In this document: piece after piece, positions 1 to 64,000 of the stretch | How positions within the stretch are numbered: the stretch's first letter is position 1 | Layout of the letters: every line of letters begins with the position of its first letter | Origin: a virus | Length of the DNA: 64,000 bases | Reading direction: 5' to 3' (one strand) | Virus record (IMG/VR): IMGVR_UViG_3300011116_001125 | Coordinates: 1-64,000 of that record | Made by a program: the position numbers and the translations under genes | Notes under the pieces: generated by a model | What the model was told of the DNA's origin: nothing | Database searches by the model: none | The model's input: only the letters and a program-made list of their open reading frames with translations

Positions 1-161
1 TTAGCACAGCGAATACGACTAATACGCTGAATCTCCGCATCCTCGGTTTTGAAGACATTCCTAGCAGCAATGATGCTACTGTGGCAGGTCGCAACGCTAT
101 CGTGATGCTTAACAACCACTTCTACCGCTACTGTGCCAACGGCACGGGCGCGGGTGTGTAA
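1..161 (+). CDS. 3' end of capsid decoration/minor capsid gene (full copy at 57535-58152)
   Basis: Encodes the same C-terminus (...NNHFYRYCANGTGAGV*) as the 205-aa ORF at 57535. Confidence 0.85.
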   Translation, partial: STANTTNTLNLRILGFEDIPSSNDATVAGRNAIVMLNNHFYRYCANGTGAGV

Positions 162-176
162 GGGGAGCATTGAACA

Positions 177-1085
177 ATGGCTATTACTCGTTCCCAACTA
201 CTCAAAGAACTTGAGCCCGGACTCAATGCTCTTTTCGGCATGGAGTATGATCGCTACGACAACGAGCACACTGAAATTTTCGATACCGAATCTTCAGACC
301 GTGCTTTTGAAGAAGAAGTCATGCTCTCCGGCTTTGGTCAGGCTCCGGTCAAGGGCGAAGGCGCTGCCATCGCTTATGACACGGCAGGTGAAGCCTTCAC
401 AGCACGCTATACCCATGAAACAATCGCACTTGCGTTTGCTATCACGGAAGAAGCTGTGGAAGATAACCTGTACGACAAGTTGTCGAGCCGTTACACCCGT
501 GCGCTCGCACGTTCGATGTCCAACACCAAGCAGGTCAAGGCAGCGTCTGTTCTTAACAACGCTTTCTCTTCCTCTTATGTTGGCGGCGACGGCGTTTCGC
601 TCATCAACGCAAACCATCCGACGGTAGGTGGTGGTAACTGGTCAAATACGCTTGCAACGCAGGCTGACCTTAACGAAACTTCGCTCGAACAGGCTTTGAT
701 TGATATTGCAGCCTTCATCGACGAACGTGGCCTTAAGGTTGCTTTGCGCGGCATGAAGTTGATCATTCCGCCTGCATTGCAGTTTACTGCAGAGCGTATT
801 CTCAAGTCGGAACAGCGTGTTTCAACGGCGGATAACGATATCAATGCACTCAAGTCTGGTGGTTATATGCCACAGGGCTTTACGGTCAATCACTTCTTGA
901 CCGATCCGGATGCGTGGTTCGTTAAAACCGATGCGCCTAACGGCATGAAACACTTTGTCCGTAGCCCGATTAAAACGGCTATGGAAGGCGAATTTGAAAC
1001 AGGTAACGTGCGCTACAAGGCGCGTGAGCGTTACTCGTTCGGTTGGTCTGACCCGCGTGCCATGTATGGTTCGCAGGGCGCGTAA
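177..1085 (+). CDS. Major capsid protein
   Basis: 302 aa, MAITRSQLLKELEPGLNALFG... type capsid sequence. Follows scaffold and decoration genes, has a GGGGAG SD, and is followed by a terminator. Confidence 0.9.
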   Translation: MAITRSQLLKELEPGLNALFGMEYDRYDNEHTEIFDTESSDRAFEEEVMLSGFGQAPVKGEGAAIAYDTAGEAFTARYTHETIALAFAITEEAVEDNLYDKLSSRYTRALARSMSNTKQVKAASVLNNAFSSSYVGGDGVSLINANHPTVGGGNWSNTLATQADLNETSLEQALIDIAAFIDERGLKVALRGMKLIIPPALQFTAERILKSEQRVSTADNDINALKSGGYMPQGFTVNHFLTDPDAWFVKTDAPNGMKHFVRSPIKTAMEGEFETGNVRYKARERYSFGWSDPRAMYGSQGA

Positions 1086-1111
1086 TTGCTGCCTTTGAAC
1101 AGCAGTAATGG

Positions 1112-1139
1112 AAGAGCGGGCCTTGTGTCCGCTCTTTTT
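1112..1139 (+). terminator. Intrinsic terminator after MCP
   Basis: AAGAGCGGGC-cttgt-GTCCGCTCTT followed by a T-run; identical in copy B (59104-59131). Confidence 0.8.
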
Positions 1140-1200
1140 CTATTGTAACGTATGTTGTTCCTGACTGCTAAGCAGACAACCCCAACGACAGGAGACCTAC

Positions 1201-1680
1201 ATGGGGACGACAACCTTTTCCGGACCGATTAAAGCGGGTCCGATTAAATTCACCACAGGTACCACACTTGGTCAAGACGTTGCTGACGTAGGTAACGTTG
1301 TGCTTTCGCAATCGAGCGCACTTACGCAAGCCACCAATGCAGGCTCGGCAGGCGTTTACAGCACTGGAATCGTTATTCCAGCGGGTTGCACCATTACTTC
1401 TATTCAGATTTTTGTAACGACAGCATGGTCTGGCGCAGCACAAACAATCAATGTGGGCACAAACTCCACGGCAACGCAACTTGCCGTTGCGGCAGACAAT
1501 GATCTTTCCACAACGCTCGGAATTAAAAACATTGTTCCTGGAAGCGATGCAACACGCACTGGCAAGTGGATCGATGTTGGTACAACAGATATTCGTATCT
1601 GGACAAAATCAACCAACACGGGTACGGGTGTGGGTGTGATTGTTGTCAACTACATCCAAAACGGCGCTATTAGCCCCTAA
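1201..1680 (+). CDS. Virion structural protein (beta-rich, head-associated)
   Basis: 159 aa, T/G/V-rich, AGGAG SD, immediately after MCP, conserved in copy B. Confidence 0.65.
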   Translation: MGTTTFSGPIKAGPIKFTTGTTLGQDVADVGNVVLSQSSALTQATNAGSAGVYSTGIVIPAGCTITSIQIFVTTAWSGAAQTINVGTNSTATQLAVAADNDLSTTLGIKNIVPGSDATRTGKWIDVGTTDIRIWTKSTNTGTGVGVIVVNYIQNGAISP

Positions 1681-1696
1681 TACCTAGGAGGCTGAC

Positions 1697-2095
1697 ATGG
1701 CCGATGCGGTAACCACACAAACTATCTTCCAAGGCGATAAAACCCTTGTTATGAAGTTTACCAACATTTCAGATGGCACCGGAGAGTCCGGTGTCATCAA
1801 GGTAAACGTTGCTTCACTTGCTTCATACCAAGGTATGCCGTGTACTGCTGTCCAAATTGACAAGGTCTATGCCATGACGTATGGTATGGAAGTTAGACTT
1901 TATTGGGCAGCAACTAGCCCACAACTTATTATGACTATTCCACAAAACGTCATGAACACGCATAACTATGACGAGTTTGGGGGTATTGATAATAACGCAG
2001 GGGCGGGTAAAACGGGTAACATCACTTTTACAACGGCAGACGCCAGTGCAGGTGATATGTACACTATTATCCTTGTAATGCGTAAGCTGTATTAA
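1697..2095 (+). CDS. Putative virion structural protein
   Basis: 132 aa, AGGAGG SD, conserved in copy B. Confidence 0.65.
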   Translation: MADAVTTQTIFQGDKTLVMKFTNISDGTGESGVIKVNVASLASYQGMPCTAVQIDKVYAMTYGMEVRLYWAATSPQLIMTIPQNVMNTHNYDEFGGIDNNAGAGKTGNITFTTADASAGDMYTIILVMRKLY

Positions 2096-2106
2096 AAGAG
2101 ACGATA

Positions 2107-2895
2107 ATGACTCGACCCCCTTCCTCAGTAACTAGGACTGGTGCGTATGAGCCCTTTAACTTGCAGGTGGCACGGGGTCAAATTCCGTGGCACCAAAGTA
2201 TCGTTGTTTTTGGTTACAACTCTGACGTAGACACAAGTGTGGAAACTGTTTGGCCTTACGGCGGTATTCTTCCTTTTCCCAACAATGCTTTGCAGATGTC
2301 TGTTAGCTCAGATAACACTAACGACACAGCAGCAGGGACAGGCGCTAGAACCGTTTATATTCAAGGGCTGAACGCTAATCACGATACGATCAGCGAAACA
2401 GTTTCTTTAAATGGTCAGACTGCCGTACTTACGGCAAACTCTTATCTACACATAAATCAAGCCTATGTTGCAACCGCTGGGTCATTAAACAGCGCCGCAG
2501 GTAATATTTACTTTGGAACAGGCGCTTTAACTTTAGGCGTTCCAGCAACCGTTTATGATATCATTCAATACGACTATAACACCAGAGTTACTGGAAGTTA
2601 TACTATTCCATCTGGCTACACCGGATACTTAGAACAGGGCTTGTTTTCTTCTGGACAGGCTGGCGGTTCTAACGCTGTAACCGGACGTCTTATGACACGC
2701 GGTACGGATAATATTCGTAGGACAGCAGCGATTGTTACGCTAAATAATGGTGCTGCTGACTATGCGTTTGAGTATCCAGTTGTTATACCAGAAAAAACAA
2801 CTATTGAAGCTCAGGCCGTTGGCTCCTCAACAAACAACGCCTGCTCTAGCATGTTTATTATTGTTCTCATTAAAAATGACGCGGGGACTGCGTGA
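2107..2895 (+). CDS. Putative virion structural protein (beta-rich)
   Basis: 262 aa, conserved in copy B with mostly synonymous changes. Confidence 0.65.
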   Translation: MTRPPSSVTRTGAYEPFNLQVARGQIPWHQSIVVFGYNSDVDTSVETVWPYGGILPFPNNALQMSVSSDNTNDTAAGTGARTVYIQGLNANHDTISETVSLNGQTAVLTANSYLHINQAYVATAGSLNSAAGNIYFGTGALTLGVPATVYDIIQYDYNTRVTGSYTIPSGYTGYLEQGLFSSGQAGGSNAVTGRLMTRGTDNIRRTAAIVTLNNGAADYAFEYPVVIPEKTTIEAQAVGSSTNNACSSMFIIVLIKNDAGTA

Positions 2896-3179
2896 TGGCT
2901 AAGGGCATGGGCATAAAAACTTCGGTAAAATCAGGCAACTTTCGCCCCACAAAGGCAGGGGCGGGAATGACTGAAAAAGGCGTAAAAGCCTTCCGACGTG
3001 CCAATCCTGGATCAAAGTTAAGCACCGCAGTCACAGAAAAAAGTCCAACAGGAAAGCGCGCAGCACGTAAAAAATCGTTCTGTGCGCGTTCTGCTGGACA
3101 AATGAAAATGTTTCCTGAAGCTGCTAAAGACCCCAACAGCCGCCTTCGGCAAGCGCGTAAGCGTTGGAGGTGCAAATGA
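2892..3179 (+). CDS. Small basic phage protein (DUF6321-like)
   Basis: KSFCARSAGQMK...KDPNSRLRQARKRWRC motif. Confidence 0.6.
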   Translation: MMAKGMGIKTSVKSGNFRPTKAGAGMTEKGVKAFRRANPGSKLSTAVTEKSPTGKRAARKKSFCARSAGQMKMFPEAAKDPNSRLRQARKRWRCK

Positions 3180-3454
3180 TTATAGATCTGCAAATGCTTT
3201 GGAATGGCCTTTTAACTCTTGTGTTGCTCCCGCTTGCTTGGATACTCGTGTATTTAAACACACGCATTACTGAAGCGGAAGAAAAATCGGCAACAACGTT
3301 TGACCGTATTTGGAAATCAATAGCAGAACACCGCGAAGATATTCCAAAAACCTACGTTACTAAAACCGACCTGTTGAATACTCATAACCAAATCATGAGT
3401 CGCTTTGATCGGTTAGAAGAAAAAATCGACCGCATTACGGGGATAGGCAAATGA
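3164..3454 (+). CDS. Small membrane-anchored coiled-coil protein
   Basis: Hydrophobic N-terminus (LWNGLLTLVLLPLAWILVYL) and RFDRLEEKIDR tail; the start may be the ATG at 3176. Confidence 0.6.
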   Translation: MEVQMIIDLQMLWNGLLTLVLLPLAWILVYLNTRITEAEEKSATTFDRIWKSIAEHREDIPKTYVTKTDLLNTHNQIMSRFDRLEEKIDRITGIGK

Positions 3455-3621
3455 AAGTACGTGCTAAAAATTCATTGCCTGTTCCGCGTGGTTCAAAAAT
3501 ACGCACGCCTTCTTTCGGGCTTAAAAAGGGTGGTGCTTTGGGTAAAACTAAAAAGCCCAAAGTTGGTATCGCGATTATGATCGCTGTTGGTAAGCCTAGA
3601 AAAGGAATGCGCAATGGTTAA
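3451..3621 (+). CDS. 56-aa Lys/Gly-rich protein (below the ORF-track cutoff)
   Basis: Hand-translated MKVRAKNSLPVPRGSK...GLKKGGALGK...RKGMRNG*; ATGA overlap with the upstream gene; conserved in copy B. Confidence 0.7.
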   Translation: MKVRAKNSLPVPRGSKIRTPSFGLKKGGALGKTKKPKVGIAIMIAVGKPRKGMRNG

Positions 3622-4048
3622 GAAAATTTCTGAGTATGGCGGCATGGAAAAGTACTCTTCCAAAAAAGCTATGGGTAAACACGAAGGTAAAGAATCTTCA
3701 CGTGCAGAAGCAGGAGAAAAGTCAATGGCTATGAAGAAACGCGGCGGGGGCATGGCTACCCGTGGTATGGGTGCTGCTCTTAAAAAGGGGGGCAAGGTCA
3801 TGAAAAAAGCTATGGGGGGTGGTGTTAATACCCGTAATCCACCTGCACTTGGTAAACTTCCTATAAGACCCGTTCCTCGGGAACTTTATACTGGTGGTTC
3901 TAAAAATTTTGATGAATCCACAGGTACTTATCGTGGTCGTCCCGGTGGTGGCATGAATTACATTGGTGGTTCTAAAAAATTTGATGAAAGTGTAGGCCCT
4001 CGCAGAATGAAAAAAGGCGGCATGGCTAAAGGTCGTAAGGGCTGCTAA
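3614..4048 (+). CDS. Basic Gly/Lys/Met-rich protein with multiple xxxGG motifs
   Basis: ATG 3614 after AAAGGA; KKRGGG, LKKGG and MKKGG motifs. Confidence 0.7.
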   Translation: MVKKISEYGGMEKYSSKKAMGKHEGKESSRAEAGEKSMAMKKRGGGMATRGMGAALKKGGKVMKKAMGGGVNTRNPPALGKLPIRPVPRELYTGGSKNFDESTGTYRGRPGGGMNYIGGSKKFDESVGPRRMKKGGMAKGRKGC

Positions 4049-4050
4049 CG

Positions 4051-4209
4051 ATGAAAAAAGAGGTTTGGGCCAAGCCACGTCCTAAAGGGTTGGGTAAGCC
4101 CAAGCCTCTTACTTCTAAGCAGAAAAGTTCTGCTAAAAAAGCGGCTAAGGCTGCGGGTCGGCCTTATCCTAATCTTGTAGACAATATGCGTGCTGCGAGG
4201 AAAAAATGA
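4051..4209 (+). CDS. 52-aa basic protein
   Basis: Hand-translated MKKEVWAKPRPKGLGKPK...AGRPYPNLVDNMRAARKK*; conserved in copy B. Confidence 0.7.
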   Translation: MKKEVWAKPRPKGLGKPKPLTSKQKSSAKKAAKAAGRPYPNLVDNMRAARKK

Positions 4210-4385
4210 AAAAGCCTACTAAAGCGCAAGCTAAAATTCGTACGGTGCTGCATGAGTTTAAGGTAGGTAAACTTCACTCGGGCAGCAAAAAAGGTCCAAC
4301 AGTTAAAAGTCGCCAACAGGCGATCGCTATTGCTCTTTCGCAAGCAGGTAAGTCGATGAGCAAAGCAAAGCGCAGGAGTAAGTAA
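4206..4385 (+). CDS. 59-aa basic protein, DUF6496-like
   Basis: HEFKVGKLHSGSKKGPTVKSRQQAIAIALSQA motif; conserved in copy B. Confidence 0.65.
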   Translation: MKKPTKAQAKIRTVLHEFKVGKLHSGSKKGPTVKSRQQAIAIALSQAGKSMSKAKRRSK

Positions 4386-4386
4386 G

Positions 4387-5001
4387 ATGCCAAATACAAT
4401 GATGGGTTATGGTGGAGTTCAACCCCAACGCGCAGCCACTCCCGCTATGCCTATTCGGCAAGATTATGCAGGCCCCCTGCCTCAAGGTGGTGGCGGTCTT
4501 GGTAGAGGTGTTCCTCTTCCGCCAAAATTAGGTGGAGGCATGAATTACATCGGTGGCTCTCCCAATTTTGATGAAAGCCTTGGCGCATATCGTAACCCAC
4601 TAAAACCAATGCCTGATGGCGGGTTTATGATTCCCGGTCCGAATGATTTTAGCATGGGTCCAGGAGGTGCGATGACTAGGTATACTCCACCCGCACCCCC
4701 CACGCTTGGAATTACCCCTATCCGTGGTCCTTATGATGTACCTCCAACGTTTGGGGTTACTCCTACTCAAACGCCTGACCAAATGCAGGCTTTGCGTAAT
4801 GCTCATCTTGCGCAACAACAAGCGCAGTTGTTGATGGCGCAGCAACAAGCGCAACTATCTGCTCCTTTGGCCTATCGTCAAGCTGTGGCGCAACAACAGT
4901 ACATCCCGCCTAATGCAGGCATCGCTGCCTTGCCTATGAACCCTGCAATGATGCAACGTTTAGGTACTATCGCAAGCCTTGCAGGCGGAGTACGCAGATG
5001 A
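4387..5001 (+). CDS. Pro/Gln/Gly-rich low-complexity protein (hypervariable)
   Basis: 204 aa; only the termini are conserved in the copy B allele (62380-63246). Confidence 0.7.
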   Translation: MPNTMMGYGGVQPQRAATPAMPIRQDYAGPLPQGGGGLGRGVPLPPKLGGGMNYIGGSPNFDESLGAYRNPLKPMPDGGFMIPGPNDFSMGPGGAMTRYTPPAPPTLGITPIRGPYDVPPTFGVTPTQTPDQMQALRNAHLAQQQAQLLMAQQQAQLSAPLAYRQAVAQQQYIPPNAGIAALPMNPAMMQRLGTIASLAGGVRR

Positions 5002-5354
5002 AAAAACCTGTAAAGCGCCGCAAGTATGCTGACGGTGGGGATGTGCAAAATCCTGCCGCACCCCCTATCGGCACAACAGATCTTTCTGGTGCAGGGGCAC
5101 AAGCGCAAAACCAAGCGCAGCCGCCTTCTAGTCCGGGTCCGGGACAAACCTCTCCGTATTATTCGCCTTCAGACTATGGTACACCTGTCGGCGCGATGAA
5201 TACGCAGGGCAGTAGTTTGTACGTTCAAGACCGTATGTCAGGCCAAGGTGCAACGGCGCAGGGCTACGCAAAAGGCGGCATGGTCAACAAACGTGGTAAA
5301 GTTCGTGGTTGCGGGGTGGCTAAACGTGGGCTCACAAAAGGCAAGGTGTACTGA
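4998..5354 (+). CDS. Small virion-type protein with YADGG/YAKGG and RGCG tail
   Basis: 118 aa, conserved in copy B. Confidence 0.7.
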   Translation: MKKPVKRRKYADGGDVQNPAAPPIGTTDLSGAGAQAQNQAQPPSSPGPGQTSPYYSPSDYGTPVGAMNTQGSSLYVQDRMSGQGATAQGYAKGGMVNKRGKVRGCGVAKRGLTKGKVY

Positions 5355-5356
5355 TC

Positions 5357-5632
5357 ATGATAAAGCGTAAGAAAAAGTATGACCTACCTGTGCCACAATA
5401 CGATACTCCTTCCGGAGAAGAACAATATAAGAAAATACTAGAAGAAAATGCAAAGGCTTTGGATAAAACCAAAAGCACAGGTGATGTTACTTCTGAAGAG
5501 GAAGAAACGTTGCGTGAGACCATGCGTAAACAGGTTGAGGAAAGCAAGTACAAGCGCGGCGGCATGGTAAAGAGCAAAGCGCGTGGTTGCGGCGTAGCTG
5601 TTCGTGGCTTGACCAAAGGCAGGATGTATTGA
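5357..5632 (+). CDS. Small protein with YKRGG...RGCG tail (paralogous tail to 4998-5354)
   Basis: C-terminus GGMVKSKARGCGVAVRGLTKGRMY. Confidence 0.7.
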   Translation: MIKRKKKYDLPVPQYDTPSGEEQYKKILEENAKALDKTKSTGDVTSEEEETLRETMRKQVEESKYKRGGMVKSKARGCGVAVRGLTKGRMY

Positions 5633-5633
5633 T

Positions 5634-5906
5634 ATGGCAAAAGGTTCTGCTTCACCTACAGGGTTAATGAATATTGGTATGTGGGAAGATTCTCCTGCTG
5701 ATATTCGTGGGGATACCGCTATCAAAAAGCGTATGGGCAAGCAGGGCGTGTCAAAAGAAGCCTATGAAAGTTCTGCTGAAGACATCAAGCATGACATTCA
5801 AAAGTCTTCAAAAGGTATCGGTATGAAACGCGGTGGCGCGGTATACATGCCTTCTGAAAGCAAGGGTAAAAGCCGTAAACATACGCGGGGTTGCAAAATC
5901 TGCTGA
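5634..5906 (+). CDS. Small basic protein with MKRGG motif
   Basis: 90 aa; 5' part conserved at 63882-64000. Confidence 0.65.
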   Translation: MAKGSASPTGLMNIGMWEDSPADIRGDTAIKKRMGKQGVSKEAYESSAEDIKHDIQKSSKGIGMKRGGAVYMPSESKGKSRKHTRGCKIC

Positions 5907-6592
5907 TGGCTTATTCAGGCACAAAAACATTTGAACTCGACGTAGCCGAATATATCGAAGAGGCTTACGAGCGGTGCGGTATTGAAGTTCGTACAGGTTA
6001 CGATCAACGTACTGCACGCCGGAGTTTAAATCTTTTGTTGGCAGAATGGGCCAACCGTGGGCTCAACCAGTGGACGATTAAGCAACAAAGCATTACGATG
6101 ACGGTAGGTGTCAATGAGTACCCATTGGAAGCCTACGACATTGACGTTTTGGATGCTGTTTGCCGTTTTGCTCAAGGTGTTGATACTCAAAATCAACAAG
6201 ATCTAACAGTTGACCGTATCAGCCGTGAAGTTTATTTGGATATTCCTGCCAAGTTGCGGCGTGCGCGTCCTGTGCAGTATTTTGTAGATAGGCAAATAAC
6301 GCCCATCATCAAAGTATGGCCTACGCCAGATCAAACGTATTATTTGGTTATCAATAAACTTGTTCGGCTTGATGATGTGAATAGCTCTACTAATACGCTG
6401 CAACTGCCGTTTAGATTTTATCCTTGTTTGGCGGCAGGCTTGGCCTATTATATTTCTTTGAAAAAAGCACCTGAGCGCACACAAATGCTTAAGGCTATTT
6501 ACGAAGAAGAGTTTGATAAAGCCGCCGCTGAAGACCGTGATCGCGCTTCCTTGATGCTTACCCCCATGAGAAATTATTATGGTGTGGTGTAA
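5906..6592 (+). CDS. Head-tail adaptor / tail tubular protein A-like
   Basis: ARRSLNLLLAEWANRGLNQW motif typical of podovirus adaptors; TGATG coupling at 5906. Confidence 0.65.
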   Translation: MAYSGTKTFELDVAEYIEEAYERCGIEVRTGYDQRTARRSLNLLLAEWANRGLNQWTIKQQSITMTVGVNEYPLEAYDIDVLDAVCRFAQGVDTQNQQDLTVDRISREVYLDIPAKLRRARPVQYFVDRQITPIIKVWPTPDQTYYLVINKLVRLDDVNSSTNTLQLPFRFYPCLAAGLAYYISLKKAPERTQMLKAIYEEEFDKAAAEDRDRASLMLTPMRNYYGVV

Positions 6593-6594
6593 GT

Positions 6595-6900
6595 ATGACG
6601 AAATTTGCAAATGGTACTCAGTCCAAAGCTATCTGCGATAGGTGCGGGTTTAAGTACTATTACCTCCAATTAAAAAAGGAGTGGACAGGGTTTAGAACCT
6701 GTATGGAGTGCTGGGAACCTAAGCACCCACAGCTAGACCCTATCTATCCCCCTACTGAGCCGCAGGCTTTGTATCAACCGCGACCTGATGTTATTATCAA
6801 TTACGATGCACCTGTGGCGGATGAAGTGTTTCCATTTTTGCCAATTAGTCTGTTACAGGGCATTACTCAAATTGGTATAGTGACTGTGGAGATTACATAA
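6595..6900 (+). CDS. Conserved phage protein with two CxxC motifs
   Basis: CDRC...CMEC, KHPQLDP. Confidence 0.6.
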   Translation: MTKFANGTQSKAICDRCGFKYYYLQLKKEWTGFRTCMECWEPKHPQLDPIYPPTEPQALYQPRPDVIINYDAPVADEVFPFLPISLLQGITQIGIVTVEIT

Positions 6901-7538
6901 TGGGTTGGACCTATACCACTCTCACAACAGCAATCAAGGACTTTGTTCAGTCGTCTGAAACAACGTTCAATAACAATTTGAACGTTTTTATTCAAAACGC
7001 GGAAGAACGCATCTTTTTCTCGGTTAGTTTGGAATATTTTCGTAAGAACCAAACAGGTAACCTAACTTCGGGTAATCAATATCTAGCAAAGCCTTCTGAT
7101 TTTATGTCGGCCTATGCCTTATCGGTTACTGTTAGTGGTGAAAAAGTGTTCCTTTTGAATAAGGATGTTGAGTATCTACAAACTTATGATCCCACTGGTG
7201 CAACGGGTTCACCTAAGTATTACGGGTATTTTGACATTAACAACTTCATTATTGCCCCTGTTCCGGACAGTAACTATGCTGTTGAAATCCATTATTACTA
7301 CCGTCCAGAAAGCCTTGTGACACAAACAAGTGGTACATGGATTAGTAACAATGCGCAGCAAGCTCTGCTTTACGGCAGCTTGGTAGAGGCATATACCTTT
7401 CTTAAGGGCGAGCCTGATTTGTTAAACCTATACAATCAACGGTTTGTAGAATCGCTCACTCGCTTGAAAAACTTCGGTGAGGGTCTTGAAAACGTTGACG
7501 CTTACCGTGATGGTCTTGTTAGAGTTAAGGCTAACTAA
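6900..7538 (+). CDS. Second adaptor / head-closure-like virion protein
   Basis: FIQNAEERI...PKYY...LLYGSLVEAYTFLKG pattern; tail-module position. Confidence 0.6.
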   Translation: MGWTYTTLTTAIKDFVQSSETTFNNNLNVFIQNAEERIFFSVSLEYFRKNQTGNLTSGNQYLAKPSDFMSAYALSVTVSGEKVFLLNKDVEYLQTYDPTGATGSPKYYGYFDINNFIIAPVPDSNYAVEIHYYYRPESLVTQTSGTWISNNAQQALLYGSLVEAYTFLKGEPDLLNLYNQRFVESLTRLKNFGEGLENVDAYRDGLVRVKAN

Positions 7539-7828
7539 TGTTTACACAAGCACTCAATACGGGCACTTTTAAAGTAGATGTAATGACTTCTAGTAATGGA
7601 GGTCACCCGCCTGAGTTTTGGGCAAAACGTGCGGCAGACCATATTGTAAAAGTTGCCGAAACTGCCCATCCCGCTATTCGCGATCAGGCTTTGGCCTTTC
7701 GAGATCAGGTAGAACACGTTATACTTCATCACATGAAACAAGCTATTTCGTGTGATCGGACCACGGTGGGCTCATACGTAGAAGAGGCAGGCCATCCTAA
7801 ACTGGCTGAACTTATAAGGAGGCCGTAA
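7538..7828 (+). CDS. Conserved hypothetical phage protein
   Basis: 96 aa, translationally coupled on both sides. Confidence 0.6.
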   Translation: MFTQALNTGTFKVDVMTSSNGGHPPEFWAKRAADHIVKVAETAHPAIRDQALAFRDQVEHVILHHMKQAISCDRTTVGSYVEEAGHPKLAELIRRP

Positions 7829-8286
7829 TGGCGTTTACTGGTAACTATATGACAACGTCGTTCAAGCTCGACCTCTTGAACGGTAAGCAGGCCCTTGGTA
7901 CAACGGTTATTCGTGCTACAACAACAGCCGATACATATAAGATCGCGTTGTATACATCTTCTGCAACTCTTGGCGCAGCAACTACTGCGTACAGCGCGAC
8001 TAACGAAATTACTAATACCTCAGGCACAGCATATATAGCGGGTGGTCAAACGCTCACGGGCGCTACAACTACATCTTCAGGCACAACAGCCTATGCTGAT
8101 TTTGCAGATGCTTCATGGTCCTCTGCTTCATTTACTGCCCGTGGTGCGTTGATCTATAACTCAACGCAGTCAAATAGCTCAGTGGTAGTGCTTGATTTCG
8201 GTTCCGATAAAACGGCTTCCGCAGGTACTTTTACGGTTGTGTTCCCTACCAATGATGCTTCAAATGCTATCATAAGGATTGCTTAA
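7828..8286 (+). CDS. Tail-associated structural protein
   Basis: YKIALYTSSATLGAATTAYS...ARGALIYN...VLDFGSDK. Confidence 0.65.
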   Translation: MAFTGNYMTTSFKLDLLNGKQALGTTVIRATTTADTYKIALYTSSATLGAATTAYSATNEITNTSGTAYIAGGQTLTGATTTSSGTTAYADFADASWSSASFTARGALIYNSTQSNSSVVVLDFGSDKTASAGTFTVVFPTNDASNAIIRIA

Positions 8287-8318
8287 TCCTTACTATTTTA
8301 ATGCGAAAGGTAGCATAA

Positions 8319-9287
8319 ATGGCTGATGCTATTGTCGCATTTCAAGGTTGGAATAGGTCACAAGGTTGGGGGCTCGGGCCTTTTGGCACGGGCTCCATTG
8401 ATATTGGCGTCGCAACAGGGGCTGTAGGAACTGTTAGCGTTCAGGGTGACGCTGTAGCTTCGGTAACAGGTGTATTTTCTACAGGCCAAGTTGGTACCGT
8501 AGACGTTTACTTAAACACATCTATTGACCTCACAGGTGTAGTGGCTACAGGTCAAGTTGGCGATATTACAGTTGTTGGTAACGCTATTGCGGATACCACA
8601 GGCGTTGCCGCTACAGGTCAAGTTGGCAGTGTTTCGATTGTTGTCGATGTAAATGTCGACGTTACGGGCATAGCTGCTATTGGTCAGGTTGGCACTGTAG
8701 ATATTTATCTATCGCCTAATGTTGCCGTAACAGGGGTAGAAGCTACAGGCCAAGTTGGCAATGTTACTGTTGCTCTTTCCGCTAATGTTTCTGTAACTGG
8801 ATTAGAAGCTACAGGCCAAGTTGGCGATGTTACTGTTAGTGGCAACGCAGTAGTTGATGTTGCGGGGTTATCTGCAACAGGTGAAGTTGGAACTGTAGAA
8901 GTTCAACTTTCGCCTAATGTAAGCGTTACTGGTGTATCTGCTACGGGTGAAATTGGCACCGTTTCGGTTGTGCTTGTTACAAATGTTTTTGTAACGGGTG
9001 TAGAAGCAACGGCTACGGTAGGCAGTGTTACTGTTTCACTTTCGCCTAACGCCTACGTTATAGGGGTAGAAGCCACTGGTTATGTAGGAACTGTCACCGT
9101 TTGGGGGCAAATTGTGCCGAGCCAAAACCCCGATTGGAATACCTTTGTTCCAGTAGATGTGCCCGCTTGGGCGGCTATGACCCCTGCAAATACACCAAAT
9201 TGGATACCGATTGCGCCTTCGGATGATCCAAGCTATACTCCGATCAACCCATCCCAAACGCCAAACTGGGAGCAGATAGCTGCGTAA
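8319..9287 (+). CDS. Repetitive beta-strand tail/fibre-associated protein
   Basis: Many tandem ~23-aa VTGVxATGQVGxVxV units; Pro/Trp-rich C-terminus. Confidence 0.65.
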   Translation: MADAIVAFQGWNRSQGWGLGPFGTGSIDIGVATGAVGTVSVQGDAVASVTGVFSTGQVGTVDVYLNTSIDLTGVVATGQVGDITVVGNAIADTTGVAATGQVGSVSIVVDVNVDVTGIAAIGQVGTVDIYLSPNVAVTGVEATGQVGNVTVALSANVSVTGLEATGQVGDVTVSGNAVVDVAGLSATGEVGTVEVQLSPNVSVTGVSATGEIGTVSVVLVTNVFVTGVEATATVGSVTVSLSPNAYVIGVEATGYVGTVTVWGQIVPSQNPDWNTFVPVDVPAWAAMTPANTPNWIPIAPSDDPSYTPINPSQTPNWEQIAA

Positions 9288-9296
9288 AGGTGAAGC

Positions 9297-11483
9297 ATGG
9301 CAAGTACATATTCTGCTAATTTAAAACTTAATTTGATGGGTACGGGCGATCAGTCCGGCACATGGGGTGATACGACCAATACGAATTTAGGAACACTGCT
9401 CGAGCAGGCTATTGCGGGGTATACTACGCAGGCGCTCGCAGGTGCAGGCCCTACTGCATTAACTATTCCAGATGGTGCAACTGGTATCGGACGGTATTAC
9501 GTTATTGAGTTTACGGGCACTCCTACAGCAGGCCATCAGGTAACTGTTCCAGCGGTTCAAAAACCCTATATTTTCTACAATAATACCAATATCGCGGTTA
9601 CGGTCAAAGTAAGTGGTCAAACTGGTGTTACGATTGCCGTTGGTAAAAAAGCTATCGTATACAACAACGGCACTGATATTATTGAAGTTGCAAATGCTCC
9701 AGTAACGGAAGCAGGCACGCAAACCCTCACGAATAAAACGCTCACAAGCCCTACGCTTACGGCACCCGTATTAGGTACGCCTGCTTCTGGCACGCTTACT
9801 AACGCTACGGGCCTGCCTTTGACTACGGGTGTAACGGGCACTCTGCCCGTAGCTAATGGTGGAACGGGCATTACTTCGTTTGGTTCTGGTATCGCAACTT
9901 GGCTAGGCACCCCATCTAGCGCGAACCTTTTATCTGCTATGACAGATGAAACGGGTACGGGCCTACTGGTTTTTGCTACTTCACCATCGCTTACAACGCC
10001 TGCCCTTTCCGGTGAAACGTTTAGCACCTCGGCTACGGTTACGGCAGGAACAAACGCACAAGGGCAAGGCGCATTAACAAGCGATTATAATGTTATCACA
10101 ACGGCGGCTTCTAATCCTTCTGGTGTAACACTTCCTACTGCTACTACGGGTAGACGCATTGTTATTGTTAATAAGGGTGCAAATTCTGTAAACGTGTACC
10201 CTGCTACTGGCGCTGCGATTGATGCCTTGGCTGCAAACGCTTCTATTGCGTTGCCAGTTAGCGGCGTGATGATTTTTAACGCTTCTTCTACTACACAATG
10301 GTATTCTACTTATAATCTTACTCTTGCGGCTGCGGGGGTTACTTCTTTTAGTGCAGGTACCACAGGCTTTACGCCTTCAACCGCTACTACTGGTGCAGTT
10401 ACTCTTGCCGGAACATTAGGTACTGCAAATGGTGGCACAGGATTAACAACTTTTACGGCTGCCAATAATGCAATTTATTCTACATCTGCTTCTGCCGTTA
10501 CAGCAGGAACATTACCTGTTTTGGCGGGTGGAACAGGCGTAACAACAAGTACGGGCACAGGTTCCAATGTGCTTTCAACTTCTCCTGTTTTAACCACCCC
10601 TAATCTGGGCACGCCTTCTGCTGCAACGCTTACCAATGCTACAGGCTTACCCCTCACAACAGGGGTTACAGGCACCCTTCCTGTTGCAAATGGCGGGACA
10701 GGGGCAGCTACTCTTACTGCAAATAACGTATTGCTTGGTAACGGCACAAGTGCGCTACAGGTTGTTGCTCCTGGGACTAATGGTAATGTTCTTACTAGCA
10801 ATGGCACTACTTGGACAAGTTCTGCTCCTTCGTCTACTGGTCGACTTATCCGTGCGCCACAAATCCTGACATCTGGCACTTCATACACCACGCCTTCTAA
10901 CTGCACTGCGATCTACGTTGAACTTTGGGGTGCTGGTGGATCGGGTGGTCGTGGTAACTCTGGAAGCGGCGGCGGGGGCAGCGGTGCTTATTGCGCCAAG
11001 TATGCAACTGTTACTGGAAGCACGGCGTATACAATTGCGATTGGCTCTGGTGGTGCAGCTCCTACATCAAACAGTCAGAATGGTAACACTGGCGGTAGCA
11101 CCACCATTACTATTGGTGCAACGACCTATACAGCAGGCGGCGGTGGTGGTGGAAACGGTAACGCAGCAGATACTGGTGGAAGTGGTGGAACGGCTACAAA
11201 CGGGGATATAAACATCTCTGGACAACAAGGCGGTTTTTCTAAAAACGCTGGAACAGTAAATTTGCCACGCCCAGAACCTTGGGGCCAGTATTCAGGGGCT
11301 TCTGGAACAACATTTAGTGGTAATGGCGGCTCCACAGTTGGCCCCCTTGCTTGCCCAAGTGGAGGGCGCGCTGACGCCAGTGGCGCACCTACATTTTACG
11401 GTGCTGGATCAGGCGGCGTTGCGGCATCAGTAACGGCAAATGCTGGCTTTCAAGGTCTAATCCGTATCTGGGAGTACACATAA
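9297..11483 (+). CDS. Tail fibre protein
   Basis: 728 aa, T/G/A-rich; N-terminal GDQSGTWGDTTNTN; repeated GTLPVANGGTG; Gly-rich C-terminal domain. Confidence 0.8.
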   Translation: MASTYSANLKLNLMGTGDQSGTWGDTTNTNLGTLLEQAIAGYTTQALAGAGPTALTIPDGATGIGRYYVIEFTGTPTAGHQVTVPAVQKPYIFYNNTNIAVTVKVSGQTGVTIAVGKKAIVYNNGTDIIEVANAPVTEAGTQTLTNKTLTSPTLTAPVLGTPASGTLTNATGLPLTTGVTGTLPVANGGTGITSFGSGIATWLGTPSSANLLSAMTDETGTGLLVFATSPSLTTPALSGETFSTSATVTAGTNAQGQGALTSDYNVITTAASNPSGVTLPTATTGRRIVIVNKGANSVNVYPATGAAIDALAANASIALPVSGVMIFNASSTTQWYSTYNLTLAAAGVTSFSAGTTGFTPSTATTGAVTLAGTLGTANGGTGLTTFTAANNAIYSTSASAVTAGTLPVLAGGTGVTTSTGTGSNVLSTSPVLTTPNLGTPSAATLTNATGLPLTTGVTGTLPVANGGTGAATLTANNVLLGNGTSALQVVAPGTNGNVLTSNGTTWTSSAPSSTGRLIRAPQILTSGTSYTTPSNCTAIYVELWGAGGSGGRGNSGSGGGGSGAYCAKYATVTGSTAYTIAIGSGGAAPTSNSQNGNTGGSTTITIGATTYTAGGGGGGNGNAADTGGSGGTATNGDINISGQQGGFSKNAGTVNLPRPEPWGQYSGASGTTFSGNGGSTVGPLACPSGGRADASGAPTFYGAGSGGVAASVTANAGFQGLIRIWEYT

Positions 11484-11671
11484 TGCGTTGTGCTTTATTC
11501 CAAAACAGCAATAATACCGTCATCAATATCATCGTAGCTGATCCGGCAACGGACCCCACGCCAGAAGGTTGCACCATTGTAGGTCTTCCTGATGATTCAC
11601 CTGTTTCATTTGGTTGGATTTATAATCCCGCCACAGGACAATTTACTGATCCCAATCCGCCCCCTTCGTAA
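11483..11671 (+). CDS. Small tail-fibre-associated (chaperone-like) protein
   Basis: 62 aa, VINIIVAD...GWIYNPATGQFTDP; coupled to the fibre gene. Confidence 0.55.
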   Translation: MRCALFQNSNNTVINIIVADPATDPTPEGCTIVGLPDDSPVSFGWIYNPATGQFTDPNPPPS

Positions 11672-11681
11672 GGGTTAAAAT

Positions 11682-13556
11682 ATGCCTTACCAAAAACTTC
11701 AGTTTAAGCCCGGATTTATTCGTGATCTTACCGCCTATACCAACAAAGGCGGTTGGTACGATGGCAATCTTGTTCGGTTTAGATTAGGTTTTCCTCAATC
11801 AATTGGTGGGTGGATTAAGTACACAACGGCACAGTTTCTTGGTACTTGCCGCGCAATTTTTCCTTGGAACACGCTTAGCGGCAAGTTTTTCAATGCTATA
11901 GGTACGAGTTTAAAATACTATGTAGAATACGGCGGGGCGTTCTATGATGTAACTCCACTACGTGATACAGTGGTATTAAATAACCCATTTACTGCGACAA
12001 ATGGTTCCTCTATTATCAATGTGTACGATGTTGCGCATGGTGCATTGGATAATGATTTTGTTACATTTAGTGGAGCAGCAAGTTTAGGTGGAAACATCAC
12101 TGCGGCAGTTCTTAATAAACAATTTCAAATCACTTATGTTGATGTCGATAACTACAAAATCACTGTTTCTGCTACTGCCAATAGTTCGGATACAGGTCAT
12201 GGTGGGGCAACCGTAACCACTGCATATCAAATCAACACGGGCATTAACTCCGCATTGGTCGGCGGTGGTTGGGGAGCAGGCACATGGGGGCGACTTACTT
12301 GGGGCAGTGCTATCCCCGTTACGGCTAATCTTTCTTTACGCCTATGGTTTCAAGATAACTTTGGTGAAATACTATTGTTTAATGTTTATAATGGTGGAAT
12401 TTATCTATGGAACCCTGCAAGCTCTTCTTTAACTACACCACCGTACACGTTTAATCGTGCAGTTACACTAGCTAGCCTTTCAACTGATGCAACTACGCCT
12501 ACGCTCGCTACGCAAGTCATGGTCTCTGATCGTGACAGGCACGTTATTGCTTTTGGTGCGAATATGGGTGGCTCTACTAGCCAAGATGCGTTGCTTATTC
12601 GGTTTAGCAACCAAGAAGATTATACAACATGGACTTCTACTGCCACGAACACGGCAGGTGACTTACGCCTTGGTACAGGTAGCCGCATTATCCGTGCGCT
12701 AGAAACAAAGCGTGAGATTTTAGTATGGACAGATTCAGCACTGTATTCAATGCAGTTTGTTGGACCACCCTATACGTTTGGTATTACCCAAATTTCTTCT
12801 GCCACTACCGTTATTAGCGCAAACGCTTTTGCAGCTATTGACGATACTGTGTATTGGATGGGTAACCAAAAATTTTACGTTTATGATGGTGCAGCTAAAG
12901 AACTTGTTTGCCCGATTAAAAACTATGTTTTCAACGGCATGAATGGCGCACAGGTTGAAAAAATAACAGTAGGTGTCAATTCTGAATTCAACGAAGTAAC
13001 GTGGTTTTATCCTTCAACCAACTCTTCTGATTGCGACCTATACGTTACTTATAATTATGCTGATCAAGCATGGACGTATGGTAGTTTGGCACGCACTGCA
13101 TGGGTAGACCGTGGGCAAGAAGGCTACCCGTTAGCTGCCGGAACAGACGGATATCTGTACTATCAAGAGTATGGTTCTAACGACGGTAGTACTAGCCCCG
13201 CTTCGCCATTAAATACGTATATTGAAAGTGCCCCGTTTGATATTGGCGAAGGCAATCAAATGTCTTTTGTCAAACAGCTTATTCCAGATGTTTCGTTTGT
13301 AGACTCCACAAACTCACCTAGCCTCAGCATGACGGTAAAGGTGCAAAACTATCCTGGAAGTAACTACAGCACTGCCCAAACAACTACTTCTGCTGTTACG
13401 CAAACGGCAACTGTTCCTATTGAACAGTATACTAACCAAGTTTCTTTGCGGCTACGGGGTAGGCAAGTCACATTTCGCGTTGAAAGCAATAAAACCGATA
13501 CAAGTTGGGTATTAGGTAGCCCTCGTTTGGACATACAACCTGATGGGCGTCGCTAA
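11682..13556 (+). CDS. Tail nozzle / tubular protein B (DNA stabilisation) protein
   Basis: 624 aa, beta-propeller-like; WYDGNLVRFRLG, DNFGE, IRFSNQED, AGDLRL motifs. Confidence 0.7.
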   Translation: MPYQKLQFKPGFIRDLTAYTNKGGWYDGNLVRFRLGFPQSIGGWIKYTTAQFLGTCRAIFPWNTLSGKFFNAIGTSLKYYVEYGGAFYDVTPLRDTVVLNNPFTATNGSSIINVYDVAHGALDNDFVTFSGAASLGGNITAAVLNKQFQITYVDVDNYKITVSATANSSDTGHGGATVTTAYQINTGINSALVGGGWGAGTWGRLTWGSAIPVTANLSLRLWFQDNFGEILLFNVYNGGIYLWNPASSSLTTPPYTFNRAVTLASLSTDATTPTLATQVMVSDRDRHVIAFGANMGGSTSQDALLIRFSNQEDYTTWTSTATNTAGDLRLGTGSRIIRALETKREILVWTDSALYSMQFVGPPYTFGITQISSATTVISANAFAAIDDTVYWMGNQKFYVYDGAAKELVCPIKNYVFNGMNGAQVEKITVGVNSEFNEVTWFYPSTNSSDCDLYVTYNYADQAWTYGSLARTAWVDRGQEGYPLAAGTDGYLYYQEYGSNDGSTSPASPLNTYIESAPFDIGEGNQMSFVKQLIPDVSFVDSTNSPSLSMTVKVQNYPGSNYSTAQTTTSAVTQTATVPIEQYTNQVSLRLRGRQVTFRVESNKTDTSWVLGSPRLDIQPDGRR

Positions 13557-13852
13557 TGGATGTAAGGCTTGTTTTACCCGCCTTTCAAATAGCGCCTAAA
13601 GAATACAGCCAAGGCTATTTGAACAACTTGGTGAATATGCTCAACATTGCTTTTACGGCAATGCGTTCTCCTGGAGAAGGTAGGCAATCTACGTTGGTAA
13701 TCACCAATATGCCTTCAGATGGGTACAATTTAGAAACAGGAACGTTGTTTCAAATAAACGGGGTGGTATACGTTTCAACTTTAAACAGGGCGTATACTTA
13801 TGGACTTTCCGCTACAGGGGCAGTAGGCACCGTAACTGTAAGCATTGTTTAG
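13556..13852 (+). CDS. Hypothetical tail-associated protein
   Basis: 98 aa; ends in GLSATGAVGTVTV, like the 8319 repeat unit. Confidence 0.55.
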   Translation: MDVRLVLPAFQIAPKEYSQGYLNNLVNMLNIAFTAMRSPGEGRQSTLVITNMPSDGYNLETGTLFQINGVVYVSTLNRAYTYGLSATGAVGTVTVSIV

Positions 13853-13945
13853 CTTGTGTTTTCTACAATGGGACAGTATGGTGAAAGGGCCAAGTATCAG
13901 GTAGGCCCCTGCATAAAGTTCCATACAACTTAAGGGTATGCTCTT

Positions 13946-15412
13946 ATGCAAGGCATTGAATCACTTGTACCTGACCAAGCTGCTCCGATGGATGATAATT
14001 CTGCCATTGTTGAGCAAATAAAGGCGCAGCTTCCGCCTGAGTTGGTTAATGAACTGCAAGCCGTAATTACGCGGATTGCTAGTTTGCCCGTTGAAAATAT
14101 TCAAAAGTTTTTATCTATTTTGGATTATATTGACCAAAATAGCGATAACTATGATCAAGTTGTACAGCAACTTGTACAAAGCGGCGATATTCAACAAGGT
14201 GACCTGCCCCCGCAATACGACCCTTCTTTATTTTCTTCTATTAAAGAAGTTGCTAATCTTGCACTGCAAATAAAGCAGGGGGCAGGGGCAACTCCTGAAA
14301 TGCCGATGGAAATGGCTATGGGAGGCCTTGCTTCATACGGGCGCAACGGCGACACAATGTTGGCGCATATCAGCCCTTACGAAGCTAACATCCTACGTAG
14401 TTATGGCGGGGCAGGCACCATCAACCCACGCACAGGCTTGCGCGAATACGGTTTTGATTTCGGTAGTTTGTTTAAAAGTATCGCGCCTGTACTCGGTGCC
14501 GTTGTTGGCTCATTCTTGCCTTTTGGCAGTGTTATCGGCCCTGCTATCGGTAGTTTTGCTGCAAGTAAATTGGCGGGTAATTCTACAGAAGATGCTCTTT
14601 GGGGAGCTGCCGCTGCGGGTGGACTAGGCTATTTTGCAGGACAAACAACTGCCGCGCAACTCGGGGGCTACGGCACAGAAGGTACTTCACTTGGCTCGGC
14701 TGTTCTTAAAGGCATACAAGCTCCTGCCACACAGGGTGGGGGCATTGGTTCCTTGTTTAGTATGAACGCCCCTACTGTTCCACCACCGCAAGGTGCACCC
14801 GTTGGTGCGATGCCTACGGATGCGTCTAAAGTGTTTTCACCGCCACCAAGTGCCACAGCACCCGCAGCCGCCACAACTGGCTCTACAGCCACGGCTGGGG
14901 CCTTTGACCCGCGCACCTTTATTTCGGCTTCGCCTTCGCAACTGCAAGCAGCTAATCTTACTTCTGATCAGTTAAAACAAATTGTAGACCTTAAGGCTAA
15001 CTACAAAGCCTTGGGCCTTGCTACGGGGCCAAACGATTGGATGTCTGGGATTAGTAATTTTGTAACCCAAAATCCGTTGCCTACAGCTATGTTGCTTTCC
15101 ACAATAGCTTCATTGGATAGGCCAGAAGAAGATAATACCCCATTGGTCACAGCAGGCCAAAAATACCGTACAGACCCTAGCAAATATAATATCCTTGCAA
15201 AAGGCGGTATGCCAGTGAGCGAAGTTGATGCGCGTGTGGGTGGGCACTTACAGGGTCCAGGAACAGGCACAAGTGACAGTATTCCAGCGCGACTTAGCGA
15301 TGGTGAGTTTGTAATGACCGCAAAGGCTGTACGCGGCGCAGGTGATGGTGACCGTAAAGCGGGCGCACGCCGCATGTATCAGTTAATGCACGAATTTGAA
15401 AAAAGGGCCTGA
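13946..15412 (+). CDS. Internal virion / DNA ejection protein
   Basis: Contains GDTMLAHISPYEA...GTINPRTGLREY and GPGTGTSDSIPARLSDGEFV modules plus Gly/Ala hydrophobic segments. Confidence 0.65.
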   Translation: MQGIESLVPDQAAPMDDNSAIVEQIKAQLPPELVNELQAVITRIASLPVENIQKFLSILDYIDQNSDNYDQVVQQLVQSGDIQQGDLPPQYDPSLFSSIKEVANLALQIKQGAGATPEMPMEMAMGGLASYGRNGDTMLAHISPYEANILRSYGGAGTINPRTGLREYGFDFGSLFKSIAPVLGAVVGSFLPFGSVIGPAIGSFAASKLAGNSTEDALWGAAAAGGLGYFAGQTTAAQLGGYGTEGTSLGSAVLKGIQAPATQGGGIGSLFSMNAPTVPPPQGAPVGAMPTDASKVFSPPPSATAPAAATTGSTATAGAFDPRTFISASPSQLQAANLTSDQLKQIVDLKANYKALGLATGPNDWMSGISNFVTQNPLPTAMLLSTIASLDRPEEDNTPLVTAGQKYRTDPSKYNILAKGGMPVSEVDARVGGHLQGPGTGTSDSIPARLSDGEFVMTAKAVRGAGDGDRKAGARRMYQLMHEFEKRA

Positions 15413-15415
15413 TAA

Positions 15416-17002
15416 ATGGCAACTACATTAACTCAACAACAGGTGTTAATGGACCCCGAAGTGGGGCCATACCTCATTGGTTTGATGGAAAGTGCCAAGA
15501 AACAAGGCACCCTTTCTAAAGATGTTAAAATACCTGAGTACAAATTTGCGGATTTTACGCCTAAGCAGAAGCAGGCGTTTGAAATGGCCCAACAAGGTAT
15601 TGGGTCATACGAACAGTTTTTTGATAAGTCAGGCAAACTTTACGATCAAGCAGCGGCTCAATTTGCGCAACTTCCGCAGTTTGGCGGTAAAGCAGTAGAA
15701 GCCGTGACCGCAGGTAAAGCTGCCGCTGAACCCCTTATGGGTACCGCAGCAGAAAAATATGGCGCAGTTAGCGATATTGCGGGCAAGGGTGTTTCTACTA
15801 CTGCCGCAGGTGCTGAAGCTGCCCAACCATTGTTGAAAACAGCCGCTGAAACGTATGGTGGCTTGCCTTCTTACGCTAAAGAAGCGGCGGCTACTACTGC
15901 CGCAGGACGCGCTGCTGCTTTAGGTAAAACAGCAGAAGCTGCCGCAGGATACGGTAGTTTAACTGACTATGGTAGTCAAGCTCAAAGGTTAGCCGCAGCC
16001 GGAGCAGCAGGGTTTGATCCTGCTAGCACCGCCAAATTTATGGACCCTTACCAACAACAAGTCATCCGTAATGCTATGGATGAAATGCGCCGCCAAAGCG
16101 ATATCAGCCAACAGGCTGCTGCCGCGCAGGCCGTCCGCGCAGGTGCTTTTGGTGGAAGTCGTTTTGGTGTGCAACAAGCAGAATTGGCGCGTAACCTTGC
16201 GCAGGCGCAAGACCAAAAAATCGCTGAGCTTATGTCACAAGGGTATTCGCAGGCACAAGCCACCGCGCTCACCGCTTTTGAAAATGAACAAAAGCGTAAG
16301 CAAGTGGAAGCAGGTACCGCGCTTAGTGCAGGTGAGCTAGCAGGCAAAGGTGCCAGTGGCATTGAAAGCCTTGCAGCTAAAGAGTTTGCAATGAGCGATG
16401 CAGAAGCTGCGCGCCAAGCCGCTATTGCAGATGCTGAAAAAGCAAAGGCCGCAGGCATTGCCAGTTTGGCAGGTGAAACTGCCGATATTGCCAAGGGCGT
16501 AGGCGCACAACAGCTCACTGCCGCACAGCTCGAAGGTACTGCCGCAAGCGGAATTGAAAGCCTTGCGGGTAAAGAGTTTGGCATGGGTAAAGACATCAGC
16601 AATACGCAACTTGCGGCGGGTGATCTTGCGGGCAGAAGCGCACAGGGCATAGCTAGCCTTGGTGAAACACAAGCTAATCTTGGCAAAGCCACACAGGCCG
16701 CAGGGCAGGCAGATGTCAGTTTCCTTGCTAACATTGGTGCGCAAGAACGTGCCGATCTTCAAGCAAGAGAAGATGCAAAACGTTTTCTTGAAGTGCAACA
16801 GCAAAATCAACCTTGGGATATTTTGGCTAAAGTTAGTGACATTTACAAAGGTGTTCCTAGCGGCTCTACTACAACAGGCGCTACAAGTACTCAAGCGCCA
16901 AGCACTGCTAGCCAGATTTTGGGTAATACCCTTTCTATCTACGGTGCGTTAAACCAAGCTAATCAACCAACTACATCCGGTTATGCAGGCTACAAGCAAT
17001 GA
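15416..17002 (+). CDS. Internal virion / DNA ejection protein (Ala/Gln-rich helical)
   Basis: FMDPYQQQV...AGAFGGSRFGV motif. Confidence 0.65.
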   Translation: MATTLTQQQVLMDPEVGPYLIGLMESAKKQGTLSKDVKIPEYKFADFTPKQKQAFEMAQQGIGSYEQFFDKSGKLYDQAAAQFAQLPQFGGKAVEAVTAGKAAAEPLMGTAAEKYGAVSDIAGKGVSTTAAGAEAAQPLLKTAAETYGGLPSYAKEAAATTAAGRAAALGKTAEAAAGYGSLTDYGSQAQRLAAAGAAGFDPASTAKFMDPYQQQVIRNAMDEMRRQSDISQQAAAAQAVRAGAFGGSRFGVQQAELARNLAQAQDQKIAELMSQGYSQAQATALTAFENEQKRKQVEAGTALSAGELAGKGASGIESLAAKEFAMSDAEAARQAAIADAEKAKAAGIASLAGETADIAKGVGAQQLTAAQLEGTAASGIESLAGKEFGMGKDISNTQLAAGDLAGRSAQGIASLGETQANLGKATQAAGQADVSFLANIGAQERADLQAREDAKRFLEVQQQNQPWDILAKVSDIYKGVPSGSTTTGATSTQAPSTASQILGNTLSIYGALNQANQPTTSGYAGYKQ

Positions 17003-19032
17003 GCAAAGTACTTCAACGCGATTTGTTTAGGGGCAAAGCTCCACGGGCACCTGCCCATGGAACAGGGATCACTGCCTATTTCATGGATGACCGTCCTGGG
17101 TTTGCTGATGGCGAACTGGTCGATTACAACAAGTTGATGCAAGATTATCTTAGTAAGCCTGCTGCGCAAATGCCGGAAGCCCCTGCAAGTGATTTTGAAA
17201 CGCTTTTCAAAAACTATAGCGCGGTTGTTGGTAAATCGCTTGGGCCAGAACGTACGTATGATGATTTGCTAAAAGAGCGTATGCGAATTTTAGGGCCTAA
17301 CGTAGATAGCGAATCTGCACGTAACTATGCTCTTATGCAGTTGGGTAGCAAAATAGCAGCTACTCCTGGAGGGCTTGGTTTAGGTATTTCCGCCGGAATG
17401 CCAGAATACGCAGGCGTTATGAGCAAAGCAGAATCTGAGCGCCGTGCATTGGAACGTTCTGCAGGCGCTAGCGCATTGGAGGCTCTTGATAAAGATCGTG
17501 CTTTACGTCGTGGTGCCGAAACTGAAGCAGCTAAATACGCATTTACCGAATCTGAAGCGGCTAAAAAATCTGCTTATACTTCGGCAGTTGAAGCTGCAAA
17601 AGCAAGTGAAGAACGCAAGTTCAAAGCCCTACAAGATCTTGCTAAGTACCAAAACGAGCAACGCGATAAATATGGCGTGCTTGGAACTGAAAGTTTTGCC
17701 TTGGAGGATCCTACCTCTCCAGGAGGCTATAAAATCATTGGTGCGCGGCGCACACCACAGGGTTTGGTGCAAGTTGGGAATGGTCAGCCTGTTCCTCAAA
17801 ACGCTATTCCTGTTGGCGATTCGTTTATTTCTGAGCTTAAAAAACAGGGCCAAGCGAAAGAAGCTACCAATATCAGTATCCAAAATCCTGACGGAACCAC
17901 TTTTGGTAAGCCCATAGCGGCTATTCAAAAAGGCGATAAATTCTACGATGCGTCTACGGGTACAGTTATCGATAGACCGTTTAGAATTATGGATAAATCC
18001 GGTACGGCGGGCAGTGGTACAAGTTCATCTTACGTTATTCAAGATCCTAATTCTCCGTTTGGTGTGAAAGAAGTTATTGGTTTTACTGACCCAACAAGTC
18101 AACAAAACTACTACATGCAAAATGGTATTCGGTTTGATTTTGACAGCGGCAAAGGTATCAAAGCGAGCCTTGCTGACGTACTTAAATCAGATACCAAAGA
18201 TGGTGAAACTACAACTACGCCTAGCTTTGGTCCGTATGCAGGCAAGCCGTTTACTGTTTCTTCTGAAAAACGTAACGTGCAATTTAAACCGCCTGTTCCT
18301 AGTGAAGATCCTGCTTTGCTTGGCGGAGAAGTTAAACCTCAAGAAGGTGAAGCTCAGAAAAAAAGTGAAAAAGCTCCGATTGGCGCTATTACAGGTGAAG
18401 GCCCTGAACGGTATTTTATCAAGCCTGAGCCGTTTAAAAGCTCGCTTAGCTACTCACAACTTTCTGCACAAGATAAACAGGATTTGCGTGATTCTGTACA
18501 AGGCAGTGAGAAATTTCTAGCCAGTGCAGATGATGTTTTGAAAGCAATGCCGGAATCACTTGGGCCGCTTAGTAAAGTTAAGAGCCTTACCACCAACTAC
18601 ATCGGTCCGATTACGCCAAAAGCTATTGAACCTTATGTTACCTATCTTAAAACCGAAGCGGGCAAACAGCAGTTGCGTATCATGCGCCAAACGGCTCAGT
18701 TGGCCTTTGCTAAAAACCCACGGTTCCCGCAGGGTGAACTTAAGACCATCGATGAAATGATTGAAGATCCCGATGCGTTTTTTGCTGATCCTAAAGCAGG
18801 CATGACCCGTTACTCAACTTTGGTTCGTGAAGTACGTAATTCTTTAGAACGCGATCGTGCTATGATAGAGGGTCGCGATGCAAAGGTCATTGAACGTGTT
18901 CCCACAGGCAGTGCCAATGATCCTTTCTCCTTTGATAAAACGCCTTACTTGGTTGAGCTTAAAAACAGTGGCGTAAACCTCAAGGGCGTTTATTATAGGG
19001 ATCAACAAGGTAACCTCCGTCAAATTCCCTAA
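16999..19032 (+). CDS. Internal virion / DNA ejection protein
   Basis: 677 aa; position between the other ejection-type genes. Confidence 0.55.
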   Translation: MSKVLQRDLFRGKAPRAPAHGTGITAYFMDDRPGFADGELVDYNKLMQDYLSKPAAQMPEAPASDFETLFKNYSAVVGKSLGPERTYDDLLKERMRILGPNVDSESARNYALMQLGSKIAATPGGLGLGISAGMPEYAGVMSKAESERRALERSAGASALEALDKDRALRRGAETEAAKYAFTESEAAKKSAYTSAVEAAKASEERKFKALQDLAKYQNEQRDKYGVLGTESFALEDPTSPGGYKIIGARRTPQGLVQVGNGQPVPQNAIPVGDSFISELKKQGQAKEATNISIQNPDGTTFGKPIAAIQKGDKFYDASTGTVIDRPFRIMDKSGTAGSGTSSSYVIQDPNSPFGVKEVIGFTDPTSQQNYYMQNGIRFDFDSGKGIKASLADVLKSDTKDGETTTTPSFGPYAGKPFTVSSEKRNVQFKPPVPSEDPALLGGEVKPQEGEAQKKSEKAPIGAITGEGPERYFIKPEPFKSSLSYSQLSAQDKQDLRDSVQGSEKFLASADDVLKAMPESLGPLSKVKSLTTNYIGPITPKAIEPYVTYLKTEAGKQQLRIMRQTAQLAFAKNPRFPQGELKTIDEMIEDPDAFFADPKAGMTRYSTLVREVRNSLERDRAMIEGRDAKVIERVPTGSANDPFSFDKTPYLVELKNSGVNLKGVYYRDQQGNLRQIP

Positions 19033-19042
19033 GGGGCAGTAA

Positions 19043-22000
19043 ATGGCTAATGATGTAGATCCGTTAGGTGGCGTTTTAGTAGAAAAAGCCACTAATGAAA
19101 CGCCTAATGCCTCGCAAGCAGATGTTCAACTCCCGCCTATGGAAGCAGGTGGGCCACAAATGGTTGCGCCAGAAGAAGCGTACCTTCCTGGACGTAAAGT
19201 AAGCGAAGGTGACCTTGGTTTGCAACGGGCATACTTCGGTGCATTCAATAATATGGTTTTGGCATTGCCTGATGCTGCATTGAATGCAGGGGCTTTTGCT
19301 GCTGAAAAAGCAGGATTGCTTAGTCGGACTTCAGATAATCCACAAGAAAACCGTGACATTCTTACGCGGTTTTTTAATGCCGCTAATTACCCTGAACGCG
19401 ATAGGCTATTGGGCATCTTCAGCCTTGGTAAAGGTGAACAGATAAAGCCTGAGACTATTGGAGAAAAAATTGCGGCGGGTACGGGTGAAGCCACAGTATT
19501 AGCCACTGCTTTTCCGTCTATGGCGGCAGCAGCCACTAAAGAAGGTGCTTACCTCGCCGCTCCAATGGTAGAAGGTATCGAGCAACGTTACCTCACCCAA
19601 ACAGGAACAAAGGCCCTTGGACCAATGTTTCAAAAAGCGGCGCAGGAATATGTTACTGCGTTTAAAAATGCGCCTGCTCGAGTATTGGCATCCGAAATCG
19701 CAGGTGGAGCAGCTTCAGGTGCATTGGGTACTACAGAACAAGAACTTACAGGATATCGCACAGGCTTTGGTGATCTTGCGGGCGGCATGGTTCCTGCGGT
19801 AGCTCCGGCAGTGGCTAAGTTTATTTATAAATGGAGCCCAACAAGAAACATTATTTCTTGGGGTTACCGAATGATTCCGGGTTCAGCTGGTGAGGCTAAT
19901 ATGCGCCGCGAAGCTGAAACTGAAATTGGTAACGAAATGCTTAAGGCTTTTAAAGAGGCACGCAAAGCAGGCCGCCTACAAGAAGCCGAAGATATAATGA
20001 ACCAATTTAGGGAAGCAGGCTACTCGCTTGAGTTAAGCCCTGCTGAAATGACGCAAGATCCTAGTTTGCGTGTTGCTCAAGAAGCTGCTCAGCGAAGTGC
20101 CGCAGGCGATAAAGCACGCGCTTTTCGTGAACGCACCGAGGGCAATGTTTCACGGATCATTAACTATTCTAACGATGCTAATCTTGTAGATACATCTGCC
20201 CCTACTGCTGTAGTAAAGCAGTTGCAGTCATCTGCGGAAACAGAAGCCCAACTTCAACAAATTGGGTTGGAAGAGCTTAGCACTTATGGTGAAAACGTTG
20301 CTGCTCGTTTGCCAATGGCGCGTAACCGTGCAGAAGAAGGGGCTATTATCCGTAAAGCCCTTATTGATGCTAAAGAAGCAAAGAAAAAAGAGCTAGATGC
20401 GTTTGCAGATGAAATTGGCATTAACGAAGCCAATCCCGGAACTTTAATGAACCCCGTTAAGAAAATGGTTCGGGATAAGTATTTTCTTGATAACGATACT
20501 GACCGTTATTTGCCCAAGGTCATTCGTGACTTTGCAACATCAGAAGATAACGTGATTAACTTCCAAACTTGGAAACGTTATCGCGATAAAGTTTCTGATG
20601 AACTTTCTGCGGCTATTGCTAACAAGCAATCTAGCGATATTGTCAATTTAACCAAGTTCAAAGAAGATCTTGATCAATTCGGCAATATGTTTTACGGCAC
20701 CAACAAAAATTGGAATACGTTCAAGACCCGTTACGCAGATGAATACGCTAAGCCCTTTGAGCGGGGTGTAGCCTATGAGGTTACAACGCCAAGCCCTGCT
20801 TCACGTCCAGGAGATGTTCGTTACCTAACAAGTGATGAAGCTGTAGCCGATGCGTTTACTCGTAACGTTGAAAACGCAAAAGACTTTATGAATTTGTACC
20901 GTGATAAACCTGAAGCGGTAAATTCCATGCGCAACGTTATTTTAGATGGAGCACGTGAACGGGTTATTGGTAAATCAGGCCCTTATGAAGGTACAGTTGA
21001 TCCAACTAAACTGCAAACGTTTCTTAACCAAAATCGTGAAGTATTGGATACGTTGGGTTTAAAAGATGAATTGGAAAATATTCAAAACCTTTCCAAATTG
21101 TTTGGAATGCGCTCTGCCCAACTTAAAGATAGAGCCGCAGCCATTGGTCGCGATAAAGCTAACCGTTTGTTAAACAATATTACGGACGGAACGTACTCGC
21201 CTGAAGAATTTATTGATGCGGCGATTAAAGATCCTAAAATGATGAAAACAATTACGGATCGCGCCTCACAGGCAGAAGATCCTAATTTAACAGAAGCTAT
21301 TAAACGTGCTGTGTGGACGCGTGCGTTTGAAACGAATGATATTCGTGATCCAGGAAAGTTTATGGAGTTTGCAAAAACTCATGAACGCTCATTAAGAATG
21401 GCAATGGGCGATGAGCACTATAACCGCATGATGACTACGGCTAAGGGCATGGGTCTCGCGCTTTACGCGCAAGAAGGTTTGGATGGTATGCCTTTAGAAG
21501 CTATGAGCGGATTGGAAAAGTTTGCAAAATACACGGGTATCACTGCTGCAAGTTTAGCGAACGCCGTTGCCGCAGCAGGGCGTGGTCAGGTAAAAGAAAG
21601 TTACTTAGCTCTGGCTTTTGGCGGTAAACTTCTTAGCACGCGTCAACGTGCAGCCTACAACAAAGTTATGAGTGAAGTTCTTGTTGATAGCACTTTGGCC
21701 CGTGACCTTGCAGAACGTTCTGCAGGCGATGGTATGCCTACGCAAAAACAAGCTAACCGCATGAAGGCTTGGATGCTAAGTGTTGGTCTACAACCAGACG
21801 GCAAGCCTTACGAAGAAGAGCGGCCTGTTGAAGATGTTCCAATACCCAAGGAACTTTTCTTGCCACAAGGCGCAACTCGTACCCCTACAGGGCCTAGTGA
21901 TATAAATTCACTTCCACCGTTTTTGAATGAGCCGCTTCCGCAAAAGGCTACACCGAATGTTACTGTTACATTCCCTGACTCTGACCCTAGCCCAAGTAAC

Positions 22001-22123
22001 CCATTCAATCAGCCCGCACCTGCTGCACCAGCTCCACAAGGTGGAGCAGGCAGGGTCGATTATCCATCACTGTTTCCTAATGATCCATTAGGTACAGCAA
22101 TCAGCAACCGTAGTGCGCAATAA
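19043..22123 (+). CDS. Large internal virion protein
   Basis: 1026 aa, helical; last gene of the podovirus-type core cluster; YPSLFPNDPLG C-terminus. Confidence 0.55.
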   Translation: MANDVDPLGGVLVEKATNETPNASQADVQLPPMEAGGPQMVAPEEAYLPGRKVSEGDLGLQRAYFGAFNNMVLALPDAALNAGAFAAEKAGLLSRTSDNPQENRDILTRFFNAANYPERDRLLGIFSLGKGEQIKPETIGEKIAAGTGEATVLATAFPSMAAAATKEGAYLAAPMVEGIEQRYLTQTGTKALGPMFQKAAQEYVTAFKNAPARVLASEIAGGAASGALGTTEQELTGYRTGFGDLAGGMVPAVAPAVAKFIYKWSPTRNIISWGYRMIPGSAGEANMRREAETEIGNEMLKAFKEARKAGRLQEAEDIMNQFREAGYSLELSPAEMTQDPSLRVAQEAAQRSAAGDKARAFRERTEGNVSRIINYSNDANLVDTSAPTAVVKQLQSSAETEAQLQQIGLEELSTYGENVAARLPMARNRAEEGAIIRKALIDAKEAKKKELDAFADEIGINEANPGTLMNPVKKMVRDKYFLDNDTDRYLPKVIRDFATSEDNVINFQTWKRYRDKVSDELSAAIANKQSSDIVNLTKFKEDLDQFGNMFYGTNKNWNTFKTRYADEYAKPFERGVAYEVTTPSPASRPGDVRYLTSDEAVADAFTRNVENAKDFMNLYRDKPEAVNSMRNVILDGARERVIGKSGPYEGTVDPTKLQTFLNQNREVLDTLGLKDELENIQNLSKLFGMRSAQLKDRAAAIGRDKANRLLNNITDGTYSPEEFIDAAIKDPKMMKTITDRASQAEDPNLTEAIKRAVWTRAFETNDIRDPGKFMEFAKTHERSLRMAMGDEHYNRMMTTAKGMGLALYAQEGLDGMPLEAMSGLEKFAKYTGITAASLANAVAAAGRGQVKESYLALAFGGKLLSTRQRAAYNKVMSEVLVDSTLARDLAERSAGDGMPTQKQANRMKAWMLSVGLQPDGKPYEEERPVEDVPIPKELFLPQGATRTPTGPSDINSLPPFLNEPLPQKATPNVTVTFPDSDPSPSNPFNQPAPAAPAPQGGAGRVDYPSLFPNDPLGTAISNRSAQ

Positions 22124-22635
22124 TGAAAGATAATTTTGAACAATGCTTGGCCTTGGTGCTTAAACACGAAGGCGGTTATGTTAATAACCCAAAAGATCCA
22201 GGAGGCATGACTAACCTCGGCGTTACCAAAAAAGTTTGGGAAGAATGGGTTGGTCATACGGTAGACGAAGCAGCAATGCGAGCGTTGGGGCCAACAGATG
22301 TCGCGCCGCTCTACAAGAAAAACTACTGGGACCGTGTCCGTGGAGATGATCTACCGACAGGTGTTGACTATTCTGTGTTTGATCTTGCTGTTAATAGTGG
22401 TGTTAGCCGTGCCGTCAAGTTTTTACAGGCCGCTTGTGGTGTTGCTCAAGATGGCGCTATCGGACCAGCGACATTAGCCGCAGTTGCACAACAACACCCA
22501 CGCGAACTTGCTACCGCTGTGTGTGAAAAACGGTTAGCATTTCTTCAATCATTGCCAACGTGGAATACATTTGGCAGGGGGTGGAACAAGCGTGTAGCCG
22601 AAGTAGAAGAAGCTGCTTTTAAGATGGTCGGCTAA
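22123..22635 (+). CDS. Endolysin, glycosyl hydrolase family 108 with peptidoglycan-binding domain
   Basis: HEGGYVNNPKDPGGMTNLGVT catalytic motif; FDLAVNSG; FGRGWNKR. Confidence 0.9.
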   Translation: MKDNFEQCLALVLKHEGGYVNNPKDPGGMTNLGVTKKVWEEWVGHTVDEAAMRALGPTDVAPLYKKNYWDRVRGDDLPTGVDYSVFDLAVNSGVSRAVKFLQAACGVAQDGAIGPATLAAVAQQHPRELATAVCEKRLAFLQSLPTWNTFGRGWNKRVAEVEEAAFKMVG

Positions 22636-24071
22636 ACAATCCACTGTTTGTAATCTTCGTTCAGCACTTGCGTAGCAAGGTTAATCTTGTTGCGCAGTGC
22701 CTTTAATATTTTTTCTTCTACGGTATTTTCCGTAATGATATCTACGTAGGTAACGTTGTTTTTCTGCCCAATGCGGTGCGCACGGTCTTCGCTTTGCAAC
22801 CTTATTTCAAGGTCGTAGTTGTTACTGTAGTAGATCACAGTTTTGGCTAGTGTCAACGTTAATCCGTAGCCGCCCGTACGGGGTTGCCCAACAAAAAACC
22901 TCAGTGGATGGGCAACGTTTTGAAAGTTTTTCACTGTTTGTTGGCGCTGCTCTACATCAGTATCACCGTAGTACAGGGCCACTGAATCATTACCGTATTC
23001 TTCTTTGAGCATCTTTTCAATTTCCAACAGATCATTGGTAAATGTAGCCCATATGATTACCTTACCATCGACTTCTTCTAACGTAGCTTTTAGCTCGTTC
23101 AGTTTATTGGTTGGAAACCGTTTTGTGGTGCCATCATCCATACGCACAAAACCGCTACACACTTGTTGGAGCCGCAGTATTTGGGTGAGCACATTAGGGG
23201 CCGTTGCCAACTGACCTTCTAGCTCAGCCAAAGCTAGATTTTTCATTTGGGCATATATACGGGCCTGCTCATCGGTAAACTCTACCGTGCGGCGGGTATA
23301 AATTTTATCAGGTAAATCTAAACAATCTTCTTTACGCACACGGTAGCTAAACTCTTCAATCTTTTTGCTTAGCTCATCAAGGTTCTGATAGCCTACAATT
23401 TGATTAAAACTATGCGTGCCAAGCGAACGTTTAACCATACGGGCGTATCTGCTTTGGAAAGCCCAATAGCTGTTATAGCCCAAGGCCCATGGATCAAGAA
23501 ACTCGCACTGGCTGTACAGGTCCAACGGGCTTTGCGTAACGGGCGACCCTGTAGCAATACGCCGATAGATTGCCTTGGTGCCTAGTTTCACAAGGCTTTT
23601 GGTTCGTTTGGCAGTGCGGTTTTTGATTGTTGTGCTTTCATCTACTGCCATAAGCACTTTTTTCAATTTAAGAAACGTTTCTGCAAAAGTGCAACCTTTT
23701 TCGGTACTAAATGCTTCTACGTTCATAACTACCAATTTAAGTGATTCGTCGCGCTCGAACGCTCGCTCAAGATCTTTCTTTTTCTTTTGAGTTTGCTCAG
23801 GCGACCATGTAATGATTTGCGCATCAATATGCGTGGGCAAATGCTCAGGTAATTCTTTTTGCTCCCAATTTTTATACACGCCTTTGGGAGCTACAATCAA
23901 AGCGCCTTCAATACGACCTTCATCGTAGAGCATGGCTATTGTATCAATAATGATCTTACTTTTGCCTGTTCCCATTTCTAAAAACAGGGCGTATTCGGGG
24001 CGTTCCCAACTACGTTCAAGTGCCGTTAATTGATGCGCATACGGCTGATGCTTAAATTTGTAACGTAACAT
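22632..24071 (-). CDS. SNF2-family (SF2) helicase
   Basis: EMGTGKS Walker A, VDES motif II, TGSP, GYGLTL, QSEDRAHRIGQ motif VI. Confidence 0.9.
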   Translation of the reverse strand: MLRYKFKHQPYAHQLTALERSWERPEYALFLEMGTGKSKIIIDTIAMLYDEGRIEGALIVAPKGVYKNWEQKELPEHLPTHIDAQIITWSPEQTQKKKKDLERAFERDESLKLVVMNVEAFSTEKGCTFAETFLKLKKVLMAVDESTTIKNRTAKRTKSLVKLGTKAIYRRIATGSPVTQSPLDLYSQCEFLDPWALGYNSYWAFQSRYARMVKRSLGTHSFNQIVGYQNLDELSKKIEEFSYRVRKEDCLDLPDKIYTRRTVEFTDEQARIYAQMKNLALAELEGQLATAPNVLTQILRLQQVCSGFVRMDDGTTKRFPTNKLNELKATLEEVDGKVIIWATFTNDLLEIEKMLKEEYGNDSVALYYGDTDVEQRQQTVKNFQNVAHPLRFFVGQPRTGGYGLTLTLAKTVIYYSNNYDLEIRLQSEDRAHRIGQKNNVTYVDIITENTVEEKILKALRNKINLATQVLNEDYKQWIV

Positions 24072-24101
24072 GTACCACTGCCCTTTCTTACGGCTGTGAC
24101 T

Positions 24102-24130
24102 ATATTACCACTGTTCAACCCCATGGACAA
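24102..24130 (-). promoter_or_regulatory. Sigma70-like promoter for the SNF2 helicase
   Basis: Minus strand TTGTCC-N17-TAATAT, then an AGAAAGGG SD. Confidence 0.6.
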
Positions 24131-24181
24131 CTTTACTATTAGGCGGGTTTTTCCAAGGCTATGCTACACAAACAACCTCGC

Positions 24182-24207
24182 ACGCGTGCGCGGGGGGCGA
24201 AAAAGTG
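24182..24207. repeat. Left arm of a 26-bp long-range inverted repeat
   Basis: ACGCGTGCGCGGGGGGCGAAAAAGTG; its reverse complement matches 45751-45776 at 25/26. Confidence 0.85.
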
Positions 24208-24299
24208 GTCAGATAGCGATATAGTCAGATATTGTATAGTGGCGCAAAAATAAATTTGTTGTGTTCCATTTTAAAATTTGGACCTATTAAGCAAAGTGC

Positions 24300-24328
24300 T
24301 TGCTATCCTAGTTTCTATGGCCCATAGT
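24300..24328 (+). promoter_or_regulatory. Sigma70-like promoter for the replication operon
   Basis: TTGCTA-N17-CATAGT, divergent from the helicase promoter. Confidence 0.5.
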
Positions 24329-24350
24329 AGTTGGGCATGGGGAGAAAGCC

Positions 24351-24662
24351 GTGACCGTTTACATCACTCAAGAAGTTCGTGGGCGGGATCTTACCGATGC
24401 TTTGGGCTTTGGTGACCTAGACATACTTGTTCCTGCCAAGGAGCAAATTGCCTTATCATCAGGACCACTGGTTAAGCGTATGGAGCGAAAGTTATCCAAG
24501 TTCACAGATAATGATTTCCTTATGCTTGCAGGTGACCCCGTTTGTATTGGGGTTGCGTGCGCACTTGCGGCAGTCAGTAACAATGGTCGTTTTAAGGTAC
24601 TTAAATGGGACCGTTTGGAGCAAAGGTATTACCCGATAAATGTCAACCTGTATCAAAAGTAG
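24351..24662 (+). CDS. Conserved small alpha/beta phage protein
   Basis: 103 aa, GGAGAAAG SD, GTG start. Confidence 0.7.
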   Translation: MTVYITQEVRGRDLTDALGFGDLDILVPAKEQIALSSGPLVKRMERKLSKFTDNDFLMLAGDPVCIGVACALAAVSNNGRFKVLKWDRLEQRYYPINVNLYQK

Positions 24663-24670
24663 GAGGCTGA

Positions 24671-25219
24671 ATGTTAGATTTTGAACAAACGGCTGACGAA
24701 CTTAGCAAGCTAGGCGATGATGCTATAGGCCGCATTGCTAAACTGGTTAAGATGCAACTTGCCTTGGAAGCAAGGCTAGCTCAACTAGAAGAAGAGCAAA
24801 AAGATGTTGCACGTCAGTTACGTGAAATAGCTGAAGAAGAGCTGCCTTCCGCAATGGAAGAGCATGGCGTAAGCCAATTAAAAATGGGTGACGGTAGTGA
24901 AATCACTGTAAGCACGTTTTACAGTGCCTCAATACCAAAGGATGAAACTGAGCGTGCGTTCGATTGGTTGCGCGATAATAGGTTTGGTGACCTCATTAAA
25001 AATGTTGTTTCCACAACCTTTGGGCGCAACGACGATGCTAAGGCTAAAGCACTTGTCAATACGCTGTCTGACAGTGGTTATAGCGTAAATCAGAAGCAGT
25101 GGGTTGAACCAATGACCCTCAAGGCTTTTGTTAAGGAACAAGTTGAAAAGGGGGCACCGCTTCCTATGGATTTGTTTGGTGTATATATTGGTAAAAAAGC
25201 CAAAGTAAGGAGAAAGTAA
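24671..25219 (+). CDS. Conserved replication-module protein (N-terminal coiled coil)
   Basis: 182 aa; AFDWLRDN...GDLIKN, VEPMTLKAFVKEQ. Confidence 0.65.
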   Translation: MLDFEQTADELSKLGDDAIGRIAKLVKMQLALEARLAQLEEEQKDVARQLREIAEEELPSAMEEHGVSQLKMGDGSEITVSTFYSASIPKDETERAFDWLRDNRFGDLIKNVVSTTFGRNDDAKAKALVNTLSDSGYSVNQKQWVEPMTLKAFVKEQVEKGAPLPMDLFGVYIGKKAKVRRK

Positions 25220-26031
25220 TGGCTAAAACATCAGTTGCGGTTGCGGAAACCAAAAACACTGCACTTGCTACGGCAAGCGATCTATCAGGCTTTGAAGAGT
25301 TTGCAGGCTTGGGTATGCAAGAAGTTACTGCCGCAGATATGGCAGTGCCGTTTTTGCGTATTCTGGCACAACTTAGCCCACAGGTGAATAAGCGTGATGG
25401 TGCTTATGTGCAGGGCGCAGAACCCGGAATGATCTACAATACTGTGGCTAACGAAGTTTACAGTGGTGAAGAAGGTATTTTGGTAGTTCCTTGTTACACT
25501 AATACTCGTTTTGTTGAATGGAAGCCCCGTGAAAAGGGCGGCGGTTATGTGGCGAGCTATATGGGTACCGACCCTATTGTAAACACAACTCGCAAGGATG
25601 ACCGTGGGCAGGATATCTTGCCTAATGGCAACTTGCTCAGCAAAACGGCGCAGTGGTTCGTATTGTTGTTGCACCCTGAAAACGGTGCGCAACGTTGCCT
25701 CATTACCATGAGCAGTACACAGCTTAAGAAAAGCCGTAGTTGGGTGACCACTACACGTAGCATCATGGGCAAAGGTGCAAACGGCCCGTTTGTAATGCCT
25801 ATCATGTCACAGGTTTACCGCCTTAAAACTACTGAAGAGCGCAACGATAAAGGTAGTTGGTTTGGGTGGGATATCGCACGTGAACGCCAGTTGGTGTTGG
25901 AAAATCGTGACGATAGTGACCTCTACCGTATGGGTGTTGAGTTTAGCAAAAGCATTTCAGCGGGTGAAGTCAAGGTTAAAGATGAACACCCTGATATGTC
26001 CTCCGAAGATAATGGTTCTTCACCGTTTTAA
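25219..26031 (+). CDS. Putative single-stranded DNA-binding protein
   Basis: Acidic C-terminus ending in PF; PFLRILAQLSPQV; lies before the primase. Confidence 0.6.
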   Translation: MAKTSVAVAETKNTALATASDLSGFEEFAGLGMQEVTAADMAVPFLRILAQLSPQVNKRDGAYVQGAEPGMIYNTVANEVYSGEEGILVVPCYTNTRFVEWKPREKGGGYVASYMGTDPIVNTTRKDDRGQDILPNGNLLSKTAQWFVLLLHPENGAQRCLITMSSTQLKKSRSWVTTTRSIMGKGANGPFVMPIMSQVYRLKTTEERNDKGSWFGWDIARERQLVLENRDDSDLYRMGVEFSKSISAGEVKVKDEHPDMSSEDNGSSPF

Positions 26032-26084
26032 TTTAGGTGATTGGGCGGGGGCATATAGCCTCCGCCAACCATACGGGGGTGGTA

Positions 26085-27608
26085 ATGCAAGAACATGCAA
26101 AGCAGTTTTTTGCTCTGTTCAAAGGTAATGACAGGGCACACGGAACATTTAGCGTTAACAAAAGTCGTGATGATGGCAAGAAAACGGGTATTGCTAAAAT
26201 CCTACGGGAAGAAACTACGCTTGACCATTGGGTCAATCACCTTGAGGGTGAGGTTGGCTTGGGCGTTATTCCTATTATGGACGACAACCATTGCCATTGG
26301 GGTGCTATTGATATTGATAGCTACGATTTAGATCACAAGGCACTGTTAAAGAAACTTGGCTCACTGAACATTCCTGCGGTGGTGTGCCGTAGTAAGAGCG
26401 GCGGTGCCCATGTGTTTTTCTTCTTTGAAGAACCTATCGATGCAGAAGATGTGCAGGGCAAGTTGAATGAAGTTGCCGCTATCACAGGATTTGCAGGTAG
26501 TGAAATTTTTCCTAAGCAAAGCAAGTTACTTGTTGAGCGTGGCGATACAGGCAACTTCCTTAACATGCCGTATTTCGGTGGGGATAACACCACCCGCTAC
26601 GCTTTTGATGAAGGTGCCCAAAGCCTGAGTGTAGAAGCGTTCCTTACGCACGCCTTCACACGTAGGCTGAGCAAGGAAAAGTTTTTAGGGCTTAAGTTCA
26701 ACAATAAGAAAACAGGCACCGAACTATTACCTAATGGTCCACCCTGTTTGCAACATCTATGCGCACAGGGCTTTGGTGAAGGTAGTAGGAACAATGCGCT
26801 ATTTAATCTTGGTGTGTATGCCCGTATGTCAGATAGTGACCATTGGGAGCAGTTAGTTGCCAAATATAATCTAGATTACTTGAAACCACCGCTAGGCCAT
26901 AATGAAGTAGGGGCCATTATCAAACAGTTGCAGAAAAAAGATTACTTCTACAAGTGCGAAGACCAACCTATATCCAGCTTCTGCAATAAAGCTGTGTGCA
27001 TGACGCGCAAGTTTGGCGTTGGTCCTGGACAGTTGAACAATGACCTTAGCAGTTTAACTAAAATAGACGGTGACCCACCTATATGGATATTGAATGTTGA
27101 CGGTAGGCGCGTTGAGTTGAGTACTGAAAGTTTGGTAACGCAGAGTGCTTTCCAAAAAGAGTGCGTTGCACAAATCAATAAGTTCCCTATCACAGTTAAT
27201 CAACGTGCATGGCAAACACGTATGCAATCTTTGTTAGACAACTTAACGGTTGTAGAAGTGCCGCCAGATGCTACCATTAAAGGTGAGTTTGAGGATTTGC
27301 TTGCGAGCTTTTGTTGCGACCGTGCGCGGGGTGATACACGTGATGAGATACTACAAGGCATTGCTGTATGGGTTGATGAGCGTGTGTATTTCCAAATCAA
27401 AGACGTACGGAAACATCTGCAAGTAAACAACTTCACGCATTACACTAGCAACAAGATAACGCTACGCTTGACTGATCTAAAAGCGGAAAAGATGTTTTGG
27501 CGTGTGAAGGGTAAGGGTATTCACGTGTGGAGTTTGCCACAAACATTCTTTGCCACGCAGATGGAAACATTGGATTTGCCACCGCTTGTGCCTAAAGATG
27601 TAATCTAA
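26085..27608 (+). CDS. AEP-family primase with PriCT-like domain
   Basis: WGAIDID motif I, RSKSGGAH motif II, GNFLNMPY; PPCL...GEGSRNNALF PriCT signature. Confidence 0.8.
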   Translation: MQEHAKQFFALFKGNDRAHGTFSVNKSRDDGKKTGIAKILREETTLDHWVNHLEGEVGLGVIPIMDDNHCHWGAIDIDSYDLDHKALLKKLGSLNIPAVVCRSKSGGAHVFFFFEEPIDAEDVQGKLNEVAAITGFAGSEIFPKQSKLLVERGDTGNFLNMPYFGGDNTTRYAFDEGAQSLSVEAFLTHAFTRRLSKEKFLGLKFNNKKTGTELLPNGPPCLQHLCAQGFGEGSRNNALFNLGVYARMSDSDHWEQLVAKYNLDYLKPPLGHNEVGAIIKQLQKKDYFYKCEDQPISSFCNKAVCMTRKFGVGPGQLNNDLSSLTKIDGDPPIWILNVDGRRVELSTESLVTQSAFQKECVAQINKFPITVNQRAWQTRMQSLLDNLTVVEVPPDATIKGEFEDLLASFCCDRARGDTRDEILQGIAVWVDERVYFQIKDVRKHLQVNNFTHYTSNKITLRLTDLKAEKMFWRVKGKGIHVWSLPQTFFATQMETLDLPPLVPKDVI

Positions 27609-29125
27609 TGAACATCATACTTGGTCCTCCAGGAACTGGCAAAACAACGCGGTTACTGTCGTTGGTCGAGTATCACATTGAACAAGGCGTAGCACCAGAA
27701 CGTATTGGATATTTTGCTTTTACGAAAGTTGCCGCACGCGAAGCAATGTTGCGTGCGATGGGGCGCTTTAGGCTGAGCGAAAAGCAGTTACCGTTTTTCC
27801 AAACGCTACATAGCCTTGCGTATCATCAAATGGGTATTACCCAAAACCAAATGATGACCAAAGATGGTTATGCCGAAGCCGCTGAGTGGTTAAAGGTCGG
27901 TGGTTTTGTGTTGAACAGTGAAAGTACCGATGGCCCACATTTAGATTTTGGTTACGGCGATAAGTTTTTAGAAATAATAAATATCGCACGTATTCTGCGT
28001 AAGCCGCTCAAGGGTATCTACAACGCTAGCACCGTTCCGCTAAAAACTGATTGGCAACGTGTTGATTATGTGGATAGAGGGTTGCGCCACTTTAAAGAAA
28101 CAATGCAGTTGTTTGATTTTACCGACCTGCTTGAGCAGTTTGTACTGCGGAAGCTAAGCCCACGGTTAGAAGTGGTATTGATAGATGAAGCCCAAGACCT
28201 CAGCCCGCTACAGTGGGAGATGGTGCGTCAGCTTACGGTAAATGTTCCGCATGTATACATCGCAGGCGATGATGACCAAGCTATCTACCGTTGGGCAGGG
28301 GCCGATGTACAACAGTTCATTGCGTTAGAAGGCAACGTAGAAGTGTTGGGCCAAAGTTACAGAATACCTTTGCGCCACCATGAGGTCAGCCAACGTGTTG
28401 TCAGCCGCATACCATTGCGCCGTGATAAACCGTTTGCTCCACGTGCAGAAGAAGGCACTGTGCAGTGGCACCGCCACAGCGAAGAAGTAAACTTGGACCA
28501 AGGCCAATGGCTCTTGCTTAGCCGCACGCGCAAGGGTGCAATAAGATTAGAACAAGAAGTACGTCAGCGCGGTCACCTTTATACATTTAATGCTAGCCGT
28601 AGCGTGGATCCTGAGATGTTGCAGGCTATTCGTGTGTGGGAGGCATTGCGTAGTGGGGAGCGTATGCAAGCTAAAGATGTTAGGACAGCATTTAAGTTTA
28701 TGACGATGAATACGCAGGTAGCGTATGGAAATAAGACGTTGCCTAATGTTAAGGATGATGTGTTCTTGACCATTGGTGATTTGTTAAGCAATCATGGGTT
28801 GTTGCATACGCTCCCGTGGGAAGAAGGCTTAGGTCGTATCAGTGAAGAAAATAGGCGTTACATCAAGGCTTGCTTCAAGAAAGGTGAATCGCTTGATAGC
28901 AAACCACGGATAACAATTAGCACTATTCATGCCAGTAAAGGTGCCGAGGCTGAAAATGTACTGTTGACCACTGATAGTGGTGGCAAGTTTCAAAGTATGT
29001 GGCGCAAATCAGAGTTTGATGCTGAAGATGAAACACGGGTGTTCTATGTGGGGCTTACTCGTGCTAAGAAGGGCCTGCATCTAATCCACCCGATGTACAC
29101 GTCTGGTTACCCCATACCGCATTAG
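27608..29125 (+). CDS. UvrD/Rep-family (SF1) helicase
   Basis: GPPGTGKT, IDEAQD, AGDDDQAIY, QSYR, STIHASKGAE, YVGLTRAK. Confidence 0.92.
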   Translation: MNIILGPPGTGKTTRLLSLVEYHIEQGVAPERIGYFAFTKVAAREAMLRAMGRFRLSEKQLPFFQTLHSLAYHQMGITQNQMMTKDGYAEAAEWLKVGGFVLNSESTDGPHLDFGYGDKFLEIINIARILRKPLKGIYNASTVPLKTDWQRVDYVDRGLRHFKETMQLFDFTDLLEQFVLRKLSPRLEVVLIDEAQDLSPLQWEMVRQLTVNVPHVYIAGDDDQAIYRWAGADVQQFIALEGNVEVLGQSYRIPLRHHEVSQRVVSRIPLRRDKPFAPRAEEGTVQWHRHSEEVNLDQGQWLLLSRTRKGAIRLEQEVRQRGHLYTFNASRSVDPEMLQAIRVWEALRSGERMQAKDVRTAFKFMTMNTQVAYGNKTLPNVKDDVFLTIGDLLSNHGLLHTLPWEEGLGRISEENRRYIKACFKKGESLDSKPRITISTIHASKGAEAENVLLTTDSGGKFQSMWRKSEFDAEDETRVFYVGLTRAKKGLHLIHPMYTSGYPIPH

Positions 29126-29179
29126 TTGTCATTTAAAACATCGCGTGGCACATTATGGTTACTGCAACGGGAGTACTAC

Positions 29180-29455
29180 ATGTCAATTGAAATAGCCTAT
29201 TTTACCAAAGCGAGTTTGATCAAGGCCAACAACCTTGCCATCAAACACAACCTTAACAGGATGCTTAACCCCGATATGTTAAAGCAACTTCCTGCGGGGT
29301 ACCGCTTTCCGATTAGCAGTATTGTATCGCACAATGACCACGTTCGGGCGTGCGTTGTGTTAAGTGAAGAAGGCCAAACGGCGTGGCTTGACATGCCGTG
29401 GGAAGTATACGAAAAGCTACCACGTATTGCTGCGGAGCAGCGTACTTTACATTAA
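29180..29455 (+). CDS. Hypothetical protein
   Basis: ATG 29180 after a GGGAG SD. Confidence 0.6.
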   Translation: MSIEIAYFTKASLIKANNLAIKHNLNRMLNPDMLKQLPAGYRFPISSIVSHNDHVRACVVLSEEGQTAWLDMPWEVYEKLPRIAAEQRTLH

Positions 29456-29485
29456 CCAACTAGCCAACTGATAGGAGAAAGTATC

Positions 29486-30517
29486 ATGGCGCACCTTATT
29501 GAAACTATGGCTTATGCAGGCGAAGTTCCTTGGCATGGGCTTGGCACTCAGGTTGATAGCAACATGTCACCTGAACAAATGCTTGTAGCCGCAGGCTTGG
29601 ATTGGACGGTTAGCAAACGTCCTGCCTATTTTGCCGCTGAAAAGTTTGTACCTAATTTGTACGCACCCGAGCTTAACAGCAACATGATGCTTGTTGAGGA
29701 TAACTTCTTTGTAGTGCGCGATACCGATAACAAGGTACTCAGCCATGCAGGTACAGGGTACAACCCTTTCCAAAACCGCGATGTAATGTCGTTCTTTAAA
29801 AAGTTCACCGAAGCAGGTGATATGTTTATGGAAACGGCAGGTAGCCTAAAGGAAGGCCAAGAAATTTGGGGCCTTGCCAAGTTAAAAGACGGCTTCCAGC
29901 TTGCGGGTGGTGATGAGGTAAAAGGTTACCTTTTGCTCAACAATAGCCACAAGGTCGGCAAAGCTATGACTGTTATGTTCACGCCTATTCGTGTGGTATG
30001 TAACAATACGCTCACCTTGGCCCTTAACGATGCGGGGGCTAACAAGTTCCGCATTTTGCACCTGCAAATGTTTGATCAAGAAATTATGCAGGCCGCAGAG
30101 GAGGCCCTTGGCCTGAGTAGCACCCGCATGGCGCAGTTCAAAGAGCAGTCTGAGTTCCTTGCTTCCAAACGTGCCAAAACACTGGATGTTGATAACTTCA
30201 TAGCCGAAATGTTCCAAAAGGATACGTTATTGGAACGTGGCAAAGCCGCCAACCAGAACGAGTTGCCACCGTTACGCGACGAGTTCAAACGTACCGCATT
30301 GGCAGTAGCCGAGGCTTACGAAGTAAGTCCAGGAAGCACCCTTGCTTCTGCCAAGGGCACATGGTGGGGCGCACTCAATGCCGTCACCTACGTGGTTGAC
30401 CACCCGCGCCGCGCAAGCAGTGAAGGCGGTAGCCTCTACAGCGCATGGTTCGGCAACGGTGCCAACGTCAAGCGCCGCGCTATGGAAAAGGCTTTGGAGT
30501 ACGCGCAAGCCGCGTAA
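29486..30517 (+). CDS. DUF932 family (phage/plasmid TIGR03299-like) protein
   Basis: MAHLIETMAYAGEVPWHGLG, ETAGSL, TPIRVVCNNTL, GTWWGALNAVT. Confidence 0.85.
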   Translation: MAHLIETMAYAGEVPWHGLGTQVDSNMSPEQMLVAAGLDWTVSKRPAYFAAEKFVPNLYAPELNSNMMLVEDNFFVVRDTDNKVLSHAGTGYNPFQNRDVMSFFKKFTEAGDMFMETAGSLKEGQEIWGLAKLKDGFQLAGGDEVKGYLLLNNSHKVGKAMTVMFTPIRVVCNNTLTLALNDAGANKFRILHLQMFDQEIMQAAEEALGLSSTRMAQFKEQSEFLASKRAKTLDVDNFIAEMFQKDTLLERGKAANQNELPPLRDEFKRTALAVAEAYEVSPGSTLASAKGTWWGALNAVTYVVDHPRRASSEGGSLYSAWFGNGANVKRRAMEKALEYAQAA

Positions 30518-30525
30518 TCTAACAC

Positions 30526-30553
30526 TTGCAATGGTGGAGTCAGTGGTTAAACT
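30526..30553 (+). promoter_or_regulatory. Promoter for the DNA-modification operon, overlapping a hairpin
   Basis: TTGCAA-N16-TAAACT inside the GTGGAGTCAGT/ACTGGCTCCAC stem. Confidence 0.5.
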
Positions 30554-30591
30554 GGCTCCACTACCCACCTTGCCATAGAAAGGCGCAAGAT

Positions 30592-31164
30592 ATGTATTAC
30601 GTGATTGCTGAAGGCCCCCCTGCTTCACAGGGCAAGCCTTATCACATTTTAAAGTTCAAAACGCTACGTGACATGAAAGAGTGCCCTTTGATCGACAAAG
30701 GCACCATTGTGTATAGCGAAGTTACCCAATTAGACGAGTTTTGTACAAAGGCCGAGTTGGAAGCCATTTGGCACACTCTTAACCTGAGTTCAAAGGCACC
30801 GCAGAACAAGCGCATTACCGCAGGGCTTCTGCATGAGTATGTTGTGGAAAACGCAACGGTTTGGAAACAAGGAGACACCAAAATGACTGAAGTTAAAGTT
30901 TCGGCACCTGCCGCTAAAACTGCTCCGAAAGAGAAAAAGGAAAGTGCCCGCACACGTATCCCCAAGGAAGCAAAAATCGTAGTGCTTAAGCAGTTTGAAG
31001 GTCGCGCCGGAACCACGCGTGCCGAAGCCTTAAAAATTGCTCTTGCCGCACCAACGGTTGAAAAGGCCCTTGCCGATATGCGTGCCGCAGGATTTACAGC
31101 GGCAGTTGCCTCATCGACCATTAAGTTCGCCATTGCCGAAAAACTTATAACGGTAAAGATCTAA
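30592..31164 (+). CDS. Hypothetical protein with basic Ala/Lys-rich C-terminal domain
   Basis: ATG 30592 after AGAAAGG; second in-frame ATG at 30883 with an AGGAG SD. Confidence 0.65.
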   Translation: MYYVIAEGPPASQGKPYHILKFKTLRDMKECPLIDKGTIVYSEVTQLDEFCTKAELEAIWHTLNLSSKAPQNKRITAGLLHEYVVENATVWKQGDTKMTEVKVSAPAAKTAPKEKKESARTRIPKEAKIVVLKQFEGRAGTTRAEALKIALAAPTVEKALADMRAAGFTAAVASSTIKFAIAEKLITVKI

Positions 31165-31165
31165 C

Positions 31166-32020
31166 ATGAACGGCGAAGGGCAGTTCTTTTATTGGATAAA
31201 TGAGCGCCATTCTATCTATTTGTCTAAGGCGGCGGGTAATCCAAAACCTTGGACAAGTGATAGTATTTTCCAACAGTACAAGTTTACGAACCCTTTTAGG
31301 GAGCTAGACAAAACAACTGTATGGATGCGCGAACATTTGACCAATCCCAACAAAAATGCCCCCATAGCCGAAACCCTGTTCAACTGTTGCGTGTTCCGCA
31401 TGTTTGGCACGATGGAAATGGGCGAGGCTTTGGGTTGGATAAAGCAGTGGGATCCTGAATATGTGAAAAGTCTTGCCCGTGGTCGGTTGAGCATGGGGCT
31501 TAAAGTATTCACAGGGGCATACATTATCACTAACCAAGGGTTGAAAAACCCAAAGGAAGAGGTAGTATGCGATATGTTTCTGACCCCCGTATGGAAAGCC
31601 CGTGATCAGTTAGCCGAGTGCATTGAGCAAACAAATAGTTTGGAAGCACTGCACAAGGAACTTGGCAAGTTTGCAGGATGGGGCGGCGGGGGCTTTATGG
31701 CCTACGAAGTAGTAACCGATCTTAACCATACTAGCGCCATGCCAGAGCCAGTTGATAGGTTTACGTGGGCCAATGCAGGTCCAGGAGCAAAGCGGGGTCT
31801 TAACCGTTTGCATGGTCGCCCCTTGGATAAAGCCAATGGCGTAGACTGGAATAGCGAAATGCAACAGCTATTGGAGCTCGCCCCAAAATACTGTGACCCC
31901 GAAGTATTAGCTCAAGTTGTAGATATGCGCACGATAGAGCATAGCCTGTGCGAATGGGATAAGTACCAACGGGTACTACTCGGCCAAGGTAAACCACGAA
32001 GCCTGTACAAAGGAATTTAG
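31166..32020 (+). CDS. aGPT-Pplase1 / 5-hmdU DNA kinase helical-domain family protein (HhH-glycosylase-like)
   Basis: FYWINERHSIY...PWTSDSIFQQYKFTNPFRELDKTT, GFMAYEVVTD, GPGAKRGL, IEHSLCEWDKY signatures. Confidence 0.8.
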   Translation: MNGEGQFFYWINERHSIYLSKAAGNPKPWTSDSIFQQYKFTNPFRELDKTTVWMREHLTNPNKNAPIAETLFNCCVFRMFGTMEMGEALGWIKQWDPEYVKSLARGRLSMGLKVFTGAYIITNQGLKNPKEEVVCDMFLTPVWKARDQLAECIEQTNSLEALHKELGKFAGWGGGGFMAYEVVTDLNHTSAMPEPVDRFTWANAGPGAKRGLNRLHGRPLDKANGVDWNSEMQQLLELAPKYCDPEVLAQVVDMRTIEHSLCEWDKYQRVLLGQGKPRSLYKGI

Positions 32021-32021
32021 T

Positions 32022-33020
32022 ATGTCATACGTACAAGACCCACCCTACTGCATCCAAGTAGAATTAACTGAAGGATGCAACTTGGGTTGTAGCTTCTGCG
32101 GGTTGCAACACATTCGTGATAACGGTGCCAATGGCCCCGAAGATAAACACGGTAAAGCCTCCTTTATGAAGTTTTTAACCGTGGAAAATGCGGAGGTTAT
32201 TGCAAGCCGTATAGCCGAAGCTAAATGGACCCCCCGTATTGAGTTTGCCATGCACGGCGAGCCAACCATGAACCCTAATTACATTGAAATTGTAGGGGTG
32301 TTCCGTAAGAATTTACCGAAAGCCAGTTTGCAGTTGACCAGTAATGGCGGCGGGCTACTCAAAGGCCAAGGGTTCAGTAGCAATATCAACGCGCTTATGG
32401 AAGCGGGCCTGAACATACTTAGTTTAGATAACTACGATGGCATACGTATCGTTGATAAAATTTTGCAAGGATACAATGGGCCACATCGCGTATGGAAATA
32501 CCCGCAAGAAATTATGGGCAACCCTCATCGCCGCCGCAAGCCGCATGAACACGATATTGTAGTTATTCAAGATATTGAAGCCGCTACCAAAGGCAATCAC
32601 AGTATACTCAGCAACCACACAGGCGGGAGCTTTCCGCTTAATGATAAAATGGCAGGGAAGCGTTGTGCAAAGCCCTTCCGTGAACTTAGCGTGCGTTGGG
32701 ATGGCAACGTAGCGATGTGCTGTAACGACTGGCCCGGACGCTACAAAATCGGCAACTTGTTAGAAACAGCAATAAGTGAGCTTTGGCTAGGTGAAGCCTT
32801 CCAAGCCGCTAGACAAGCCTTGTATCATGGACAACGGACATTCACACCTTGTAAAGGTTGTGACCATGTAAGTTACCGTCCAGGATTGTTGCCTGATGCC
32901 AAGGGTAAAGAAACATTACCAAAGCCTGATGCGCAAACGTGGGCAGTAATAGAAAAATACACAAGTGGTGAGCCTTACACTCCAAAAGTAAAAAGGCCGT
33001 GGGATGGAGTAATTAAGTGA
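32022..33020 (+). CDS. Radical SAM enzyme with SPASM/Twitch domain
   Basis: CNLGCSFC (CX3CX2C), HGEPT, TSNG; C-terminal CAKPF...DGNVAMCCND...CKGC. Confidence 0.9.
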   Translation: MSYVQDPPYCIQVELTEGCNLGCSFCGLQHIRDNGANGPEDKHGKASFMKFLTVENAEVIASRIAEAKWTPRIEFAMHGEPTMNPNYIEIVGVFRKNLPKASLQLTSNGGGLLKGQGFSSNINALMEAGLNILSLDNYDGIRIVDKILQGYNGPHRVWKYPQEIMGNPHRRRKPHEHDIVVIQDIEAATKGNHSILSNHTGGSFPLNDKMAGKRCAKPFRELSVRWDGNVAMCCNDWPGRYKIGNLLETAISELWLGEAFQAARQALYHGQRTFTPCKGCDHVSYRPGLLPDAKGKETLPKPDAQTWAVIEKYTSGEPYTPKVKRPWDGVIK

Positions 33021-33979
33021 ACGTCGATCTATTTTATCTTAGCCCTAACCCGTATGGTGGATGGGTTACCTTCACCGCGCATTTGGTTGAGGCTTTGAAA
33101 ACGGTTGGTATCAAACCAAACTTGTATCGTATTAGGCCGCGCAGTGAAAAGAAACCACGGCCCTTTGGTTACGATCTGCATTACACAAACATCAGTTTGC
33201 AAGATGCTTTGCGTAGCCCGAACAAGAAGTTGATTGTAGCCGCCGCTAAAAACTTTGCGGAGGAAACTTCGGCGCTGTACTCAGCGGGTGCCGCGCTTGT
33301 AGTGCATGATCCTACCGAAATCAAAAACCTACCACCGTTAGATGGCAAGATCATTGTTATTCGGCAGATTGGTTTAACGTATCTGCCAAAAGCCGTGTTC
33401 ATACGGCACCCGTATCAACGTAGGCCCGAGTATGAAATATTCAACCGTACAACACGGGCTATCAGCACTTCGCGTATTGACTTTGACAAGCATACCGCGC
33501 TGATACTTGATGCAAATAGGTTAGTGCCCGATGAAGTTAAGTGCAGGATATATGGTTTTGAAAACCGCATCTACACACGATTTAAGATAGTACCTCATTA
33601 CCCTGAATGGGAACAAAGCAAAGCGGCTTATCCCCGCAGTAAAGAAGCCGCGTTTAAGTTGCTTTCTTACGCGCAACTTGCCGTGGATATGAGCCTTATT
33701 AAAGGTGATGGCGGTGGTACTCAATACACAACACTGGAAGCATGGGATGCAGGTGCAGTTCCGGTTATCCAACGTGCGTGGCTAATGCCCAAAGATGATA
33801 TGGTTGAAAACCAAAACTGTTTTGCAGTAGGTAACGCCGATGAGTTAGCCGCATTGTTATCAGACGTAGGGAATACTTCATACTTGGATAACTACCGCGA
33901 GTATGGATATAAGCAGTTGGCGCTCCACCATCCCAAGGTTATTGGTGAACGCTATAAAGCCGTTTTAGAAGCTATTTGA
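33017..33979 (+). CDS. GT-B fold glycosyltransferase-like protein
   Basis: N-terminal YGG, SRIDFDKH, and GGGTQYTTLEAWDAGAVPV resembling the GT4 donor-binding motif. Confidence 0.65.
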   Translation: MNVDLFYLSPNPYGGWVTFTAHLVEALKTVGIKPNLYRIRPRSEKKPRPFGYDLHYTNISLQDALRSPNKKLIVAAAKNFAEETSALYSAGAALVVHDPTEIKNLPPLDGKIIVIRQIGLTYLPKAVFIRHPYQRRPEYEIFNRTTRAISTSRIDFDKHTALILDANRLVPDEVKCRIYGFENRIYTRFKIVPHYPEWEQSKAAYPRSKEAAFKLLSYAQLAVDMSLIKGDGGGTQYTTLEAWDAGAVPVIQRAWLMPKDDMVENQNCFAVGNADELAALLSDVGNTSYLDNYREYGYKQLALHHPKVIGERYKAVLEAI

Positions 33980-33996
33980 TAATAGTAGGGCATACC

Positions 33997-34986
33997 ATGT
34001 ACACAATAAAGGTTAGAAACGTTTCTGAGGCCCTCTACGTTGGTCTAGGTGCTATCAAAAGTACGGGGGCTAAAATACAAAGCCGCGCAGGTGAAACCCT
34101 TGAAATGCCTGCTCCTGTATGCACAACGTACAGTCACCCTATGGAGCGTGTGTTGTTCTACCCGCAACGTGACGCTAACCCGTTTTTCCACTGCTTAGAA
34201 GCACTGTGGATGTTGGCAGGGCGCAACGATGTGGAGTTCCTTAAGCGTTACAACAAACGCATGGAAACATATAGCGATGGCAATGATATATTGCACGGAG
34301 CTTATGGGCACAGATGGCGTAATTGGTTTGGCATTGACCAGTTGGATATCGCTGTAAAACGGTTGAAAAAATACCCCAACGATAGACGCACCGTCGTGCA
34401 AATGTGGGATAGTGAAAATGATTTGTATGAAGGTAACCAGTTAAAAGATATCCCTTGTAACACGCAAATATACTTTAAGGTGCGTGAAGGGCGTTTGAAC
34501 ATGATGGTTACATGCCGTAGTAATGATATGATATGGGGCGCGTATGGCGCAAACGCAGTTCACTTTTCAATGTTACAAGAATACGTTGCCGCTAGAGTAG
34601 GTGTGCCCGTAGGGACGTATCACCAAGTGAGCGATAGCTTCCATGCTTATACGGACGTGCTTACTAAGTTGGATAACTTGGTTGCCGATTATGACCCCTA
34701 CTATGAGTTCGATTACTTGGTGCAACCTTTGGTAACGGATGCTGCCAAGTTTGATGAAGAACTTCGTAGGTTTTTTGATTCATCGCCACTTACACGTGTC
34801 TACCGCAATATGTTTCTTGGCAATGTAGCCGACCGTATGCGTGCGGCCCATGCACTATGGCGCAGTGGCGATATGGACGAAGCCCTGAGTATGGCGGGTG
34901 CTATCACTGCGCCGGATTGGCGTAAGGCTTGTGTAGAATGGTTGGAACGCAGGAGAAAGAGCGATGAGCAAGACATTAGAAAATAA
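33997..34986 (+). CDS. Thymidylate-synthase-family enzyme, probably dUMP hydroxymethylase
   Basis: DIPCN catalytic Cys, RSND, GANAVHF (Asn at the dUMP-specificity position), SFHAY; divergent from canonical ThyA. Confidence 0.75.
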   Translation: MYTIKVRNVSEALYVGLGAIKSTGAKIQSRAGETLEMPAPVCTTYSHPMERVLFYPQRDANPFFHCLEALWMLAGRNDVEFLKRYNKRMETYSDGNDILHGAYGHRWRNWFGIDQLDIAVKRLKKYPNDRRTVVQMWDSENDLYEGNQLKDIPCNTQIYFKVREGRLNMMVTCRSNDMIWGAYGANAVHFSMLQEYVAARVGVPVGTYHQVSDSFHAYTDVLTKLDNLVADYDPYYEFDYLVQPLVTDAAKFDEELRRFFDSSPLTRVYRNMFLGNVADRMRAAHALWRSGDMDEALSMAGAITAPDWRKACVEWLERRRKSDEQDIRK

Positions 34987-35278
34987 TTTGGCTGAGTTAG
35001 CAAAAGCCGATGTAGAAGGTTTAATGCGTGCGCAAATCAGCTATGGCAATAGTTGGAAGCGTAGAGGTGGCGTTGGTGCGTTTATGATGTTAGCCCGTAA
35101 GTGGGACCGCATAAGCAATCAATGCAAGAAGGTTGGTTGGGATGTATTCAAAGCCATAGAAAATGACCCAAGTGATACAGGTATTTTAGATGACATACGT
35201 GACCTACGCAGATACCTTTTGTTAGTACACGAGGAAATGCAACGTAATGGATATAAAGATCCCGGATCACTTGATTGA
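34964..35278 (+). CDS. Nucleotide-modification-associated (Nmad1/DUF1599, MazG-like helical) protein
   Basis: YGNSWKRRG...RKWDRI...DDIRDLRRY. Confidence 0.6.
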   Translation: MSKTLENNLAELAKADVEGLMRAQISYGNSWKRRGGVGAFMMLARKWDRISNQCKKVGWDVFKAIENDPSDTGILDDIRDLRRYLLLVHEEMQRNGYKDPGSLD

Positions 35279-35462
35279 GGCCGTGTGTGAGTGTGGCAAA
35301 GAAAAGCGCACGCTCACCATGCGTAAACTAAAGAACAAATGGCCCTTTTGTCAGTGCCGTCAAGCAATGAAAGTTTATGATGAGCAACCTATGGATGAAC
35401 AAGGAGTGGGTGATGCCAGAGGCATTGCCGAGCTTCTCCGACGCGGCAGAAATATCCATTGA
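35247..35462 (+). CDS. Small Zn-finger-like protein
   Basis: CECG...CQCR; overlaps both neighbours. Confidence 0.4.
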   Translation: MDIKIPDHLIEAVCECGKEKRTLTMRKLKNKWPFCQCRQAMKVYDEQPMDEQGVGDARGIAELLRRGRNIH

Positions 35463-37314
35463 CCTTGAAACATACGACCCCCGCCTAACTACACATGGCA
35501 GTGGATGGGCACGTAAGGAAGGTGAAATTATTGGCGTTGCCGTAGCTGTTGATGGCGAGGCTATGTATGTTCCTGTGCGCCATAAAAACGGGCAGAATAT
35601 TGATTGGCGACGTGTGCATTATTGGTTGAAAACAATATGCGGAAACCCTAACCGTGATTATGTATTTCACAACGCCATGTACGACGTTGGTTGGTTATGG
35701 TCCGAGGGTATTGAAATCAAAGGCCGCATTGTTGATACAATGGTTGCCGCGCCGTTAATCGATGAGAACCGTTATAGTTACTCGCTCAATGCGCTTAGTA
35801 AAGACTACTTAGGCGAAACTAAAAATGAATACCTGCTAAAAGAAGCCGCCGCTCAATTTGGCGTGAACCCAAAAGCAGGGATGCACTATCTACCCGCACA
35901 GTTCGTTGGGCCTTATGCTGAGCAAGACGCTGCCCTTACACTGAAACTATGGCAACACTTCAAAAACATTATCATTCGCGATGAGTTGCAGGATATTTTT
36001 GACCTTGAGTTGCGCGTTCTACGTGTGTGTATTGAAATGCGTAAGAAAGGTGTGCGCGTAGATGTTGAGCGTGCCGAGCAAATAAAGCGCGATTTAGAAA
36101 AGCGTGAGCAAGCTATATTAGGTGGTTTGAAAAAGGAATATGGCGTAGCGGTCGATATCTGGGCGGCGGCGAGTATTGCCAAAGCGTTTGATGCCGTAGG
36201 CTTGGAATATGAGCGCACGGAAAAAACCAATGCGCCGAGCTTTACCAAAAACTTTCTTGCTAACCATCAACACGCACTGCCCCGAGCAGTTGTGCAAGCG
36301 CGTGAGCTCAACAAAGCACGCACTACGTTTATTGATACGATATTAGGCCATCAGCATAATGGGCGTATCCATGCTGAAATGCACCAGTTGCGCAGTGATG
36401 ATGGCGGTACGGTTACAGGGCGATTCAGCTACAGCAACCCGAACTTGCAACAAATTCCCGCACGTAACCAAGAAATCGGGCCACTGATACGTGGCTTGTT
36501 TTTACCCGAAGAAGGTGAGTTGTGGGGCGCGTTTGACTACAGTAGCCAAGAACCACGCATCGTTGTTCATTATGCTTCGTTGCTTGATTTCACAGGTGCC
36601 GCAGACTTTGTTGAACAGTACGCAAAAGATGCACGCACGGACTTCCACCAACTTGCGGCGGATATTGTTGGTGTGCCCCGCAAGAAAGCCAAAGACATCA
36701 ATTTGGGTTTGTTCTATGGCATGGGGCAGAAAAAGCTAGCCGACCAGTTAGGCTTGGAGCTTGAAGATGCCAAGGAACTGTTTACCTTGTATCACAACAA
36801 AGTGCCTTTCGTGCGGCAGTTAAGTGATTACGCAATGAACCGTGCGAATAGCAGAGGGATTATTCGTACTTTATTAGGTAGGCGTTGCCGCTTTGATATG
36901 TGGGAACCTATGAAGTACGGTTTGCACAAGCCCTTGCGTCACGCAGAAGCGTACGCGGAACATGGCCCACAGATTAAACGTGCGTTCACTTACAAAGCAC
37001 TTAATCGATTAATCCAAGGCAGTGCTGCAGACCAAACGAAGTTGGCTATGGTAACAGCGTACGAAGCTGGATACTTGCCACTGATACAAGTGCATGATGA
37101 GTTGGATTTTAGTGTGGCAAGTGAACTTGATGCAAAGCGCATCGCCGAAATAATGGAAAGCTGTGTGGGCCTTGCTGTACCGAGCGTAGTGGATGCGGAG
37201 TTCGGTCTAACATGGGGCGAAGCAAAGCAAACATTTACCGATAAACCTTGGACCCGTGGTTTGAAGCATAACCACTCAACAATGGAAACAAACAATGATC
37301 ACACAGCTGAATAG
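35377..37314 (+). CDS. polA: DNA polymerase family A with 3'-5' exonuclease
   Basis: DLET, FHNAMYD, YAEQDA exonuclease motifs; TGRFS, PNLQQIP, DYSSQEPR, KDINLGLFYG, QVHDE. Confidence 0.95.
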   Translation: MMSNLWMNKEWVMPEALPSFSDAAEISIDLETYDPRLTTHGSGWARKEGEIIGVAVAVDGEAMYVPVRHKNGQNIDWRRVHYWLKTICGNPNRDYVFHNAMYDVGWLWSEGIEIKGRIVDTMVAAPLIDENRYSYSLNALSKDYLGETKNEYLLKEAAAQFGVNPKAGMHYLPAQFVGPYAEQDAALTLKLWQHFKNIIIRDELQDIFDLELRVLRVCIEMRKKGVRVDVERAEQIKRDLEKREQAILGGLKKEYGVAVDIWAAASIAKAFDAVGLEYERTEKTNAPSFTKNFLANHQHALPRAVVQARELNKARTTFIDTILGHQHNGRIHAEMHQLRSDDGGTVTGRFSYSNPNLQQIPARNQEIGPLIRGLFLPEEGELWGAFDYSSQEPRIVVHYASLLDFTGAADFVEQYAKDARTDFHQLAADIVGVPRKKAKDINLGLFYGMGQKKLADQLGLELEDAKELFTLYHNKVPFVRQLSDYAMNRANSRGIIRTLLGRRCRFDMWEPMKYGLHKPLRHAEAYAEHGPQIKRAFTYKALNRLIQGSAADQTKLAMVTAYEAGYLPLIQVHDELDFSVASELDAKRIAEIMESCVGLAVPSVVDAEFGLTWGEAKQTFTDKPWTRGLKHNHSTMETNNDHTAE

Positions 37315-37819
37315 AATTTGGCATTTACGCAGGGCAGGATACATTAAGCGTTATCATACAGTGCCTACAGTTGGGGATAGTCAAACCGTGAGTGCGCATT
37401 CTTGGGGCGTTGCAACACTAATCAATGAAATATGGCCCGATGCCAGTAAGCAAGTATTACTCGCTAGTTTGTATCACGATGTTGCCGAAGTGTTGATAGG
37501 TGATACCCCTGCAACAGTGAAGTGGAAGTACGCCGATTTTGCCGCCGCAATCGAAAAAGTAGAAAAAGAAGCGGAAGAAGAATTAGAACTGGAATTTGCG
37601 CTATCCCTGAGAGAGAAGCGCCAGTTGAAAATTGCCGATTTGTTAGAGCTGATGCTTTACGCAGGCGAACAAATAAAGATAGGAAACATGCACTTTAAAG
37701 AAGTACTGAATAACGGAAAAGAATACTTGCAAGTGAAATATGGAAATACCCCTGAGTTTAACGAAGCCTTCCCCATGTTCAACTATGCGCTAACAAGGCT
37801 TAGTCATTCTACCATGTAG
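37295..37819 (+). CDS. HD-domain deoxynucleotide phosphohydrolase (YfbR-like)
   Basis: KRYH...VSAHSW...LYHDVAEVLIGD...KIADLLE. Confidence 0.85.
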   Translation: MITQLNRIWHLRRAGYIKRYHTVPTVGDSQTVSAHSWGVATLINEIWPDASKQVLLASLYHDVAEVLIGDTPATVKWKYADFAAAIEKVEKEAEEELELEFALSLREKRQLKIADLLELMLYAGEQIKIGNMHFKEVLNNGKEYLQVKYGNTPEFNEAFPMFNYALTRLSHSTM

Positions 37820-37829
37820 GTGTTATAAT
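37801..37829 (+). promoter_or_regulatory. Sigma70-like promoter
   Basis: TAGTCA-N17-TATAAT, then an AGAAAGGA SD. Confidence 0.6.
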
Positions 37830-37856
37830 TAAAGTGTTCATAGAAAGGAACAACAC

Positions 37857-38318
37857 GTGAACATATTCGCCTTACACACTGATCCTGTAATTGCGGCGCA
37901 ATGGCATTGCGATAAGCACGTTGTCAAAATGCCGTTAGAAACTGCTCAGATGCTTTGCACGGTGCATCACCATTACGGCTTTGATGCGCCCTATAAGCCT
38001 GCTCATGCTAACCATCCTTGTACTGTGTGGGCGGGCCAAACGATTGAAAATTACAAGTGGCTCTGGCGCTTAGGCATTGCCCTATGCGAGGAGTATACCC
38101 ACCGATACAACAAAACTCATGCCTGCGAGCAAGTGTTAGCGATAGTGCGTTGCGCTCCACCTACACTCACGGCACGGGGTTACACAAAATTCGCGCAGGC
38201 CATGCCTGACGAATACAAGCACCACGATACACAAATAGCTTATCAACAATATTATCGCGGTGCAAAATACCAGTTGGCTGTGTACACGAAACGTGAACCA
38301 CCGCCGTTCATGCAATAG
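37857..38318 (+). CDS. Pyrimidine dimer DNA glycosylase-like family protein
   Basis: MNIF...HCDKHVVKMPLETAQMLCT, NHPCTVW, EYTHRY, FAQAMPD. Confidence 0.7.
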   Translation: MNIFALHTDPVIAAQWHCDKHVVKMPLETAQMLCTVHHHYGFDAPYKPAHANHPCTVWAGQTIENYKWLWRLGIALCEEYTHRYNKTHACEQVLAIVRCAPPTLTARGYTKFAQAMPDEYKHHDTQIAYQQYYRGAKYQLAVYTKREPPPFMQ

Positions 38319-38329
38319 AAAGGCATACC

Positions 38330-38827
38330 ATGCGAAAACATAAAATACCCTTTGACCGTAAACCAATGTTCCTATTGGTTGATGCTTACCGCAAAGCGGG
38401 AGGTGTTACGGAGTTAGCTGAACATCTTGAAATGAGCGATAGCGCCATATATAATTGGTTTGACGGCATTCATGCTCCTAGCTATGAAAGTATTGAGGCG
38501 TTGCGCTATTATCTGTACGGTGAGGAAGAGGCACGGCCCGCACCGAAACCTGTTAAAAAGCAAGAGTTATATGCCAAGCCTTTTGATAAACCGAACACGG
38601 TTAAAAAGGTTGTGCGTGTGGATAGGATTTTTCTTGGTGGTTCGGGCAATTTTGTTGGCTTCGGCACCGTGGAAAACTGTTCAGTGTTCATTACACCTTT
38701 ATGTGTAAAGAAAATTACTGAGCACATGGGTAGTATCTACGAAGGCGATGAGTACGAATTTGAACTCATGGTTGATATTACCAAACGCAGTGACTATATC
38801 ACCCATCGTTACGTAAAACCAGTATAG
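38330..38827 (+). CDS. HTH (Cro/XRE-like) DNA-binding protein
   Basis: AGGVTELAEHLEMSDSAIYNW...PS. Confidence 0.6.
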   Translation: MRKHKIPFDRKPMFLLVDAYRKAGGVTELAEHLEMSDSAIYNWFDGIHAPSYESIEALRYYLYGEEEARPAPKPVKKQELYAKPFDKPNTVKKVVRVDRIFLGGSGNFVGFGTVENCSVFITPLCVKKITEHMGSIYEGDEYEFELMVDITKRSDYITHRYVKPV

Positions 38828-38841
38828 TAGGAGGAAGGACT

Positions 38842-39213
38842 ATGAACACTCGTGAAAACTTACTCAAACAAGCTAATACCGCTATCACCAACGTTGACCG
38901 TGCAGGTGGCACAGAATTATTTGTGAAAACTGCCGTTATTGCATCCGCAATGTGCGACGAAACCATTACACCCTATACGGTTTCAATTGTGCTGAGCAGT
39001 ATGCAAATGGCGCTGATTTCGTGCAAACAGTTCGGGCAAGCAACTGAAGCTGATTGGGCCAATTTGGTCAAGGACATTAGCTATGCGGCTTCGTTTGCAA
39101 CTAATGCACCACAAAACGTTCGTGTTTCCACCGCAGGAATGCCAAAGGTAGACTTTAACTTGGAAGACGTTGCCGTTAAAATGGCAGACCAACTTGGAGT
39201 GAATAAGGCATGA
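38842..39213 (+). CDS. Hypothetical protein (possibly degenerate DUF6378-like)
   Basis: AGGAGG SD; weak motif similarity only. Confidence 0.5.
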   Translation: MNTRENLLKQANTAITNVDRAGGTELFVKTAVIASAMCDETITPYTVSIVLSSMQMALISCKQFGQATEADWANLVKDISYAASFATNAPQNVRVSTAGMPKVDFNLEDVAVKMADQLGVNKA

Positions 39214-39873
39214 CCAAGGTTAAAAAAGTGAAATACGAATTTGTAGATGTAGGTAGCCCTGCTTATCAGCGTGTGATGAAGCATGTCAGCAAAGCCCTGC
39301 GCGAAAACAAGCGCGTGGTGATGAAAATGGGAACACGGGAAACAATTTCTAAAGCCCGTAATCCATTGGGCCATTACATCAACGTGAGTATTGAGCTTTG
39401 ACACCTTTAGAGGCATATGCCGCGTTAGCAGTTGTCATGGCACTATTGGCGACTATGTTTGTTCTAATGTTTGTTAGAGCATACAAAACGTTTGAGAAGT
39501 AAAATGAACAGGCACGCAGATCCTTTAACCTTGGACCATGTGATAGAGTTACGTAAGCGGATAGCCGAGTTGGAACGTCAAGTAGCTAACTTGGGTGATG
39601 CAAACGTAACGTTATGGAAAGAGAATAAAGAACTGCGTGCCGAAATTATCATGCAAACAGGAGAGCAAAATGACTGGGCAGACCTCCAAAATAGAAGATA
39701 CACAGGATAAACGTTCGATTTATGCGCTATTTCCTGATGAGTGTCAGCAATGTGGCAATTTCGGGCTGACCTTTACCACGAGTTCCGATTACGCAAGTGC
39801 TGTCTGTGGCGACTGTATGGTTGATTTTATTGTCAGTGCCAAAGAACAGTTGAAAAAGCAGGTGGAAAAGTAG
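39210..39873 (+). CDS. Cluster of small hypothetical genes (39210-39401, ~39503-39710, ~39670-39873)
   Basis: Short coupled ORFs, one coiled-coil and one CxxC...CxxC. Confidence 0.45.
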
Positions 39874-39876
39874 GGC

Positions 39877-39904
39877 TTGTCTAGGGTGTATCGTGCCCTA
39901 AACT
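39877..39904 (+). promoter_or_regulatory. Early-type promoter
   Basis: TTGTCT-N16-TAAACT, then an AGAAAGGGG SD. Confidence 0.6.
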
Positions 39905-39935
39905 ATAATTGTAACGCTCAAAGAAAGGGGCAACC

Positions 39936-40121
39936 ATGATCAAGTTGACAAAGCCACAACGCCGAGCGCTCAAGCGTGTGTACGATAAACAGGCGATATA
40001 TACCAACTACAGACAGTTTCGCAAAAGCGTGATGGGTACCATCGGCATGGATAATGCCGTCGTAGTTAATTGGGCAGGAATGTTTTTAGCTATTGAACGT
40101 GATGGGTATACGCACACATGA
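39936..40121 (+). CDS. Hypothetical protein
   Basis: Own promoter and SD; 61 aa. Confidence 0.65.
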   Translation: MIKLTKPQRRALKRVYDKQAIYTNYRQFRKSVMGTIGMDNAVVVNWAGMFLAIERDGYTHT

Positions 40122-40195
40122 TGTTGTTTGCAGTCGCGGTATTTATCGTTTTAGTTTACTTCCTTAGTGACTAACCAAAGGCAGGAGAAAGTGCC

Positions 40196-40456
40196 ATGAG
40201 TAATATGTTGTTAGAGTCCGCCAAAGATGCAGGGCGTAGTATGGAGTTCATTGCGGGGTATATCACTGCCCTTGAACAACGCATCCGTGCCCTTGAAAAC
40301 ATTATGATGCCCCTTAACGTGGATACCACCATAGTGGACAGGTTGTTGCAAATTGAACAACGTGTGGATGAGGTAGACAGAACTATTGACCAAACGGTGG
40401 ATAGTTCCATTTACCATTACTTCACCAACAACAAATTCAAGTTGGAGGCTTACTAA
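40196..40456 (+). CDS. Hypothetical coiled-coil protein
   Basis: AGGAGAAAG SD. Confidence 0.6.
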   Translation: MSNMLLESAKDAGRSMEFIAGYITALEQRIRALENIMMPLNVDTTIVDRLLQIEQRVDEVDRTIDQTVDSSIYHYFTNNKFKLEAY

Positions 40457-40458
40457 CC

Positions 40459-40746
40459 ATGAACAAAGTACTTACAGAAGTATCGGTTGTTGATGAGCCT
40501 TTGAGCAATTTTTTCCAGCCGTTTGAAAGCATCAGAATTTTTGGAGTGGGCACTAAGGTAGTGGTACGCCGCCGCAATCCAAAGGTGCCGTACGAGAATC
40601 TATTGGGTGTTGTAGAACGTGTGAGCACCCGCAAGCTATACGTGCGTATGCTCATAACCGGAAAACTGCGTATGTTTGACAGTGAGGACTTGGAAATACT
40701 GCCCAATAAAAAACCTCCGGCAAGGAGCCAAATGCCGGAGGCTTAG
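40459..40746 (+). CDS. Hypothetical protein (SH3/KOW-like beta-rich)
   Basis: GGAGG SD; hairpin CCTCCGGCA/TGCCGGAGG at its 3' end. Confidence 0.55.
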   Translation: MNKVLTEVSVVDEPLSNFFQPFESIRIFGVGTKVVVRRRNPKVPYENLLGVVERVSTRKLYVRMLITGKLRMFDSEDLEILPNKKPPARSQMPEA

Positions 40747-40823
40747 TAGGAAGGGGAGGACCACTCATGTAGGACGTAATATGTCAACCCCTTGAGCTTA
40801 ACACTTTTGAGTAAGAAGGCAAC

Positions 40824-41671
40824 ATGAAAAAGAAACGCGACCTAACCGACCGTGAGCTAAAAACTAAAGAAGAAAAAGCGCGTGAAATTGCACGTCAGCA
40901 TCGCATAAGTAGTGACATGATGGTCACCAAGGGGCAACGGCCCAAGGTCAGTTTACCAAGGTTCAGCTGGGACAAGGAGAAAGAGTGATGACTGAACTCG
41001 TTGCGTTTTTGGAAAACCATTACATCAGCCTATGGATCTTGGCGTTTCTTTGCTCGATACACGTTGGAGTAAAATGATGACTGATATCGTTGATTGGTTA
41101 CGATATGTTGCTAGCGAACATAATATGTATCGTTGTGATGAAGCCGCCGACGAGATTGAGCGGCTGCGAAATGTTGTGGCATTACTGATTGAGTATGAAG
41201 AGCACGATAAAAACATCCTCAAAGGCGCGGTAATGTGGGAGGCGCTTATTGAGGCAGCACATCGCGCTTTAATGGAGAAAGAGTGATGAGTTTTCCACAA
41301 TTCAATTACACGCTTGGGGAGCCAATGCCGCGACCGCCATCGATGAACAACTCGACAAAAAATAAACCGCAACGCAAAACGCAGTCAGGTGTTCCAGCGA
41401 TACCGCTAAAGGAGAAAGAGTGATGGACATAGTTGAGCGGTTGCGCCTTGATCGTCCGTGTATATCGGATGTTGATTGTTGCGGAGATATTTGCATCGAA
41501 GCCGCCGACGAGATTGAACGGTTGCGGGAGGCGATGGTTGAAATCGTTTATCTTATTGGTGACCGTGACCGCCGTCAAGAAGTTATGGATATTGCCAAGC
41601 CCTACGCGATTCAACAACTCGCATTAAAAGGCAATAAACCCCACGTTTATCTTTTAGATGAAGAAGCCTGA
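40824..41671 (+). CDS. Array of tiny coupled ORFs (40824-40988, 40988-41077, 41074-41286, 41286-41423, 41423-41671)
   Basis: TGATG-coupled; three junctions share GGAGAAAGAGTGATG; two ORFs share EAADEIERLR. Confidence 0.6.
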
Positions 41672-41681
41672 CAAAGGCCAG

Positions 41682-41709
41682 TTGTCAATAACCTATCTGG
41701 CATTACTGT
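41682..41709 (+). promoter_or_regulatory. Early-type promoter
   Basis: TTGTCA-N16-TACTGT; leader TATGGC...TTGTAGAAAGGAGTTA. Confidence 0.7.
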
Positions 41710-41743
41710 ATGTGTATGGCAACTTGTAGAAAGGAGTTACGCC

Positions 41744-41989
41744 ATGACCGAACAAGAATTTGCTATTCATTACCGCGTGCTCAAGGCCCACATGGCCGAT
41801 ATGACTGATTGGTTTCAGGAAGAAATACGCGATGTTTTGTATTGCCTGAAGCAGGATGTGCATAAGTATCACCAAGGCGGCAAAGAGCCTGATTGGCAAG
41901 ACTACGCCGATAGCATCAACGAAATTTTGCGTGAGGATGGTATGCCTGCGTTGTTCGCAAGCGTTAACGAAGAGGTGTACGATGACTGA
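41744..41989 (+). CDS. Hypothetical acidic protein
   Basis: Strong SD and promoter. Confidence 0.65.
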   Translation: MTEQEFAIHYRVLKAHMADMTDWFQEEIRDVLYCLKQDVHKYHQGGKEPDWQDYADSINEILREDGMPALFASVNEEVYDD

Positions 41990-42218
41990 GTACACATTGA
42001 TGATACGTAGCCAACCCCTTATCTACGTTCCAGGATTTTTTGCATGGGTGGAAAACGCCATCCGCACAGATATGCAGGAGGCAAAAATAAATGACTTTCT
42101 CGACGCTCTTGGAATACCTACCCATCTATGGGAAAAGGTTAAAGCAGGCAAATATGAAAAAAGCACCGAAGGTGAAGATTTGGTCTTGGTATTCAAAAAC
42201 CACTCTAGCGAGGATTAA
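41982..42218 (+). CDS. Hypothetical protein
   Basis: ATG 41982 after GAGG. Confidence 0.55.
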   Translation: MTEYTLMIRSQPLIYVPGFFAWVENAIRTDMQEAKINDFLDALGIPTHLWEKVKAGKYEKSTEGEDLVLVFKNHSSED

Positions 42219-42223
42219 GTAAC

Positions 42224-42553
42224 ATGGACTTTGGTGAGCAGTTCGATGAACACTTTGCAAAATTGCAAATTAAGGAAATTCCGTATGGTGGTTTGACGCT
42301 ACGCCCACCGATGCACTGCACGGATGGCAGTACGTTCAGCATACAGGCTTCTGCTGTGCATTACTGCTCACCAAAGAACAACACTGGCCCCTATACTCAC
42401 TACGAAGTTGGATTTCCACAAGACGCCAAAGGTGATGCTTTACAGGAGCCGTTGTTAGCTGAGTATGGTGACTACCCCGTATACGGATATGTGCCAAAAG
42501 AGGTTATTATTCAAATACTTGAAAATCACGGAGGACTGACCAATGCCCATTGA
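42224..42553 (+). CDS. Conserved hypothetical phage protein
   Basis: CTDGSTFSIQASAVHYCSP...YEVGFP. Confidence 0.65.
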   Translation: MDFGEQFDEHFAKLQIKEIPYGGLTLRPPMHCTDGSTFSIQASAVHYCSPKNNTGPYTHYEVGFPQDAKGDALQEPLLAEYGDYPVYGYVPKEVIIQILENHGGLTNAH

Positions 42554-42755
42554 AATACACCACCTACGAGCCAGTTTGCTGACCACAAATGGCTGTGAAA
42601 TGCACGCTCGTTTTATGCCCAATGACCTTGAACTTTGCCTACGCGGCGACTTCAATTTTACGTGGTCTTACGGCGTAGAGGATATCGAAGAAACGATTGA
42701 GTTTTTGTTGCACATGAAAAGTTTATTGCAAACGCGCAAGCAGAAGGAGGCTTAA
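42543..42755 (+). CDS. Hypothetical protein
   Basis: GGAGG SD. Confidence 0.55.
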   Translation: MPIEIHHLRASLLTTNGCEMHARFMPNDLELCLRGDFNFTWSYGVEDIEETIEFLLHMKSLLQTRKQKEA

Positions 42756-43049
42756 ATGGGAGCGCAGGAGTTTGTAGTATCGCGTAAAAAAGCAGGTCAA
42801 ACCGCCAGTGAGGCGTTTAGTGACGCCCGTGCCGGAGCTTTGTACGATTACGGGCACCGAGGCTATACAGGCACGATAGCTGAAAAAGCAGCTTTTAAGA
42901 TGTTACCAGTGGTAGAAGGCAAAACCGCTGAAGAGAGTGCTTGGCACTACTTGGATGAGGACCACCCCGCCATACGCGATAAATGGGGTCCGGCGGGATG
43001 TATTGAGGCCGAGGATAAGTACGTGTTCTTTGGGTGGGCCTCGGCGTAG
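42756..43049 (+). CDS. Conserved hypothetical phage protein
   Basis: YDYGHRGYTGTIAEK, DKWGPAGCI; AGGAGG SD. Confidence 0.65.
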   Translation: MGAQEFVVSRKKAGQTASEAFSDARAGALYDYGHRGYTGTIAEKAAFKMLPVVEGKTAEESAWHYLDEDHPAIRDKWGPAGCIEAEDKYVFFGWASA

Positions 43050-43077
43050 TTGTCTTAACCTGCTCATGTTTTACTGT
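43050..43077 (+). promoter_or_regulatory. Early-type promoter
   Basis: TTGTCT-N16-TACTGT; TATGGC...AGAAAGGAG leader. Confidence 0.7.
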
Positions 43078-43112
43078 TAAACTATGGCTACTAGCAGAAA
43101 GGAGTGCGCCAT

Positions 43113-43568
43113 ATGACTATTTATCCACAGACCCAACAAGAAGTCTTTGATACTGTTGCTACCCATCTTTTCAAGCAGGGGATGCAAAGCCGTGGTAACG
43201 ATGGTTGTGCGTATCGCGCCATTGCAAACATCAACAACCAAGAAGTTGTGCTCAAATGCGCGGTCGGTGCGCTTATACCCGACCATCTGTATACCGAAAG
43301 CATGGAAGGTGAGAGCGTCCATGGCTTGCTCAGTAGTTTTGATAAAAGCACAGATGTGCCTACCGAGGCTGAGCAAGAGCTCTACGAGTTTCTAGCCGAC
43401 CATGAAGATCTGCTTACTGCTTTGCAAGAAGCTCACGACCACAAAATGGAGCATAGTTTAGGCGTCAATGACCATAGTTTCCTTGCAACCATGTTAGCCA
43501 TCGCGCACCGCTTCGGCCTTAATGAAATCGCCTTACGTGCGGCGCATCAGGCTTATATCAAAGGGTAG
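43113..43568 (+). CDS. Hypothetical protein, paralog A
   Basis: QEVFDTVATHL...GCAYR...KCAVGALIPD...LQEAHD. Confidence 0.7.
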   Translation: MTIYPQTQQEVFDTVATHLFKQGMQSRGNDGCAYRAIANINNQEVVLKCAVGALIPDHLYTESMEGESVHGLLSSFDKSTDVPTEAEQELYEFLADHEDLLTALQEAHDHKMEHSLGVNDHSFLATMLAIAHRFGLNEIALRAAHQAYIKG

Positions 43569-43570
43569 GG

Positions 43571-43598
43571 TTGTCACTATTAAGTCCTACCTTACACT
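43571..43598 (+). promoter_or_regulatory. Early-type promoter
   Basis: TTGTCA-N16-TACACT; TATGGCACTTGTAGAAAGGAGTTA leader. Confidence 0.7.
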
Positions 43599-43630
43599 GT
43601 AGTTATGGCACTTGTAGAAAGGAGTTAGCC

Positions 43631-44068
43631 ATGAACACACAGCAAGTATTCAACCGAGTTGTCACACATCTTTATACGCAAAAGCGTCGTAGCTATGGCG
43701 ATCTGCCTGAAAGCGAAAATGTTGGTTATAACGGGTGTCTGTACCGTGGGCCAGATAACACGAAATGTGCTGTCGGCATTTTTATTCCTGACCAAAACTA
43801 CACTACCGAAATGGAGGGTAAGGGTGCCACCGAGCTCTTTGAAACGTTTGGCGATAGATTGCCCAAGTACCTCGCTAACAGTGTTCCTTTGTTAGAAAGT
43901 TTGCAACAAGTTCATGACAACATGGCCGACCTTGAAGATGCGTATCACGGAACTGTGAATTATGGTGCGCGTAACCAACTTATGAGTAGTCTTTTGCATG
44001 TATGCAGAATGTACGATCTTGACGATGAAGTTGTATGGAAACACCATCACCAAAAACAGGAGGCATGA
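43631..44068 (+). CDS. Hypothetical protein, paralog B
   Basis: QQVFNRVVTHL...GCLYR...KCAVGIFIPD...LQQVHD. Confidence 0.7.
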   Translation: MNTQQVFNRVVTHLYTQKRRSYGDLPESENVGYNGCLYRGPDNTKCAVGIFIPDQNYTTEMEGKGATELFETFGDRLPKYLANSVPLLESLQQVHDNMADLEDAYHGTVNYGARNQLMSSLLHVCRMYDLDDEVVWKHHHQKQEA

Positions 44069-44476
44069 ATGGGTTTAGATATGTACGCATGGTCAGTGTT
44101 GAACGTTGAAATCCCCGCCGATATGCAGGTAGACCCCACCGAAGAACAGATGGAGTTATGGCATGAGGATGGCGGTATGCAAGAAATCTGGTATTGGCGC
44201 AAACACCACGACCTCCACGGTTGGATGGAAAAGTTGTACAGAGAAAAAGGCGGCAAAGACCCTAATTTCAACTGCAACTATGTACGCCTCACCGAAGAAG
44301 ACCTAAAACGGCTAGAGGAGGATTTGTTAAAGGATAAGTTGCCACCGACCAAGGGGTTCTTTTTTGGCAACAATCCGCCCAACGCCGAAAGTATCGAAGA
44401 CGACAAGCGGTTCCTGCAACGGGCACGCGAAGAACTAAGCCACGGGCACGCCGTGTTCTACAGCAGTTGGTGGTAG
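44069..44476 (+). CDS. Conserved hypothetical phage protein (MGLDMY...WRKH family)
   Basis: AGGAGG SD; GFFFG, YSSWW end. Confidence 0.7.
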   Translation: MGLDMYAWSVLNVEIPADMQVDPTEEQMELWHEDGGMQEIWYWRKHHDLHGWMEKLYREKGGKDPNFNCNYVRLTEEDLKRLEEDLLKDKLPPTKGFFFGNNPPNAESIEDDKRFLQRAREELSHGHAVFYSSWW

Positions 44477-44582
44477 GATTAAATCAGAGGCGCTCAGAGG
44501 CTTTTGTTTGTGGTGGCGGGTAGGGTACCCAAGGCCCATGGACAATGGCCTCTGAGGGGCTTTATTTTAACAGGAGGTACGC

Positions 44583-45185
44583 GTGAGTAATGGTAACGTC
44601 TTTATTGACATTTACAAAAACAATCGTTGGGAAGACGGCGGCTCGGGTATCGGGTCGGCGGTGACGTATAGCCGTAAGTACATTGATTACGTCAAACCCC
44701 TGATAAAAGGGAAAAAGGTACTCGACCTCGGGTGCGGCGATTTTAGAATTGGTGCAGAGTTGCATGCAGAGGCCGCTGAATACGTAGCCGTAGACGTAGT
44801 GAGTGGGTTGTTCACTGTTCCTGACGAAGTAAAATTCATTGTGGCAGATTTTTCTGCGCAGGGGGTTATCGGGCAAGTGTTCATGGCCCATGGACCTTTT
44901 GATGTTGTTTTGTTGAAAGACGTGCTGATGCACTGGTCCGACGAAGAGATCAAACCCTTCGCACAGGAGCTCGCCACTCTGCCTTGGAAAACGCTACTTG
45001 TGGCGAACAAGTACAAATACGTCCGCAAGCCGGAGTACAACGGTCGCCCACGCAACCCCAGAGCAAACAAGTATAGCATGAGTCCATTACCCTGCGACCA
45101 CGAAAGCCTTGCCGCACTCCAGCTGAAACCCGTGCTCTACTACCCATCCGTATCGTGCGTACAACTCGCGCGGCAGGATAAATAG
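44583..45185 (+). CDS. Class I SAM-dependent methyltransferase (small-molecule/glycan type)
   Basis: GSGIGS, VLDLGCGDF motif I, YVAVDV, FDVVLLKDVLMHW. Confidence 0.8.
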   Translation: MSNGNVFIDIYKNNRWEDGGSGIGSAVTYSRKYIDYVKPLIKGKKVLDLGCGDFRIGAELHAEAAEYVAVDVVSGLFTVPDEVKFIVADFSAQGVIGQVFMAHGPFDVVLLKDVLMHWSDEEIKPFAQELATLPWKTLLVANKYKYVRKPEYNGRPRNPRANKYSMSPLPCDHESLAALQLKPVLYYPSVSCVQLARQDK

Positions 45186-45189
45186 GGGG

Positions 45190-45217
45190 TTGTCCATTAA
45201 CCATCTGGCAATACAGT
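45190..45217 (+). promoter_or_regulatory. Early-type promoter
   Basis: TTGTCC-N16-TACAGT; AGAAAGGG SD. Confidence 0.65.
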
Positions 45218-45354
45218 GTGTGTATTGGCAAGCCACAGAAAGGGCAGAGCAATGGACTTACTAGCTGACATTTGGGTTATCTACATCACGTATGCGCCAT
45301 GGGTATTCATCATCGGGGCCGCCATGCTGATTACTTGGGTAACGGAGTGGTGAA

Positions 45355-45537
45355 ATGGTTACCTATCATCGCGAAGCCGACGGTGTGTATACGGTCACCA
45401 AACACGGGGCCGTCTACGCTTGGGTGAACTACAGCCGACCACGGAAGCAATGGCGGCTTGTGACGGTTAAGGGGCGGCTGACCTTTTACCTTTCGCTAAC
45501 AGGGGCAATTCAGGCCGTTGAAAGGGCCGATGTATAG
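45355..45537 (+). CDS. Hypothetical protein
   Basis: 60 aa, GGAG SD; preceded by a short hydrophobic ORF from 45252. Confidence 0.5.
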   Translation: MVTYHREADGVYTVTKHGAVYAWVNYSRPRKQWRLVTVKGRLTFYLSLTGAIQAVERADV

Positions 45538-45539
45538 TT

Positions 45540-45840
45540 TTCCTTATAGGGTCTTAATGATATTAGAGTAAGTTATTGAAAAACAATAAGATAAAATTAT
45601 AGGGATGGCAAAGGACGTTTTTTGGTTTGTGTTTTATCGTCCATTTTCCAGTATCTGAGTATCTTTGTTTAGTTTCAATGGGTTAGTCCAGTATCTATAT
45701 CATATCTCATTTATCAGGTTTCATTGTCTGTTATTTAGTCAGTTTTAGTTCACTTTTTCGCCCCCCGCGCGCGCGTACCCCTCTTCTTCAAAATTTTTTT
45801 CATAACCCCTACCCCCCCCCTATTAAGAAAAGTCCGAAGC
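45540..45840. other. AT-rich non-coding region, candidate replication origin
   Basis: No ORF, T-skewed, repeated TATCT, inverted TAAnnnATTGAAA pair, contains the right arm of the 26-bp IR. Confidence 0.45.
45751..45776. repeat. Right arm of the 26-bp long-range inverted repeat
   Basis: CACTTTTTCGCCCCCCGCGCGCGCGT. Confidence 0.85.
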
Positions 45841-45898
45841 AGGGTTGTCTTTGGTCGGCGGGAGCGCCATTGTAGGCGCACATCGTCGGAGAAAGCGG

Positions 45899-46534
45899 AT
45901 GCCAAAAGGCCAATACGATCGTAAATTAGCGAAGGCTCGTCACGGTAAACCTCTTGCGGCTATGCCCTACGACCACATCGATGTTCAACGGATTAAGCCC
46001 GTAGTTAACCCTCTACATGAAAAGGGCTTGACACAAAGGCAGGAAAAGTTCTGCAAGCTCTACGCTACCGAAAACTACACGGTGAGCGAATGCGTGGTGA
46101 TGGCAGGGTATAGCACCGACCAGAACGCCGTATGGTCTATGGGAAGCAAACTGCTCAACGGGCGGGACTACCCGAATGTGGTGGCCCGTATCCGTGAGCT
46201 CAAGCAGGAGATGGCGGGTAAGTACGAGGTAAACTTTGATAACCACGTAAGGAGGCTAGCGGAGATCCGAGACGCCGCTGTGGCTACGGGCAACTATGCC
46301 GCCGCTGTAACTGCTGAAAAGGCTCGAGGACAAGCTGCGGGGCTCTACGTAACGAGGCAGGAAATTCTCGTTGGCAAAATAGATCAGATGTCCAAGGAAG
46401 AGCTTATTGAAGAGATAGCCAAGCTGAACAAAGAATATCCCGCATTGATAGAGCTCAGCGCTAACCCCGTATTGGAACTCACTGCAAATGACGCCAGAAG
46501 CAAGGTTGTGGAACCTAGTAAAAGAAAAGACTGA
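45899..46534 (+). CDS. terS: Terminase small subunit
   Basis: LTQRQEKFCKLY...AGYS...SKLL...PNVVARIRELK HTH pattern; ATG 45899 after GGAGAAAG. Confidence 0.75.
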   Translation: MPKGQYDRKLAKARHGKPLAAMPYDHIDVQRIKPVVNPLHEKGLTQRQEKFCKLYATENYTVSECVVMAGYSTDQNAVWSMGSKLLNGRDYPNVVARIRELKQEMAGKYEVNFDNHVRRLAEIRDAAVATGNYAAAVTAEKARGQAAGLYVTRQEILVGKIDQMSKEELIEEIAKLNKEYPALIELSANPVLELTANDARSKVVEPSKRKD

Positions 46535-46904
46535 ACGGCTTGTTGAATGGACAAGGATTGAGGCGCGTGTTGGGGCAGGAATACCCGACTTAAACGGGGT
46601 TCTTTGCATAGATGCAAGCAAAGAGGTCTGGTTGGAGCTTAAGGTTTGCAAGACAAAACGCTTCTCAGTTAAAAACCTCTGGCGTCCTGCCCAAATTGCT
46701 TGGCAGACAAAGCGTAGCCGCAGACTAAGTAATGTTTTCAACTTGGTCAGCCATCCGTCCGGAGGGGTTTTTTATATTTATTCAGCCGCCAAACTGCAGA
46801 AATTAGTGGAGGAAGGTCCGTTGTCCGTGGTCCCAGACCTGACGATGCACGGTAAAATTGACGTGGCGATGATGCTTGATTATATACAATCCGTGGCCGA
46901 TTGA
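46488..46904 (+). CDS. PD-(D/E)XK nuclease (Holliday-junction resolvase/VRR-NUC-like)
   Basis: E...RIE...GIPDL...WLELK...PAQIAW. Confidence 0.7.
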   Translation: MTPEARLWNLVKEKTERLVEWTRIEARVGAGIPDLNGVLCIDASKEVWLELKVCKTKRFSVKNLWRPAQIAWQTKRSRRLSNVFNLVSHPSGGVFYIYSAAKLQKLVEEGPLSVVPDLTMHGKIDVAMMLDYIQSVAD

Positions 46905-46909
46905 CCAAG

Positions 46910-46974
46910 AACATTCGAATAATCCGCTATCGCCTGATGAGAAACATTCGAAAAAACCGCTATCCACTGATGAG
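46910..46974 (+). repeat. Two-copy 32-bp tandem repeat
   Basis: AACATTCGAATAATCCGCTATCGCCTGATGAG and AACATTCGAAAAAACCGCTATCCACTGATGAG. Confidence 0.8.
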
Positions 46975-47151
46975 TGGCTCTTCGCGCACGGTCATCGTCG
47001 CATCTTCCTCTGCTCATGTATCATGGTCCTCGTCTGATCGGATCGTCGTCTCGTCTTACTTTTCGTCAGGTGATCTTACTCATCGGCAGGTCGTCTGACC
47101 AGGTCTCTTGAGCTATGCACCAGACGCAGGTCAGCTATGCGTTTTTGTGGA

Positions 47152-47179
47152 TGGTCTTTTGGCTGTCTGGTCCTAGAAT
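47152..47179 (+). promoter_or_regulatory. Promoter of the stand-alone gene
   Basis: TGGTCT-N16-TAGAAT; AGAAAGGG SD upstream of 47236. Confidence 0.5.
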
Positions 47180-47235
47180 GGTTTCCATGGTTGAGCAATG
47201 GTGCTTCGCCATAGACCACAGAAAGGGTCAACGTC

Positions 47236-47739
47236 ATGCTTAATACTCAAAACACAACAAAGTCCTCCAAGGGTGTCAGCCTCGCAAAGTCAGCCAAAGC
47301 GCCAGTCGTTGCCAAAGAAACTGTTCCTGTCGTGTCACCTGCTCAGGCATTTGACCTCAGCAATGGTCACCCATTCACCAAAGCGTCGCTCGTCGCATGG
47401 TGTAATGCGAACGTCGGTGGATGGTCCATGGCGAACTTGGACAAGGTCAAGGTCACCGTTCTGCCGACCGTGAACACTTCGGGCAATCCGGACCTCTACA
47501 AGGGTCACAAGCTCCCGTTCGGTTATGGCAAGCTCGGCGGTTCCCGAGCATTTTATCAGGACGCTCTGCTCGCCGCTCCTACGCTCGGCGCGTTCATCAA
47601 AGCGGTCGCAGGCAAGCAAAAGGGATACAACGAGTTCTCCACGCCGCACACTGTCATCGCTCTGCTCAATGGCGGGTACGGTCCGCTCTGTCGGGCAGGA
47701 TACTTCGGCACCCCGTTCATCAGCCTCAGCGTCGCGTAA
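47236..47739 (+). CDS. Stand-alone hypothetical protein between TerS and TerL
   Basis: 167 aa with its own promoter, SD and terminator; distinct codon usage. Confidence 0.7.
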   Translation: MLNTQNTTKSSKGVSLAKSAKAPVVAKETVPVVSPAQAFDLSNGHPFTKASLVAWCNANVGGWSMANLDKVKVTVLPTVNTSGNPDLYKGHKLPFGYGKLGGSRAFYQDALLAAPTLGAFIKAVAGKQKGYNEFSTPHTVIALLNGGYGPLCRAGYFGTPFISLSVA

Positions 47740-47765
47740 TTACCGCATCGCACAATAAGTTCGTC

Positions 47766-47797
47766 GGCCCGTGTTGCAATGCAACACGGGTCTTTTT
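47766..47797 (+). terminator. Intrinsic terminator
   Basis: GGCCCGTGTTGC-aat-GCAACACGGGTC followed by TTTTT. Confidence 0.85.
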
Positions 47798-48078
47798 GCG
47801 TCGCACCATGTTCGTCCGCGCGTCGTCCGCTGACGTTACGTAACTCTAGGTACCCTTGGTCCGCGCATCAAGATCAATCGTCCGACGAAGATCGCGACCC
47901 CCCCTTTTTAGGCCCCGCGTTTGCCACAACACCTAAAACCAGATTTTTCACAGTTCAATAGCAAAATTCAAAATTTATGACCCCCTAAATGAGAAAAGGG
48001 TCTTAAGGTACCCCGATTGCCGTATCGATATATATTTGTTAATGATCAGTGATCCATGGTTCGCGGACGAAAGGCCCC

Positions 48079-49554
48079 ATGCAGAATCTTGTAGCCCAAT
48101 TACAAAATGTGCCCCGCGAAAAGTTGGTGGAGCGTCTAAAGGCTGAGCAGCGGTTGGTGAAGCTAGCGCAGCAGGATAAGGCCCGTGATAATTTTCTAGA
48201 TTTTGTAAAGTTGGTTTGGCCCGGATTTATTGCGGGGCGGCACCATAAAATTGTGGCCGAGCATTTTGAGGCGATAGCAAAGGGTGAAACGCGCCGTTTG
48301 ATTATCAATATGCCGCCGCGCCATACAAAGTCTGAGTTTGCGAGTTATTTGTTTCCGGCGTGGATGGTGGGCAGGCGCCCCGAGTTAAAGATTATGCAGG
48401 CTACCCATACAGCGGACCTTTCAATACGGTTCGGGCGTAAGGTGAAAACCCTTATGGAAACCGAAGAGTATCGTAATGTGTTCGGGGTAAAGTTGCGTAG
48501 TGATAGTAAGGCTGCGTATCGGTGGGAAACTGATGGTGGCGGTGAATACTATGCGGCGGGTGTGGGCGGTAGTATCGCGGGCCGTGGCGCTGATCTGTTT
48601 ATCGTAGATGACCCGCATTCAGAACAAGATGCTATGAGTCCGGCGGCGTTGGAAAGTGCATGGGAATGGTACCAAGGTGGTCCGCGCCAACGTTTGCAAC
48701 CCGGAGGTGCAATCGTGGTGGTTATGACTCGGTGGTCCGAGCTTGACCTTACCGCCAAGTTGCTGAAGCAAAGTGCTATGGATGCAAAGGCCGATAAGTG
48801 GGAATTGGTAGAGTTTCCTGCTATTATGCCAAGTGGCGAACCTTTGTGGCCTGAGTTTTGGAAGTTGGAAGAGCTCGAGGGTGTTAAGGCCAGTATCCAA
48901 CTAAGCAAGTGGCAGGCGCAGTATATGCAAGCGCCAACGGCTGATACGAGTAGCATCATTAAACGGGGTTGGTGGCAGCGGTGGCAAACTGAAAAAATAC
49001 CCAAGCTGCAATACGTGATGCAAACATACGACACTGCTTTTCTTAAAACGCAAACGGCGGATTTTAGCGCCATACAAACGTGGGGCGTGTTTTATCCAAG
49101 CGAGGATAAAGGGCCGAACATCATATTGCTAGATGCTAAAAAGGGGCGGTGGGAATTTCCTGAGCTTAAGCGCATAGCATTGGAAGAGTATCAGTACTGG
49201 GAGCCCGAAACAGTATTGATTGAAAGTAAGGCGGCAGGTACGCCCCTAACCCAAGAGCTACGGTCCATGGGCATTCCTGTGGTTAACTTCAGCCCGAGTA
49301 GGGGTAACGATAAAATCAGTAGGGCAAATGCCGTGGCCCCGTTGTTTGAAAGCGGTATGGTCTGGGCACCCGAGGCCAGTTGGGCCGAGGAAGTGATAGA
49401 GGAATGTGCGGCCTTTCCTTTTGGCGAGCATGATGATATGGTAGACGCCATGACTCAGGCGCTTATGCGTTTTAGGCAGGGTGGATTTATAACTCACCCC
49501 GAGGATTACCAAGATAACTACGAGGGGCCTCCCTCTAATAGGGTATACTACTAA
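48079..49554 (+). CDS. terL: Terminase large subunit
   Basis: NMPPRHTKS Walker A, GRGADLFIVDDP, VMTRW, YDTA, HDDMVDAMTQAL nuclease motif. Confidence 0.93.
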   Translation: MQNLVAQLQNVPREKLVERLKAEQRLVKLAQQDKARDNFLDFVKLVWPGFIAGRHHKIVAEHFEAIAKGETRRLIINMPPRHTKSEFASYLFPAWMVGRRPELKIMQATHTADLSIRFGRKVKTLMETEEYRNVFGVKLRSDSKAAYRWETDGGGEYYAAGVGGSIAGRGADLFIVDDPHSEQDAMSPAALESAWEWYQGGPRQRLQPGGAIVVVMTRWSELDLTAKLLKQSAMDAKADKWELVEFPAIMPSGEPLWPEFWKLEELEGVKASIQLSKWQAQYMQAPTADTSSIIKRGWWQRWQTEKIPKLQYVMQTYDTAFLKTQTADFSAIQTWGVFYPSEDKGPNIILLDAKKGRWEFPELKRIALEEYQYWEPETVLIESKAAGTPLTQELRSMGIPVVNFSPSRGNDKISRANAVAPLFESGMVWAPEASWAEEVIEECAAFPFGEHDDMVDAMTQALMRFRQGGFITHPEDYQDNYEGPPSNRVYY

Positions 49555-52038
49555 ATGGTCAAAAAGCCCTACAGCAACGTTGAGCGCACACAGCCCACCA
49601 ATATGTTTCCCCTAGAAGGGGAAACAGATGCGGTGCCCATGTCAGGCCAACCCGTAGGCGATATTGAAGTGGCGGCGGGTCCAGGAGTAAACCCAGCGGA
49701 TGCTGAACCACTGCCCGAGGATTCCAACGTAACAATGACCGAGGATGGCGGGGCCATCGTCGATCTGAATGAAGATCAAAATGTCATGATCAGCTTGGGT
49801 TTCGGCGATAACATTGCTGAAATGCTAAGCGATACTGAGTTAGGGCATTTAAGCAGTGAGCTTAGCCAGTTAATCGAGGATGATGACGAAGGCCGTGAAG
49901 AATGGCGCGATATGTATGAAAAGGGGTTAAAGCTCCTTGGCTTAACATACGAAGAGCGCACCGAACCTTTCCAAGGGGCTACGGGTGTTACGCACCCCAT
50001 TCTTAATGAGGCCGTTACACAGTTTCAGGCGCAGGCTTATAAGGAATTGCTACCTCCTGGAGGGCCAGTACGTACACGTATCTGGGGTAAGGCAACACCG
50101 GAGCTCGAGGCTAAGAGCCAACGGGTAAAGGAATTCATGAACTTTCAGATTACGGAAGTCATGGAAGAGTATGACCCCGAATACGACCAGATGTTGTACT
50201 ATACAGGGTACGGTGGCAGCACCTTTAAAAAGGTTTACTACGATGGCTATTTGGGTCGCGCCACAAGCCCTGTGATTTTCCCTAAGGATCTTATTGTTCC
50301 TTACAATGCAAAGGATCTAATGACAGCGGAGCGTGTAACGCATGTTCTGCACATGTCAAAGAACGATTTGCGTAAGGCGCAGCTAAGCGGGTTCTACCGT
50401 GATGTTGATGTCGGTGAGCCGAGCTTAGAAGAAAAAGAAGATATCCAGCAGGAAACAAATAAAATTACGGGCGTAGAACCCGGAGCGATTAGCGATAACT
50501 ACACGTTATACGAGTGCCATTGTAACTGGGAAATTCCAGGATTTGAGCACGAAGATGAAAACGGCGAGCCTACAGGGCTCAAAATGCCGTACATCATTAC
50601 TATCGAACGCGATTCAGGGTTGATTCTTTCCATACGCCGTAACTACAAGGAAGATGATCCTAAGCGTCGTAAGAAACAATACTTCGTACACTACAAGTTC
50701 CTTCCGGGACTTGGGTTCTATGGTTTCGGGCTTGTACACTTGCTCGGCAATCTTAGCCGTACAGCCACAAGTTTGCTGCGGCAGTTGGTAGATGCAGGCA
50801 CCTTGGCTAACTTGCCTGCGGGGTTCAAGGCCAAGGGCCTACGTATTCAGGACATGGATAGTCCGTTACAACCCGGAGAGTGGCGCGATGTCGACGCTCC
50901 TGGAGGTAATCTGCGCGAAAACCTGTTACCCCTGCCCTATAAAGACCCCAACGCAACGCTTTTCTCACTGCTTGGGTTCGTTATCAGCTCGGCGGAAAAG
51001 TTTATTGGTACAACTGACTTAGGTTTAAGTGACAGTAACCAAGAAATTCCGGTTGGTACCACAATAGCCGTGCTTGAGCGTGGCGGCAGAGTAATGTCAG
51101 CGGTGCATAAACGGTTGCACTATGCCCAAAAGCAGGAACTTAAGCTCCTTGCTGAGGTGTTTGCAGACTATTTGCCCGAGGAATACCCCTACGATGTGGT
51201 AGGCGGTGATAAAACCATCAAGAAAAGCGACTTTGACGAGCGTATTGACGTTGTTCCGGTAAGCGACCCGAACATCTTCAGCATGACGCAACGTATTACA
51301 CTTGCCCAAGAGCAGTTGAAATTGGCTCAAGCGGATCCGGCAAGCCATAATATGCAAGAGGCTTACCGCCGTATGTATGCCGCGCTCGGTGTGCAGGACG
51401 TTGAAAGCCTGTTACAGCCCCCGCAACAGCCGCAACCGATGGGTCCGGCGACTGAAAATGCGCAAGCGTTGAACATCCCTAATGGTGCGCCGCAACTTCA
51501 AGCCTTTCCGGAGCAAGATCATGCAGCTCATATCGAAAGTCACGTCACTTTTGCAAAACTCCCCTTGGTACAAAGCACTCCAGCAGTTATGGCAGGCATT
51601 TTGGCGCACATTTTCCAACATGTTGGCTTCGCTGCGGAGCAAATTGTAAGAAAACAGAACCCCCAGATCGAGCAGCAAGCTCAACAAGGGCAGCAGCCTA
51701 ATCCAAATCAGCAACCGCAAGGCCAACAGCAAGCCCCGTTGCCTCCTGAGCTCGTTGCTCAAGCTGCAAAGATCGAAGCTCAGCTAACAGCCCAGATTTT
51801 GCAGGATTTTGGTGGTCAGCAAGGCAGTGATGACCCGCTTGTGGCCCTCAAAGGTCGCGAATTGGATATCCGTGAGCAGGATAATGCTCGTAAAGCGGCA
51901 GAAGCGCAGCAACAGTTCCAGTTGGATACTCGTAAGCTGGAAGAAAAGCAGGCAACGGACCGTGAGCGTATTGCAACAACGCAAGATATTGCCACAATGC
52001 GCGTGCATGCTCAACTTATGAAAAACGGGTTGATGTAA
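49555..52038 (+). CDS. Portal protein
   Basis: 827 aa after TerL; HPILNEAVTQFQAQAYKEL, GSTFKKVYYD, GFYGFGL, LVDAGTLANLPAG. Confidence 0.88.
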   Translation: MVKKPYSNVERTQPTNMFPLEGETDAVPMSGQPVGDIEVAAGPGVNPADAEPLPEDSNVTMTEDGGAIVDLNEDQNVMISLGFGDNIAEMLSDTELGHLSSELSQLIEDDDEGREEWRDMYEKGLKLLGLTYEERTEPFQGATGVTHPILNEAVTQFQAQAYKELLPPGGPVRTRIWGKATPELEAKSQRVKEFMNFQITEVMEEYDPEYDQMLYYTGYGGSTFKKVYYDGYLGRATSPVIFPKDLIVPYNAKDLMTAERVTHVLHMSKNDLRKAQLSGFYRDVDVGEPSLEEKEDIQQETNKITGVEPGAISDNYTLYECHCNWEIPGFEHEDENGEPTGLKMPYIITIERDSGLILSIRRNYKEDDPKRRKKQYFVHYKFLPGLGFYGFGLVHLLGNLSRTATSLLRQLVDAGTLANLPAGFKAKGLRIQDMDSPLQPGEWRDVDAPGGNLRENLLPLPYKDPNATLFSLLGFVISSAEKFIGTTDLGLSDSNQEIPVGTTIAVLERGGRVMSAVHKRLHYAQKQELKLLAEVFADYLPEEYPYDVVGGDKTIKKSDFDERIDVVPVSDPNIFSMTQRITLAQEQLKLAQADPASHNMQEAYRRMYAALGVQDVESLLQPPQQPQPMGPATENAQALNIPNGAPQLQAFPEQDHAAHIESHVTFAKLPLVQSTPAVMAGILAHIFQHVGFAAEQIVRKQNPQIEQQAQQGQQPNPNQQPQGQQQAPLPPELVAQAAKIEAQLTAQILQDFGGQQGSDDPLVALKGRELDIREQDNARKAAEAQQQFQLDTRKLEEKQATDRERIATTQDIATMRVHAQLMKNGLM

Positions 52039-52039
52039 G

Positions 52040-54265
52040 ATGGTTAATCGCGGCGGCATTGGTGATTTGTTGGTAGGCCGTAAAATGGCAGGTTTGCCAA
52101 CAGTGCAGGATGTGCAGACCTATGCCCAAGGCGGCGAAACTACCATTGAAATGCCGAAGTCGCTTAAAGAGTTGCAAAACTGGAATAAAACGCACCCCGA
52201 CAAAAACCTCATGGATCAGATTTTTACTGACCGTAGGGTCGGTGTCGAAGGTGCTGAACCCATAGCTATGCCTGCCAATGTGGATGAGCTGACTGCTTTT
52301 ATGAAAGCTAAACGTCAGGGCTACTCACACGGTGGCGAAACAAAGGCAATGGCCCATCACCTGCAAAGCATGGGGCAAGATGGGGATACAATACTGGCCC
52401 ATATCAACCCAGAAGAAGCAGGTATTCTTAAAGCACTTGGGGGGTCGGGCAAGCCTAATCCACATACAGGGTTGCCTTCTTTTGGTGTGGATAATGGCCC
52501 CGAAGCAGGAGCAACAGGTTCTTTTTCGGCTAACCGCGCTGCAGAGGCAGCTTCCGTACGCGGAGGTGATACTGTAAGTGGTGCTTCTACCTCTTTTGGT
52601 GGTGGTGGCGGTGGTGGCGGTGGCGGCGGTGGCGGTGGCGGTCGTGACGAAAGCTCGTACTCAGGGCCTATATCACGTTTTGGTACCGATGTTACCAATG
52701 CCAACATACAGGCAACACAACCTTCCACCGTTTCGCCTATGGGCAATTTTGATATCTATGGTGGCCTTGGTGGGGGCAGTAATCTTGTTTCGCCTGTACC
52801 TGCACCTAGTTTTACTTCCACTGATTTTTCAGCAGATCCGTTTAAGGGGCCGTATGTAAGCCCTTTAATGACGGTTGCCCGTATGCAGGATAACCCTGTT
52901 TCTTCCACTTTTAATGAAAAAGCTATGGAAAGCCTTAACCCTTGGTTTCAAACCAAGGCAGCGGCGCTTCTTGATAGCATGATGGATAAGGGGTTAACTC
53001 CTTATTTTTCTTCGGGCAGCCGTACTGTTGCTCAACAAGCAGACATTTATGCTAACCCTTCGCCTTATGGGGCGGCACCTCCTGGAATGTCAGCGCACAA
53101 CTTTGGGCAGGCTTTTGATATCGGAGGCCTTACCAACAAGCAGATGATCGACGCAGGCTTGATGGCCGAATCACAAGGCATGGGTTGGGGTGGGCGGTTT
53201 GCTACCTATGATCCGGTGCATTTTCAAGAAATGCCAAGTTCCGCTAGCCCTGCAAAATACGCGGCCTCAGTAGGGGTACCGATGTATAAAGGCGTTTCTG
53301 TTGGCGGGGTAGAAACAGCAGGTGCCACACGGCCTGAGCCATTTGATATGGGCAAGGCTATTACAGACCGCCTTTCTAGCGTGTTTACTCCAGGAGGCAT
53401 TGGGTCGTTGGTTCTTGGAGCAGCCGTACCGCCTCTTGGAGCGTATGATCTAGCTGCAAATGTTGTGAATATGGCAGGGGGCACCCTGCCCACAACCTCC
53501 AATATGATCAACCAAAGTCTTGGCGTTCCTGTAGCGGAACCTGCGCAAGTACCTGTTGTTCCGCCGATGCAACCTAGCCGTCCTATAACACCAACACCTT
53601 CTACGGCAGTGGCAGACATCTATACACCTGCAAGTGGCCCGACTACACGTGGCACGTATGATGCGTTAGCCAATGTTGAATACACCTCCGGTGGTCCACC
53701 TACACGCGCAACTACGCCTGCTTCTATGCAAGTTGCTGATGCTTCCGGTAGCATTGTGCCAACACAAACTGCCCCTGCCGCACCGCAAGAACAAGGGTGG
53801 TGGGATAAGCTGTTTAACAATCCAGAAGCTGTGCAAAAGGTTTTGGAAACGGAAAATACGTACAATCCTGGATATGCCAATACTACAAGTGGCCTAACTA
53901 AAGAAGAATGGGCCAGTGAAATGCAAGTAGACCCCGATACGGTAAAAGCTCGCATTACCACTATGAACGGCGTGCCTCAAGTAGATTGGTATACTAAAGG
54001 TCTAGATGAGGCCCTTGCTGAAATGGTAACAGGGCCGTTTAAAGCAATCGGCAGTGCTTTAGGGTTCGGCAAAGGTACGGCGGATGCAACACAAGTAACG
54101 CCTTATATTCCAACAGGCGGTATTGGTGATCATCAAACGGCTGTAGCGCAAACTATGTTCGGCGGTTTCGAAGAAGAAATACCCCCTAAGAAAAAATCAA
54201 TTTACGAAATATGGCCTACTGATGCAGAAGGTTATACAGGGCCGTATAGCAAGTATCTCGTTTAA
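52040..54265 (+). CDS. Virion protein with M15-family (L-Ala-D-Glu-type) peptidase domain
   Basis: SGSRTVAQQ...SAHNFGQAFD...WGG...DPVHFQ; also a GDTILAHINPEEA module and a poly-Gly linker. Confidence 0.7.
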   Translation: MVNRGGIGDLLVGRKMAGLPTVQDVQTYAQGGETTIEMPKSLKELQNWNKTHPDKNLMDQIFTDRRVGVEGAEPIAMPANVDELTAFMKAKRQGYSHGGETKAMAHHLQSMGQDGDTILAHINPEEAGILKALGGSGKPNPHTGLPSFGVDNGPEAGATGSFSANRAAEAASVRGGDTVSGASTSFGGGGGGGGGGGGGGGRDESSYSGPISRFGTDVTNANIQATQPSTVSPMGNFDIYGGLGGGSNLVSPVPAPSFTSTDFSADPFKGPYVSPLMTVARMQDNPVSSTFNEKAMESLNPWFQTKAAALLDSMMDKGLTPYFSSGSRTVAQQADIYANPSPYGAAPPGMSAHNFGQAFDIGGLTNKQMIDAGLMAESQGMGWGGRFATYDPVHFQEMPSSASPAKYAASVGVPMYKGVSVGGVETAGATRPEPFDMGKAITDRLSSVFTPGGIGSLVLGAAVPPLGAYDLAANVVNMAGGTLPTTSNMINQSLGVPVAEPAQVPVVPPMQPSRPITPTPSTAVADIYTPASGPTTRGTYDALANVEYTSGGPPTRATTPASMQVADASGSIVPTQTAPAAPQEQGWWDKLFNNPEAVQKVLETENTYNPGYANTTSGLTKEEWASEMQVDPDTVKARITTMNGVPQVDWYTKGLDEALAEMVTGPFKAIGSALGFGKGTADATQVTPYIPTGGIGDHQTAVAQTMFGGFEEEIPPKKKSIYEIWPTDAEGYTGPYSKYLV

Positions 54266-54279
54266 CAGGAGTAAAAACG

Positions 54280-54468
54280 ATGGGTTATCCTATTCCGCGC
54301 ACTAAAACACAAACGCCTGCCGTTTCAACAGAGCAGGAAATTGTAAACCAAGGCAGTGTTCCATTGGCACAACCAATGTCGGCAAGCATTCCGCCTGCTC
54401 CTAAAGGTAGACAAAAGCCACGCGGCTTTGGTGCTATGATGCGCCCACAGAGCTTTCTTGTTCGCTAA
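54280..54468 (+). CDS. Small hypothetical protein
   Basis: AGGAG SD; KPRGFGAMMR tail. Confidence 0.6.
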   Translation: MGYPIPRTKTQTPAVSTEQEIVNQGSVPLAQPMSASIPPAPKGRQKPRGFGAMMRPQSFLVR

Positions 54469-54479
54469 AGAACTGTTTT

Positions 54480-54950
54480 GTGGATCCGTTTACAATTTTG
54501 GCAGGTGCCACTGCTATCTATAACGGCTTAAAATCTGCTGTAAGTGCAGGTGAGGACGTTGTAGATACAGCTCGCCGTGTTAGTAGCCTCATGTCAGAGG
54601 TTGCTAAGGTTGTACAACTTGTTTCGCTGCCACGAAAAAAGAAGTTGTTTCAGTCTACGCATGACTTTGAAGCGGAGGCTATGAAACTTTTTAGTGCCAA
54701 GGCTAAAGCAAACCAGTTGGCGCTTGATGCTAAAAACCTGTTTATATCACAACACGGTAAAAGTGCTTGGGACTATATACAAAAGCAGGTAGCTGAAATG
54801 AAAAAAGAAGCGGCACGTCAAGCTAGACTAGAAGCTGAAGCCGCAGAAGAAGCAAGAAAAGATGCAATCTTTGTGGGTAGCATTGTTGGTGGGCTTATTT
54901 TGGCTATTGGTGTTATTGGGCTAGTGTTAGTGATTCGCGGAGCGCATTGA
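54480..54950 (+). CDS. Membrane-anchored protein of the lysis region
   Basis: MDPFTILAGA N-terminus, coiled coil, C-terminal TM helix. Confidence 0.6.
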   Translation: MDPFTILAGATAIYNGLKSAVSAGEDVVDTARRVSSLMSEVAKVVQLVSLPRKKKLFQSTHDFEAEAMKLFSAKAKANQLALDAKNLFISQHGKSAWDYIQKQVAEMKKEAARQARLEAEAAEEARKDAIFVGSIVGGLILAIGVIGLVLVIRGAH

Positions 54951-55477
54951 TGGATCTTCTTAAAACGTTTGGCCCGTTGATCGGGTCTGTTGCCCCTACT
55001 ATCGCTACGGCGTTAGGTGGGCCTGTTGCAGGAATGGCAGTTAAAGCTATCTCTGGCGCTTTATTTGGGCATGAAGGTGCTACTCAAGACGATATTATGA
55101 CGGCACTTGCTAACCCTACAGGGGAGCAACTTGCTGCGTTGAAAAAGATCGATGCTGATTTTGCTGTGCAAATGAAAGCATTAGATATCGATCTTGAACG
55201 TATTATGGCAGGTGACCGTGCTTCTGCGCGTGATATGCAAAAAGAAACAAAAGATTGGATACCCCGTGCTTTAGCAGTTGGTGTTACTTTTGGGTTCTTT
55301 GGTATTTTATTCTACATGCTTATTTTCGGGCTACCCACAACAGGTAATGAAGCAATGTTACTGATGTTGGGTGCTTTGCAAACAGCATGGACAAGTATTA
55401 TAGCTTTTTTCTTTGGCGCGTCGTCTACCGATGCAGCACGGGATAAGATGCTCTATAATTCAAAGCCACTGGAGTAA
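54947..55477 (+). CDS. Putative holin (3TM family-like)
   Basis: APTIATALGGP, DRASARDM, two C-terminal TM segments ending FFFGASS. Confidence 0.6.
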   Translation: MMDLLKTFGPLIGSVAPTIATALGGPVAGMAVKAISGALFGHEGATQDDIMTALANPTGEQLAALKKIDADFAVQMKALDIDLERIMAGDRASARDMQKETKDWIPRALAVGVTFGFFGILFYMLIFGLPTTGNEAMLLMLGALQTAWTSIIAFFFGASSTDAARDKMLYNSKPLE

Positions 55478-55479
55478 GT

Positions 55480-55680
55480 ATGGACGGCTTGTACATGGTG
55501 GAAGCCATGCTTAAAATGATTCGGGAGCGGCGGCAGGTTGTCGTTGAAGCAATCACAGGGAGTTCAGTTCAGGACTTCGCCGCTTACCGCCATCTTCGTG
55601 GAAAATACGAAGTATGGAATGAAATGGAATCTGAACTGCGCTCCCTGCTAAAAAGAATGGAAACCCTAGACGATGAGTAA
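55480..55680 (+). CDS. Conserved hypothetical protein upstream of GroES
   Basis: 66 aa, GGAG SD. Confidence 0.6.
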   Translation: MDGLYMVEAMLKMIRERRQVVVEAITGSSVQDFAAYRHLRGKYEVWNEMESELRSLLKRMETLDDE

Positions 55681-56143
55681 ACTCGTCCTGCCTGAGCATC
55701 TTGTAGAAAAACTGAATGCTCCTCCAAAAGAAGAAACGTCGGCGCTAGAAAGTGCCTATGTCGCACCTGAAAAAGTAGTTCTTGATCCTAGCAAAATTGA
55801 AGCAAGCGTTCTTGAACGTATGCCACAACCTTCGGGTTGGCGGCTTTTGATCCTGCCCTACAAAGGATCAGCAAAAACTAAGGGTAACGTATTTCTTCCT
55901 GAAGAATATGTTGAACGTCAATCACTCGCTACAGTTGTGGCGTATGTGCTTGCTGTTGGCCCCGATGCCTATAAGGACCAAGCAAAATTCCCTAATGGCC
56001 CGTGGTGCAAGAAGGGTGATTGGGTAATGATTGGTCGTTATGCAGGCGCACGTTTCCGCATAGAAGGCGGCGAAGTGCGTATTATCAACGATGACGAAGT
56101 TATCGCAACAATCATTGAACCGTCAGATGTTCTGACGCTTTGA
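55673..56143 (+). CDS. groES: Phage co-chaperonin GroES (Cpn10)
   Basis: PSGWRLLI...KTKGNVFLP...VLAVGP...KGDWV...YAG...IINDDEVIATI. Confidence 0.85.
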   Translation: MSKLVLPEHLVEKLNAPPKEETSALESAYVAPEKVVLDPSKIEASVLERMPQPSGWRLLILPYKGSAKTKGNVFLPEEYVERQSLATVVAYVLAVGPDAYKDQAKFPNGPWCKKGDWVMIGRYAGARFRIEGGEVRIINDDEVIATIIEPSDVLTL

Positions 56144-56158
56144 TGCAGGAGTAATACC

Positions 56159-57070
56159 ATGTCAGAAGAAAAAGTATCTGCACCTGAAGAAGATGTAGTA
56201 GAGGTAGAAGTTACCGACGATGGTAAAGAAACCAAAGCGGTAATTGTTGAAGCAAAGCCAGAACCCGAACCTGCAAAACCTTCATCAGAAGAAGATGAAT
56301 TAGCGGGTTATAGTGAAGGCGTCAAACGGCGTATTGAAAAACTTACGTTTAAAATGCGTGAGGCTGAGCGCCGTGAGCAAGCTGCACTGGAATACGCTAA
56401 GAGTGTAAAAAGCCAAATGGATGTAGCCAATTTGCGTACTGCGCAGATTGACCTCACACTAAGCAGTGAAGCTGAAAATCGTGTTAAACTACAAGAGCAG
56501 TTAATCAAAGATCGGTTACGCACTGCTATTGACCGTGGCGATATCGATGGTCAAGTACAAGCACAACGTGATCTAGCAGAACTTGCTGTAGAAAATGATC
56601 GTGTACGGGCTAACCGCGCACGTAGCGAAGCAGCAGGCCAAGAAATTTATCGTCAGGCTGTTAACCCGCAACCGCAGGTTCAACAGGTGCAACAACCCGC
56701 ACCACGTAGGCCCGACCCCAAGGCAGAAACTTGGGCAGAGAAAAATACTTGGTTTGGCGCAGATGAACCTATGACAATTACGGCCTTTAGCCACCACAAA
56801 AGCCTTGTGGAGCGTGAAGGTTTTGACCCCACCAGTGATGATTACTATGAGGAACTGGACAGACGTATGCGCAAAGATTTTCCGCATAAGTTTCAACCAA
56901 GCCGTGCCCCTTCCCAAGCTGTTGGGTCAGCACGGTCTTCAGCACGTCCAGAAAACAGCTCACGTATTCGTCTAACACCTAGCCAAGTAGCTATTGCCAA
57001 GAAACTCGGCATTAGTGTAGAACAGTATGCACGGCAGGTGAAACTCCTTGGAGAGAGCAATGATCGATAA
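56159..57070 (+). CDS. Capsid scaffolding protein
   Basis: Acidic N-terminus, coiled coil, LTPSQVAIAKKLGIS C-terminus; precedes the capsid genes. Confidence 0.7.
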   Translation: MSEEKVSAPEEDVVEVEVTDDGKETKAVIVEAKPEPEPAKPSSEEDELAGYSEGVKRRIEKLTFKMREAERREQAALEYAKSVKSQMDVANLRTAQIDLTLSSEAENRVKLQEQLIKDRLRTAIDRGDIDGQVQAQRDLAELAVENDRVRANRARSEAAGQEIYRQAVNPQPQVQQVQQPAPRRPDPKAETWAEKNTWFGADEPMTITAFSHHKSLVEREGFDPTSDDYYEELDRRMRKDFPHKFQPSRAPSQAVGSARSSARPENSSRIRLTPSQVAIAKKLGISVEQYARQVKLLGESNDR

Positions 57071-57518
57071 GACTTCTCGTTCTACGGGCACCCGTGCCGC
57101 CACTTCACGTGTCACTACGTGGAAACCCCCGTCCTCTTTGGACGCACCTCCCCCGCCGGAGGGTTATGTACACCGTTGGATTCGTGTAGAATCGTCTGGT
57201 GTTGATGATCGGAAAAACCTATCCGCTAGACTTCGCGAAGGATTTGAACTCGTTCGCGCCGAGGAATACCCTGACTTTGAAGCACCTACAGTCCAGGATG
57301 GTCGCCATGCTGGAGTGATTGGTGTAGGGGGCTTGGTACTCGCTCGTATTCCTGTTGAAATTGTTGCCCAACGTCGGGCTTATTACAATAAGCAAACGAG
57401 CGAACAGCTCAGTGCTGTTGATAATGACTTGATGCGGGAACAACATCCTTCAATGCCGATTATTAAACCTGAACGGCAATCTCGAGTCACTTTTGGCGGA
57501 AATCGTTCCGCCGAATAA
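57060..57518 (+). CDS. Conserved head-module protein
   Basis: WKPPSSLDAPPPPEGYVHRWIR; GGAGAG SD. Confidence 0.65.
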   Translation: MIDKTSRSTGTRAATSRVTTWKPPSSLDAPPPPEGYVHRWIRVESSGVDDRKNLSARLREGFELVRAEEYPDFEAPTVQDGRHAGVIGVGGLVLARIPVEIVAQRRAYYNKQTSEQLSAVDNDLMREQHPSMPIIKPERQSRVTFGGNRSAE

Positions 57519-57534
57519 CCAAAGGATCTAAGCA

Positions 57535-58152
57535 ATGGCAAACATCAATGCCGCGTTCGGACTTCGTCCGTACAACATGCTTGGAAGCGGTGCTAACACC
57601 AACGGCGATTCTGTATTCGTTATTCAATCAGCGGATACGGCAGGTACGTCTAGCGCGATTTATAACGGCTCGCCCGTTATTCCGCTCGCTAACGGCTTGA
57701 TCGACATCGTCGGCGCAGCAGCGGGTGGTACAGTTCCGATTCTGGGCGTTTTCATTGGCTGCAATTACATTGACCTTACGGGTAAACCCCGTTGGTCGCC
57801 ATATTGGCCTGGAACTGCTTCGGTTAAGGCAAACACTGTTGCTACGGCAATGGTTGTTGCTAATCCGGATGCAGTATTCACGATCAATTGTGACGCAGCC
57901 GCAGCAGATAGCCTTATTCATGCTAACGCAAACTTCTCGACGGCAACGTCGGGCAGCACTACGTCGGGCCAGTCCTCGGCGCAGCTTGCAGTTAGCACAG
58001 CGAATACGACTAATACGCTGAATCTCCGCATCCTCGGTTTTGAAGACATTCCTAGCAGCAATGATGCTACTGTGGCAGGTCGCAACGCTATCGTGATGCT
58101 TAACAACCACTTCTACCGTTACTGTGCCAACGGCACAGGCGCGGGCGTGTAA
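57535..58152 (+). CDS. Capsid decoration/minor capsid protein
   Basis: MANINAAFGLRP...GVFIGCNY; directly upstream of MCP. Confidence 0.7.
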   Translation: MANINAAFGLRPYNMLGSGANTNGDSVFVIQSADTAGTSSAIYNGSPVIPLANGLIDIVGAAAGGTVPILGVFIGCNYIDLTGKPRWSPYWPGTASVKANTVATAMVVANPDAVFTINCDAAAADSLIHANANFSTATSGSTTSGQSSAQLAVSTANTTNTLNLRILGFEDIPSSNDATVAGRNAIVMLNNHFYRYCANGTGAGV

Positions 58153-58167
58153 GGGGAGCATTGAACA

Positions 58168-59076
58168 ATGGCTATTACTCGTTCCCAACTACTCAAAGAA
58201 CTTGAGCCCGGACTCAATTCTCTTTTTGGCATGGAGTATGATCGCTACGACAACGAGCACACTGAAATTTTCGATACCGAATCTTCAGACCGTGCTTTTG
58301 AAGAAGAAGTCATGCTTTCCGGCTTTGGTCAGGCTCCGGTCAAGGGCGAAGGTTCTGCCATCGCTTACGACACGGCAGGTGAAGCCTTCACAGCACGCTA
58401 CACCCATGAAACGATCGCACTTGCGTTCGCTATCACGGAAGAAGCTGTGGAAGACAACCTGTATGACAAGTTGTCAAGCCGCTACACCCGTGCGCTCGCA
58501 CGTTCGATGTCCAACACCAAGCAGGTCAAGGCCGCATCTGTTCTTAACAATGCGTTCTCGTCCTCTTATGTCGGCGGCGACGGCGTTTCGCTCATTAACT
58601 CTGCTCACCCGACAGTAGGTGGCGGTAACTGGTCAAACACGCTTGCAACGCAGGCTGACCTTAACGAAACTTCGCTCGAACAGGCTTTGATTGATATCGC
58701 AGCCTTCATCGACGAACGTGGCCTTAAGGTTGCTTTGCGCGGCATGAAGTTGATCATTCCGCCTGCCTTGCAGTTTACTGCAGAGCGTATTCTCAAGTCG
58801 GAACAGCGTGTTTCAACGGCGGATAACGACATCAACGCACTCAAGTCGGGCGGATACATGCCGCAGGGCTTTACGGTCAACCACTTCTTGACCGATCCGG
58901 ATGCGTGGTTCGTTAAAACCGATGCGCCTAACGGCATGAAACACTTTGTCCGTAGCCCAATTAAAACGGCTATGGAAGGCGAATTCGAAACAGGTAACGT
59001 GCGCTACAAGGCGCGTGAGCGTTATTCGTTCGGTTGGTCTGACCCGCGCGCCATGTATGGTTCGCAGGGCGCATAA
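58168..59076 (+). CDS. Major capsid protein, second allele
   Basis: Differs from 177-1085 at only a few residues (e.g. LNAL vs LNSL, NANH vs NSAH). Confidence 0.9.
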   Translation: MAITRSQLLKELEPGLNSLFGMEYDRYDNEHTEIFDTESSDRAFEEEVMLSGFGQAPVKGEGSAIAYDTAGEAFTARYTHETIALAFAITEEAVEDNLYDKLSSRYTRALARSMSNTKQVKAASVLNNAFSSSYVGGDGVSLINSAHPTVGGGNWSNTLATQADLNETSLEQALIDIAAFIDERGLKVALRGMKLIIPPALQFTAERILKSEQRVSTADNDINALKSGGYMPQGFTVNHFLTDPDAWFVKTDAPNGMKHFVRSPIKTAMEGEFETGNVRYKARERYSFGWSDPRAMYGSQGA

Positions 59077-62000
59077 TTACTGCTTTCGCAACGGCAGTAA
59101 AGGAAGAGCGGGCCTTGTGTCCGCTCTTTTTCTATTGTAACGTGCATTGTTCCTGACTGCTAAGGCAGACAACCCCAACGACAGGAGACTCACATGGGGA
59201 CGACAACTTTTTCCGGACCAATTAAAGCGGGTCCGATTAAATTCACCACAGGCACTACACTTGGTCAAGATGTTGCTGACGTAGGTAATGTGGTTCTTTC
59301 ACAGTCAAGCGCACTTACGCAGGCTAAGAATGGCAGCAACGCAACGGGTGTGTACAGCACGGATATTGTTATTCCGGCAGGCAGCACCATTACATCTATT
59401 CAAATTTTTGTAACGGCGGCGTGGTCGGGTGCAGCACAAACAATCAATGTGGGCACTGATTCAACTGCAACGCAGCTTGCTGTTGCCGCAGATAACGATC
59501 TTTCCACAACGCTTGGTTTGAAAACAATCGTTCCAGGAAGTGATGCAACACGTACAGGCAAGTGGATTACAGTTGGAACAAACGATGTTCGCATTTGGAC
59601 AAAGTCAACCAACACGGGCACTGGCGTAGGCGTGATGGTTGTTAACTACATCCAAAACGGCGCAATTAGCCCCTAATACCTAGGAGGCTAATATGGCCGA
59701 TGCGGTAACAACACAAACTATCTTCCAAGGCGATAAAACCCTTGTAATGAAGTTTACCAACATTTCAGATGGCACCGGAGAGTCCGGTGTCATCAAAGTA
59801 AACGTTGGTGCGCTTACTTCTTACCAAGGTATGCCGTGTACTGCTGTTCAAATTGACAAAGTCTATGCCATGACGCATGGTATGGAAGTTAGGCTTTATT
59901 GGGCAGCTACTACTCCGCAACTTATTATGACCATACCCGCTAATATTATGAATACCCAAAACTATGATGAGTTTGGTGGAATTGATAATAATGCAGGGGC
60001 AGGTAAAACAGGTAATATCACTTTTACAACTGCGGATGCTTCTTCAGGTGATATGTATACAATCATCTTAGTAATGCGTAAGCTGTATTAAAAGAGACGA
60101 TAATGACTCGACCCCCTTCCTCAGTAACTAGGACTGGCGCGTATGAGCCTTTTAACTTGCAGGTAGCGCGGGGCCAAATTCCGTGGCACCAAAGTATCGT
60201 TGTTTTTGGTTATAACCCAGACGTAGATACAAGTGTTGAAACTGTTTGGCCTTACGGGGGTATTCTTTCCTTTCCCGACAATGCTTTGCGGATGTCTGTT
60301 AGTTCAGATAATACTAACGACACAGCAGCAGGGACAGGCGCTAGAACCGTTTATATTCAAGGGCTGAACGCTAATCACGATACGATCAGCGAAACAGTTT
60401 CTTTAAATGGTCAGGCTGCCGTACTTACGGCAAACTCTTATCTACACATAAATCAAGCCTACGTTGCAACCGCTGGATCATTAAACAGCGCCGCAGGTAA
60501 TATTTACTTTGGAACAGACGCTTTAACTTTAGGCGTTCCAGCAACCGTTTATGATATTATTCAATACGACTATAACACCAGAGTTACTGGAAGTTATACT
60601 ATTCCATCCGGCTACACCGGATACTTAGAACAGGGCTTGTTTTCTTCTGGGCAGGCTGGCGGTTCTAACGCTGTGACCGGACGTCTTATGACACGCGGTA
60701 CGGATGATATTCGTAGGACAGCAGCGATTGTTACGATAAATAATGGTGCTGCTGACTATGCGTTTGAGTATCCCGTTGTTATACCAGAAAAAACAACTAT
60801 TGAGGCTCAAGCAATAGGTTCCTCTAACAACAATGCTTGCTCCAGTATGTTTATTCTTGTGCTCATAAAAAATGATGCGGGGACTGCGTGATGGCTAAGG
60901 GCATGGGCATAAAAACTTCGGTAAAATCAGGCAATTTCCGGCCCACAAAATCAGGTGCCGGAATGACTGAAAAGGGTGTAAAAGCCTTTCGTCGTGCCAA
61001 TCCTGGATCAAAGTTAAGCACCGCAGTTACAGAAAAAAGTCCTACCGGAAAGCGTGCAGCACGCAGAAAATCGTTCTGTGCGCGTTCCGCTGGGCAAATG
61101 AAAATGTTCCCTGAAGCTGCTAAAGACCCTAACAGCCGCCTCCGGCAAGCGCGTAAGCGTTGGAGGTGCAAATGATATTAGATCTGCAAATGCTTTGGAA
61201 TGTACTCTTAACACTCGTGTTGCTTCCACTTGCTTGGATACTTGTGTATTTGAACACACGTATTTCAGAAGCAGAGGAAAAGTCTTTGGCTACTTTTGAA
61301 CGTGTTTGGAAATCAATATCCGAACACCGTGAAGATATTCCAAAAACCTACGTTACTAAAACTGACCTATTAAATACTCATAATCAAATTATGGGCCGTT
61401 TTGATCGGTTAGAAGAAAAAATTGATCGCATTACTGGAGTAGGCAAATGAAAGTACGCGCTAAAAATTCCTTGCCTGTGCCACGCGGATCAAAAATGCGT
61501 ACGTCTCCTTTTGGCATGAAAAAAGGTGGCGCTTTGGGTAAAACCAAGAAACCTAAAGTTGGTATAGCAATTATGATTGCTGTCGGTAAGCCTAGAAAAG
61601 GAATGCGTAATGGCTAAGAAGGAAACCTCAATGGTTATGAAAAAACGTGGTGGTGGCATGGCTACCCGTGGTATGGGCGCGGCTTATAAAAAAGGCGGTC
61701 CAATTTTAGAATACGGTGGCAAGGAAAAATATTCTTCCCGTGCTTCAATGAAAAAGCATGAGGGTAAAGAGTCTATGAGCGCTGAGGCAGGCGAAAAGGC
61801 TATGCGCGGTGGCGGTATTGCTACCCGTGGAAAAGGTATTGCCCTTGCAGGAGGTGGCATGATGCCAAAGAAACCTGCGGTAAACCCATTTGGCCCCCGT
61901 GGTGGGCGTCCTGCTCCGAAAAAACTTTACATTGGTGGTTCTCGAAGGTTTGATGAAAACACTGGTTCTTATGGAAACGGTAGACCAGCAATCGATCCTT

Positions 62001-62379
62001 TACCTACCCGTAGAGCAAAAGGCGGGATGGCTAAAGGTCGTAAGGGCTGCAAGTAATGAAAAAAGAGGTTTGGGCCAAGCCACGTCCTAAAGGGTTGGGT
62101 AAGCCCAAGCCTCTTACTTCTAAGCAGAAAACTTCTGTTAAAAAAGCTGCTAAGGCTGCGGGGCGTCCTTATCCTAACCTTGTTGATAATATGCGTGCTG
62201 CGAGGAAAAAATGAAAAAGCCAACAAAAGCACAAGCTAAAATTCGTACTGTGCTACACGAGTTTAAGGTGGGCAAACTTCATTCGGGCAGCAAAAAAGGT
62301 CCAACTGTTAAAAACCGCCAACAGGCGATTGCTATAGCTCTTTCGCAAGCTGGTAAGTCGAAAGGCAGGAGTAAATAAA

Positions 62380-63246
62380 ATGGTAAGTCCTATGATGGGT
62401 TATGGTGGTGTGCAACCACAAAATGCTGTTAATCCTGCGCAACCATTGAATCAAGCGCAACCGCAGCAAGCTATGCCGCCTCAACAAGGGTATCCACAAA
62501 CGCAGCAAAGCGCGCAAGTTCAACAGGCATACCCGCAAACGCAACAAGGGTATCCGCAAACGCAGCAAAGCGCGCAAGTTCAGCAAGCCTATACGAAACC
62601 TGCTTACCCCGCTTCTGGAATAGCTAGTGCTATAGGTGCGCCCCTACCTCCAAATATGTTTGCTTCTCCACTCCCTCCACCTCCAAATATGGTTGCTTCT
62701 CCACTTCCTCCGCCTCCTTCTGGTGCGCAAACAACGTATCAAAACGTGCTAATGAGCCCTAAATTCCAAGGGTTACCGCCGGAAGACCAGCAAAGAGTCC
62801 TGTCTTCGATTCAAATATATGCGCAACAACCTATGCAAATGCAGCAGCCATCCCCTCTGACTCTGCCTCCGCCTCCGCCTCCTTCCTTAGACGCGGTGCG
62901 TTCTGATGCGCAAACCTCGTATCAAAAAATGCTAATGGACCCTAATTTCCAAGGGTTACCGCCGGAAGAGCAGCAAAAATTTCAATCTTCGTACCAACAG
63001 TATATGCAAAATTTGCCATCTGCCTACGCTCAAAATCAACAGCAGTATGCACAAATGATGGCGCAACAACCCATGCAAATGCAGCAGCCAAGCACATCAA
63101 ATCCTTCTGACATGGCAGCGTTACGAAGGGCACACCTTGATAATGCACGTCGTCAACAAGTAGGGATTGCAGGGCTAGGCATGGATCCTGATAGAATGCG
63201 TCGGTTAGCTAGTATCGCTAGCCTTGCAGGTGGAGTGCGCAGATGA
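62380..63246 (+). CDS. Gln/Pro-rich low-complexity protein, allele of 4387-5001
   Basis: Shared MMGYGGVQPQ start and IASLAGGVRR end; internal tandem repeats. Confidence 0.75.
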   Translation: MVSPMMGYGGVQPQNAVNPAQPLNQAQPQQAMPPQQGYPQTQQSAQVQQAYPQTQQGYPQTQQSAQVQQAYTKPAYPASGIASAIGAPLPPNMFASPLPPPPNMVASPLPPPPSGAQTTYQNVLMSPKFQGLPPEDQQRVLSSIQIYAQQPMQMQQPSPLTLPPPPPPSLDAVRSDAQTSYQKMLMDPNFQGLPPEEQQKFQSSYQQYMQNLPSAYAQNQQQYAQMMAQQPMQMQQPSTSNPSDMAALRRAHLDNARRQQVGIAGLGMDPDRMRRLASIASLAGGVRR

Positions 63247-64000
63247 AAAAAGCCGTAAAACGCCGTAAGTATGCAGATGGGGGCAATGTGCAGGATCCTG
63301 CTACGCCCCCTATCGGAACCACAGATCTTTCCGGTGCAGCAACACAAAGCCAAGCACAAACTTCTTCTGACACTGGTCCTGGTCCAGGACAAGTTTCTCC
63401 GTATTATTCGCCTTCTGATTATGGTACACCTACGGGAGCGATGGATACGCAGAAAAGAAATTTGTATACGCAAGACCGTATGACAGGCCAAGGTTCATCA
63501 ACTGAGGGCTATGCAAAAGGTGGCATGGTCAACAAACGGGGTAAAGTTCGTGGTTGTGGTGTGGCTAAACGTGGGCTCACAAAAGGCAAGGTGTACTGAA
63601 CATGCTTAAGCGTAAAAAGAAACCTATTTCTCCGCCACCACCTGAGTACGATACCCCTTCTGGTGAAGAGCAGTACAAGAAAACTCTGGAAGAAAACAGA
63701 AAGCAGCTGGGAGAACCTAAAACAGCTGACGAAGTTACTCCAGAAGAGGAAAAAACTTTACGTGAAACCATGCGTAAGCAGGTGGAAGAAAGCAACTATA
63801 AACGCGGCGGCATGGTCAAAAGCAAAGCCCGTGGTTGTGGCATTGCAGTGCGCGGTTTAACCAAAGGCAGGATGTATTGACATGACAAAAGGTTCTGCTT
63901 CACCTACAGGGTTAATGAATATTGGTATGTGGGAAGATTCCCCTGCTGATATTCGTGGTGATACCGCTATTAAAAAGCGTATGGGCAAGCAGGGCATGTC

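Follow-up and report, generated by a model that had tools for sequence, protein, structure and literature searches.

Genome organization and the predicted modification cassette

The window analyzed here, a stretch of 64,000 nucleotides from an uncultured freshwater phage, is longer than one genome, with a diverged repeat of its first unit beginning at position 57992. Independent contigs from candidate source samples span position 57991 and run on into the start of unit A itself, and 25 of the 25 differences checked match unit A. The genome units, the genes of the predicted thymine-hypermodification cassette and two genes downstream of it are as follows:

1..57991 (no strand assigned): unit A, a complete phage genome, circular or circularly permuted, in which the footprint was measured
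57992..64000 (no strand assigned): start of unit B, a diverged second copy with 78-98% identity to positions 1-16052 of unit A
29486..30517 (+): conserved DUF932 protein bordering the cassette on its 5' side (PF06067, E 2.6e-47)
30526..31164 (+): 212-aa cassette protein without a Pfam or PHROGs family
31166..32020 (+): 5-hmdU DNA kinase homologue (PF18723 HMUDK_hel, E 1.7e-49, whole protein)
32022..33020 (+): radical SAM/SPASM tailoring enzyme, variable among relatives (PF04055 and PF13186)
33017..33979 (+): GT-B tailoring glycosyltransferase, likewise variable, assigned from sequence features and a modelled structure, with no Pfam match
33976..34986 (+): thymidylate synthase (TS) homologue, predicted dUMP hydroxymethylase (PF00303, E 4.9e-24)
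35377-37314 (+): family A DNA polymerase (PF00476, E 5e-57)
37295-37819 (+): HD/YfbR-like 5'-deoxynucleotidase (PF12917, E 5e-16)

The kinase homologue aligns (tblastn, 35.6% identity, E 2e-41) with locus 38462-39370 of phage M6, which encodes the 5-hmdU DNA kinase gp54 and adjoins the radical SAM, PLP and TS genes of that phage. Among solved relatives of the TS homologue, the CMP hydroxymethylase MilA matches best; at the base-specifying position, where MilA has Asp, the homologue has an Asn that aligns with the PFN Asn of thymidylate synthases. The glycosyltransferase has an ESM feature score of 0.98 to GT1/GT4 clusters and an AF2 model with a pLDDT of 92, for which the top Foldseek matches in the PDB are all GT-B enzymes (SenB, 4e-11; HepE), with T4 DNA alpha-glucosyltransferase matched at 3.5e-9. 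The gene thus implies a bulky, probably sugar-bearing adduct.

The DUF932 protein is present in those of the kinase-bearing relatives L001-L011 that cover the position and in the complete genome G001; it went undetected in the complete kinase-less genomes G003 and G007 and in three of the four kinase-less relatives named below, and L019 has just one 31%-identical match, elsewhere in its genome. The 212-aa protein is weakly conserved beside the kinase, and the radical SAM gene is found, among the relatives examined, only in L003, L009, L010, L012, L013 and L016. In kinase-less relatives the helicase directly abuts the polymerase gene, indicating that the cassette is an insert of about 6 kb. A six-frame search of the contig revealed no TGT/DpdA and no C5- or N4/N6-methyltransferase; no queuosine-pathway genes were seen, and no aGPT-Pplase/DADT transferase was recognized.

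Conditional loss of restriction palindromes

The phage keeps CCGG and CCWGG only with T directly before the site or A directly after it, that is, with a TC step on either strand (hereafter, flanked sites). Across the window, 79 of 81 CCGG and 33 of 34 CCWGG sites are flanked, 29 of the latter as TCCWGGA. Compared with 300 within-gene synonymous-codon shuffles of unit A, flanked CCGG (61 of the 63 copies) occurs at a normal level (62.1 ± 6.3 expected), whereas only two unflanked copies are found versus 98.4 ± 8.4 (null minimum 77), a depletion of about 50-fold; 29 of 30 CCWGG sites are flanked, and the single unflanked copy compares with 43.7 ± 5.6 expected. No other 4-mer palindrome is as depleted as CCGG (O/E 0.37), and in the codon-shuffle comparison for unit A, a flank effect is absent from the control palindromes CGCG, CATG and CTAG (40-44% flanked). 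About 18% of T falls in TC, both strands counted, as derived from step counts. The near-universal TC flank reported in the original prediction is therewith confirmed as real and far beyond chance after both Markov and codon-shuffle correction; all coordinates that it listed are correct, and the motifs that it found missing, GCCGGC, ACCGGT and GCCWGGC, have 0 copies.

Unit B is a semi-independent replicate of the footprint: in the whole unit (57992-75636 of the contig), 36 of 38 CCGG and 5 of 5 CCWGG sites are flanked, and in its homologous parts, 24 of 24 and 6 of 6.

The evidence from CTGCAG, CAGCTG and CCATGG is weaker and statistically thin, with small numbers for the latter two. Unflanked copies in unit A amount to 0 versus 12.9 ± 3.4, 0 versus 11.8 ± 3.4 and 1 versus 7.5 ± 2.2, respectively. 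As had been claimed, the CTGCAG sites at 787, 17459, 21720, 37025, 46794 and 52539 are all flanked, as is the one at 58778 in the second copy, although in unit B as a whole just 3 of 7 are; 10 of the 11 CCATGG sites are flanked, all but that at 45297. The further claim that GGCC, GCGC and GGTACC are not depleted holds roughly: GCGC is slightly high (284 versus 244), GGCC is mildly low (187 versus 219 ± 10), and GGTACC occurs 15 times versus 19.

The exceptions and other single sites of interest are:

1536..1542 (+): example of a doubly shielded TCCWGGA, NNT-CCT-GGA, encoding X-Pro-Gly
3940..3945 (+): TCCCGG, containing the first "unflanked" CCGG (at 3942), in which the TC step lies one base farther from the site
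4632-4637: TCCCGG, containing the second "unflanked" CCGG (at 4634)
46801..47400 (+): TC-rich island between terS and terL, with 56-58 TC+GA steps per 300 nt (genome mean 27 ± 5.7)
47098..47105 (no strand assigned): A-CCAGG-TC, intergenic, the only unflanked CCWGG

In the last of these, TC follows the site on both strands, and the -1 base pair keeps a TC-context T.

The flank rule is also written into codon choice. Pro-Gly always encodes CCNGG, nearly all CCWGG sites lie in codon phase 0, and TCCWGGA is almost always a Pro-Gly pair spelled NNT-CCW-GGA, with the rarest glycine codon. Thus, 38 of 44 Pro-Gly pairs use GGA, though it makes up only 187 of 1512 glycine codons (p 1e-28), and both flanks are present in 25 of 28 CCW-GGN pairs. 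The doubly flanked form is found 26 times in unit A versus 3.0 ± 1.8 expected (null maximum 10); this positive enrichment of TCCWGGA as shielded Pro-Gly codon pairs had been missed in the original prediction.

An unbiased scan of all words starting with C ranked CCGGC, CCTGG, CCGGT, CCAGG and CCGGG highest in T-flank dependence, with CCGGC found 23 times after T (21.8 expected) and 0 times after any other base (81 expected). Relative to the codon-shuffle null, purged sites that start with C have O/E of about 0.85 when flanked and about 0.03 when unflanked. Purged palindromes that start with G are not rescued by a preceding T, that is, in TG context (0.12 versus 0.12 with the same null), and therefore the context is TC, not TG; this lack of protection by TG was likewise overlooked in the original prediction. 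Palindromes of the A...T type followed by C show little rescue (0.21 flanked versus 0.08 unflanked, same null). Such weak rescue when the final T belongs to TC would be easier to explain by modification of a C:G pair, unless the side chain is directed 3'.

Co-occurrence of the footprint with the kinase

The footprint is observed in 13 of 16 kinase-bearing loci, and the kinase is the cassette component conserved across all footprint-bearing relatives, in which the footprint persists despite differing tailoring genes between kinase and TS. In G001, whose kinase is 67% identical, the O/E of CCGG is 0.87 flanked versus 0.09 unflanked. Pooled kinase-bearing relatives have 47 of 50 CCGG and 62 of 62 CCWGG sites flanked, compared with 144 of 361 and 192 of 403 in the pooled kinase-less relatives (Fisher p 3e-14 and 1e-18, respectively). 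The whole records of HTVC027P, 023Pt_psg01, DSL-LC04 and HTVC023P contain no match to PF18723, and the flanks of CCGG are random in each (19/40, 30/59, 90/240 and 5/22), as they are in G003; the full footprint is absent from these four and from three complete kinase-less relatives. The bias accordingly does not extend to relatives that lack the modification genes, with the caveat of a partial CCGG flank bias in G007 (unflanked O/E 0.37 versus flanked 1.17). CCWGG is depleted in G003 and G007 whatever the flank (0.22/0.35 and 0.02/0.00), indicating that the pressure exists without the cassette.

Both CCGG and CCWGG are purged in all kinase-bearing lineages, which range in GC content from 38 to 48% and come from marine and freshwater samples, and other purged palindromes vary among lineages. 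The TC flank rule also applies to CGCG in the L9-12 lineage and to CCAGC in unit A and L1-3. Palindromes with an internal TC are spared in units A and B, L5-8 and G001 but not in L1-3, L4 or L9-12. The distant kinases of L013 and L014 come without a footprint, and no purge of this kind is seen in M6, whose T hypermodification has been validated.

Proposed thymine modification and its alternatives

Given that the footprint travels with a thymine-hypermodification cassette, sequence alone predicts that T is modified in 5'-TC-3'. We favor, with a probability of about 0.7, kinase-directed hypermodification of this T that shields the base pairs 3' of it. Thymine would be replaced via the 5-hydroxymethyl-dU pathway, and hypermodification would follow replication, restricted to T followed by C. 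The specificity, by inference, would most likely be set by the conserved 5-hmdU DNA kinase, and the later radical SAM and glycosyltransferase steps would yield the bulky, probably sugar-bearing adduct, a chemistry inferred without chemical or sequencing-signal evidence. Host restriction enzymes would be blocked by the adduct wherever a recognition site opens with the C:G pair that directly follows the modified T on its 3' side. Cleavage by host enzymes as the selective agent is likewise inferred: the hosts of this phage group and their enzymes are unidentified. These hosts would exert heavy Type II restriction pressure, and unshieldable sites, namely G/C-only palindromes, those in TG or TT context and unflanked CCGG and CCWGG, would therefore be lost by synonymous change. 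Sites unavoidable in the protein would be kept and armoured through an upstream codon ending in T and the GGA glycine codon, most clearly at Pro-Gly; one flank would be enough for CCGG, and both would be needed for CCWGG.

Several observations count against this explanation, namely the partial effect in G007, the distant kinases without a footprint in L013 and L014, the patchy sparing of internal TC, and M6 without the purge. With regard to T in particular, the inferred modified base lies outside the CCGG and CCWGG recognition sequences.

The choice of T over C, proposed in the original prediction, is inferred from gene content, which supports it: a kinase, the uracil-type Asn of the TS homologue and no DNA methyltransferase or TGT/DpdA. 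Alternatively, an unrecognized enzyme could add a protecting group to the C:G pair within TC:GA (to the C of TC or the G of GA), with the thymine cassette incidental or providing only the context. In favor of such a group, sites that begin with the C of TC are fully rescued and those that contain only its T are rescued weakly, both CCGG exceptions are TCCCGG, and a number of cassette and early proteins are without an assigned function. We nevertheless consider it unlikely: the six frames contain neither TGT/DpdA nor a methyltransferase of the C5 or N4/N6 type, the TS residue is not the cytosine-type Asp, the 5-hmdU kinase is the component that co-varies with the footprint, and the single ACCAGGTC exception has a TC-context T, not C, beside the site.

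CCGG and CCWGG are classic C5-methylation sites, and the purge could be mutational, with host cytosine methyltransferases methylating unshielded copies, 5mC deaminating, and the modified T blocking the methyltransferase rather than a nuclease. This scenario needs the same TC-specific modification and yields the same flank rule. It is improbable, however, because the deamination products CCAG/CTGG are depleted, not enriched, the retention of Pro-Gly sites with altered synonymous flanks requires selection on the flanks, and many palindromes not of the methylation type are purged too.

Slightly more doubtful still is the absence of any shielding, with several host restriction systems (for example, RCCGGY, GCCGGC and CCCGGG) jointly removing all CCGG flank classes except T- and -A. 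The partial depletion of unflanked CCGG in kinase-less G007, where GCCGGC is absent, and the many 6-bp palindromes purged in the clade would agree with it. Such systems, however, would have to remove nine flank classes and leave exactly the seven that contain TC at the expected frequency, and the rule is identical for CCWGG, for CGCG in L9-12 and for CCAGC in unit A and L1-3; furthermore, avoidance alone cannot produce the enrichment of TCCWGGA or of GGA after Pro, and kinase-less relatives lose CCWGG whatever the flank. That the selective agent is a nuclease of the phage clade itself, for example one degrading host DNA at CCGG/CCWGG, would fit the purge of both sites across all kinase-bearing lineages, GC contents and habitats but is very unlikely, as none of the genes conserved with the cassette is a candidate nuclease, kinase-less G003 and G007 purge CCWGG too, and lineages vary in which other palindromes they purge, as host systems would predict.

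The footprint and its proposed cause have parallels in known systems. As in phage restriction-site avoidance, 4-6 bp palindromes are strongly depleted against Markov and codon-shuffle nulls and close relatives differ by host; unlike plain avoidance, the depletion depends on which base adjoins the site, flanked copies occur at expected or elevated frequency, and the cassette co-occurs. In cloning, a partly overlapping Dam or Dcm motif blocks cleavage of the subset of sites with the right flank; there, the methylated base lies inside the site and is made by a methyltransferase, whereas here the inferred modified T is at -1, outside it, and evolution has shaped the phage genome so that it takes advantage of the modification. 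In CAjan and 9g, partial, motif-specific 7-deazaguanine hypermodification (preQ0/dG+) protects phage DNA (PMC7544227, PMC6884629). The DpdA/TGT transglycosylase that defines these systems is absent from this contig. One of the CAjan motifs is GA, the complement of TC.

Hypermodification of T is sequence-specific, with the kinase proposed as the determinant (PMC5889632, PMC6449724), and restriction mapping has demonstrated dapT with a preference for TG (PMC13458397). In M6 (5-NedU), ViI (5-NeOmdU), PhiW-14 (putT) and Acinetobacter phage 15599 (alpha-dapT), substitution of T is partial and sequence-specific, with TG-dominant (15599, PhiW-14) or 'TG/TC' (M6, ViI) specificity, and blocks Type II enzymes including CCWGG cutters (PMC5889632, PMC8989533, PMC6449724, PMC13458397). 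These phages share with the present one a TS-homologue dUMP hydroxymethylase, their own DNA polymerase, a 5-hmdU DNA kinase and tailoring enzymes. Here, unlike in those phages, TC protects and TG does not, and the tailoring genes are a GT-B glycosyltransferase and a radical SAM/SPASM enzyme in place of a recognized aGPT-Pplase/DADT transferase; the evidence is an evolutionary footprint and not chemical. Dinucleotide-specific hypermodification of T, with a preference for TG, has already been published, and our results suggest that a preference for TC is new. The phage would use the modification as a shield for those sites that are impossible to delete.

Genome unit and survival of restriction sites

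The whole IMG/VR record is a single assembly of 75,636 bp, of which the window is the first 64 kb, and it comprises a full genome plus 17.6 kb from a second, diverged copy. The genome unit, hereafter unit A, spans positions 1-57991, and unit B, from 57992, shows 78-98% identity to A 1-16052. In two candidate source samples, independent contigs extend across position 57991 into the start of A itself, which makes unit A a complete genome of 57,991 bp that is circular or circularly permuted. In these contigs, 25 of the 25 listed differences that were checked agree with A, and variant B is present in a sister sample; because the contigs wrap around 57991 into A's own start instead, the junction of A and B most likely arose in assembly, as a concatemer of two strains. 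Statistics were computed on unit A, with unit B used as a semi-independent replicate. The GC content is 47.4%, and the + strand carries almost all genes. By the large terminase, the nearest named relatives are the Pelagibacter phages HTVC027P (66%) and HTVC023P, phage 023Pt_psg01 and phage DSL-LC04; when 5 kb of the sequence was searched by megablast against named phages, nothing matched. The metagenome runs that contain the sequence are freshwater, estuary, aquatic and viral.

Survival of restriction sites in this genome depends on a TC flank. The original prediction held that essentially every CCGG and CCWGG is overlapped by a TC step, that is, directly preceded by T or directly followed by A (hereafter flanked or shielded), or takes the form TCCCGG, and its coordinates and zero counts were all correct on recount. 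In unit A, 61 of 63 CCGG sites are flanked (36 of 38 in B), the two exceptions both being TCCCGG, and so are 29 of 30 CCWGG sites, 26 of them on both sides. As a null model, synonymous codons were shuffled within genes, preserving the proteins and codon usage; the flanked CCGG sites match this expectation and the unflanked ones have nearly vanished:

Observed and expected site numbers in unit A under the codon-shuffle null
Site class; observed; expected
CCGG, flanked; 61; 62.1 ± 6.3
CCGG, unflanked; 2; 98.4 ± 8.4
CCWGG, unflanked; 1; 43.7 ± 5.6
CCWGG, doubly flanked; 26; 3.0 ± 1.8
CTGCAG, unflanked; 0; 12.9
CAGCTG, unflanked; 0; 11.8
CCATGG, unflanked; 1; 7.5

The analogous claim for CTGCAG stands in unit A, where the unflanked form is absent, but not in unit B, where only 3 of 7 sites are flanked, so the evidence from this site is weaker. 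No flank effect was detected at CGCG, CATG or CTAG. An unbiased scan of all C-starting words returned CCGGC, CCTGG, CCGGT, CCAGG and CCGGG as the most T-dependent; CCGGC is found 23 times after T (21.8 expected) and never after another base (81 expected). Short palindromes are depleted, with an observed-to-expected ratio (O/E) of 0.37 for CCGG, in agreement with the codon-shuffle null, and ten TC-free 6-mer palindromes have 0 copies each against 7-33 expected. The possibility that the non-homologous segment of unit B, 66975-71224, is freshly imported, unshielded DNA found no support: 6 of its 8 CCGG sites are flanked, and TC is low.

The sequence TCCWGGA is nearly always in phase 0, that is, NNT-CCW-GGA. 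The Pro-Gly dipeptide always encodes CCNGG, so that the site cannot be removed synonymously, and both flanks are free third positions. GGA is used in 38 of the 44 Pro-Gly pairs although it is the rarest Gly codon (187 of 1512; p 1e-28), and 25 of 28 CCW-GGN pairs combine a preceding T with GGA. This choice of flanks is selection on the DNA, not on the protein, which explains why doubly flanked sites exceed expectation and do not simply persist. Site avoidance and the inferred modification, two anti-restriction strategies, are seen here combined at codon resolution.

The putative modification cassette

A ~6-kb insert between the helicase and PolA genes holds the putative thymine-hypermodification cassette, with the following gene order:

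DUF932 protein
30526-31164, 212-aa protein without an assigned family
31166-32020 (+), 5-hmdU DNA kinase homologue
Radical SAM/SPASM enzyme (rSAM)
320-aa protein, putative GT-B glycosyltransferase
Thymidylate synthase (TS) homologue

The family A polymerase gene lies directly downstream of the cassette, together with a gene for an HD/YfbR-like 5'-deoxynucleotidase that comes after polA. The kinase matches PF18723 over its full length (E 1.7e-49) and shows 35.6% identity (E 2e-41) to the kinase locus of M6, a phage with validated T hypermodification, whose gp54 has been shown biochemically to act as a 5-hmdU DNA kinase (PMC8989533). The TS homologue (PF00303, E 4.9e-24) has, as its base-specifying residue, an Asn that aligns with the Asn of the TS PFN motif, where the CMP hydroxymethylase MilA has Asp. 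The role of Asn and Asp at this position in base specification is established for the thymidylate-synthase family. Judging by this residue, the protein is of the uracil type and is predicted to be a dUMP hydroxymethylase, hydroxymethylase as opposed to methylase activity being inferred. The 320-aa protein gave no Pfam match even at E <= 5; its fold is predicted with confidence (pLDDT 92), and the model identifies it as a putative GT-B glycosyltransferase, with T4 DNA alpha-glucosyltransferase among the PDB matches. An aGPT-Pplase/DADT group transferase, which would act on phosphorylated 5-hmdU, was sought among the cassette proteins, with no Pfam or PHROG match; the cassette has the putative GT-B glycosyltransferase instead, along with the unassigned 212-aa protein.

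Searches of all six frames of the contig for DpdA/TGT (PF01702), with positive controls recovered, and for C5- and N4/N6-methyltransferases (PF00145, PF01555) gave no match at E <= 1, and Pfam scans of the remaining larger open reading frames revealed no further DNA-modifying enzyme. A small class I methyltransferase-like protein (44583-45185) has weak Pfam matches, below the cut-offs for most families. Two small proteins encoded near the cassette (34964-35278 and 37857-38318) weakly match the pyrimidine-dimer DNA glycosylase (T4 endoV-like) family.

The footprint among relatives with and without the kinase

The comparison set consisted of 16 viral contigs that encode a related kinase (L001-L016). 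The footprint, that is, survival of CCGG and CCWGG almost only in the flanked form, is present in 12 of these contigs (kinase identity 54-98%) and in L015 (33%), at GC contents of 38-48%; the L9-12 lineage extends the pattern to CGCG, which is rare there and has T flanks. Two contigs with kinases of 36-40% identity, L013 and L014, lack the footprint, and L016 shows it in part. No match to PF18723 was found in the whole records of the four named relatives, in which the helicase gene abuts polA, CCGG has an O/E of 0.8-1.5 with random flanks, and TC is at normal frequency (rho 0.92-1.0). Avoidance of 6-mer palindromes is nearly absent from these four (0.90-0.99, compared with 0.47-0.69 for the kinase clade). 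The footprint has a bimodal distribution over 80 terminase relatives.

Shielded sites, pooled over kinase-bearing and kinase-less relatives
Site; kinase-bearing; kinase-less; Fisher p
CCGG; 47/50; 144/361; 3e-14
CCWGG; 62/62; 192/403; 1e-18

Three complete genomes of relatives extend the comparison. In G001, which encodes the kinase, GT-B and TS, the O/E of CCGG is 0.87 flanked and 0.09 unflanked, and 14 of 15 CCWGG sites are flanked, 12 of them doubly. In G003, without the kinase, CCGG is close to expectation in either form (1.04 flanked, 0.89 unflanked) and CCWGG is depleted whatever its flank (0.22 and 0.35, respectively). G007 (L108-L110), also without the kinase, has a single CCWGG in 54.6 kb, where ~131 are expected. 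Thus, the group as a whole is under restriction pressure at CCWGG, and the T/A flank rescues the site only where the kinase is present. The expectation that relatives lacking the operon would show no bias is met by the CCGG flanks of the four named phages and G003, but not by G007, in which CCGG shows a partial flank effect (1.17 flanked, 0.37 unflanked) and no T-modification genes are recognisable. This unexplained caveat could reflect a relic, another modification or host enzymes of extended specificity.

Several other words are avoided in the group. The non-palindromic CCAGC/GCTGG has an O/E of 0.22 in unit A, 0.01-0.03 in L004-L008 and 0.95-2.0 in kinase-less relatives, its survivors in A and L1-3 being mostly T-preceded (17/28); an asymmetric restriction system may recognise this word. 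The kinase-less 023Pt_psg01 (L018, MW574966.1 1-50000) has 0 CATG in 50 kb, a complete purge of a 4-mer that occurs ~120-130 times in L017 and L020, which are of similar GC content. TTAA is absent from the 13.9 kb of L014, and in L005-L012 G precedes GGCC in none of 120 half-sites, so that GGGCC/GGCCC is fully avoided.

Inferred protective context and relation to known systems

Pooling the purged sites under the codon-shuffle null (the CCWGG figures come from a separate codon-shuffle count) allows the protective context and its direction to be read:

O/E of purged sites by position of the flanking T
Site class; flanked; unflanked
Sites that start with C, T/A flank (overlapping TC, its C inside the site); ~0.85; ~0.03
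Palindromes that start with G, T flank (TG context); 0.12; 0.12
A...T palindromes with C as the next base (site ends in the T of TC); 0.21; 0.08

The contrast among the three classes shows that protection comes from TC and not from TG, and that it acts on base pairs 3' of the T. Palindromes with their T's in TG, TT or CT are completely purged (AAGCTT, 0 against 33 expected; ATGCAT, 0 against 21; TGGCCA, 0 against 24). Position -2 shows no preference and is uninformative, and no motif longer than N-T-C emerged. Among 6-mer palindromes, those that contain a TC are spared in A (0.87 vs 0.48), B, L5-8 and G001. This pattern does not extend to L1-3 (0.45 vs 0.58), L4 or L9-12, and it is noted here as a weak observation at most.

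No dinucleotide of the genome is rarer than TC/GA (rho 0.69/0.77). The O/E of TCTC/GAGA in unit A is 0.40, an avoidance beyond the scarcity of TC, suggesting that closely spaced modified T's may be disfavoured. The corresponding values are 0.40-0.73 across the kinase clade, 0.46 in M6 and 0.92-0.98 in kinase-less relatives; TCCC is likewise low in this genome. Between terS and terL lies a TC-rich island (46801-47400) with 56-58 TC+GA steps per 300 nt, compared to 27 ± 5.7 genome-wide, strongly skewed to TC on the + strand; it contains the only unflanked CCWGG (47099) and could represent a heavily modified packaging or end region.

Footprint-bearing relatives have in common the kinase, TS homologue, DUF932, PolA and HD genes; the genes that lie between the first two vary:

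Genes between the kinase and the TS homologue
rSAM + GT-B; this phage, L003
GT-B alone; L001, L002, G001
rSAM + another gene; L009, L010, L012
Unrelated genes; L004-L008, L011

The TC rule is constant across these arrangements and is therefore independent of the tailoring chemistry, which points to the kinase, not the variable tailoring genes, as the context determinant, a role already proposed for it (PMC6449724). The variability of the tailoring genes implies several distinct final adducts on one conserved kinase/TS scaffold across L001-L016.

Conversion of 5-hmdU is sequence-specific, with motifs unknown as of 2018 (PMC5889632). Such motifs have not come easily: current sequencing reads hypermodified T poorly, and they have been deduced so far by testing cultured phages against panels of restriction enzymes (PMC13458397, PMC6449724). 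Restriction mapping of M6, ViI and PhiW-14 suggested TG/TC, and a flanking T, as in tGCCGGC, was raised as a possible contributor to resistance (PMC6449724); alpha-dapT of Acinetobacter phage 15599, reported in 2026, is preferentially in TG, less in TC and rarely in TT or TA, the modified fraction equalling the TG fraction (PMC13458397). With its kinase, TS homologue, own polymerase and nucleotide-pool enzyme, the present phage belongs to this kinase-based kind of T hypermodification but differs in the inferred TC context, TG being unprotected, and in the set of tailoring genes. It also has a genome-wide evolutionary footprint, of which we found no earlier description. M6, reported to modify TG and taken as a positive control, shows no purge (CCGG O/E 0.95); T is mildly enriched before GCGC, GTAC and GATC (1.3-1.6, compared to 0.5-1.1 for other bases), too weakly to validate the method.

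The interpretation that accompanied the original prediction, a bulky modification at TC that shields sites otherwise purged by host restriction, has the support of all the computational tests that could be applied. Sequence does not decide between T and C as the modified base: a modified C:G pair would account for the directional asymmetry, and so would a T side chain that points 3', an idea familiar from aminoalkyl-dU studies. We assign a probability of about 0.7 to a TC-specific T-hypermodification shield, with the chemistry, the carrier (T or the C:G pair) and the restricting hosts uncertain. With somewhat less assurance, we favor the broader view of a widespread clade of uncultured aquatic phages with a kinase specific for TC, not TG, the adducts of which shield 3' base pairs, even in the T-free CCGG, from outside the site, and the genomes of which have co-evolved to spell Pro-Gly as T-CCW-GGA.

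The falsifiable prediction is that the modified T is the T of TC, ~18% of T. If the shield is real, it is natural evidence that a modified base can guard an adjacent T-free recognition site, and the motif of a hypermodification enzyme would be readable in uncultured viruses with no data beyond their sequence. Any metagenomic phage genome can be put to the footprint test, and a survey of all kinase-bearing phages could assign dinucleotide specificities to the kinase clades; kinases of defined dinucleotide specificity would be candidate tools for site-selective DNA derivatisation. For this uncultured phage clade, its own genome would give away its modification motif.

Follow-up and report, generated by a model that had tools for sequence, protein, structure and literature searches.

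A predicted kinase-independent thymidine hypermodification cluster with a GT-B glycosyltransferase in an uncultured aquatic phage

Gene content and layout of the cluster

The window analyzed here, a stretch of 64,000 nucleotides, belongs to an uncultured aquatic phage whose whole record of 75,636 bp is rated 100% complete by CheckV. The open reading frames claimed in the initial annotation were found on the plus strand (Table 1), and they are tightly coupled as described there, with -23 to +8 nt between neighboring genes across positions 30526 to 35278 and again between the genes for the polymerase and the HD protein. The proposed location behind one promoter found no support: promoter-like and terminator-like sites are no commoner than in shuffled sequence, and the tight packing starts already at position 26037.

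Table 1. Genes of the cluster, their coordinates and the evidence for their assignment
Feature	Coordinates	Strand	Evidence
Basic protein without kinase motif	30526..31164	+	pI 9.5; no Pfam/PHROG/NCBIfam match
PF18723 protein (aGPT-Pplase1 / HMUDK_hel)	31166..32020	+	Pfam 1.7e-49
Radical SAM enzyme, BtrN-like twitch domain	32022..33020	+	Pfam Radical_SAM + SPASM
GT4-like GT-B glycosyltransferase, predicted 5-hydroxymethyluracil DNA glycosyltransferase	33017..33979	+	AlphaFold/Foldseek
Predicted dUMP hydroxymethylase (thymidylate synthase superfamily)	33976..34986	+	phrog_5131 1e-111 (PHROG), tree
Conserved small protein, 104 aa	34964..35278	+	synteny in relatives
Family A DNA polymerase with 3'-5' exonuclease (PolA)	35377..37314	+	Pfam, phrog_17
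HD-domain YfbR-like 5'-deoxynucleotidase	37295..37819	+	PF12917 5e-16
T4 endonuclease V-like (Pyr_excise) / phrog_624 protein	37857..38318	+	PF03013, phrog_624

The first open reading frame of the interval had been left out of the initial annotation. Read from a TTG its product has 212 aa, a protein of 190 aa starting at the ATG at 30592 being more likely. It lacks a Walker A motif and was therefore rejected as a kinase, although PaMx11 carries its P-loop kinase at this site. The ESM Atlas returned solely unnamed phage clusters for it, below 0.9, and weak homologues (29-37% identity) are encoded at the same site in relatives.

Predicted core for 5-hmdU synthesis and incorporation

The gene downstream of the glycosyltransferase had been described as a divergent thymidylate synthase with asparagine at the dUMP-specificity position and was taken for a dUMP hydroxymethylase. 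Pfam identifies the product as a thymidylate synthase homologue, Asn193 stands at this position, and in the tree it falls within the clade of SPO1, PhiW-14, ViI-like, PaMx11 and Yuavirus hydroxymethylases, split from T4-like td and SPbeta ThyA at 100/99, and not with canonical ThyA. In tblastn searches the M6-like enzymes ranked highest, followed by those of SPO1, ViI-like phages and PhiW-14, all far above T4 td. PaMx11 gp51 matches the protein at 1e-84 (phmmer), and among PDB sequences the CMP hydroxymethylase MilA is closest (8e-23). The protein shares Cys161 of the PCN motif, Asn193 and a C-terminal helical extension with the hydroxymethylases. Judged from these relationships the protein is a predicted dUMP hydroxymethylase that most likely makes 5-hmdUMP; its real start is probably the ATG at 33997.

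PolA and a YfbR-like HD protein follow downstream, as annotated. PolA matches DNA_pol_A (5e-57) and the exonuclease domain (8e-14) in Pfam and is predicted to incorporate 5-hmdUTP. The HD protein is homologous to Yuavirus HD proteins encoded next to the hydroxymethylase (1e-18), a neighborhood also found in PaMx11, and is predicted to clear the pool of dTMP or a different canonical dNMP. Neither a phage nucleotide kinase nor a dCMP deaminase turned up in the genes scanned; a full replacement of thymine is thus not implied, and the kinases forming 5-hmdUTP are probably host enzymes. For the small protein encoded between hydroxymethylase and PolA the label "Nmad1-like" found no support: it shows no significant match in Pfam or PHROG, and PF07659 and PF18753 were not found. 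Relatives encode it at the corresponding site with 51-69% identity, and the ESM Atlas gives a weak lead, a cluster with DUF1599 in 25% of its members.

The PF18723 assignment of the gene upstream of the radical SAM gene was borne out, with 169 bits against a Pfam cut-off of 25. The closest structural match of its model (pLDDT 91.9) is PaMx11 gp46/PUGT (Z 11.2 over 222 residues), followed by QNG1 and HhH glycosylases, and its best phage match is the PF18723 protein of PhiJL001 (37.5% identity). The motif LCE(W/F)DK, with Cys262 and Glu263, is invariant in the PF18723 alignments A2 and A3, and its cysteine aligns, weakly, with the catalytic cysteine of amino-acid:DNA transferases. The protein is best explained as a putative Cys-dependent, HhH-glycosylase-like paralogue of these transferases. 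It had been regarded as the specific partner of the glycosyltransferase; however, PF18723 is elsewhere mostly fused to replisome proteins (PolA or primase-helicase), and its orthologues occur in kinase-type and glycosyltransferase-type phages alike. Because of these fusions and the retained catalytic cysteine we place it in the conserved 5-hmdU replication core.

Absence of the kinase route and conservation of the neighborhood

M6, PaMx11, ViI, PhiW-14 and SP10 use a 5-hmdU DNA kinase and an amino-acid:DNA transferase (Lee et al., 2018, 2021; PMC5889632, PMC8989533). The absence of a P-loop kinase and a PLP enzyme, noted initially, holds for the whole record. Profile searches with PF18748 and PF18724 gave no match in the complete record or in five related genomes of 98% completeness or more, and the PaMx11 kinase was recovered by the same search. 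A phmmer search with the kinase, transferase, PLP enzyme and radical SAM enzyme of PaMx11 and Yuavirus was likewise negative. Missing from the record are both enzymes of the kinase route, the P-loop 5-hmdU DNA kinase and the transferase (AADT), and no relative of the PLP enzyme or radical SAM isomerase of the M6 type was found in it.

The PF18723, GT-B and hydroxymethylase genes are found together in about 35 of the 52 IMG/VR loci compared; counted singly beside the glycosyltransferase, PF18723 occurs in 38 of them and the hydroxymethylase gene in 35, down to 35% glycosyltransferase identity. Variant clusters additionally carry TAGT (L022, L023, L026 and L027), an FkbM methyltransferase (L026) or a nucleotidyltransferase with a mannose-6-P-isomerase-type cupin (L033), genes that point to a sugar logic.

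The GT-B glycosyltransferase

The glycosyltransferase has no match in Pfam, PHROG or NCBIfam and none at the sequence level to any characterised glycosyltransferase. Its AlphaFold model (pLDDT 89.7, pTM 0.88) shows the GT-B fold that had been predicted, resembling GT4 enzymes and the T4 alpha-glucosyltransferase (AGT). Foldseek matches in the PDB include SenB, BshA, HepE, PimA, MshA and T4 AGT (1xv5/1y6g), with E values of ~1e-10 to 1e-9 among those named, and matches in the BFVD include SP-15 glycosyltransferases and a "DNA alpha-GT". The family comprises 745 cluster representatives at E<=1e-3 (1.84 billion searched), with the family-wide invariants GGW14-16, H97-D98, E101, R153-x4-K158, D231-GGG and E241. 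Its counterpart of the EX7E motif has a variant form (D231-x9-E241), which leaves donor type and stereochemistry as guesses.

Two homologues with the same invariant residues (L043 and L051) are fused to Tet_JBP and three HMG boxes, and on the phage contig L032 the start of the glycosyltransferase reading frame overlaps the end of a preceding Tet_JBP reading frame; the invariant residues are kept in both contexts. The association with TET/JBP suggests a DNA hydroxymethylpyrimidine as acceptor. The enzyme most likely belongs to an uncatalogued family of DNA glycosyltransferases, and fold and gene context lead us to predict that it is a 5-hydroxymethyluracil DNA glycosyltransferase.

The radical SAM enzyme is an accessory candidate

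The assignment as radical SAM enzyme with SPASM cysteines was confirmed by Pfam (Radical_SAM 35.5 bits against a cut-off of 29.5, SPASM 47.4 against 21.5); the CX3CX2C motif corresponds to C19/C23/C26, and C-terminal cysteines are located at C215, C233/C234, C277 and C280. NCBIfam places the protein in a twitch subfamily (7e-11). Among PDB sequences only the twitch domain of BtrN matches significantly (4m7t; 3.5e-9, residues 192-286), and the cysteine spacing is the same in both; this match spans the auxiliary-cluster domain alone and does not fix the reaction. A natural GT-B-radical SAM fusion, P0125 (704 aa, on at least 20 contigs), is 35% identical to the glycosyltransferase in its GT-B part and 58% identical to the radical SAM enzyme in its C-terminal half, and suggests that the radical SAM enzyme works with the glycosyltransferase.

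Initially the enzyme was thought to take the place of a core enzyme. It is present in 15 of the 52 loci. Four related genomes, all 91% complete or more, lack it, and two loci (L002 and L021) with a glycosyltransferase 87% identical to that of the window have no radical SAM gene at the syntenic site; none was found in the L021 record (64% complete) either. We read it as an accessory enzyme that would act after sugar transfer and is predicted from these comparisons to tailor the DNA-linked sugar.

Comparison with known systems

The gene order of hydroxymethylase, PF18723 protein, HD protein and PolA matches that of PaMx11 and Yuavirus. As in M6-type pathways, 5-hmdU would be decorated after replication, and M6 also uses a radical SAM enzyme on a DNA base adduct. 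Unlike these pathways, the phage has no P-loop kinase, PF18724 transferase, PLP or FAD enzyme and carries the GT-B in their place, and its radical SAM enzyme is of a different, twitch-type family that is not related to that of M6 (gp53). PhiJL001 (Keylargovirus, Mesyanzhinovviridae), a cultured alphaproteobacterial phage, likewise lacks the kinase and has a single module with genes for a PF18723 protein, a dUMP hydroxymethylase and a glycosyltransferase. The latter, however, is TAGT (PF20691), unrelated to the GT-B of the window, and PhiJL001 encodes Nmad5 and no radical SAM enzyme. The DNA base composition of PhiJL001 was not found reported in the literature searched.

In kinetoplastids, base J is made by the thymine hydroxylases JBP1/2 and the glycosyltransferase JGT. 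The predicted product here is of the same class, O-glycosyl-5-hydroxymethyluracil, and members of the glycosyltransferase family are found fused to a TET/JBP oxygenase; in contrast to base J, 5-hmU would be built before replication by a hydroxymethylase and not by oxidation of thymine, a radical SAM step is added, and JGT, unlike the GT-B enzyme here, is GT-A-like (Pyle et al., 2024, bioRxiv 10.1101/2023.12.21.572611). With the T4 alpha- and beta-glucosyltransferases and phage 5hmC glycosyltransferases, which act on duplex DNA, it shares the GT-B fold and a predicted 5-hydroxymethylpyrimidine acceptor. Metagenome mining showed that GT-B genes often lie near thymidylate synthase homologues (Pyle et al., 2024). 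The glycosyltransferase studied here differs from T4 and these 5hmC enzymes in its predicted acceptor, 5-hmU, in the lack of sequence similarity and in a fold nearest to GT4; it is moreover linked to PF18723 and to a radical SAM enzyme, and the work of Pyle et al. mentions neither. BtrN, a 2-deoxy-scyllo-inosamine dehydrogenase, has the CX3CX2C core, a single-cluster twitch domain and a sugar-like aminocyclitol substrate; unlike BtrN, the phage enzyme would act on a DNA-attached sugar, and the core domains are not detectably similar.

Proposed pathway and alternative interpretations

From folds, family memberships, absences, synteny and fusions we infer substrates, order of steps, sugar identity and radical reaction as follows. 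The hydroxymethylase would form 5-hmdUMP, which host kinases probably convert to 5-hmdUTP for insertion into DNA by PolA, while the HD nucleotidase would lower a competing canonical nucleotide; the PF18723 protein may act on 5-hmdU DNA at or close to the replication fork. This core is shared with M6, PaMx11 and PhiJL001-type phages. After replication, the GT-B would use a nucleotide sugar as hexose donor and glycosylate 5-hmdU in DNA at its hydroxymethyl oxygen, giving a base-J-like O-glycosyl-5-hmdU. GT4 enzymes are retaining, and the linkage would probably be alpha if this enzyme is retaining as well. The BtrN-like enzyme could then take a hydrogen from the attached sugar and tailor it, most likely by turning a secondary alcohol into a keto sugar, with dehydration and epimerisation as alternatives. 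A kinase-independent thymidine hypermodification cluster consisting of a conserved core and a sugar cassette is the interpretation we favor with moderate confidence; if true, it represents a DNA base chemistry not yet described. The initial proposal of 5-hmdU DNA carrying a sugar remodelled by radical chemistry is thus retained, supported by the hydroxymethylase clade, the TET/JBP and radical SAM associations of the glycosyltransferase and the sugar genes of the variants, and is corrected in the roles given to the radical SAM enzyme and PF18723.

The sugar might instead be a leaving group: the GT-B would activate the hydroxymethyl oxygen as a kinase does, Cys262 of the PF18723 protein would attack C6 and displace the sugar by a nucleophile or hydride, and the radical SAM enzyme would rearrange the product as M6 gp53 does, leaving a non-glycosylated base. 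The PF18723 protein keeps the group-transfer cysteine in its LCE motif and might consume a glycosylated intermediate, its closest structural match is a 5-PmdU glycinyltransferase, the gene order in PaMx11 is kinase-PF18723-hydroxymethylase while here a glycosyltransferase takes the cassette position, and the M6 radical SAM isomerase acts on a thymine adduct (PMC8989533). Yet the same glycosyltransferase family occurs with TET/JBP without PF18723, is fused directly to a radical SAM enzyme that is no relative of gp53, and is accompanied in variants by second glycosyltransferases, a sugar-type methyltransferase and sugar-nucleotide genes, which fits glycans as end products; PF18723, common to both phage types and mostly replisome-fused, fits this reading poorly too. 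Glycosides are, moreover, poor leaving groups, and we consider this route unlikely.

That the GT-B and the radical SAM enzyme merely lie within the replication module and do not modify DNA, having instead free nucleotides or nucleotide sugars as substrates ahead of replication or a target in the host (envelope, protein or small molecule), appears quite improbable. GT4 enzymes, like the structural matches found here, act mostly on lipids, small molecules and proteins, the BtrN substrate is a free aminocyclitol, and in SP-15 the modified base is partly assembled at the nucleotide stage (PMC5977210). Against this stand the fusions of the glycosyltransferase family to TET/JBP and HMG-box DNA-binding domains, its conserved place between PF18723 and hydroxymethylase in phages of only 35-60% identity, the co-occurrence of TAGT, a Pfam family defined by gene association with TET/JBP (DNA 5-methylpyrimidine dioxygenase), and, as weak evidence, the basic pI of both enzymes (9.0 and 8.6). 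Ordinary thymine DNA, with a divergent thymidylate synthase amid unrelated passenger genes, is highly improbable: Pfam and NCBIfam name the protein only thymidylate synthase, with scores under the NCBIfam equivalog cut-offs, but it groups with the hydroxymethylases by tree, ranking and motifs, and it is co-inherited with PF18723, a family so far known from 5-hmdU-modifying phages.

The Pyr_excise gene downstream of the HD protein gene is a context gene only; its product matches PF03013 with 27.2 bits (cut-off 23) and phrog_624 at 5e-61, and it is kept in relatives.

A probable new version of phage 5-hydroxymethylpyrimidine hypermodification

The window phage probably carries a new version of phage 5-hydroxymethylpyrimidine hypermodification. 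By hypermodifying their DNA, phages defeat restriction enzymes; these modifications also serve as a source of DNA-modifying enzymes. To our knowledge, the routes to hypermodified thymidine solved so far all begin with the phosphorylation of 5-hmdU; the cluster analyzed here, like its many relatives, suggests that a second branch exists, based on sugars. The initial annotation had proposed that the phage makes 5-hmdU DNA, attaches a sugar and remodels this sugar by radical chemistry. Convergent comparative evidence supports this core interpretation, in which the chemistry is predicted. The window system has a core in common with the known thymidine pathways (hydroxymethylase, PF18723 protein, HD protein and PolA), whereas its decoration cassette differs, consisting of a glycosyltransferase (GT) of an uncatalogued GT-B family and a putative twitch-type radical SAM enzyme (rSAM).

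The cluster (30526-37819) sits inside a long plus-strand gene run that starts at about 26037 and includes an AEP-type primase, a UvrD helicase, a small ORF and a DUF932 gene. Junctions in this run are mostly overlaps or gaps of a few bases, and a consensus scan detected no excess of promoter- or terminator-like sites, the counts being equal to those in shuffled sequence. Megablast identified no DNA-level relative of the 7.3-kb region in cultured phages. Ten studies yielded near-identical DNA (assembled contigs, which come without raw signal), their metagenomes being viral, aquatic, freshwater, estuary or sediment; contigs from four of the ten span the whole stretch and show strain-level variation. 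The IMG/VR record (75,636 bp) is complete according to CheckV, and exceeds its near-complete relatives (58-63 kb) in length by about 12 kb.

Features of the modification cluster and its surroundings in the window
Feature	Position	Strand	Evidence
SNF2-family helicase	22632-24071	-	
Two genes, Pam3 gp33-like (PF23984) and gp34-like (PF23977)	24671-26031	+	family matches
Primase, AEP domain of TOTE conflict system	26037-27608	+	PF22548 (top Pfam match)
Basic protein without family match	30526-31164	+	Pfam, PHROG, NCBIfam, ESM Atlas
PF18723	31166-32020	+	Pfam 1.7e-49
Radical SAM plus SPASM/twitch (rSAM)	32022-33020	+	Pfam, NCBIfam
GT, without any family match by sequence	33017-33979	+	Pfam, PHROG, NCBIfam
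Thymidylate synthase homologue	33976-34986	+	Pfam; phrog_5131 1e-111
Small protein (104 aa) conserved in relatives	34964-35278	+	synteny in IMG/VR loci
PolA	35377-37314	+	Pfam
YfbR-like HD protein	37295-37819	+	Pfam
T4 endonuclease V (Pyr_excise) family protein (153 aa)	37857-38318	+	family match above cut-off
Class I SAM-dependent methyltransferase-like ORF (200 aa)	44583-45185	+	weak Pfam matches

Except for two minor labels, the observations of the initial annotation hold up. One label is the single promoter proposed for the operon, to which the promoter scan speaks neither way. The other, "Nmad1-like" for the 104-aa protein, found no family-model match: the protein has no Pfam match at E ≤ 0.01, PF07659 (DUF1599) matches nothing in the record at E ≤ 10, and the one hint comes from an ESM Atlas cluster, 25% of whose members carry DUF1599. 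Nmad2 (PF18753) is absent as well.

The thymidylate synthase homologue belongs to the hydroxymethylase clade

Proposed from the start to be a dUMP hydroxymethylase, the thymidylate synthase (TS) homologue sides with the hydroxymethylases and does not group with canonical ThyA, as judged by tree, ranking and motifs. In a maximum-likelihood tree it falls within a clade of phage hydroxymethylases that is split from T4-like td and SPbeta ThyA at 100/99. Phmmer matched it to PaMx11 gp51 (1e-84) and PhiJL001 gp24 (5e-83). The tblastn search ranked M6/YuA-like proteins first (47% identity), followed by SPO1 (3e-39), ViI-like proteins (~1e-26) and PhiW-14 (2e-19), with T4-type td ranking after PhiW-14 (~1e-8). 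The best solved relative is the CMP hydroxymethylase MilA (8e-23), ahead of all canonical synthases. According to the alignment, Cys161 lies in a PCN motif, compared to PCH or PCV in synthases, Asn193 occupies the dUMP-specificity position, and both residues align with the Cys and Asn of TS. A C-terminal extension of approximately 100 residues is common to the window protein and hydroxymethylases (SPO1, PaMx11). By homology and clade, the protein is a predicted dUMP hydroxymethylase, which would supply 5-hmdU.

The kinase and the amino-acid:DNA transferase are absent from the record

Of an M6/ViI-type pathway, the window phage has the hydroxymethylase, by homology, and neither the P-loop 5-hmdU DNA kinase (PF18748) nor the amino-acid:DNA transferase (PF18724). 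Neither model matched anywhere in the record at E ≤ 1 or in five relatives with a genome completeness of 98-100%; the PaMx11 kinase, used as a positive control, was recovered. When every ORF of the record was compared by phmmer with the kinase, transferase, PLP enzyme, radical SAM isomerase and Nmad5 of PaMx11 and Yuavirus, none of these was found, and the PaMx11/Yuavirus pathway proteins matched the PF18723 and HD proteins only. A scan of the coding (+) strand for Walker A motifs returned two ORFs only, one for the UvrD helicase and one of 120 aa without Pfam match. The lack of a P-loop kinase and a PLP enzyme noted in the initial annotation thus extends over the whole record. The basic protein upstream of PF18723 was considered as a cryptic kinase and ruled out, as it lacks both a Walker A motif and any similarity.

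The cultured phage PhiJL001 (AY576273.1, 12271-16120) is kinase-less like the window phage and encodes a PF18723 protein, a glycosyltransferase of the TET-associated family (TAGT), Nmad5 and a dUMP hydroxymethylase. We found no report on its base composition in the literature; PhiJL001 is a ready experimental model of kinase-less thymidine modification.

An uncatalogued glycosyltransferase family with a predicted GT-B fold

The GT-B fold suggested earlier for the GT was borne out by structure prediction. The AlphaFold model (pLDDT 89.7, pTM 0.88; alignment of 31 members) has two Rossmann-like domains and an inter-domain cleft. With Foldseek, no fewer than 500 PDB entries matched at E ≤ 1e-3 (highest TM 0.73), and the top matches listed are GT-B enzymes only. 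They include SenB, BshA, HepE, MshA, PimA, glycogen synthase and T4 alpha-glucosyltransferase, one matched entry of the latter holding DNA with a 5-hmU base. Against a viral structure library, SP-15 glycosyltransferases and proteins carrying a DNA alpha-GT annotation were among the matches that have names.

By sequence, the GT matches neither Glycos_transf_1 nor any related Pfam model, and only few of its homologues carry PF13524. Likewise, the family profile has no match among PDB sequences, and tblastn revealed no relatives in cultured phages. The invariant residues of the family (GGW 14-16, H97-D98, E101, R153-x4-K158, D231-GGG, E241) presumably resemble the nucleotide-sugar-binding elements of GT4 enzymes; the R153-x4-K158 pair is present, and the acidic motif is D231-x9-E241, not EX7E. 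The protein would accordingly be termed GT4-like by its modelled fold, without sequence membership.

Approximately 500 homologues of the GT were detected in metagenomes, many of them marine or from Tara and many on contigs of 40-80 kb. An exhaustive profile search among 1.84 billion entries yielded 745 cluster representatives at E ≤ 1e-3, 436 of which reach E ≤ 1e-30. Judged by these matches, the family is bounded, as opposed to an outlying part of the very large GT4 superfamily. It is named in no database, and the sugar-based branch would include it as an uncatalogued family of DNA glycosyltransferases.

The glycosyltransferase is linked to enzymes for 5-hydroxymethylpyrimidines

Scanning IMG/VR with the GT profile gave 52 loci, onto which the window proteins were mapped. 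The clustering on which the initial annotation had built its pathway is conserved in most of these loci: PF18723 adjoins or lies near the GT in 38 of the 52 and the hydroxymethylase in 35, over GT identities from 95% to about 35%. The usual order is PF18723-GT-hydroxymethylase; loci L028-L031 have GT-PF18723-hydroxymethylase and L033-L039 PF18723-x-GT-rSAM-hydroxymethylase. Variant clusters contain further genes, namely TAGT (L022, L023, L026, L027), an FkbM-type methyltransferase (L026) and a nucleotidyltransferase fused to a mannose-6-phosphate-isomerase-type cupin (L033), which would fit sugar chemistry.

TET/JBP enzymes generate 5-hydroxymethylpyrimidines in DNA, and HMG boxes are DNA-binding. 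Two giant-virus-type contigs encode proteins of about 800 aa (L043:5534-7921 and L051:8007-10418) in which a GT homologue (33-35% identity) forms the N-terminal third and is followed by a Tet_JBP oxygenase domain and three HMG boxes. On a phage contig with a terminase gene (L032), the start of the GT ORF overlaps the end of an upstream Tet_JBP ORF. The family invariants are retained in all three members. Since homologues of the GT are fused or adjacent to TET/JBP domains, in the fusions together with HMG boxes, and since the GT is linked to the hydroxymethylase, the acceptor is probably a hydroxymethylpyrimidine in DNA. The TET/JBP fusions are the strongest available argument, an indirect one, for predicting that the family consists of DNA hydroxymethylpyrimidine glycosyltransferases. 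The giant-virus-type protein itself would be a base-J-like machine in a single polypeptide, suggesting base-J-like marks beyond kinetoplastids. In two other loci (L049, L052), NCLDV-type major capsid genes adjoin stand-alone GT homologues.

Phage glycosyltransferases have been reported to act on 5hmC, and metagenome mining in the same study showed that GT-B genes often adjoin thymidylate synthase homologues (Pyle et al., bioRxiv 10.1101/2023.12.21.572611). A 2026 paper on T-dioxygenases found glycosyltransferases to be the commonest neighbours of phage 5mYOX genes. Neither of the two describes glycosylated 5-hmU in phages, the GT family, the link to PF18723 or the rSAM partner, and a full-text literature search for these combinations returned kinase-pathway papers only.

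The radical SAM enzyme probably acts after sugar transfer

Membership of rSAM in the radical SAM family, which had been assigned from its CX3CX2C motif (C19-x3-C23-x2-C26), was confirmed by PF04055 (35.5 bits, cut-off 29.5). The C-terminal domain matches PF13186 (SPASM; 47.4 bits, cut-off 21.5) and contains five cysteines (C215, C233/C234, C277, C280). A full SPASM domain has seven or eight cysteines and two clusters, a twitch domain one cluster. Because only five cysteines are present and their spacing is BtrN-like, the sequence favours a twitch rather than a full SPASM domain. The only solved relative by sequence is the BtrN twitch domain (3.5e-9), and the only relatives in cultured phages are Campylobacter phage proteins annotated as BtrN (22-24% identity). 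The radical SAM isomerase of M6/Yuavirus is unrelated.

Metagenomic protein P0125 (704 aa) and its cluster mates consist of a GT-B part (35% identity to the window GT) fused to a radical SAM/twitch part (58% to rSAM). Such fusions occur on more than 20 contigs, Tara included, and therefore the window GT and rSAM are taken to share one pathway. The rSAM gene is present in only 15 of the 52 loci. It is absent from the syntenic site of L002 and L021, two loci with a GT 87% identical to that of the window, and was not found in four related genomes at least 91% complete or in the 64%-complete record of L021. As a GT 87% identical but lacking rSAM should use the same donor, rSAM more probably works after sugar transfer than in making a special donor. 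BtrN oxidizes a secondary alcohol of an aminocyclitol, and for this reason we favour oxidation of a hydroxyl of the DNA-linked sugar as the reaction that rSAM would carry out, dehydration or epimerization being the alternatives; this is the least secure step of the proposed mechanism. The enzyme would be only the second radical SAM enzyme known to tailor a DNA base modification and, if it acts on the sugar, the first on a DNA-linked sugar.

PF18723 as part of a conserved replication core

The role of the PF18723 family is a question dating from 2013. The identification of the window protein as PF18723 (aGPT-Pplase1/HMUDK_hel) in the initial annotation holds well above the Pfam gathering score (169.1 bits, cut-off 25; model positions 6-276 of 281). 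Searches of PDB by sequence gave no match and Foldseek with the predicted structure (pLDDT 91.9) gave E > 0.3 only; the structural relationship became visible with VIA-align. Here the best match was 8z2m_A, the 5-PmdU glycinyltransferase gp46 of PaMx11 (Z 11.2, rmsd 4.2, 222 residues), followed by QNG1 and HhH DNA glycosylases. The protein thus has a predicted helical, HhH DNA-glycosylase-like fold akin to that of amino-acid:DNA transferases, with conserved Cys and Glu. These belong to the invariant LCE(W/F)DK motif (Cys262 and Glu263 show no variation across alignments of 21 and 23 sequences), and in a weak profile alignment the motif Cys is paired with the catalytic Cys of gp46. Mutation of the catalytic Cys abolished the activity of the M6 and ViI transferases (PMC8989533). 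In published reconstitutions PF18723 proteins were dispensable, and the kinase of SP10 gp186 was still active after deletion of the PF18723 part.

The PF18723 tree joins kinase-linked PaMx11 gp50 and gp19 of the kinase-less, TAGT-linked PhiJL001 as sisters (100/99), and this pair is sister to a GT-B-linked clade; both cassette types therefore draw on a single orthologous family. About half of 24 long proteins (P0135-P0158) are fusions of PF18723 with family A DNA polymerase, and many others with an AAA_25 helicase or primase; a Dam methylase is the partner in one protein and a 5-hmdU DNA kinase in just one. The LCE..K motif is kept in 20 of the 24. A PolA ORF runs straight into the PF18723 ORF in L022 (L022:5042-8004), and a PF18723 ORF of L024, extended at its N-terminus, overlaps a fragment of PolA (L024:2572-4853). 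Since most fusions are of the replisome type and a single one is with the kinase, the label "kinase helical domain" used by Pfam seems unduly restrictive. The fusion pattern is a testable lead for the family role: we read PF18723 as part of a conserved 5-hmdU replication core, together with hydroxymethylase, HD protein and PolA, around which decoration cassettes are swapped. Tree and fusion data make a dedicated GT adaptor unlikely; a predicted complex of PF18723 with the GT (score 0.00, mark 0.32) is evidence neither way.

As a joint proposal, which we consider somewhat more prone to fail than to hold, these phages would contain an undescribed base, an O-glycosyl-5-hydroxymethyluracil with a sugar altered by rSAM (keto, deoxy or cyclized, for example), made without a phosphorylated intermediate, and PF18723 would be not a kinase helper but a replisome-coupled, cysteine-dependent enzyme acting on 5-hmdU DNA in all thymidine-hypermodifying phages. 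If true, this would be the first function for PF18723, a family present in hundreds of phages.

Neighbouring genes

The Pyr_excise protein downstream of the cluster and the 104-aa protein, which has a sub-threshold match to the same model, are both kept in relatives alongside the modification genes. Just upstream of the small terminase subunit lies the methyltransferase-like ORF, the target of which could be DNA or sugar. SNF2-family helicases lie beside the modification clusters of distant relatives (L028:5600-7033, L029:3243-4694), and the window encodes one on the opposite strand. The replication module opens with the primase, which is preceded by the two Pam3-like genes; the latter hint at a kinship of the window phage with the Pam3 group.

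Follow-up and report, generated by a model that had tools for sequence, protein, structure and literature searches.

Roughly one kilobase of DNA between the two terminase genes of an IMG/VR virus record (IMGVR_UViG_3300011116_001125) is packed with the dinucleotide TC, which raises the question of whether this island is a genome end, a foreign insert or a gene whose composition has itself been selected. The window analysed here is the 64,000-nt stretch covering positions 1 to 64,000 of that record, and the initial annotation had read the island (46975-47900) as the physical end or first-injected part of the genome, armoured with a maximal density of a modifiable dinucleotide, or as a modification-dependent packaging signal. 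With a probability of roughly one in two, the island would instead be the cassette of a gene (here called X) located near TerL in thymine-hypermodifying phages, in which TC density is under selection and modified T protects sites.

The island contains 104 TC steps in 926 nt (11.2%, odds ratio 1.53), compared with a window-wide TC frequency of 3.9% (odds ratio 0.71). In a scan of overlapping 300-nt windows across the 75.6-kb contig, it formed the strongest TC peak of the genome, and the windows starting at 46801-47601 were the nine richest (z up to 5.7). This sliding-window check had been proposed in the initial annotation, whose claim of an abrupt compositional change was likewise borne out by sharp edges at ~46975 and ~47895. 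Its local counts were also reproduced (13 TC steps in 46980-47039 and 12 in 47040-47099), where ~2.3 per 60 nt would be expected at the window's own frequency and 3.75 at random. The words GTC (44 observed vs 5.6 expected) and TCGTC (12 vs 0.3) are overrepresented, and GC content is 52-57% in the island vs ~47% in the flanks. GA is not enriched (31 steps, 3.3%), and the TC bias is therefore confined to one strand.

Unless stated otherwise, the genes and elements of this locus lie on the plus strand. The left flank is formed by the small terminase subunit TerS (45845..46534; PF03592, 3.1e-08; phrog_51, 2e-14), which is conserved upstream of the cassette in relatives, and by its small conserved partner orf138 (46488..46904; phrog_2165, 3.4e-15), which comes after TerS in nearly all of them and for which a PD...ELK pattern in the sequence suggests a putative PD-(D/E)xK nuclease. 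At the left island edge, a 33-nt direct repeat is present twice, both copies having CTGATGAG at their end (46910..46974; Tandem Repeats Finder score 102). This pair is near-invariant in the relatives L083 and L084, and distant relatives carry GATGA[GT]-type repeats at the matching position. The most TC-dense patch follows (46975..47110, 12-13 TC per 60 nt); it is non-coding, contains degenerate 45-61-nt repeats (families D5, D9 and D12), holds 7 of the 12 TCGTC words of the island, and is conserved in L083 and partly in L084. Neither an Rfam match nor a tRNA was found in this patch, and the RNA fold of the upstream region was no better than that of shuffled sequences (z = -0.21). A hammerhead ribozyme, considered for the CTGATGAG words, was ruled out by these Rfam, tRNA and fold tests.

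Downstream of this patch, a candidate -10 element (TAGAAT, 47174..47179) was identified by eye in the sequence and the alignment (TATAAT in L084). It was not reported by a consensus promoter scan and no good -35 element was found; the candidate promoter of the window's cassette is weak by consensus. A ribosome-binding site (AGAAAGGG, 47220..47227), invariant in the window, L083 and L084, lies 8 nt 5' of the ATG of gene X (orf167, 47236..47739), which is the TC-rich variant of a gene for a basic protein (167 aa) with homologues of 63-97% identity. An intrinsic terminator with a 12-bp stem and a T run (47766..47799) was found by a terminator scan; its stem is kept in L083 and L084 and also in L085, where a pair change is compensated. 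The sole Rfam match at a permissive threshold was this hairpin, by chance. The TC-rich non-coding tail (47800..47900) is 95.7% identical to L083 and holds three of the 12 TCGTC words (at 47812, 47823 and 47878), and 16 TC vs 6 GA steps occur in the non-coding segment 47740-47900 that includes it. Just 5' of TerL, a conserved pair of AGGTACCC motifs lies 158 bp apart (47848-47855 and 48006-48013), and L004 has a corresponding pair at a spacing of 159 bp (GGTACC at 5787 and 5946); the pair may form part of a packaging signal or of a late promoter. The best-conserved stretch here (47901-48048, 98% identity to L083) leads into the large terminase subunit TerL (48049..49554; phrog_38, 3.3e-110; PF17289), which shows a weak match to T7 gp19 (4bij, E = 0.0024).

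Gene X has a terminator of its own and lies directly 5' of TerL, after TerS and orf138; homologues are found just 5' of TerL in many lineages. The protein consists of a disordered Ala/Pro/Lys-rich N-terminus and a globular domain of roughly 110 aa. It belongs to a family that is restricted to phages (79 cluster representatives among 1.8 billion proteins). Its membership is indicated by a profile match of 311.9 bits, by its place in the X tree and by the invariant residues W55, G61-G62, P94-F95, R104-A105, A142 and L144-N145-G146-G147. No family was found in Pfam or PHROGs, and no named family in a PDB profile search or the ESM Atlas. Based on an AF2 model (pLDDT 67), Foldseek returned nothing at E <=0.001 from PDB and BFVD, and VIA-align gave weak, winged-helix-like matches (Z <=5). 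X and a TC/GA-free homologue had no tblastn match among 50,697 GenBank phages, and the GenBank relatives identified by TerL (023Pt_psg01 and HTVC027P) have a different layout without X. X represents a new protein family, and because it has no recognisable fold or family, its function can only be guessed; it might be an abundantly made DNA-binding or anti-defence protein.

The codons of this gene provide the main evidence for selection on TC. Gene X contains 52 TC steps, whereas the codon usage of the genome predicts 21.4 +/- 3.9 (anything from 0 to 81 being possible), and its GA count is as expected (14 vs 15.7). Third-position C was used in 73% of NTC-capable codons in X vs 20% in replication genes, and in other NNC families in 30% vs 37%; AAC, TAC, GCC, ACC, CCC and GGC showed no enrichment. 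Since the C-ending bias is limited to NTC codons, a general GC3 or donor bias is ruled out. The codon preferences described in the initial annotation were recovered: GTC accounts for 67% of Val (6-8% elsewhere), CTC for 69% of Leu (6-7% elsewhere), ATC for 3 of 3 Ile, TTC for 75% of Phe and TCN for 69% of serine (22% in replication genes). Between the window and its closest relative, L083, TC-forming silent sites were changed in 2 of 42 codons vs 33 of 118 others (p = 0.001), and TC steps of L084 were kept in the window (p = 0.04). Moreover, the excess spans the non-coding flanks of gene X, and its densest patch (46975-47110) is located 5' of the candidate promoter and is thus not obviously within the X transcript. 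TC is enriched on one strand and GA is not, a one-sidedness that simple protection of double-stranded DNA from nucleases would not call for and that counts against a purely protective role.

A link between TC and thymine modification was suggested by the context of restriction-type sites. In the whole genome, CCGG occurs 63 times vs about 172-181 expected, and 61 of these 63 copies are TCCGG or CCGGA; likewise, 29 of 30 CCWGG sites are flanked by T or A, compared with ~40% for control words. The flanking T or A at 61 of 63 CCGG sites points to TC as the modified context, and by this signature TC would be the step whose T gets modified. The only CCWGG in the genome lacking a flanking T or A (GACCAGGTC, 47099..47103, no strand assigned) is the unprotected CCAGG that had been noticed in the island (ACCAGGT), and it is indeed the sole exception (1 of 30); on either strand, the next step after it is TC. 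TC and GA are depleted genome-wide. A cytosine deaminase footprint (TC to TT) was rejected as the cause of the TC depletion, as it fails to explain the flanking T at 97% of CCGG sites. The CCGG flank signature was also detected in L001-L009, L011, L012, L014 and L015; L010 and L013 have a TC-rich X, yet do not show it. The earlier proposal that TC density is a selected feature linked to thymine modification is therefore supported by the synonymous-site excess, its NTC specificity and its conservation in L083, together with the excess in the non-coding flanks and the persistence of CCGG and CCWGG only beside a 5' T (61/63 and 29/30).

The window also encodes a PF18723 protein (31166..32020, plus strand; 1.7e-49), a helical domain of the 5-hmdU DNA kinase family, within a thymidine-hypermodification operon whose neighbouring genes are a radical SAM/SPASM gene and a ThyA-like gene. 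PF18723 was present in 12 of 13 X-bearing contigs tested, and neither of the two complete relatives lacking X has it. The initial annotation had proposed to check whether the island recurs at the same locus in relatives with and without the operon; X was found to be syntenic in relatives. Similar contexts have been published. For M6, ViI and PhiW-14, thymidine hypermodification was inferred to occur at TS (TG or TC) (Flodman et al. 2019, PMC6449724), and measurements showed that the phage T-dioxygenase 5mYOX97 prefers NTC (PNAS 2026, PMC13229309).

In most relatives, the X cassette is free of TC and GA, the opposite extreme to the window. Relatives yielded 32 distinct islands, 300-875 nt long, that lack both TC and GA, and no other dinucleotide class behaved alike. 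In these islands, CCWGG is absent (0 vs 41.7 expected) and CCGG is reduced (11 vs 50), and the purge spans whole transcription units, from promoter to terminator. The encoded proteins contain neither Asp nor Glu, and a normal twin gene is often present ~1 kb upstream. Avoidance of UV photoproducts was rejected as an explanation because TT and CC are still abundant in the TC/GA-free islands. The X of the window is not TC/GA-free (6 Asp and Glu residues in total, in addition to the TC and GA counts above), and the longest TC/GA-free run in its genome is 116 nt. Six relatives (L003-L006, L011 and L012) carry tandem TC-rich and TC/GA-free copies of X, which are recent duplicates; one copy is present in the window. 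In the X tree, the TC/GA-free L015 and L086 form the sister group of the window, L083, L084 and L002 (support 100/92). With midpoint rooting, the group that includes the window is nested among TC/GA-free genes and the TC-rich state requires three changes; because of this nesting, the TC-rich state is probably derived. The X of the window would probably be a derived, "armoured" version, the ancestral state being read from the midpoint-rooted tree.

In relatives, X cassettes sit behind sigma-70-like promoters, as read from the sequences, and tandem arrays occur at the X locus, including 16 nt x ~10 in L004, 19 nt x 5 in L086, 20 nt x ~9 in L099 and L104, and 13 nt x 5 in L085. TCGTC was rejected as a universal motif, since the arrays of relatives have unrelated sequences.

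These observations could be accommodated by the following mechanism. The cassette is a self-contained unit (gene X, its ribosome-binding site and terminator, plus flanking repeats), and it is carried at a conserved site directly 5' of TerL by related tailed phages from aquatic habitats, which form a clade and seem to hypermodify thymine. If 5'-TC-3' acts as the context of T modification and a modified T shields nearby restriction sites, the X cassette may be the one place where TC density has been pushed to an extreme by selection. In most lineages, the cassette is TC/GA-free on both strands, with CCGG and CCWGG purged too, and would hence be unmodified. In the lineage of the window, the gene shows the reverse state, with TC saturation of silent sites and flanks that is restricted to the coding strand. 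Provided that TC is the target, the coding strand would carry ~3x the usual density of modified T, and the template strand would be at or below average. The purpose of the TC-rich and TC-free states may be protective, ensuring that the cassette survives and can be expressed in the face of host nucleases, in an "armoured" form in the window and in a "naked and site-free" form in relatives.

A more specific version, in which the cassette is a two-state device for evading host defence and X a pioneer DNA-binding or anti-defence gene that has to persist and be expressed regardless of the nucleases in the host, is rather unlikely as a whole. According to it, lineages would toggle the cassette DNA between two states; "naked and site-free" copies would escape modification-dependent nucleases through the lack of TC and GA and would offer no CCGG or CCWGG, the "armoured" state would correspond to TC saturation of the non-template strand as in the window, and tandem copies, one per state, might serve as a hedge in some phages. 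Were the cassette also located at the end that enters the cell first, it would act as a module for first-step transfer that relies on modification density in place of a DNA-mimic protein.

Among the alternatives to a selected gene cassette, the idea closest to the initial annotation is that a direct terminal repeat or a pac/cos region makes up the island or lies within it. Strand-specific TC would then protect the end or provide a directional, modification-dependent terminase signal, and gene X would either be a passenger or enter the cell before all other genes. This appears on balance improbable. Short terminal repeats with short-repeat arrays flanking them are typical of T7-like phages, and the only solved relatives of this TerL are T7-type terminases (weak, E = 0.002); a scan of ORFs recognised no phage RNA polymerase. 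The locus between TerS and TerL, beside the repeats at 46910-46974, fits such a picture, as do the arrays found there in relatives; candidate short repeats by the terminase genes are the 33-nt pair, TCGTC and the two AGGTACCC copies. A strand-specific TC bias also fits a directional process. Read depth was examined using Logan contigs from 22 runs. In run X2, possibly the source virome, a 347-nt contig (46902-47248) had a depth of 143.8 vs 69.7 and 78.7 in the adjoining 5-kb contigs (~2x), its edges being set by a variant bubble, and the excess in the right-hand contig fits roughly 650 further doubled bases, to ~47.9 kb. On the other hand, island depth reached ~3x in runs X4 and X5, above the level of a terminal repeat, which fits a segment shared by several co-occurring strains that could also account for X2.

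Other lines of evidence also argue against a terminal or packaging element. Many independent contigs read through TerS-X-TerL, and the assemblies of near-complete relatives either circularise at arbitrary points or are interrupted in the tail-fibre region. As a proxy for genome ends, the contig ends were uninformative: three "linear" near-complete relatives have ends overlapping by 105-126 nt at arbitrary positions, the ends of G002 overlap inside a tandem repeat, the contig end of L084 is a tandem-repeat break, and four other relatives break in or near a tail-fibre-like gene at ~9.3-11.7 kb or have unmappable ends. The TC excess spans a 504-nt coding region under codon-level selection, far above the known size of pac or cos sites. 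Moreover, as all genes but one are on one strand, the more usual place for an end would be the gap at 24.1 kb that precedes the early genes.

A modification-sensing switch, in which X binds modified or unmodified TC, or is controlled by a protein that does, was judged quite unlikely. The TC load of the cassette would then set when gene X is on, with TC-free copies on regardless and TC-rich copies active on just one kind of template, either unmodified or modified. The tandem copies of both types in L003-L006, L011 and L012 would suit two expression regimes, the purge from promoter to terminator agrees with this idea, and the winged-helix-like matches of the model and the Lys/Ala/Pro-rich tail may be compatible with DNA binding. 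However, these fold matches are below significance (Z <=5), and the window has a single X copy.

Selection at the level of RNA or translation for a UC-rich, GA-poor message (mRNA stability, avoidance of endoribonucleases or optimal NTC codons) is very unlikely. G34 tRNAs decode NTC codons, for which highly expressed genes often show a preference, and the bias is strand-specific, on the coding strand. Nevertheless, other C-ending codons are not enriched, the densest TC stretch is non-coding and lies 5' of the candidate promoter, the tail past the terminator is TC-rich too, and the upstream region has no significant RNA structure. In relatives, TC and GA are purged together, which is the signature of a constraint on double-stranded DNA.

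Finally, a recent horizontal insert (moron) keeping the composition of a GC-richer donor, suggested by an island GC above that of the flanks, an abrupt edge, an own terminator and a TerS-TerL gap that varies from 1.1 to 5.4 kb in relatives, is barely credible and, although the initial annotation had named it as what would overturn its reading, is rejected, since gene X is syntenic across the clade with a tree coherent with its neighbours at the same locus, the codon bias is NTC-specific with no general GC3 shift, the TC steps are under purifying selection, GenBank phages show no match, and the cassette is present and collinear in L083 (92% identical over 3.8 kb, with island divergence equal to that of the flanks) and in L084/L085 (80%).

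The preferred reading, a cassette whose TC density is selected in thymine-hypermodifying phages, has several implications. If TC is the modified context, this locus would reveal the specificity of an uncharacterised thymine hypermodification from sequence alone, in dozens of uncultured phages. A further suggestion is that modification density is adjusted by phages per gene, in both directions, which would add a design layer beyond a modified or unmodified genome. With regard to annotation, a sharp compositional island in a phage is not necessarily foreign DNA. No published description of a TC-saturated or TC/GA-free cassette state was found.

Known leading-end cassettes offer a first comparison. 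Gene 0.3 of T7 (Ocr) lies behind strong host promoters, by the terminal repeat and short-repeat arrays, and the first-step-transfer region of T5 lacks EcoRI sites. Similarly, X is small, forms its own transcription unit and lies by repeat arrays, and restriction sites are purged in relatives. Unlike Ocr, which is an acidic DNA mimic, X is basic, with no likeness to Ocr or the T5 pre-early proteins, and, unlike in these leading-end cassettes, structural genes come directly after X. The locus also resembles palindrome avoidance in phages in that CCGG is underrepresented and both CCGG and CCWGG are avoided in the TC/GA-free islands of relatives, but the selected unit here is a non-palindromic dinucleotide, which is enriched in the window.

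The closest parallels are found in hypermodifying phages. As in M6, ViI and PhiW-14, the phage of the window has dUMP-hydroxymethylase-like, PF18723 and radical-SAM genes, and its restriction-type sites persist only with a 5' flanking T, similar to the flank effect described for tGCCGGC (PMC6449724). The enzyme 5mYOX97 provides an enzymatic precedent for a T-then-C specificity. In those studies (PMC6449724 and PMC13229309), modification was characterized by its genome-wide spread and by restriction resistance, whereas here a gene-sized segment appears to be at saturation with the putative target dinucleotide in the window and at zero in relatives, and modification is read from sequence signatures.

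The cassette between TerS/orf138 and TerL (the island, 46975-47900) contains 104 TC steps over its 926 nt, a frequency of 11.2% where the window as a whole has 3.9%, and GA is not elevated (3.3%); the TC bias is thus confined to one strand. The initial annotation had counted 13 and 12 TC steps in two 60-nt windows and described an abrupt compositional change, and both points were reproduced, with the island accounting for the top nine 300-nt windows by TC content along the contig (z up to 5.7). Its remarks on codon use (GTC/CTC/TTC/ATC favored in the embedded gene, AGY serine and GTT/GTG valine in the replication genes) and on an unprotected CCAGG at 47099 were also correct. The island contains 44 GTC, where the rest of the genome would predict 5.6, and 12 TCGTC words (0.3 expected); over the genome as a whole, no trinucleotides are more depleted than GTC, GAG, GAC, and CTC (0.48-0.58 of expectation).

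Upstream, orf138 (46488-46904) overlaps the TerS end and comes after TerS in all but a few relatives. Its match, phrog_2165, carries the annotation 'DNA helicase', but its G-I-P-D...E-L-K pattern looks more like that of a small PD-(D/E)xK nuclease, possibly a terminase partner. Two 33-nt repeats ending in CTGATGAG (46910-46974) lie 3' of its stop codon and are followed by the densest TC patch (46975-47110, seven TCGTC words), which is located 5' of the candidate gene X promoter. This promoter has a candidate -10 element, TAGAAT (47174-47179; TATAAT in the relative locus L084), and a ribosome-binding site, AGAAAGGG, precedes gene X (orf167, 47236-47739, 167 aa). Behind the gene are a strong terminator (47766-47799), a TC-rich tail to approximately 47900, and a highly conserved stretch before TerL with two AGGTACCC motifs 158 bp apart, the same pair being spaced 159 bp apart in L004. 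No tRNA, Rfam family, or significant RNA structure was found in the island.

The X protein belongs to a family for which 1.8 billion proteins yielded 79 cluster representatives; approximately 45 of these representatives have at most one acidic residue. Its metagenomic homologues are 63-97% identical, its AF2 model (pLDDT 67) has a Lys/Ala/Pro-rich N-terminal tail, and only weak, winged-helix-like fold matches (Z up to 5) were obtained. For this protein, 0-81 TC steps are possible and 21.4 ± 3.9 are predicted by genome codon usage, whereas 52 were observed; GA is as predicted (14 vs 15.7). The C-ending share in NTC codons of X is 73%, compared with 20% in the replication genes, whereas the other NNC families are without preference (30% vs 37%). 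Such a restricted rise speaks against a GC-rich donor or translational optimization, either of which would raise all NNC codons. Compared with L083, the closest relative, X shows 40 nucleotide differences and 98% protein identity, and silent TC-forming positions were changed in only 2 of 42 codons, whereas 33 of the 118 others changed (Fisher p = 0.001). The TC steps of X in L084, which has 33 TC, are kept in the window (p = 0.04), so that TC steps were first gained and then kept. Codon usage and silent-site conservation therefore bear out the selection for TC density that the initial annotation had proposed, and the TC excess is under selection.

A different state of the same cassette was identified in relatives. 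L004 has two X genes in its TerS-TerL gap. The upstream one is rich in TC and poor in GA (32 TC, 9 GA), and the one beside TerL, whose protein has neither Asp nor Glu, is embedded in 732 nt that contain not a single TC or GA, even in the non-coding flanks. Across the fetched loci, 32 distinct stretches without TC or GA, each 300-875 nt long, were detected, nearly all at the X position, and no comparable runs free of any other dinucleotide class were found in the same loci; the longest such stretch of the window's genome is at most 116 nt. CCWGG is absent from these islands (41.7 expected), and CCGG occurs 11 times (50 expected). Their -35-like elements 5' of X (e.g., in L093, L116, L119, and L141) are TTGCAA, TTTACA, or TTGTTA in place of the GA-containing consensus TTGACA, and their ribosome-binding sites are AAAAAGGG or similar, compared with AGAAAGG in the window's genome, implying that the TC/GA purge has reshaped regulatory signals too. 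In the X tree, window X and its TC-rich relatives (L083, L084, L002) are sister to TC/GA-free L015 and L086 (support 100/92), within a wider set of TC/GA-free lineages. Three changes of the TC-rich label are required, and L003, L011, and L012 acquired their TC-rich upstream copies by recent duplication of TC/GA-free genes. With the ancestral state read from a midpoint root only, the window cassette would most parsimoniously be a derived, inverted state of an ancestrally TC/GA-free cassette.

The feature is real and selected, and is best read as a TC-saturated variant of a conserved, thymine-modification-linked cassette. That the modification density of the X cassette itself is the selected trait is given a probability of about 0.5. 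Relatives would hold the cassette unmodified and without restriction sites, and the window's lineage would have filled its coding strand with target steps, so that in either case it might stay intact and expressible despite host nucleases.

The proposal that the island is a genome end is considered rather unlikely. A contig over 46902-47248 in sequencing run X2 reaches a depth of 143.8, against 69.7 and 78.7 in the 5-kb contigs alongside, but the approximately threefold island depth in runs X4 and X5 suggests a segment common to several strains. Relatives carry tandem arrays at the island position and the only solved relatives of TerL are T7-type terminases (a weak match); however, assemblies run through the island, circles are closed at arbitrary places, and what is under selection is a coding region of 504 nt. 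The arrays, each perfect and its lineage's own, occupy the space that separates the terminase-side genes from the X promoter, or lie right after X: 16 nt x ~10 in L004 (4930-5085), 19 nt x 5 in L086 (~3650-3750), 20 nt x ~9 in L099 and L104 (upstream of X), and 13 nt x 5 in L085 (~690-750). Their sequences are unrelated and only the position is shared; the L004 array borders an AT-rich stretch of ~100 nt, which resembles an origin or packaging site. Run X2 also contains a rare variant (depth 3.8) with 47068-47165 exchanged for 85 other letters, and runs X4 and X5 show a variant joint at 47100-47165. A recent donor-like horizontal insert, named in the initial annotation as a refuting case, was rejected because X-family members occur directly upstream of TerL in relatives (80 loci fetched with TerL, 65 with X), L083 is collinear at 92% identity over 3.8 kb with island divergence neither above nor below that of the flanks, and the codon bias is limited to NTC.

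The window belongs to a single viral contig of 75,636 nt, whose first 17,645 nt recur, diverged by substitutions and indels, at 57,992-75,636. This indicates a genome unit of ~57,991 nt and a 1.3-fold concatemer in which two strains are joined round a circle; window genes at 57992-64000 duplicate those in 1-6000. All large genes except one are on the + strand, with an early and replication block (24-45 kb) followed by TerS, orf138, the island, TerL, portal, head/tail/ejection genes, and lysis. Judged by TerL, the closest phages in GenBank are pelagiphages of the HTVC023P type (~64% nucleotide identity). The 741-aa protein directly after the portal gene (52040-54265) has an endolysin-like domain at residues 292-396 (phrog_2649). 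It probably serves as an internal virion protein that is ejected and degrades the wall; a separate GH108 endolysin is located at 22123-22635. A PF03013 protein (37857-38318), homologous to the pyrimidine-dimer DNA glycosylase of the T4 endonuclease V type, adjoins an HD-domain 5'-deoxynucleotidase (37295-37819); thymine in this phage is seemingly replaced or modified.

The thymidine-hypermodification operon (~31-35 kb) encodes a PF18723 protein (the helical domain of the 5-hmdU DNA kinase family), a radical SAM/SPASM protein, and a ThyA-like protein. With regard to island recurrence in relatives with and without the operon, a check named in the initial annotation, X was found to co-occur with PF18723: of 13 tested contigs with X, 12 also carry PF18723, and two complete relatives that lack X have no PF18723 either. 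In the genome unit (1-57991), CCGG is found as TCCGG or CCGGA at 61 of 63 sites. CCWGG has a neighboring T or A at 29 of 30 sites, with 26 flanked on both sides, compared with ~32-50% of control words. CTGCAG (6/6) and CCATGG (10/11) are also flanked, and no flank bias was found in CGCG, CATG, or CTAG. The CCGG flank signature and TC depletion occur in L001-L009, L011, L012, L014, and L015, but not in L010, L013, or most of L016-L078. Both L010 and L013 (= L105/L106, G008) have PF18723 and a TC-rich, GA-poor X (L013: 47 TC, 7 GA), and their genomes show neither TC depletion nor the flank signature (39/64 in L013), suggesting that X state and genome-wide signature are not strictly coupled. From these sequence patterns, the modified base is inferred to be the T in 5'-TC-3'. 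In phages M6, ViI, and PhiW-14, a TG/TC context has been inferred for thymidine hypermodification, with a T just outside the site being protective (PMC6449724), and an NTC preference has been measured for a phage T-dioxygenase (PMC13229309).
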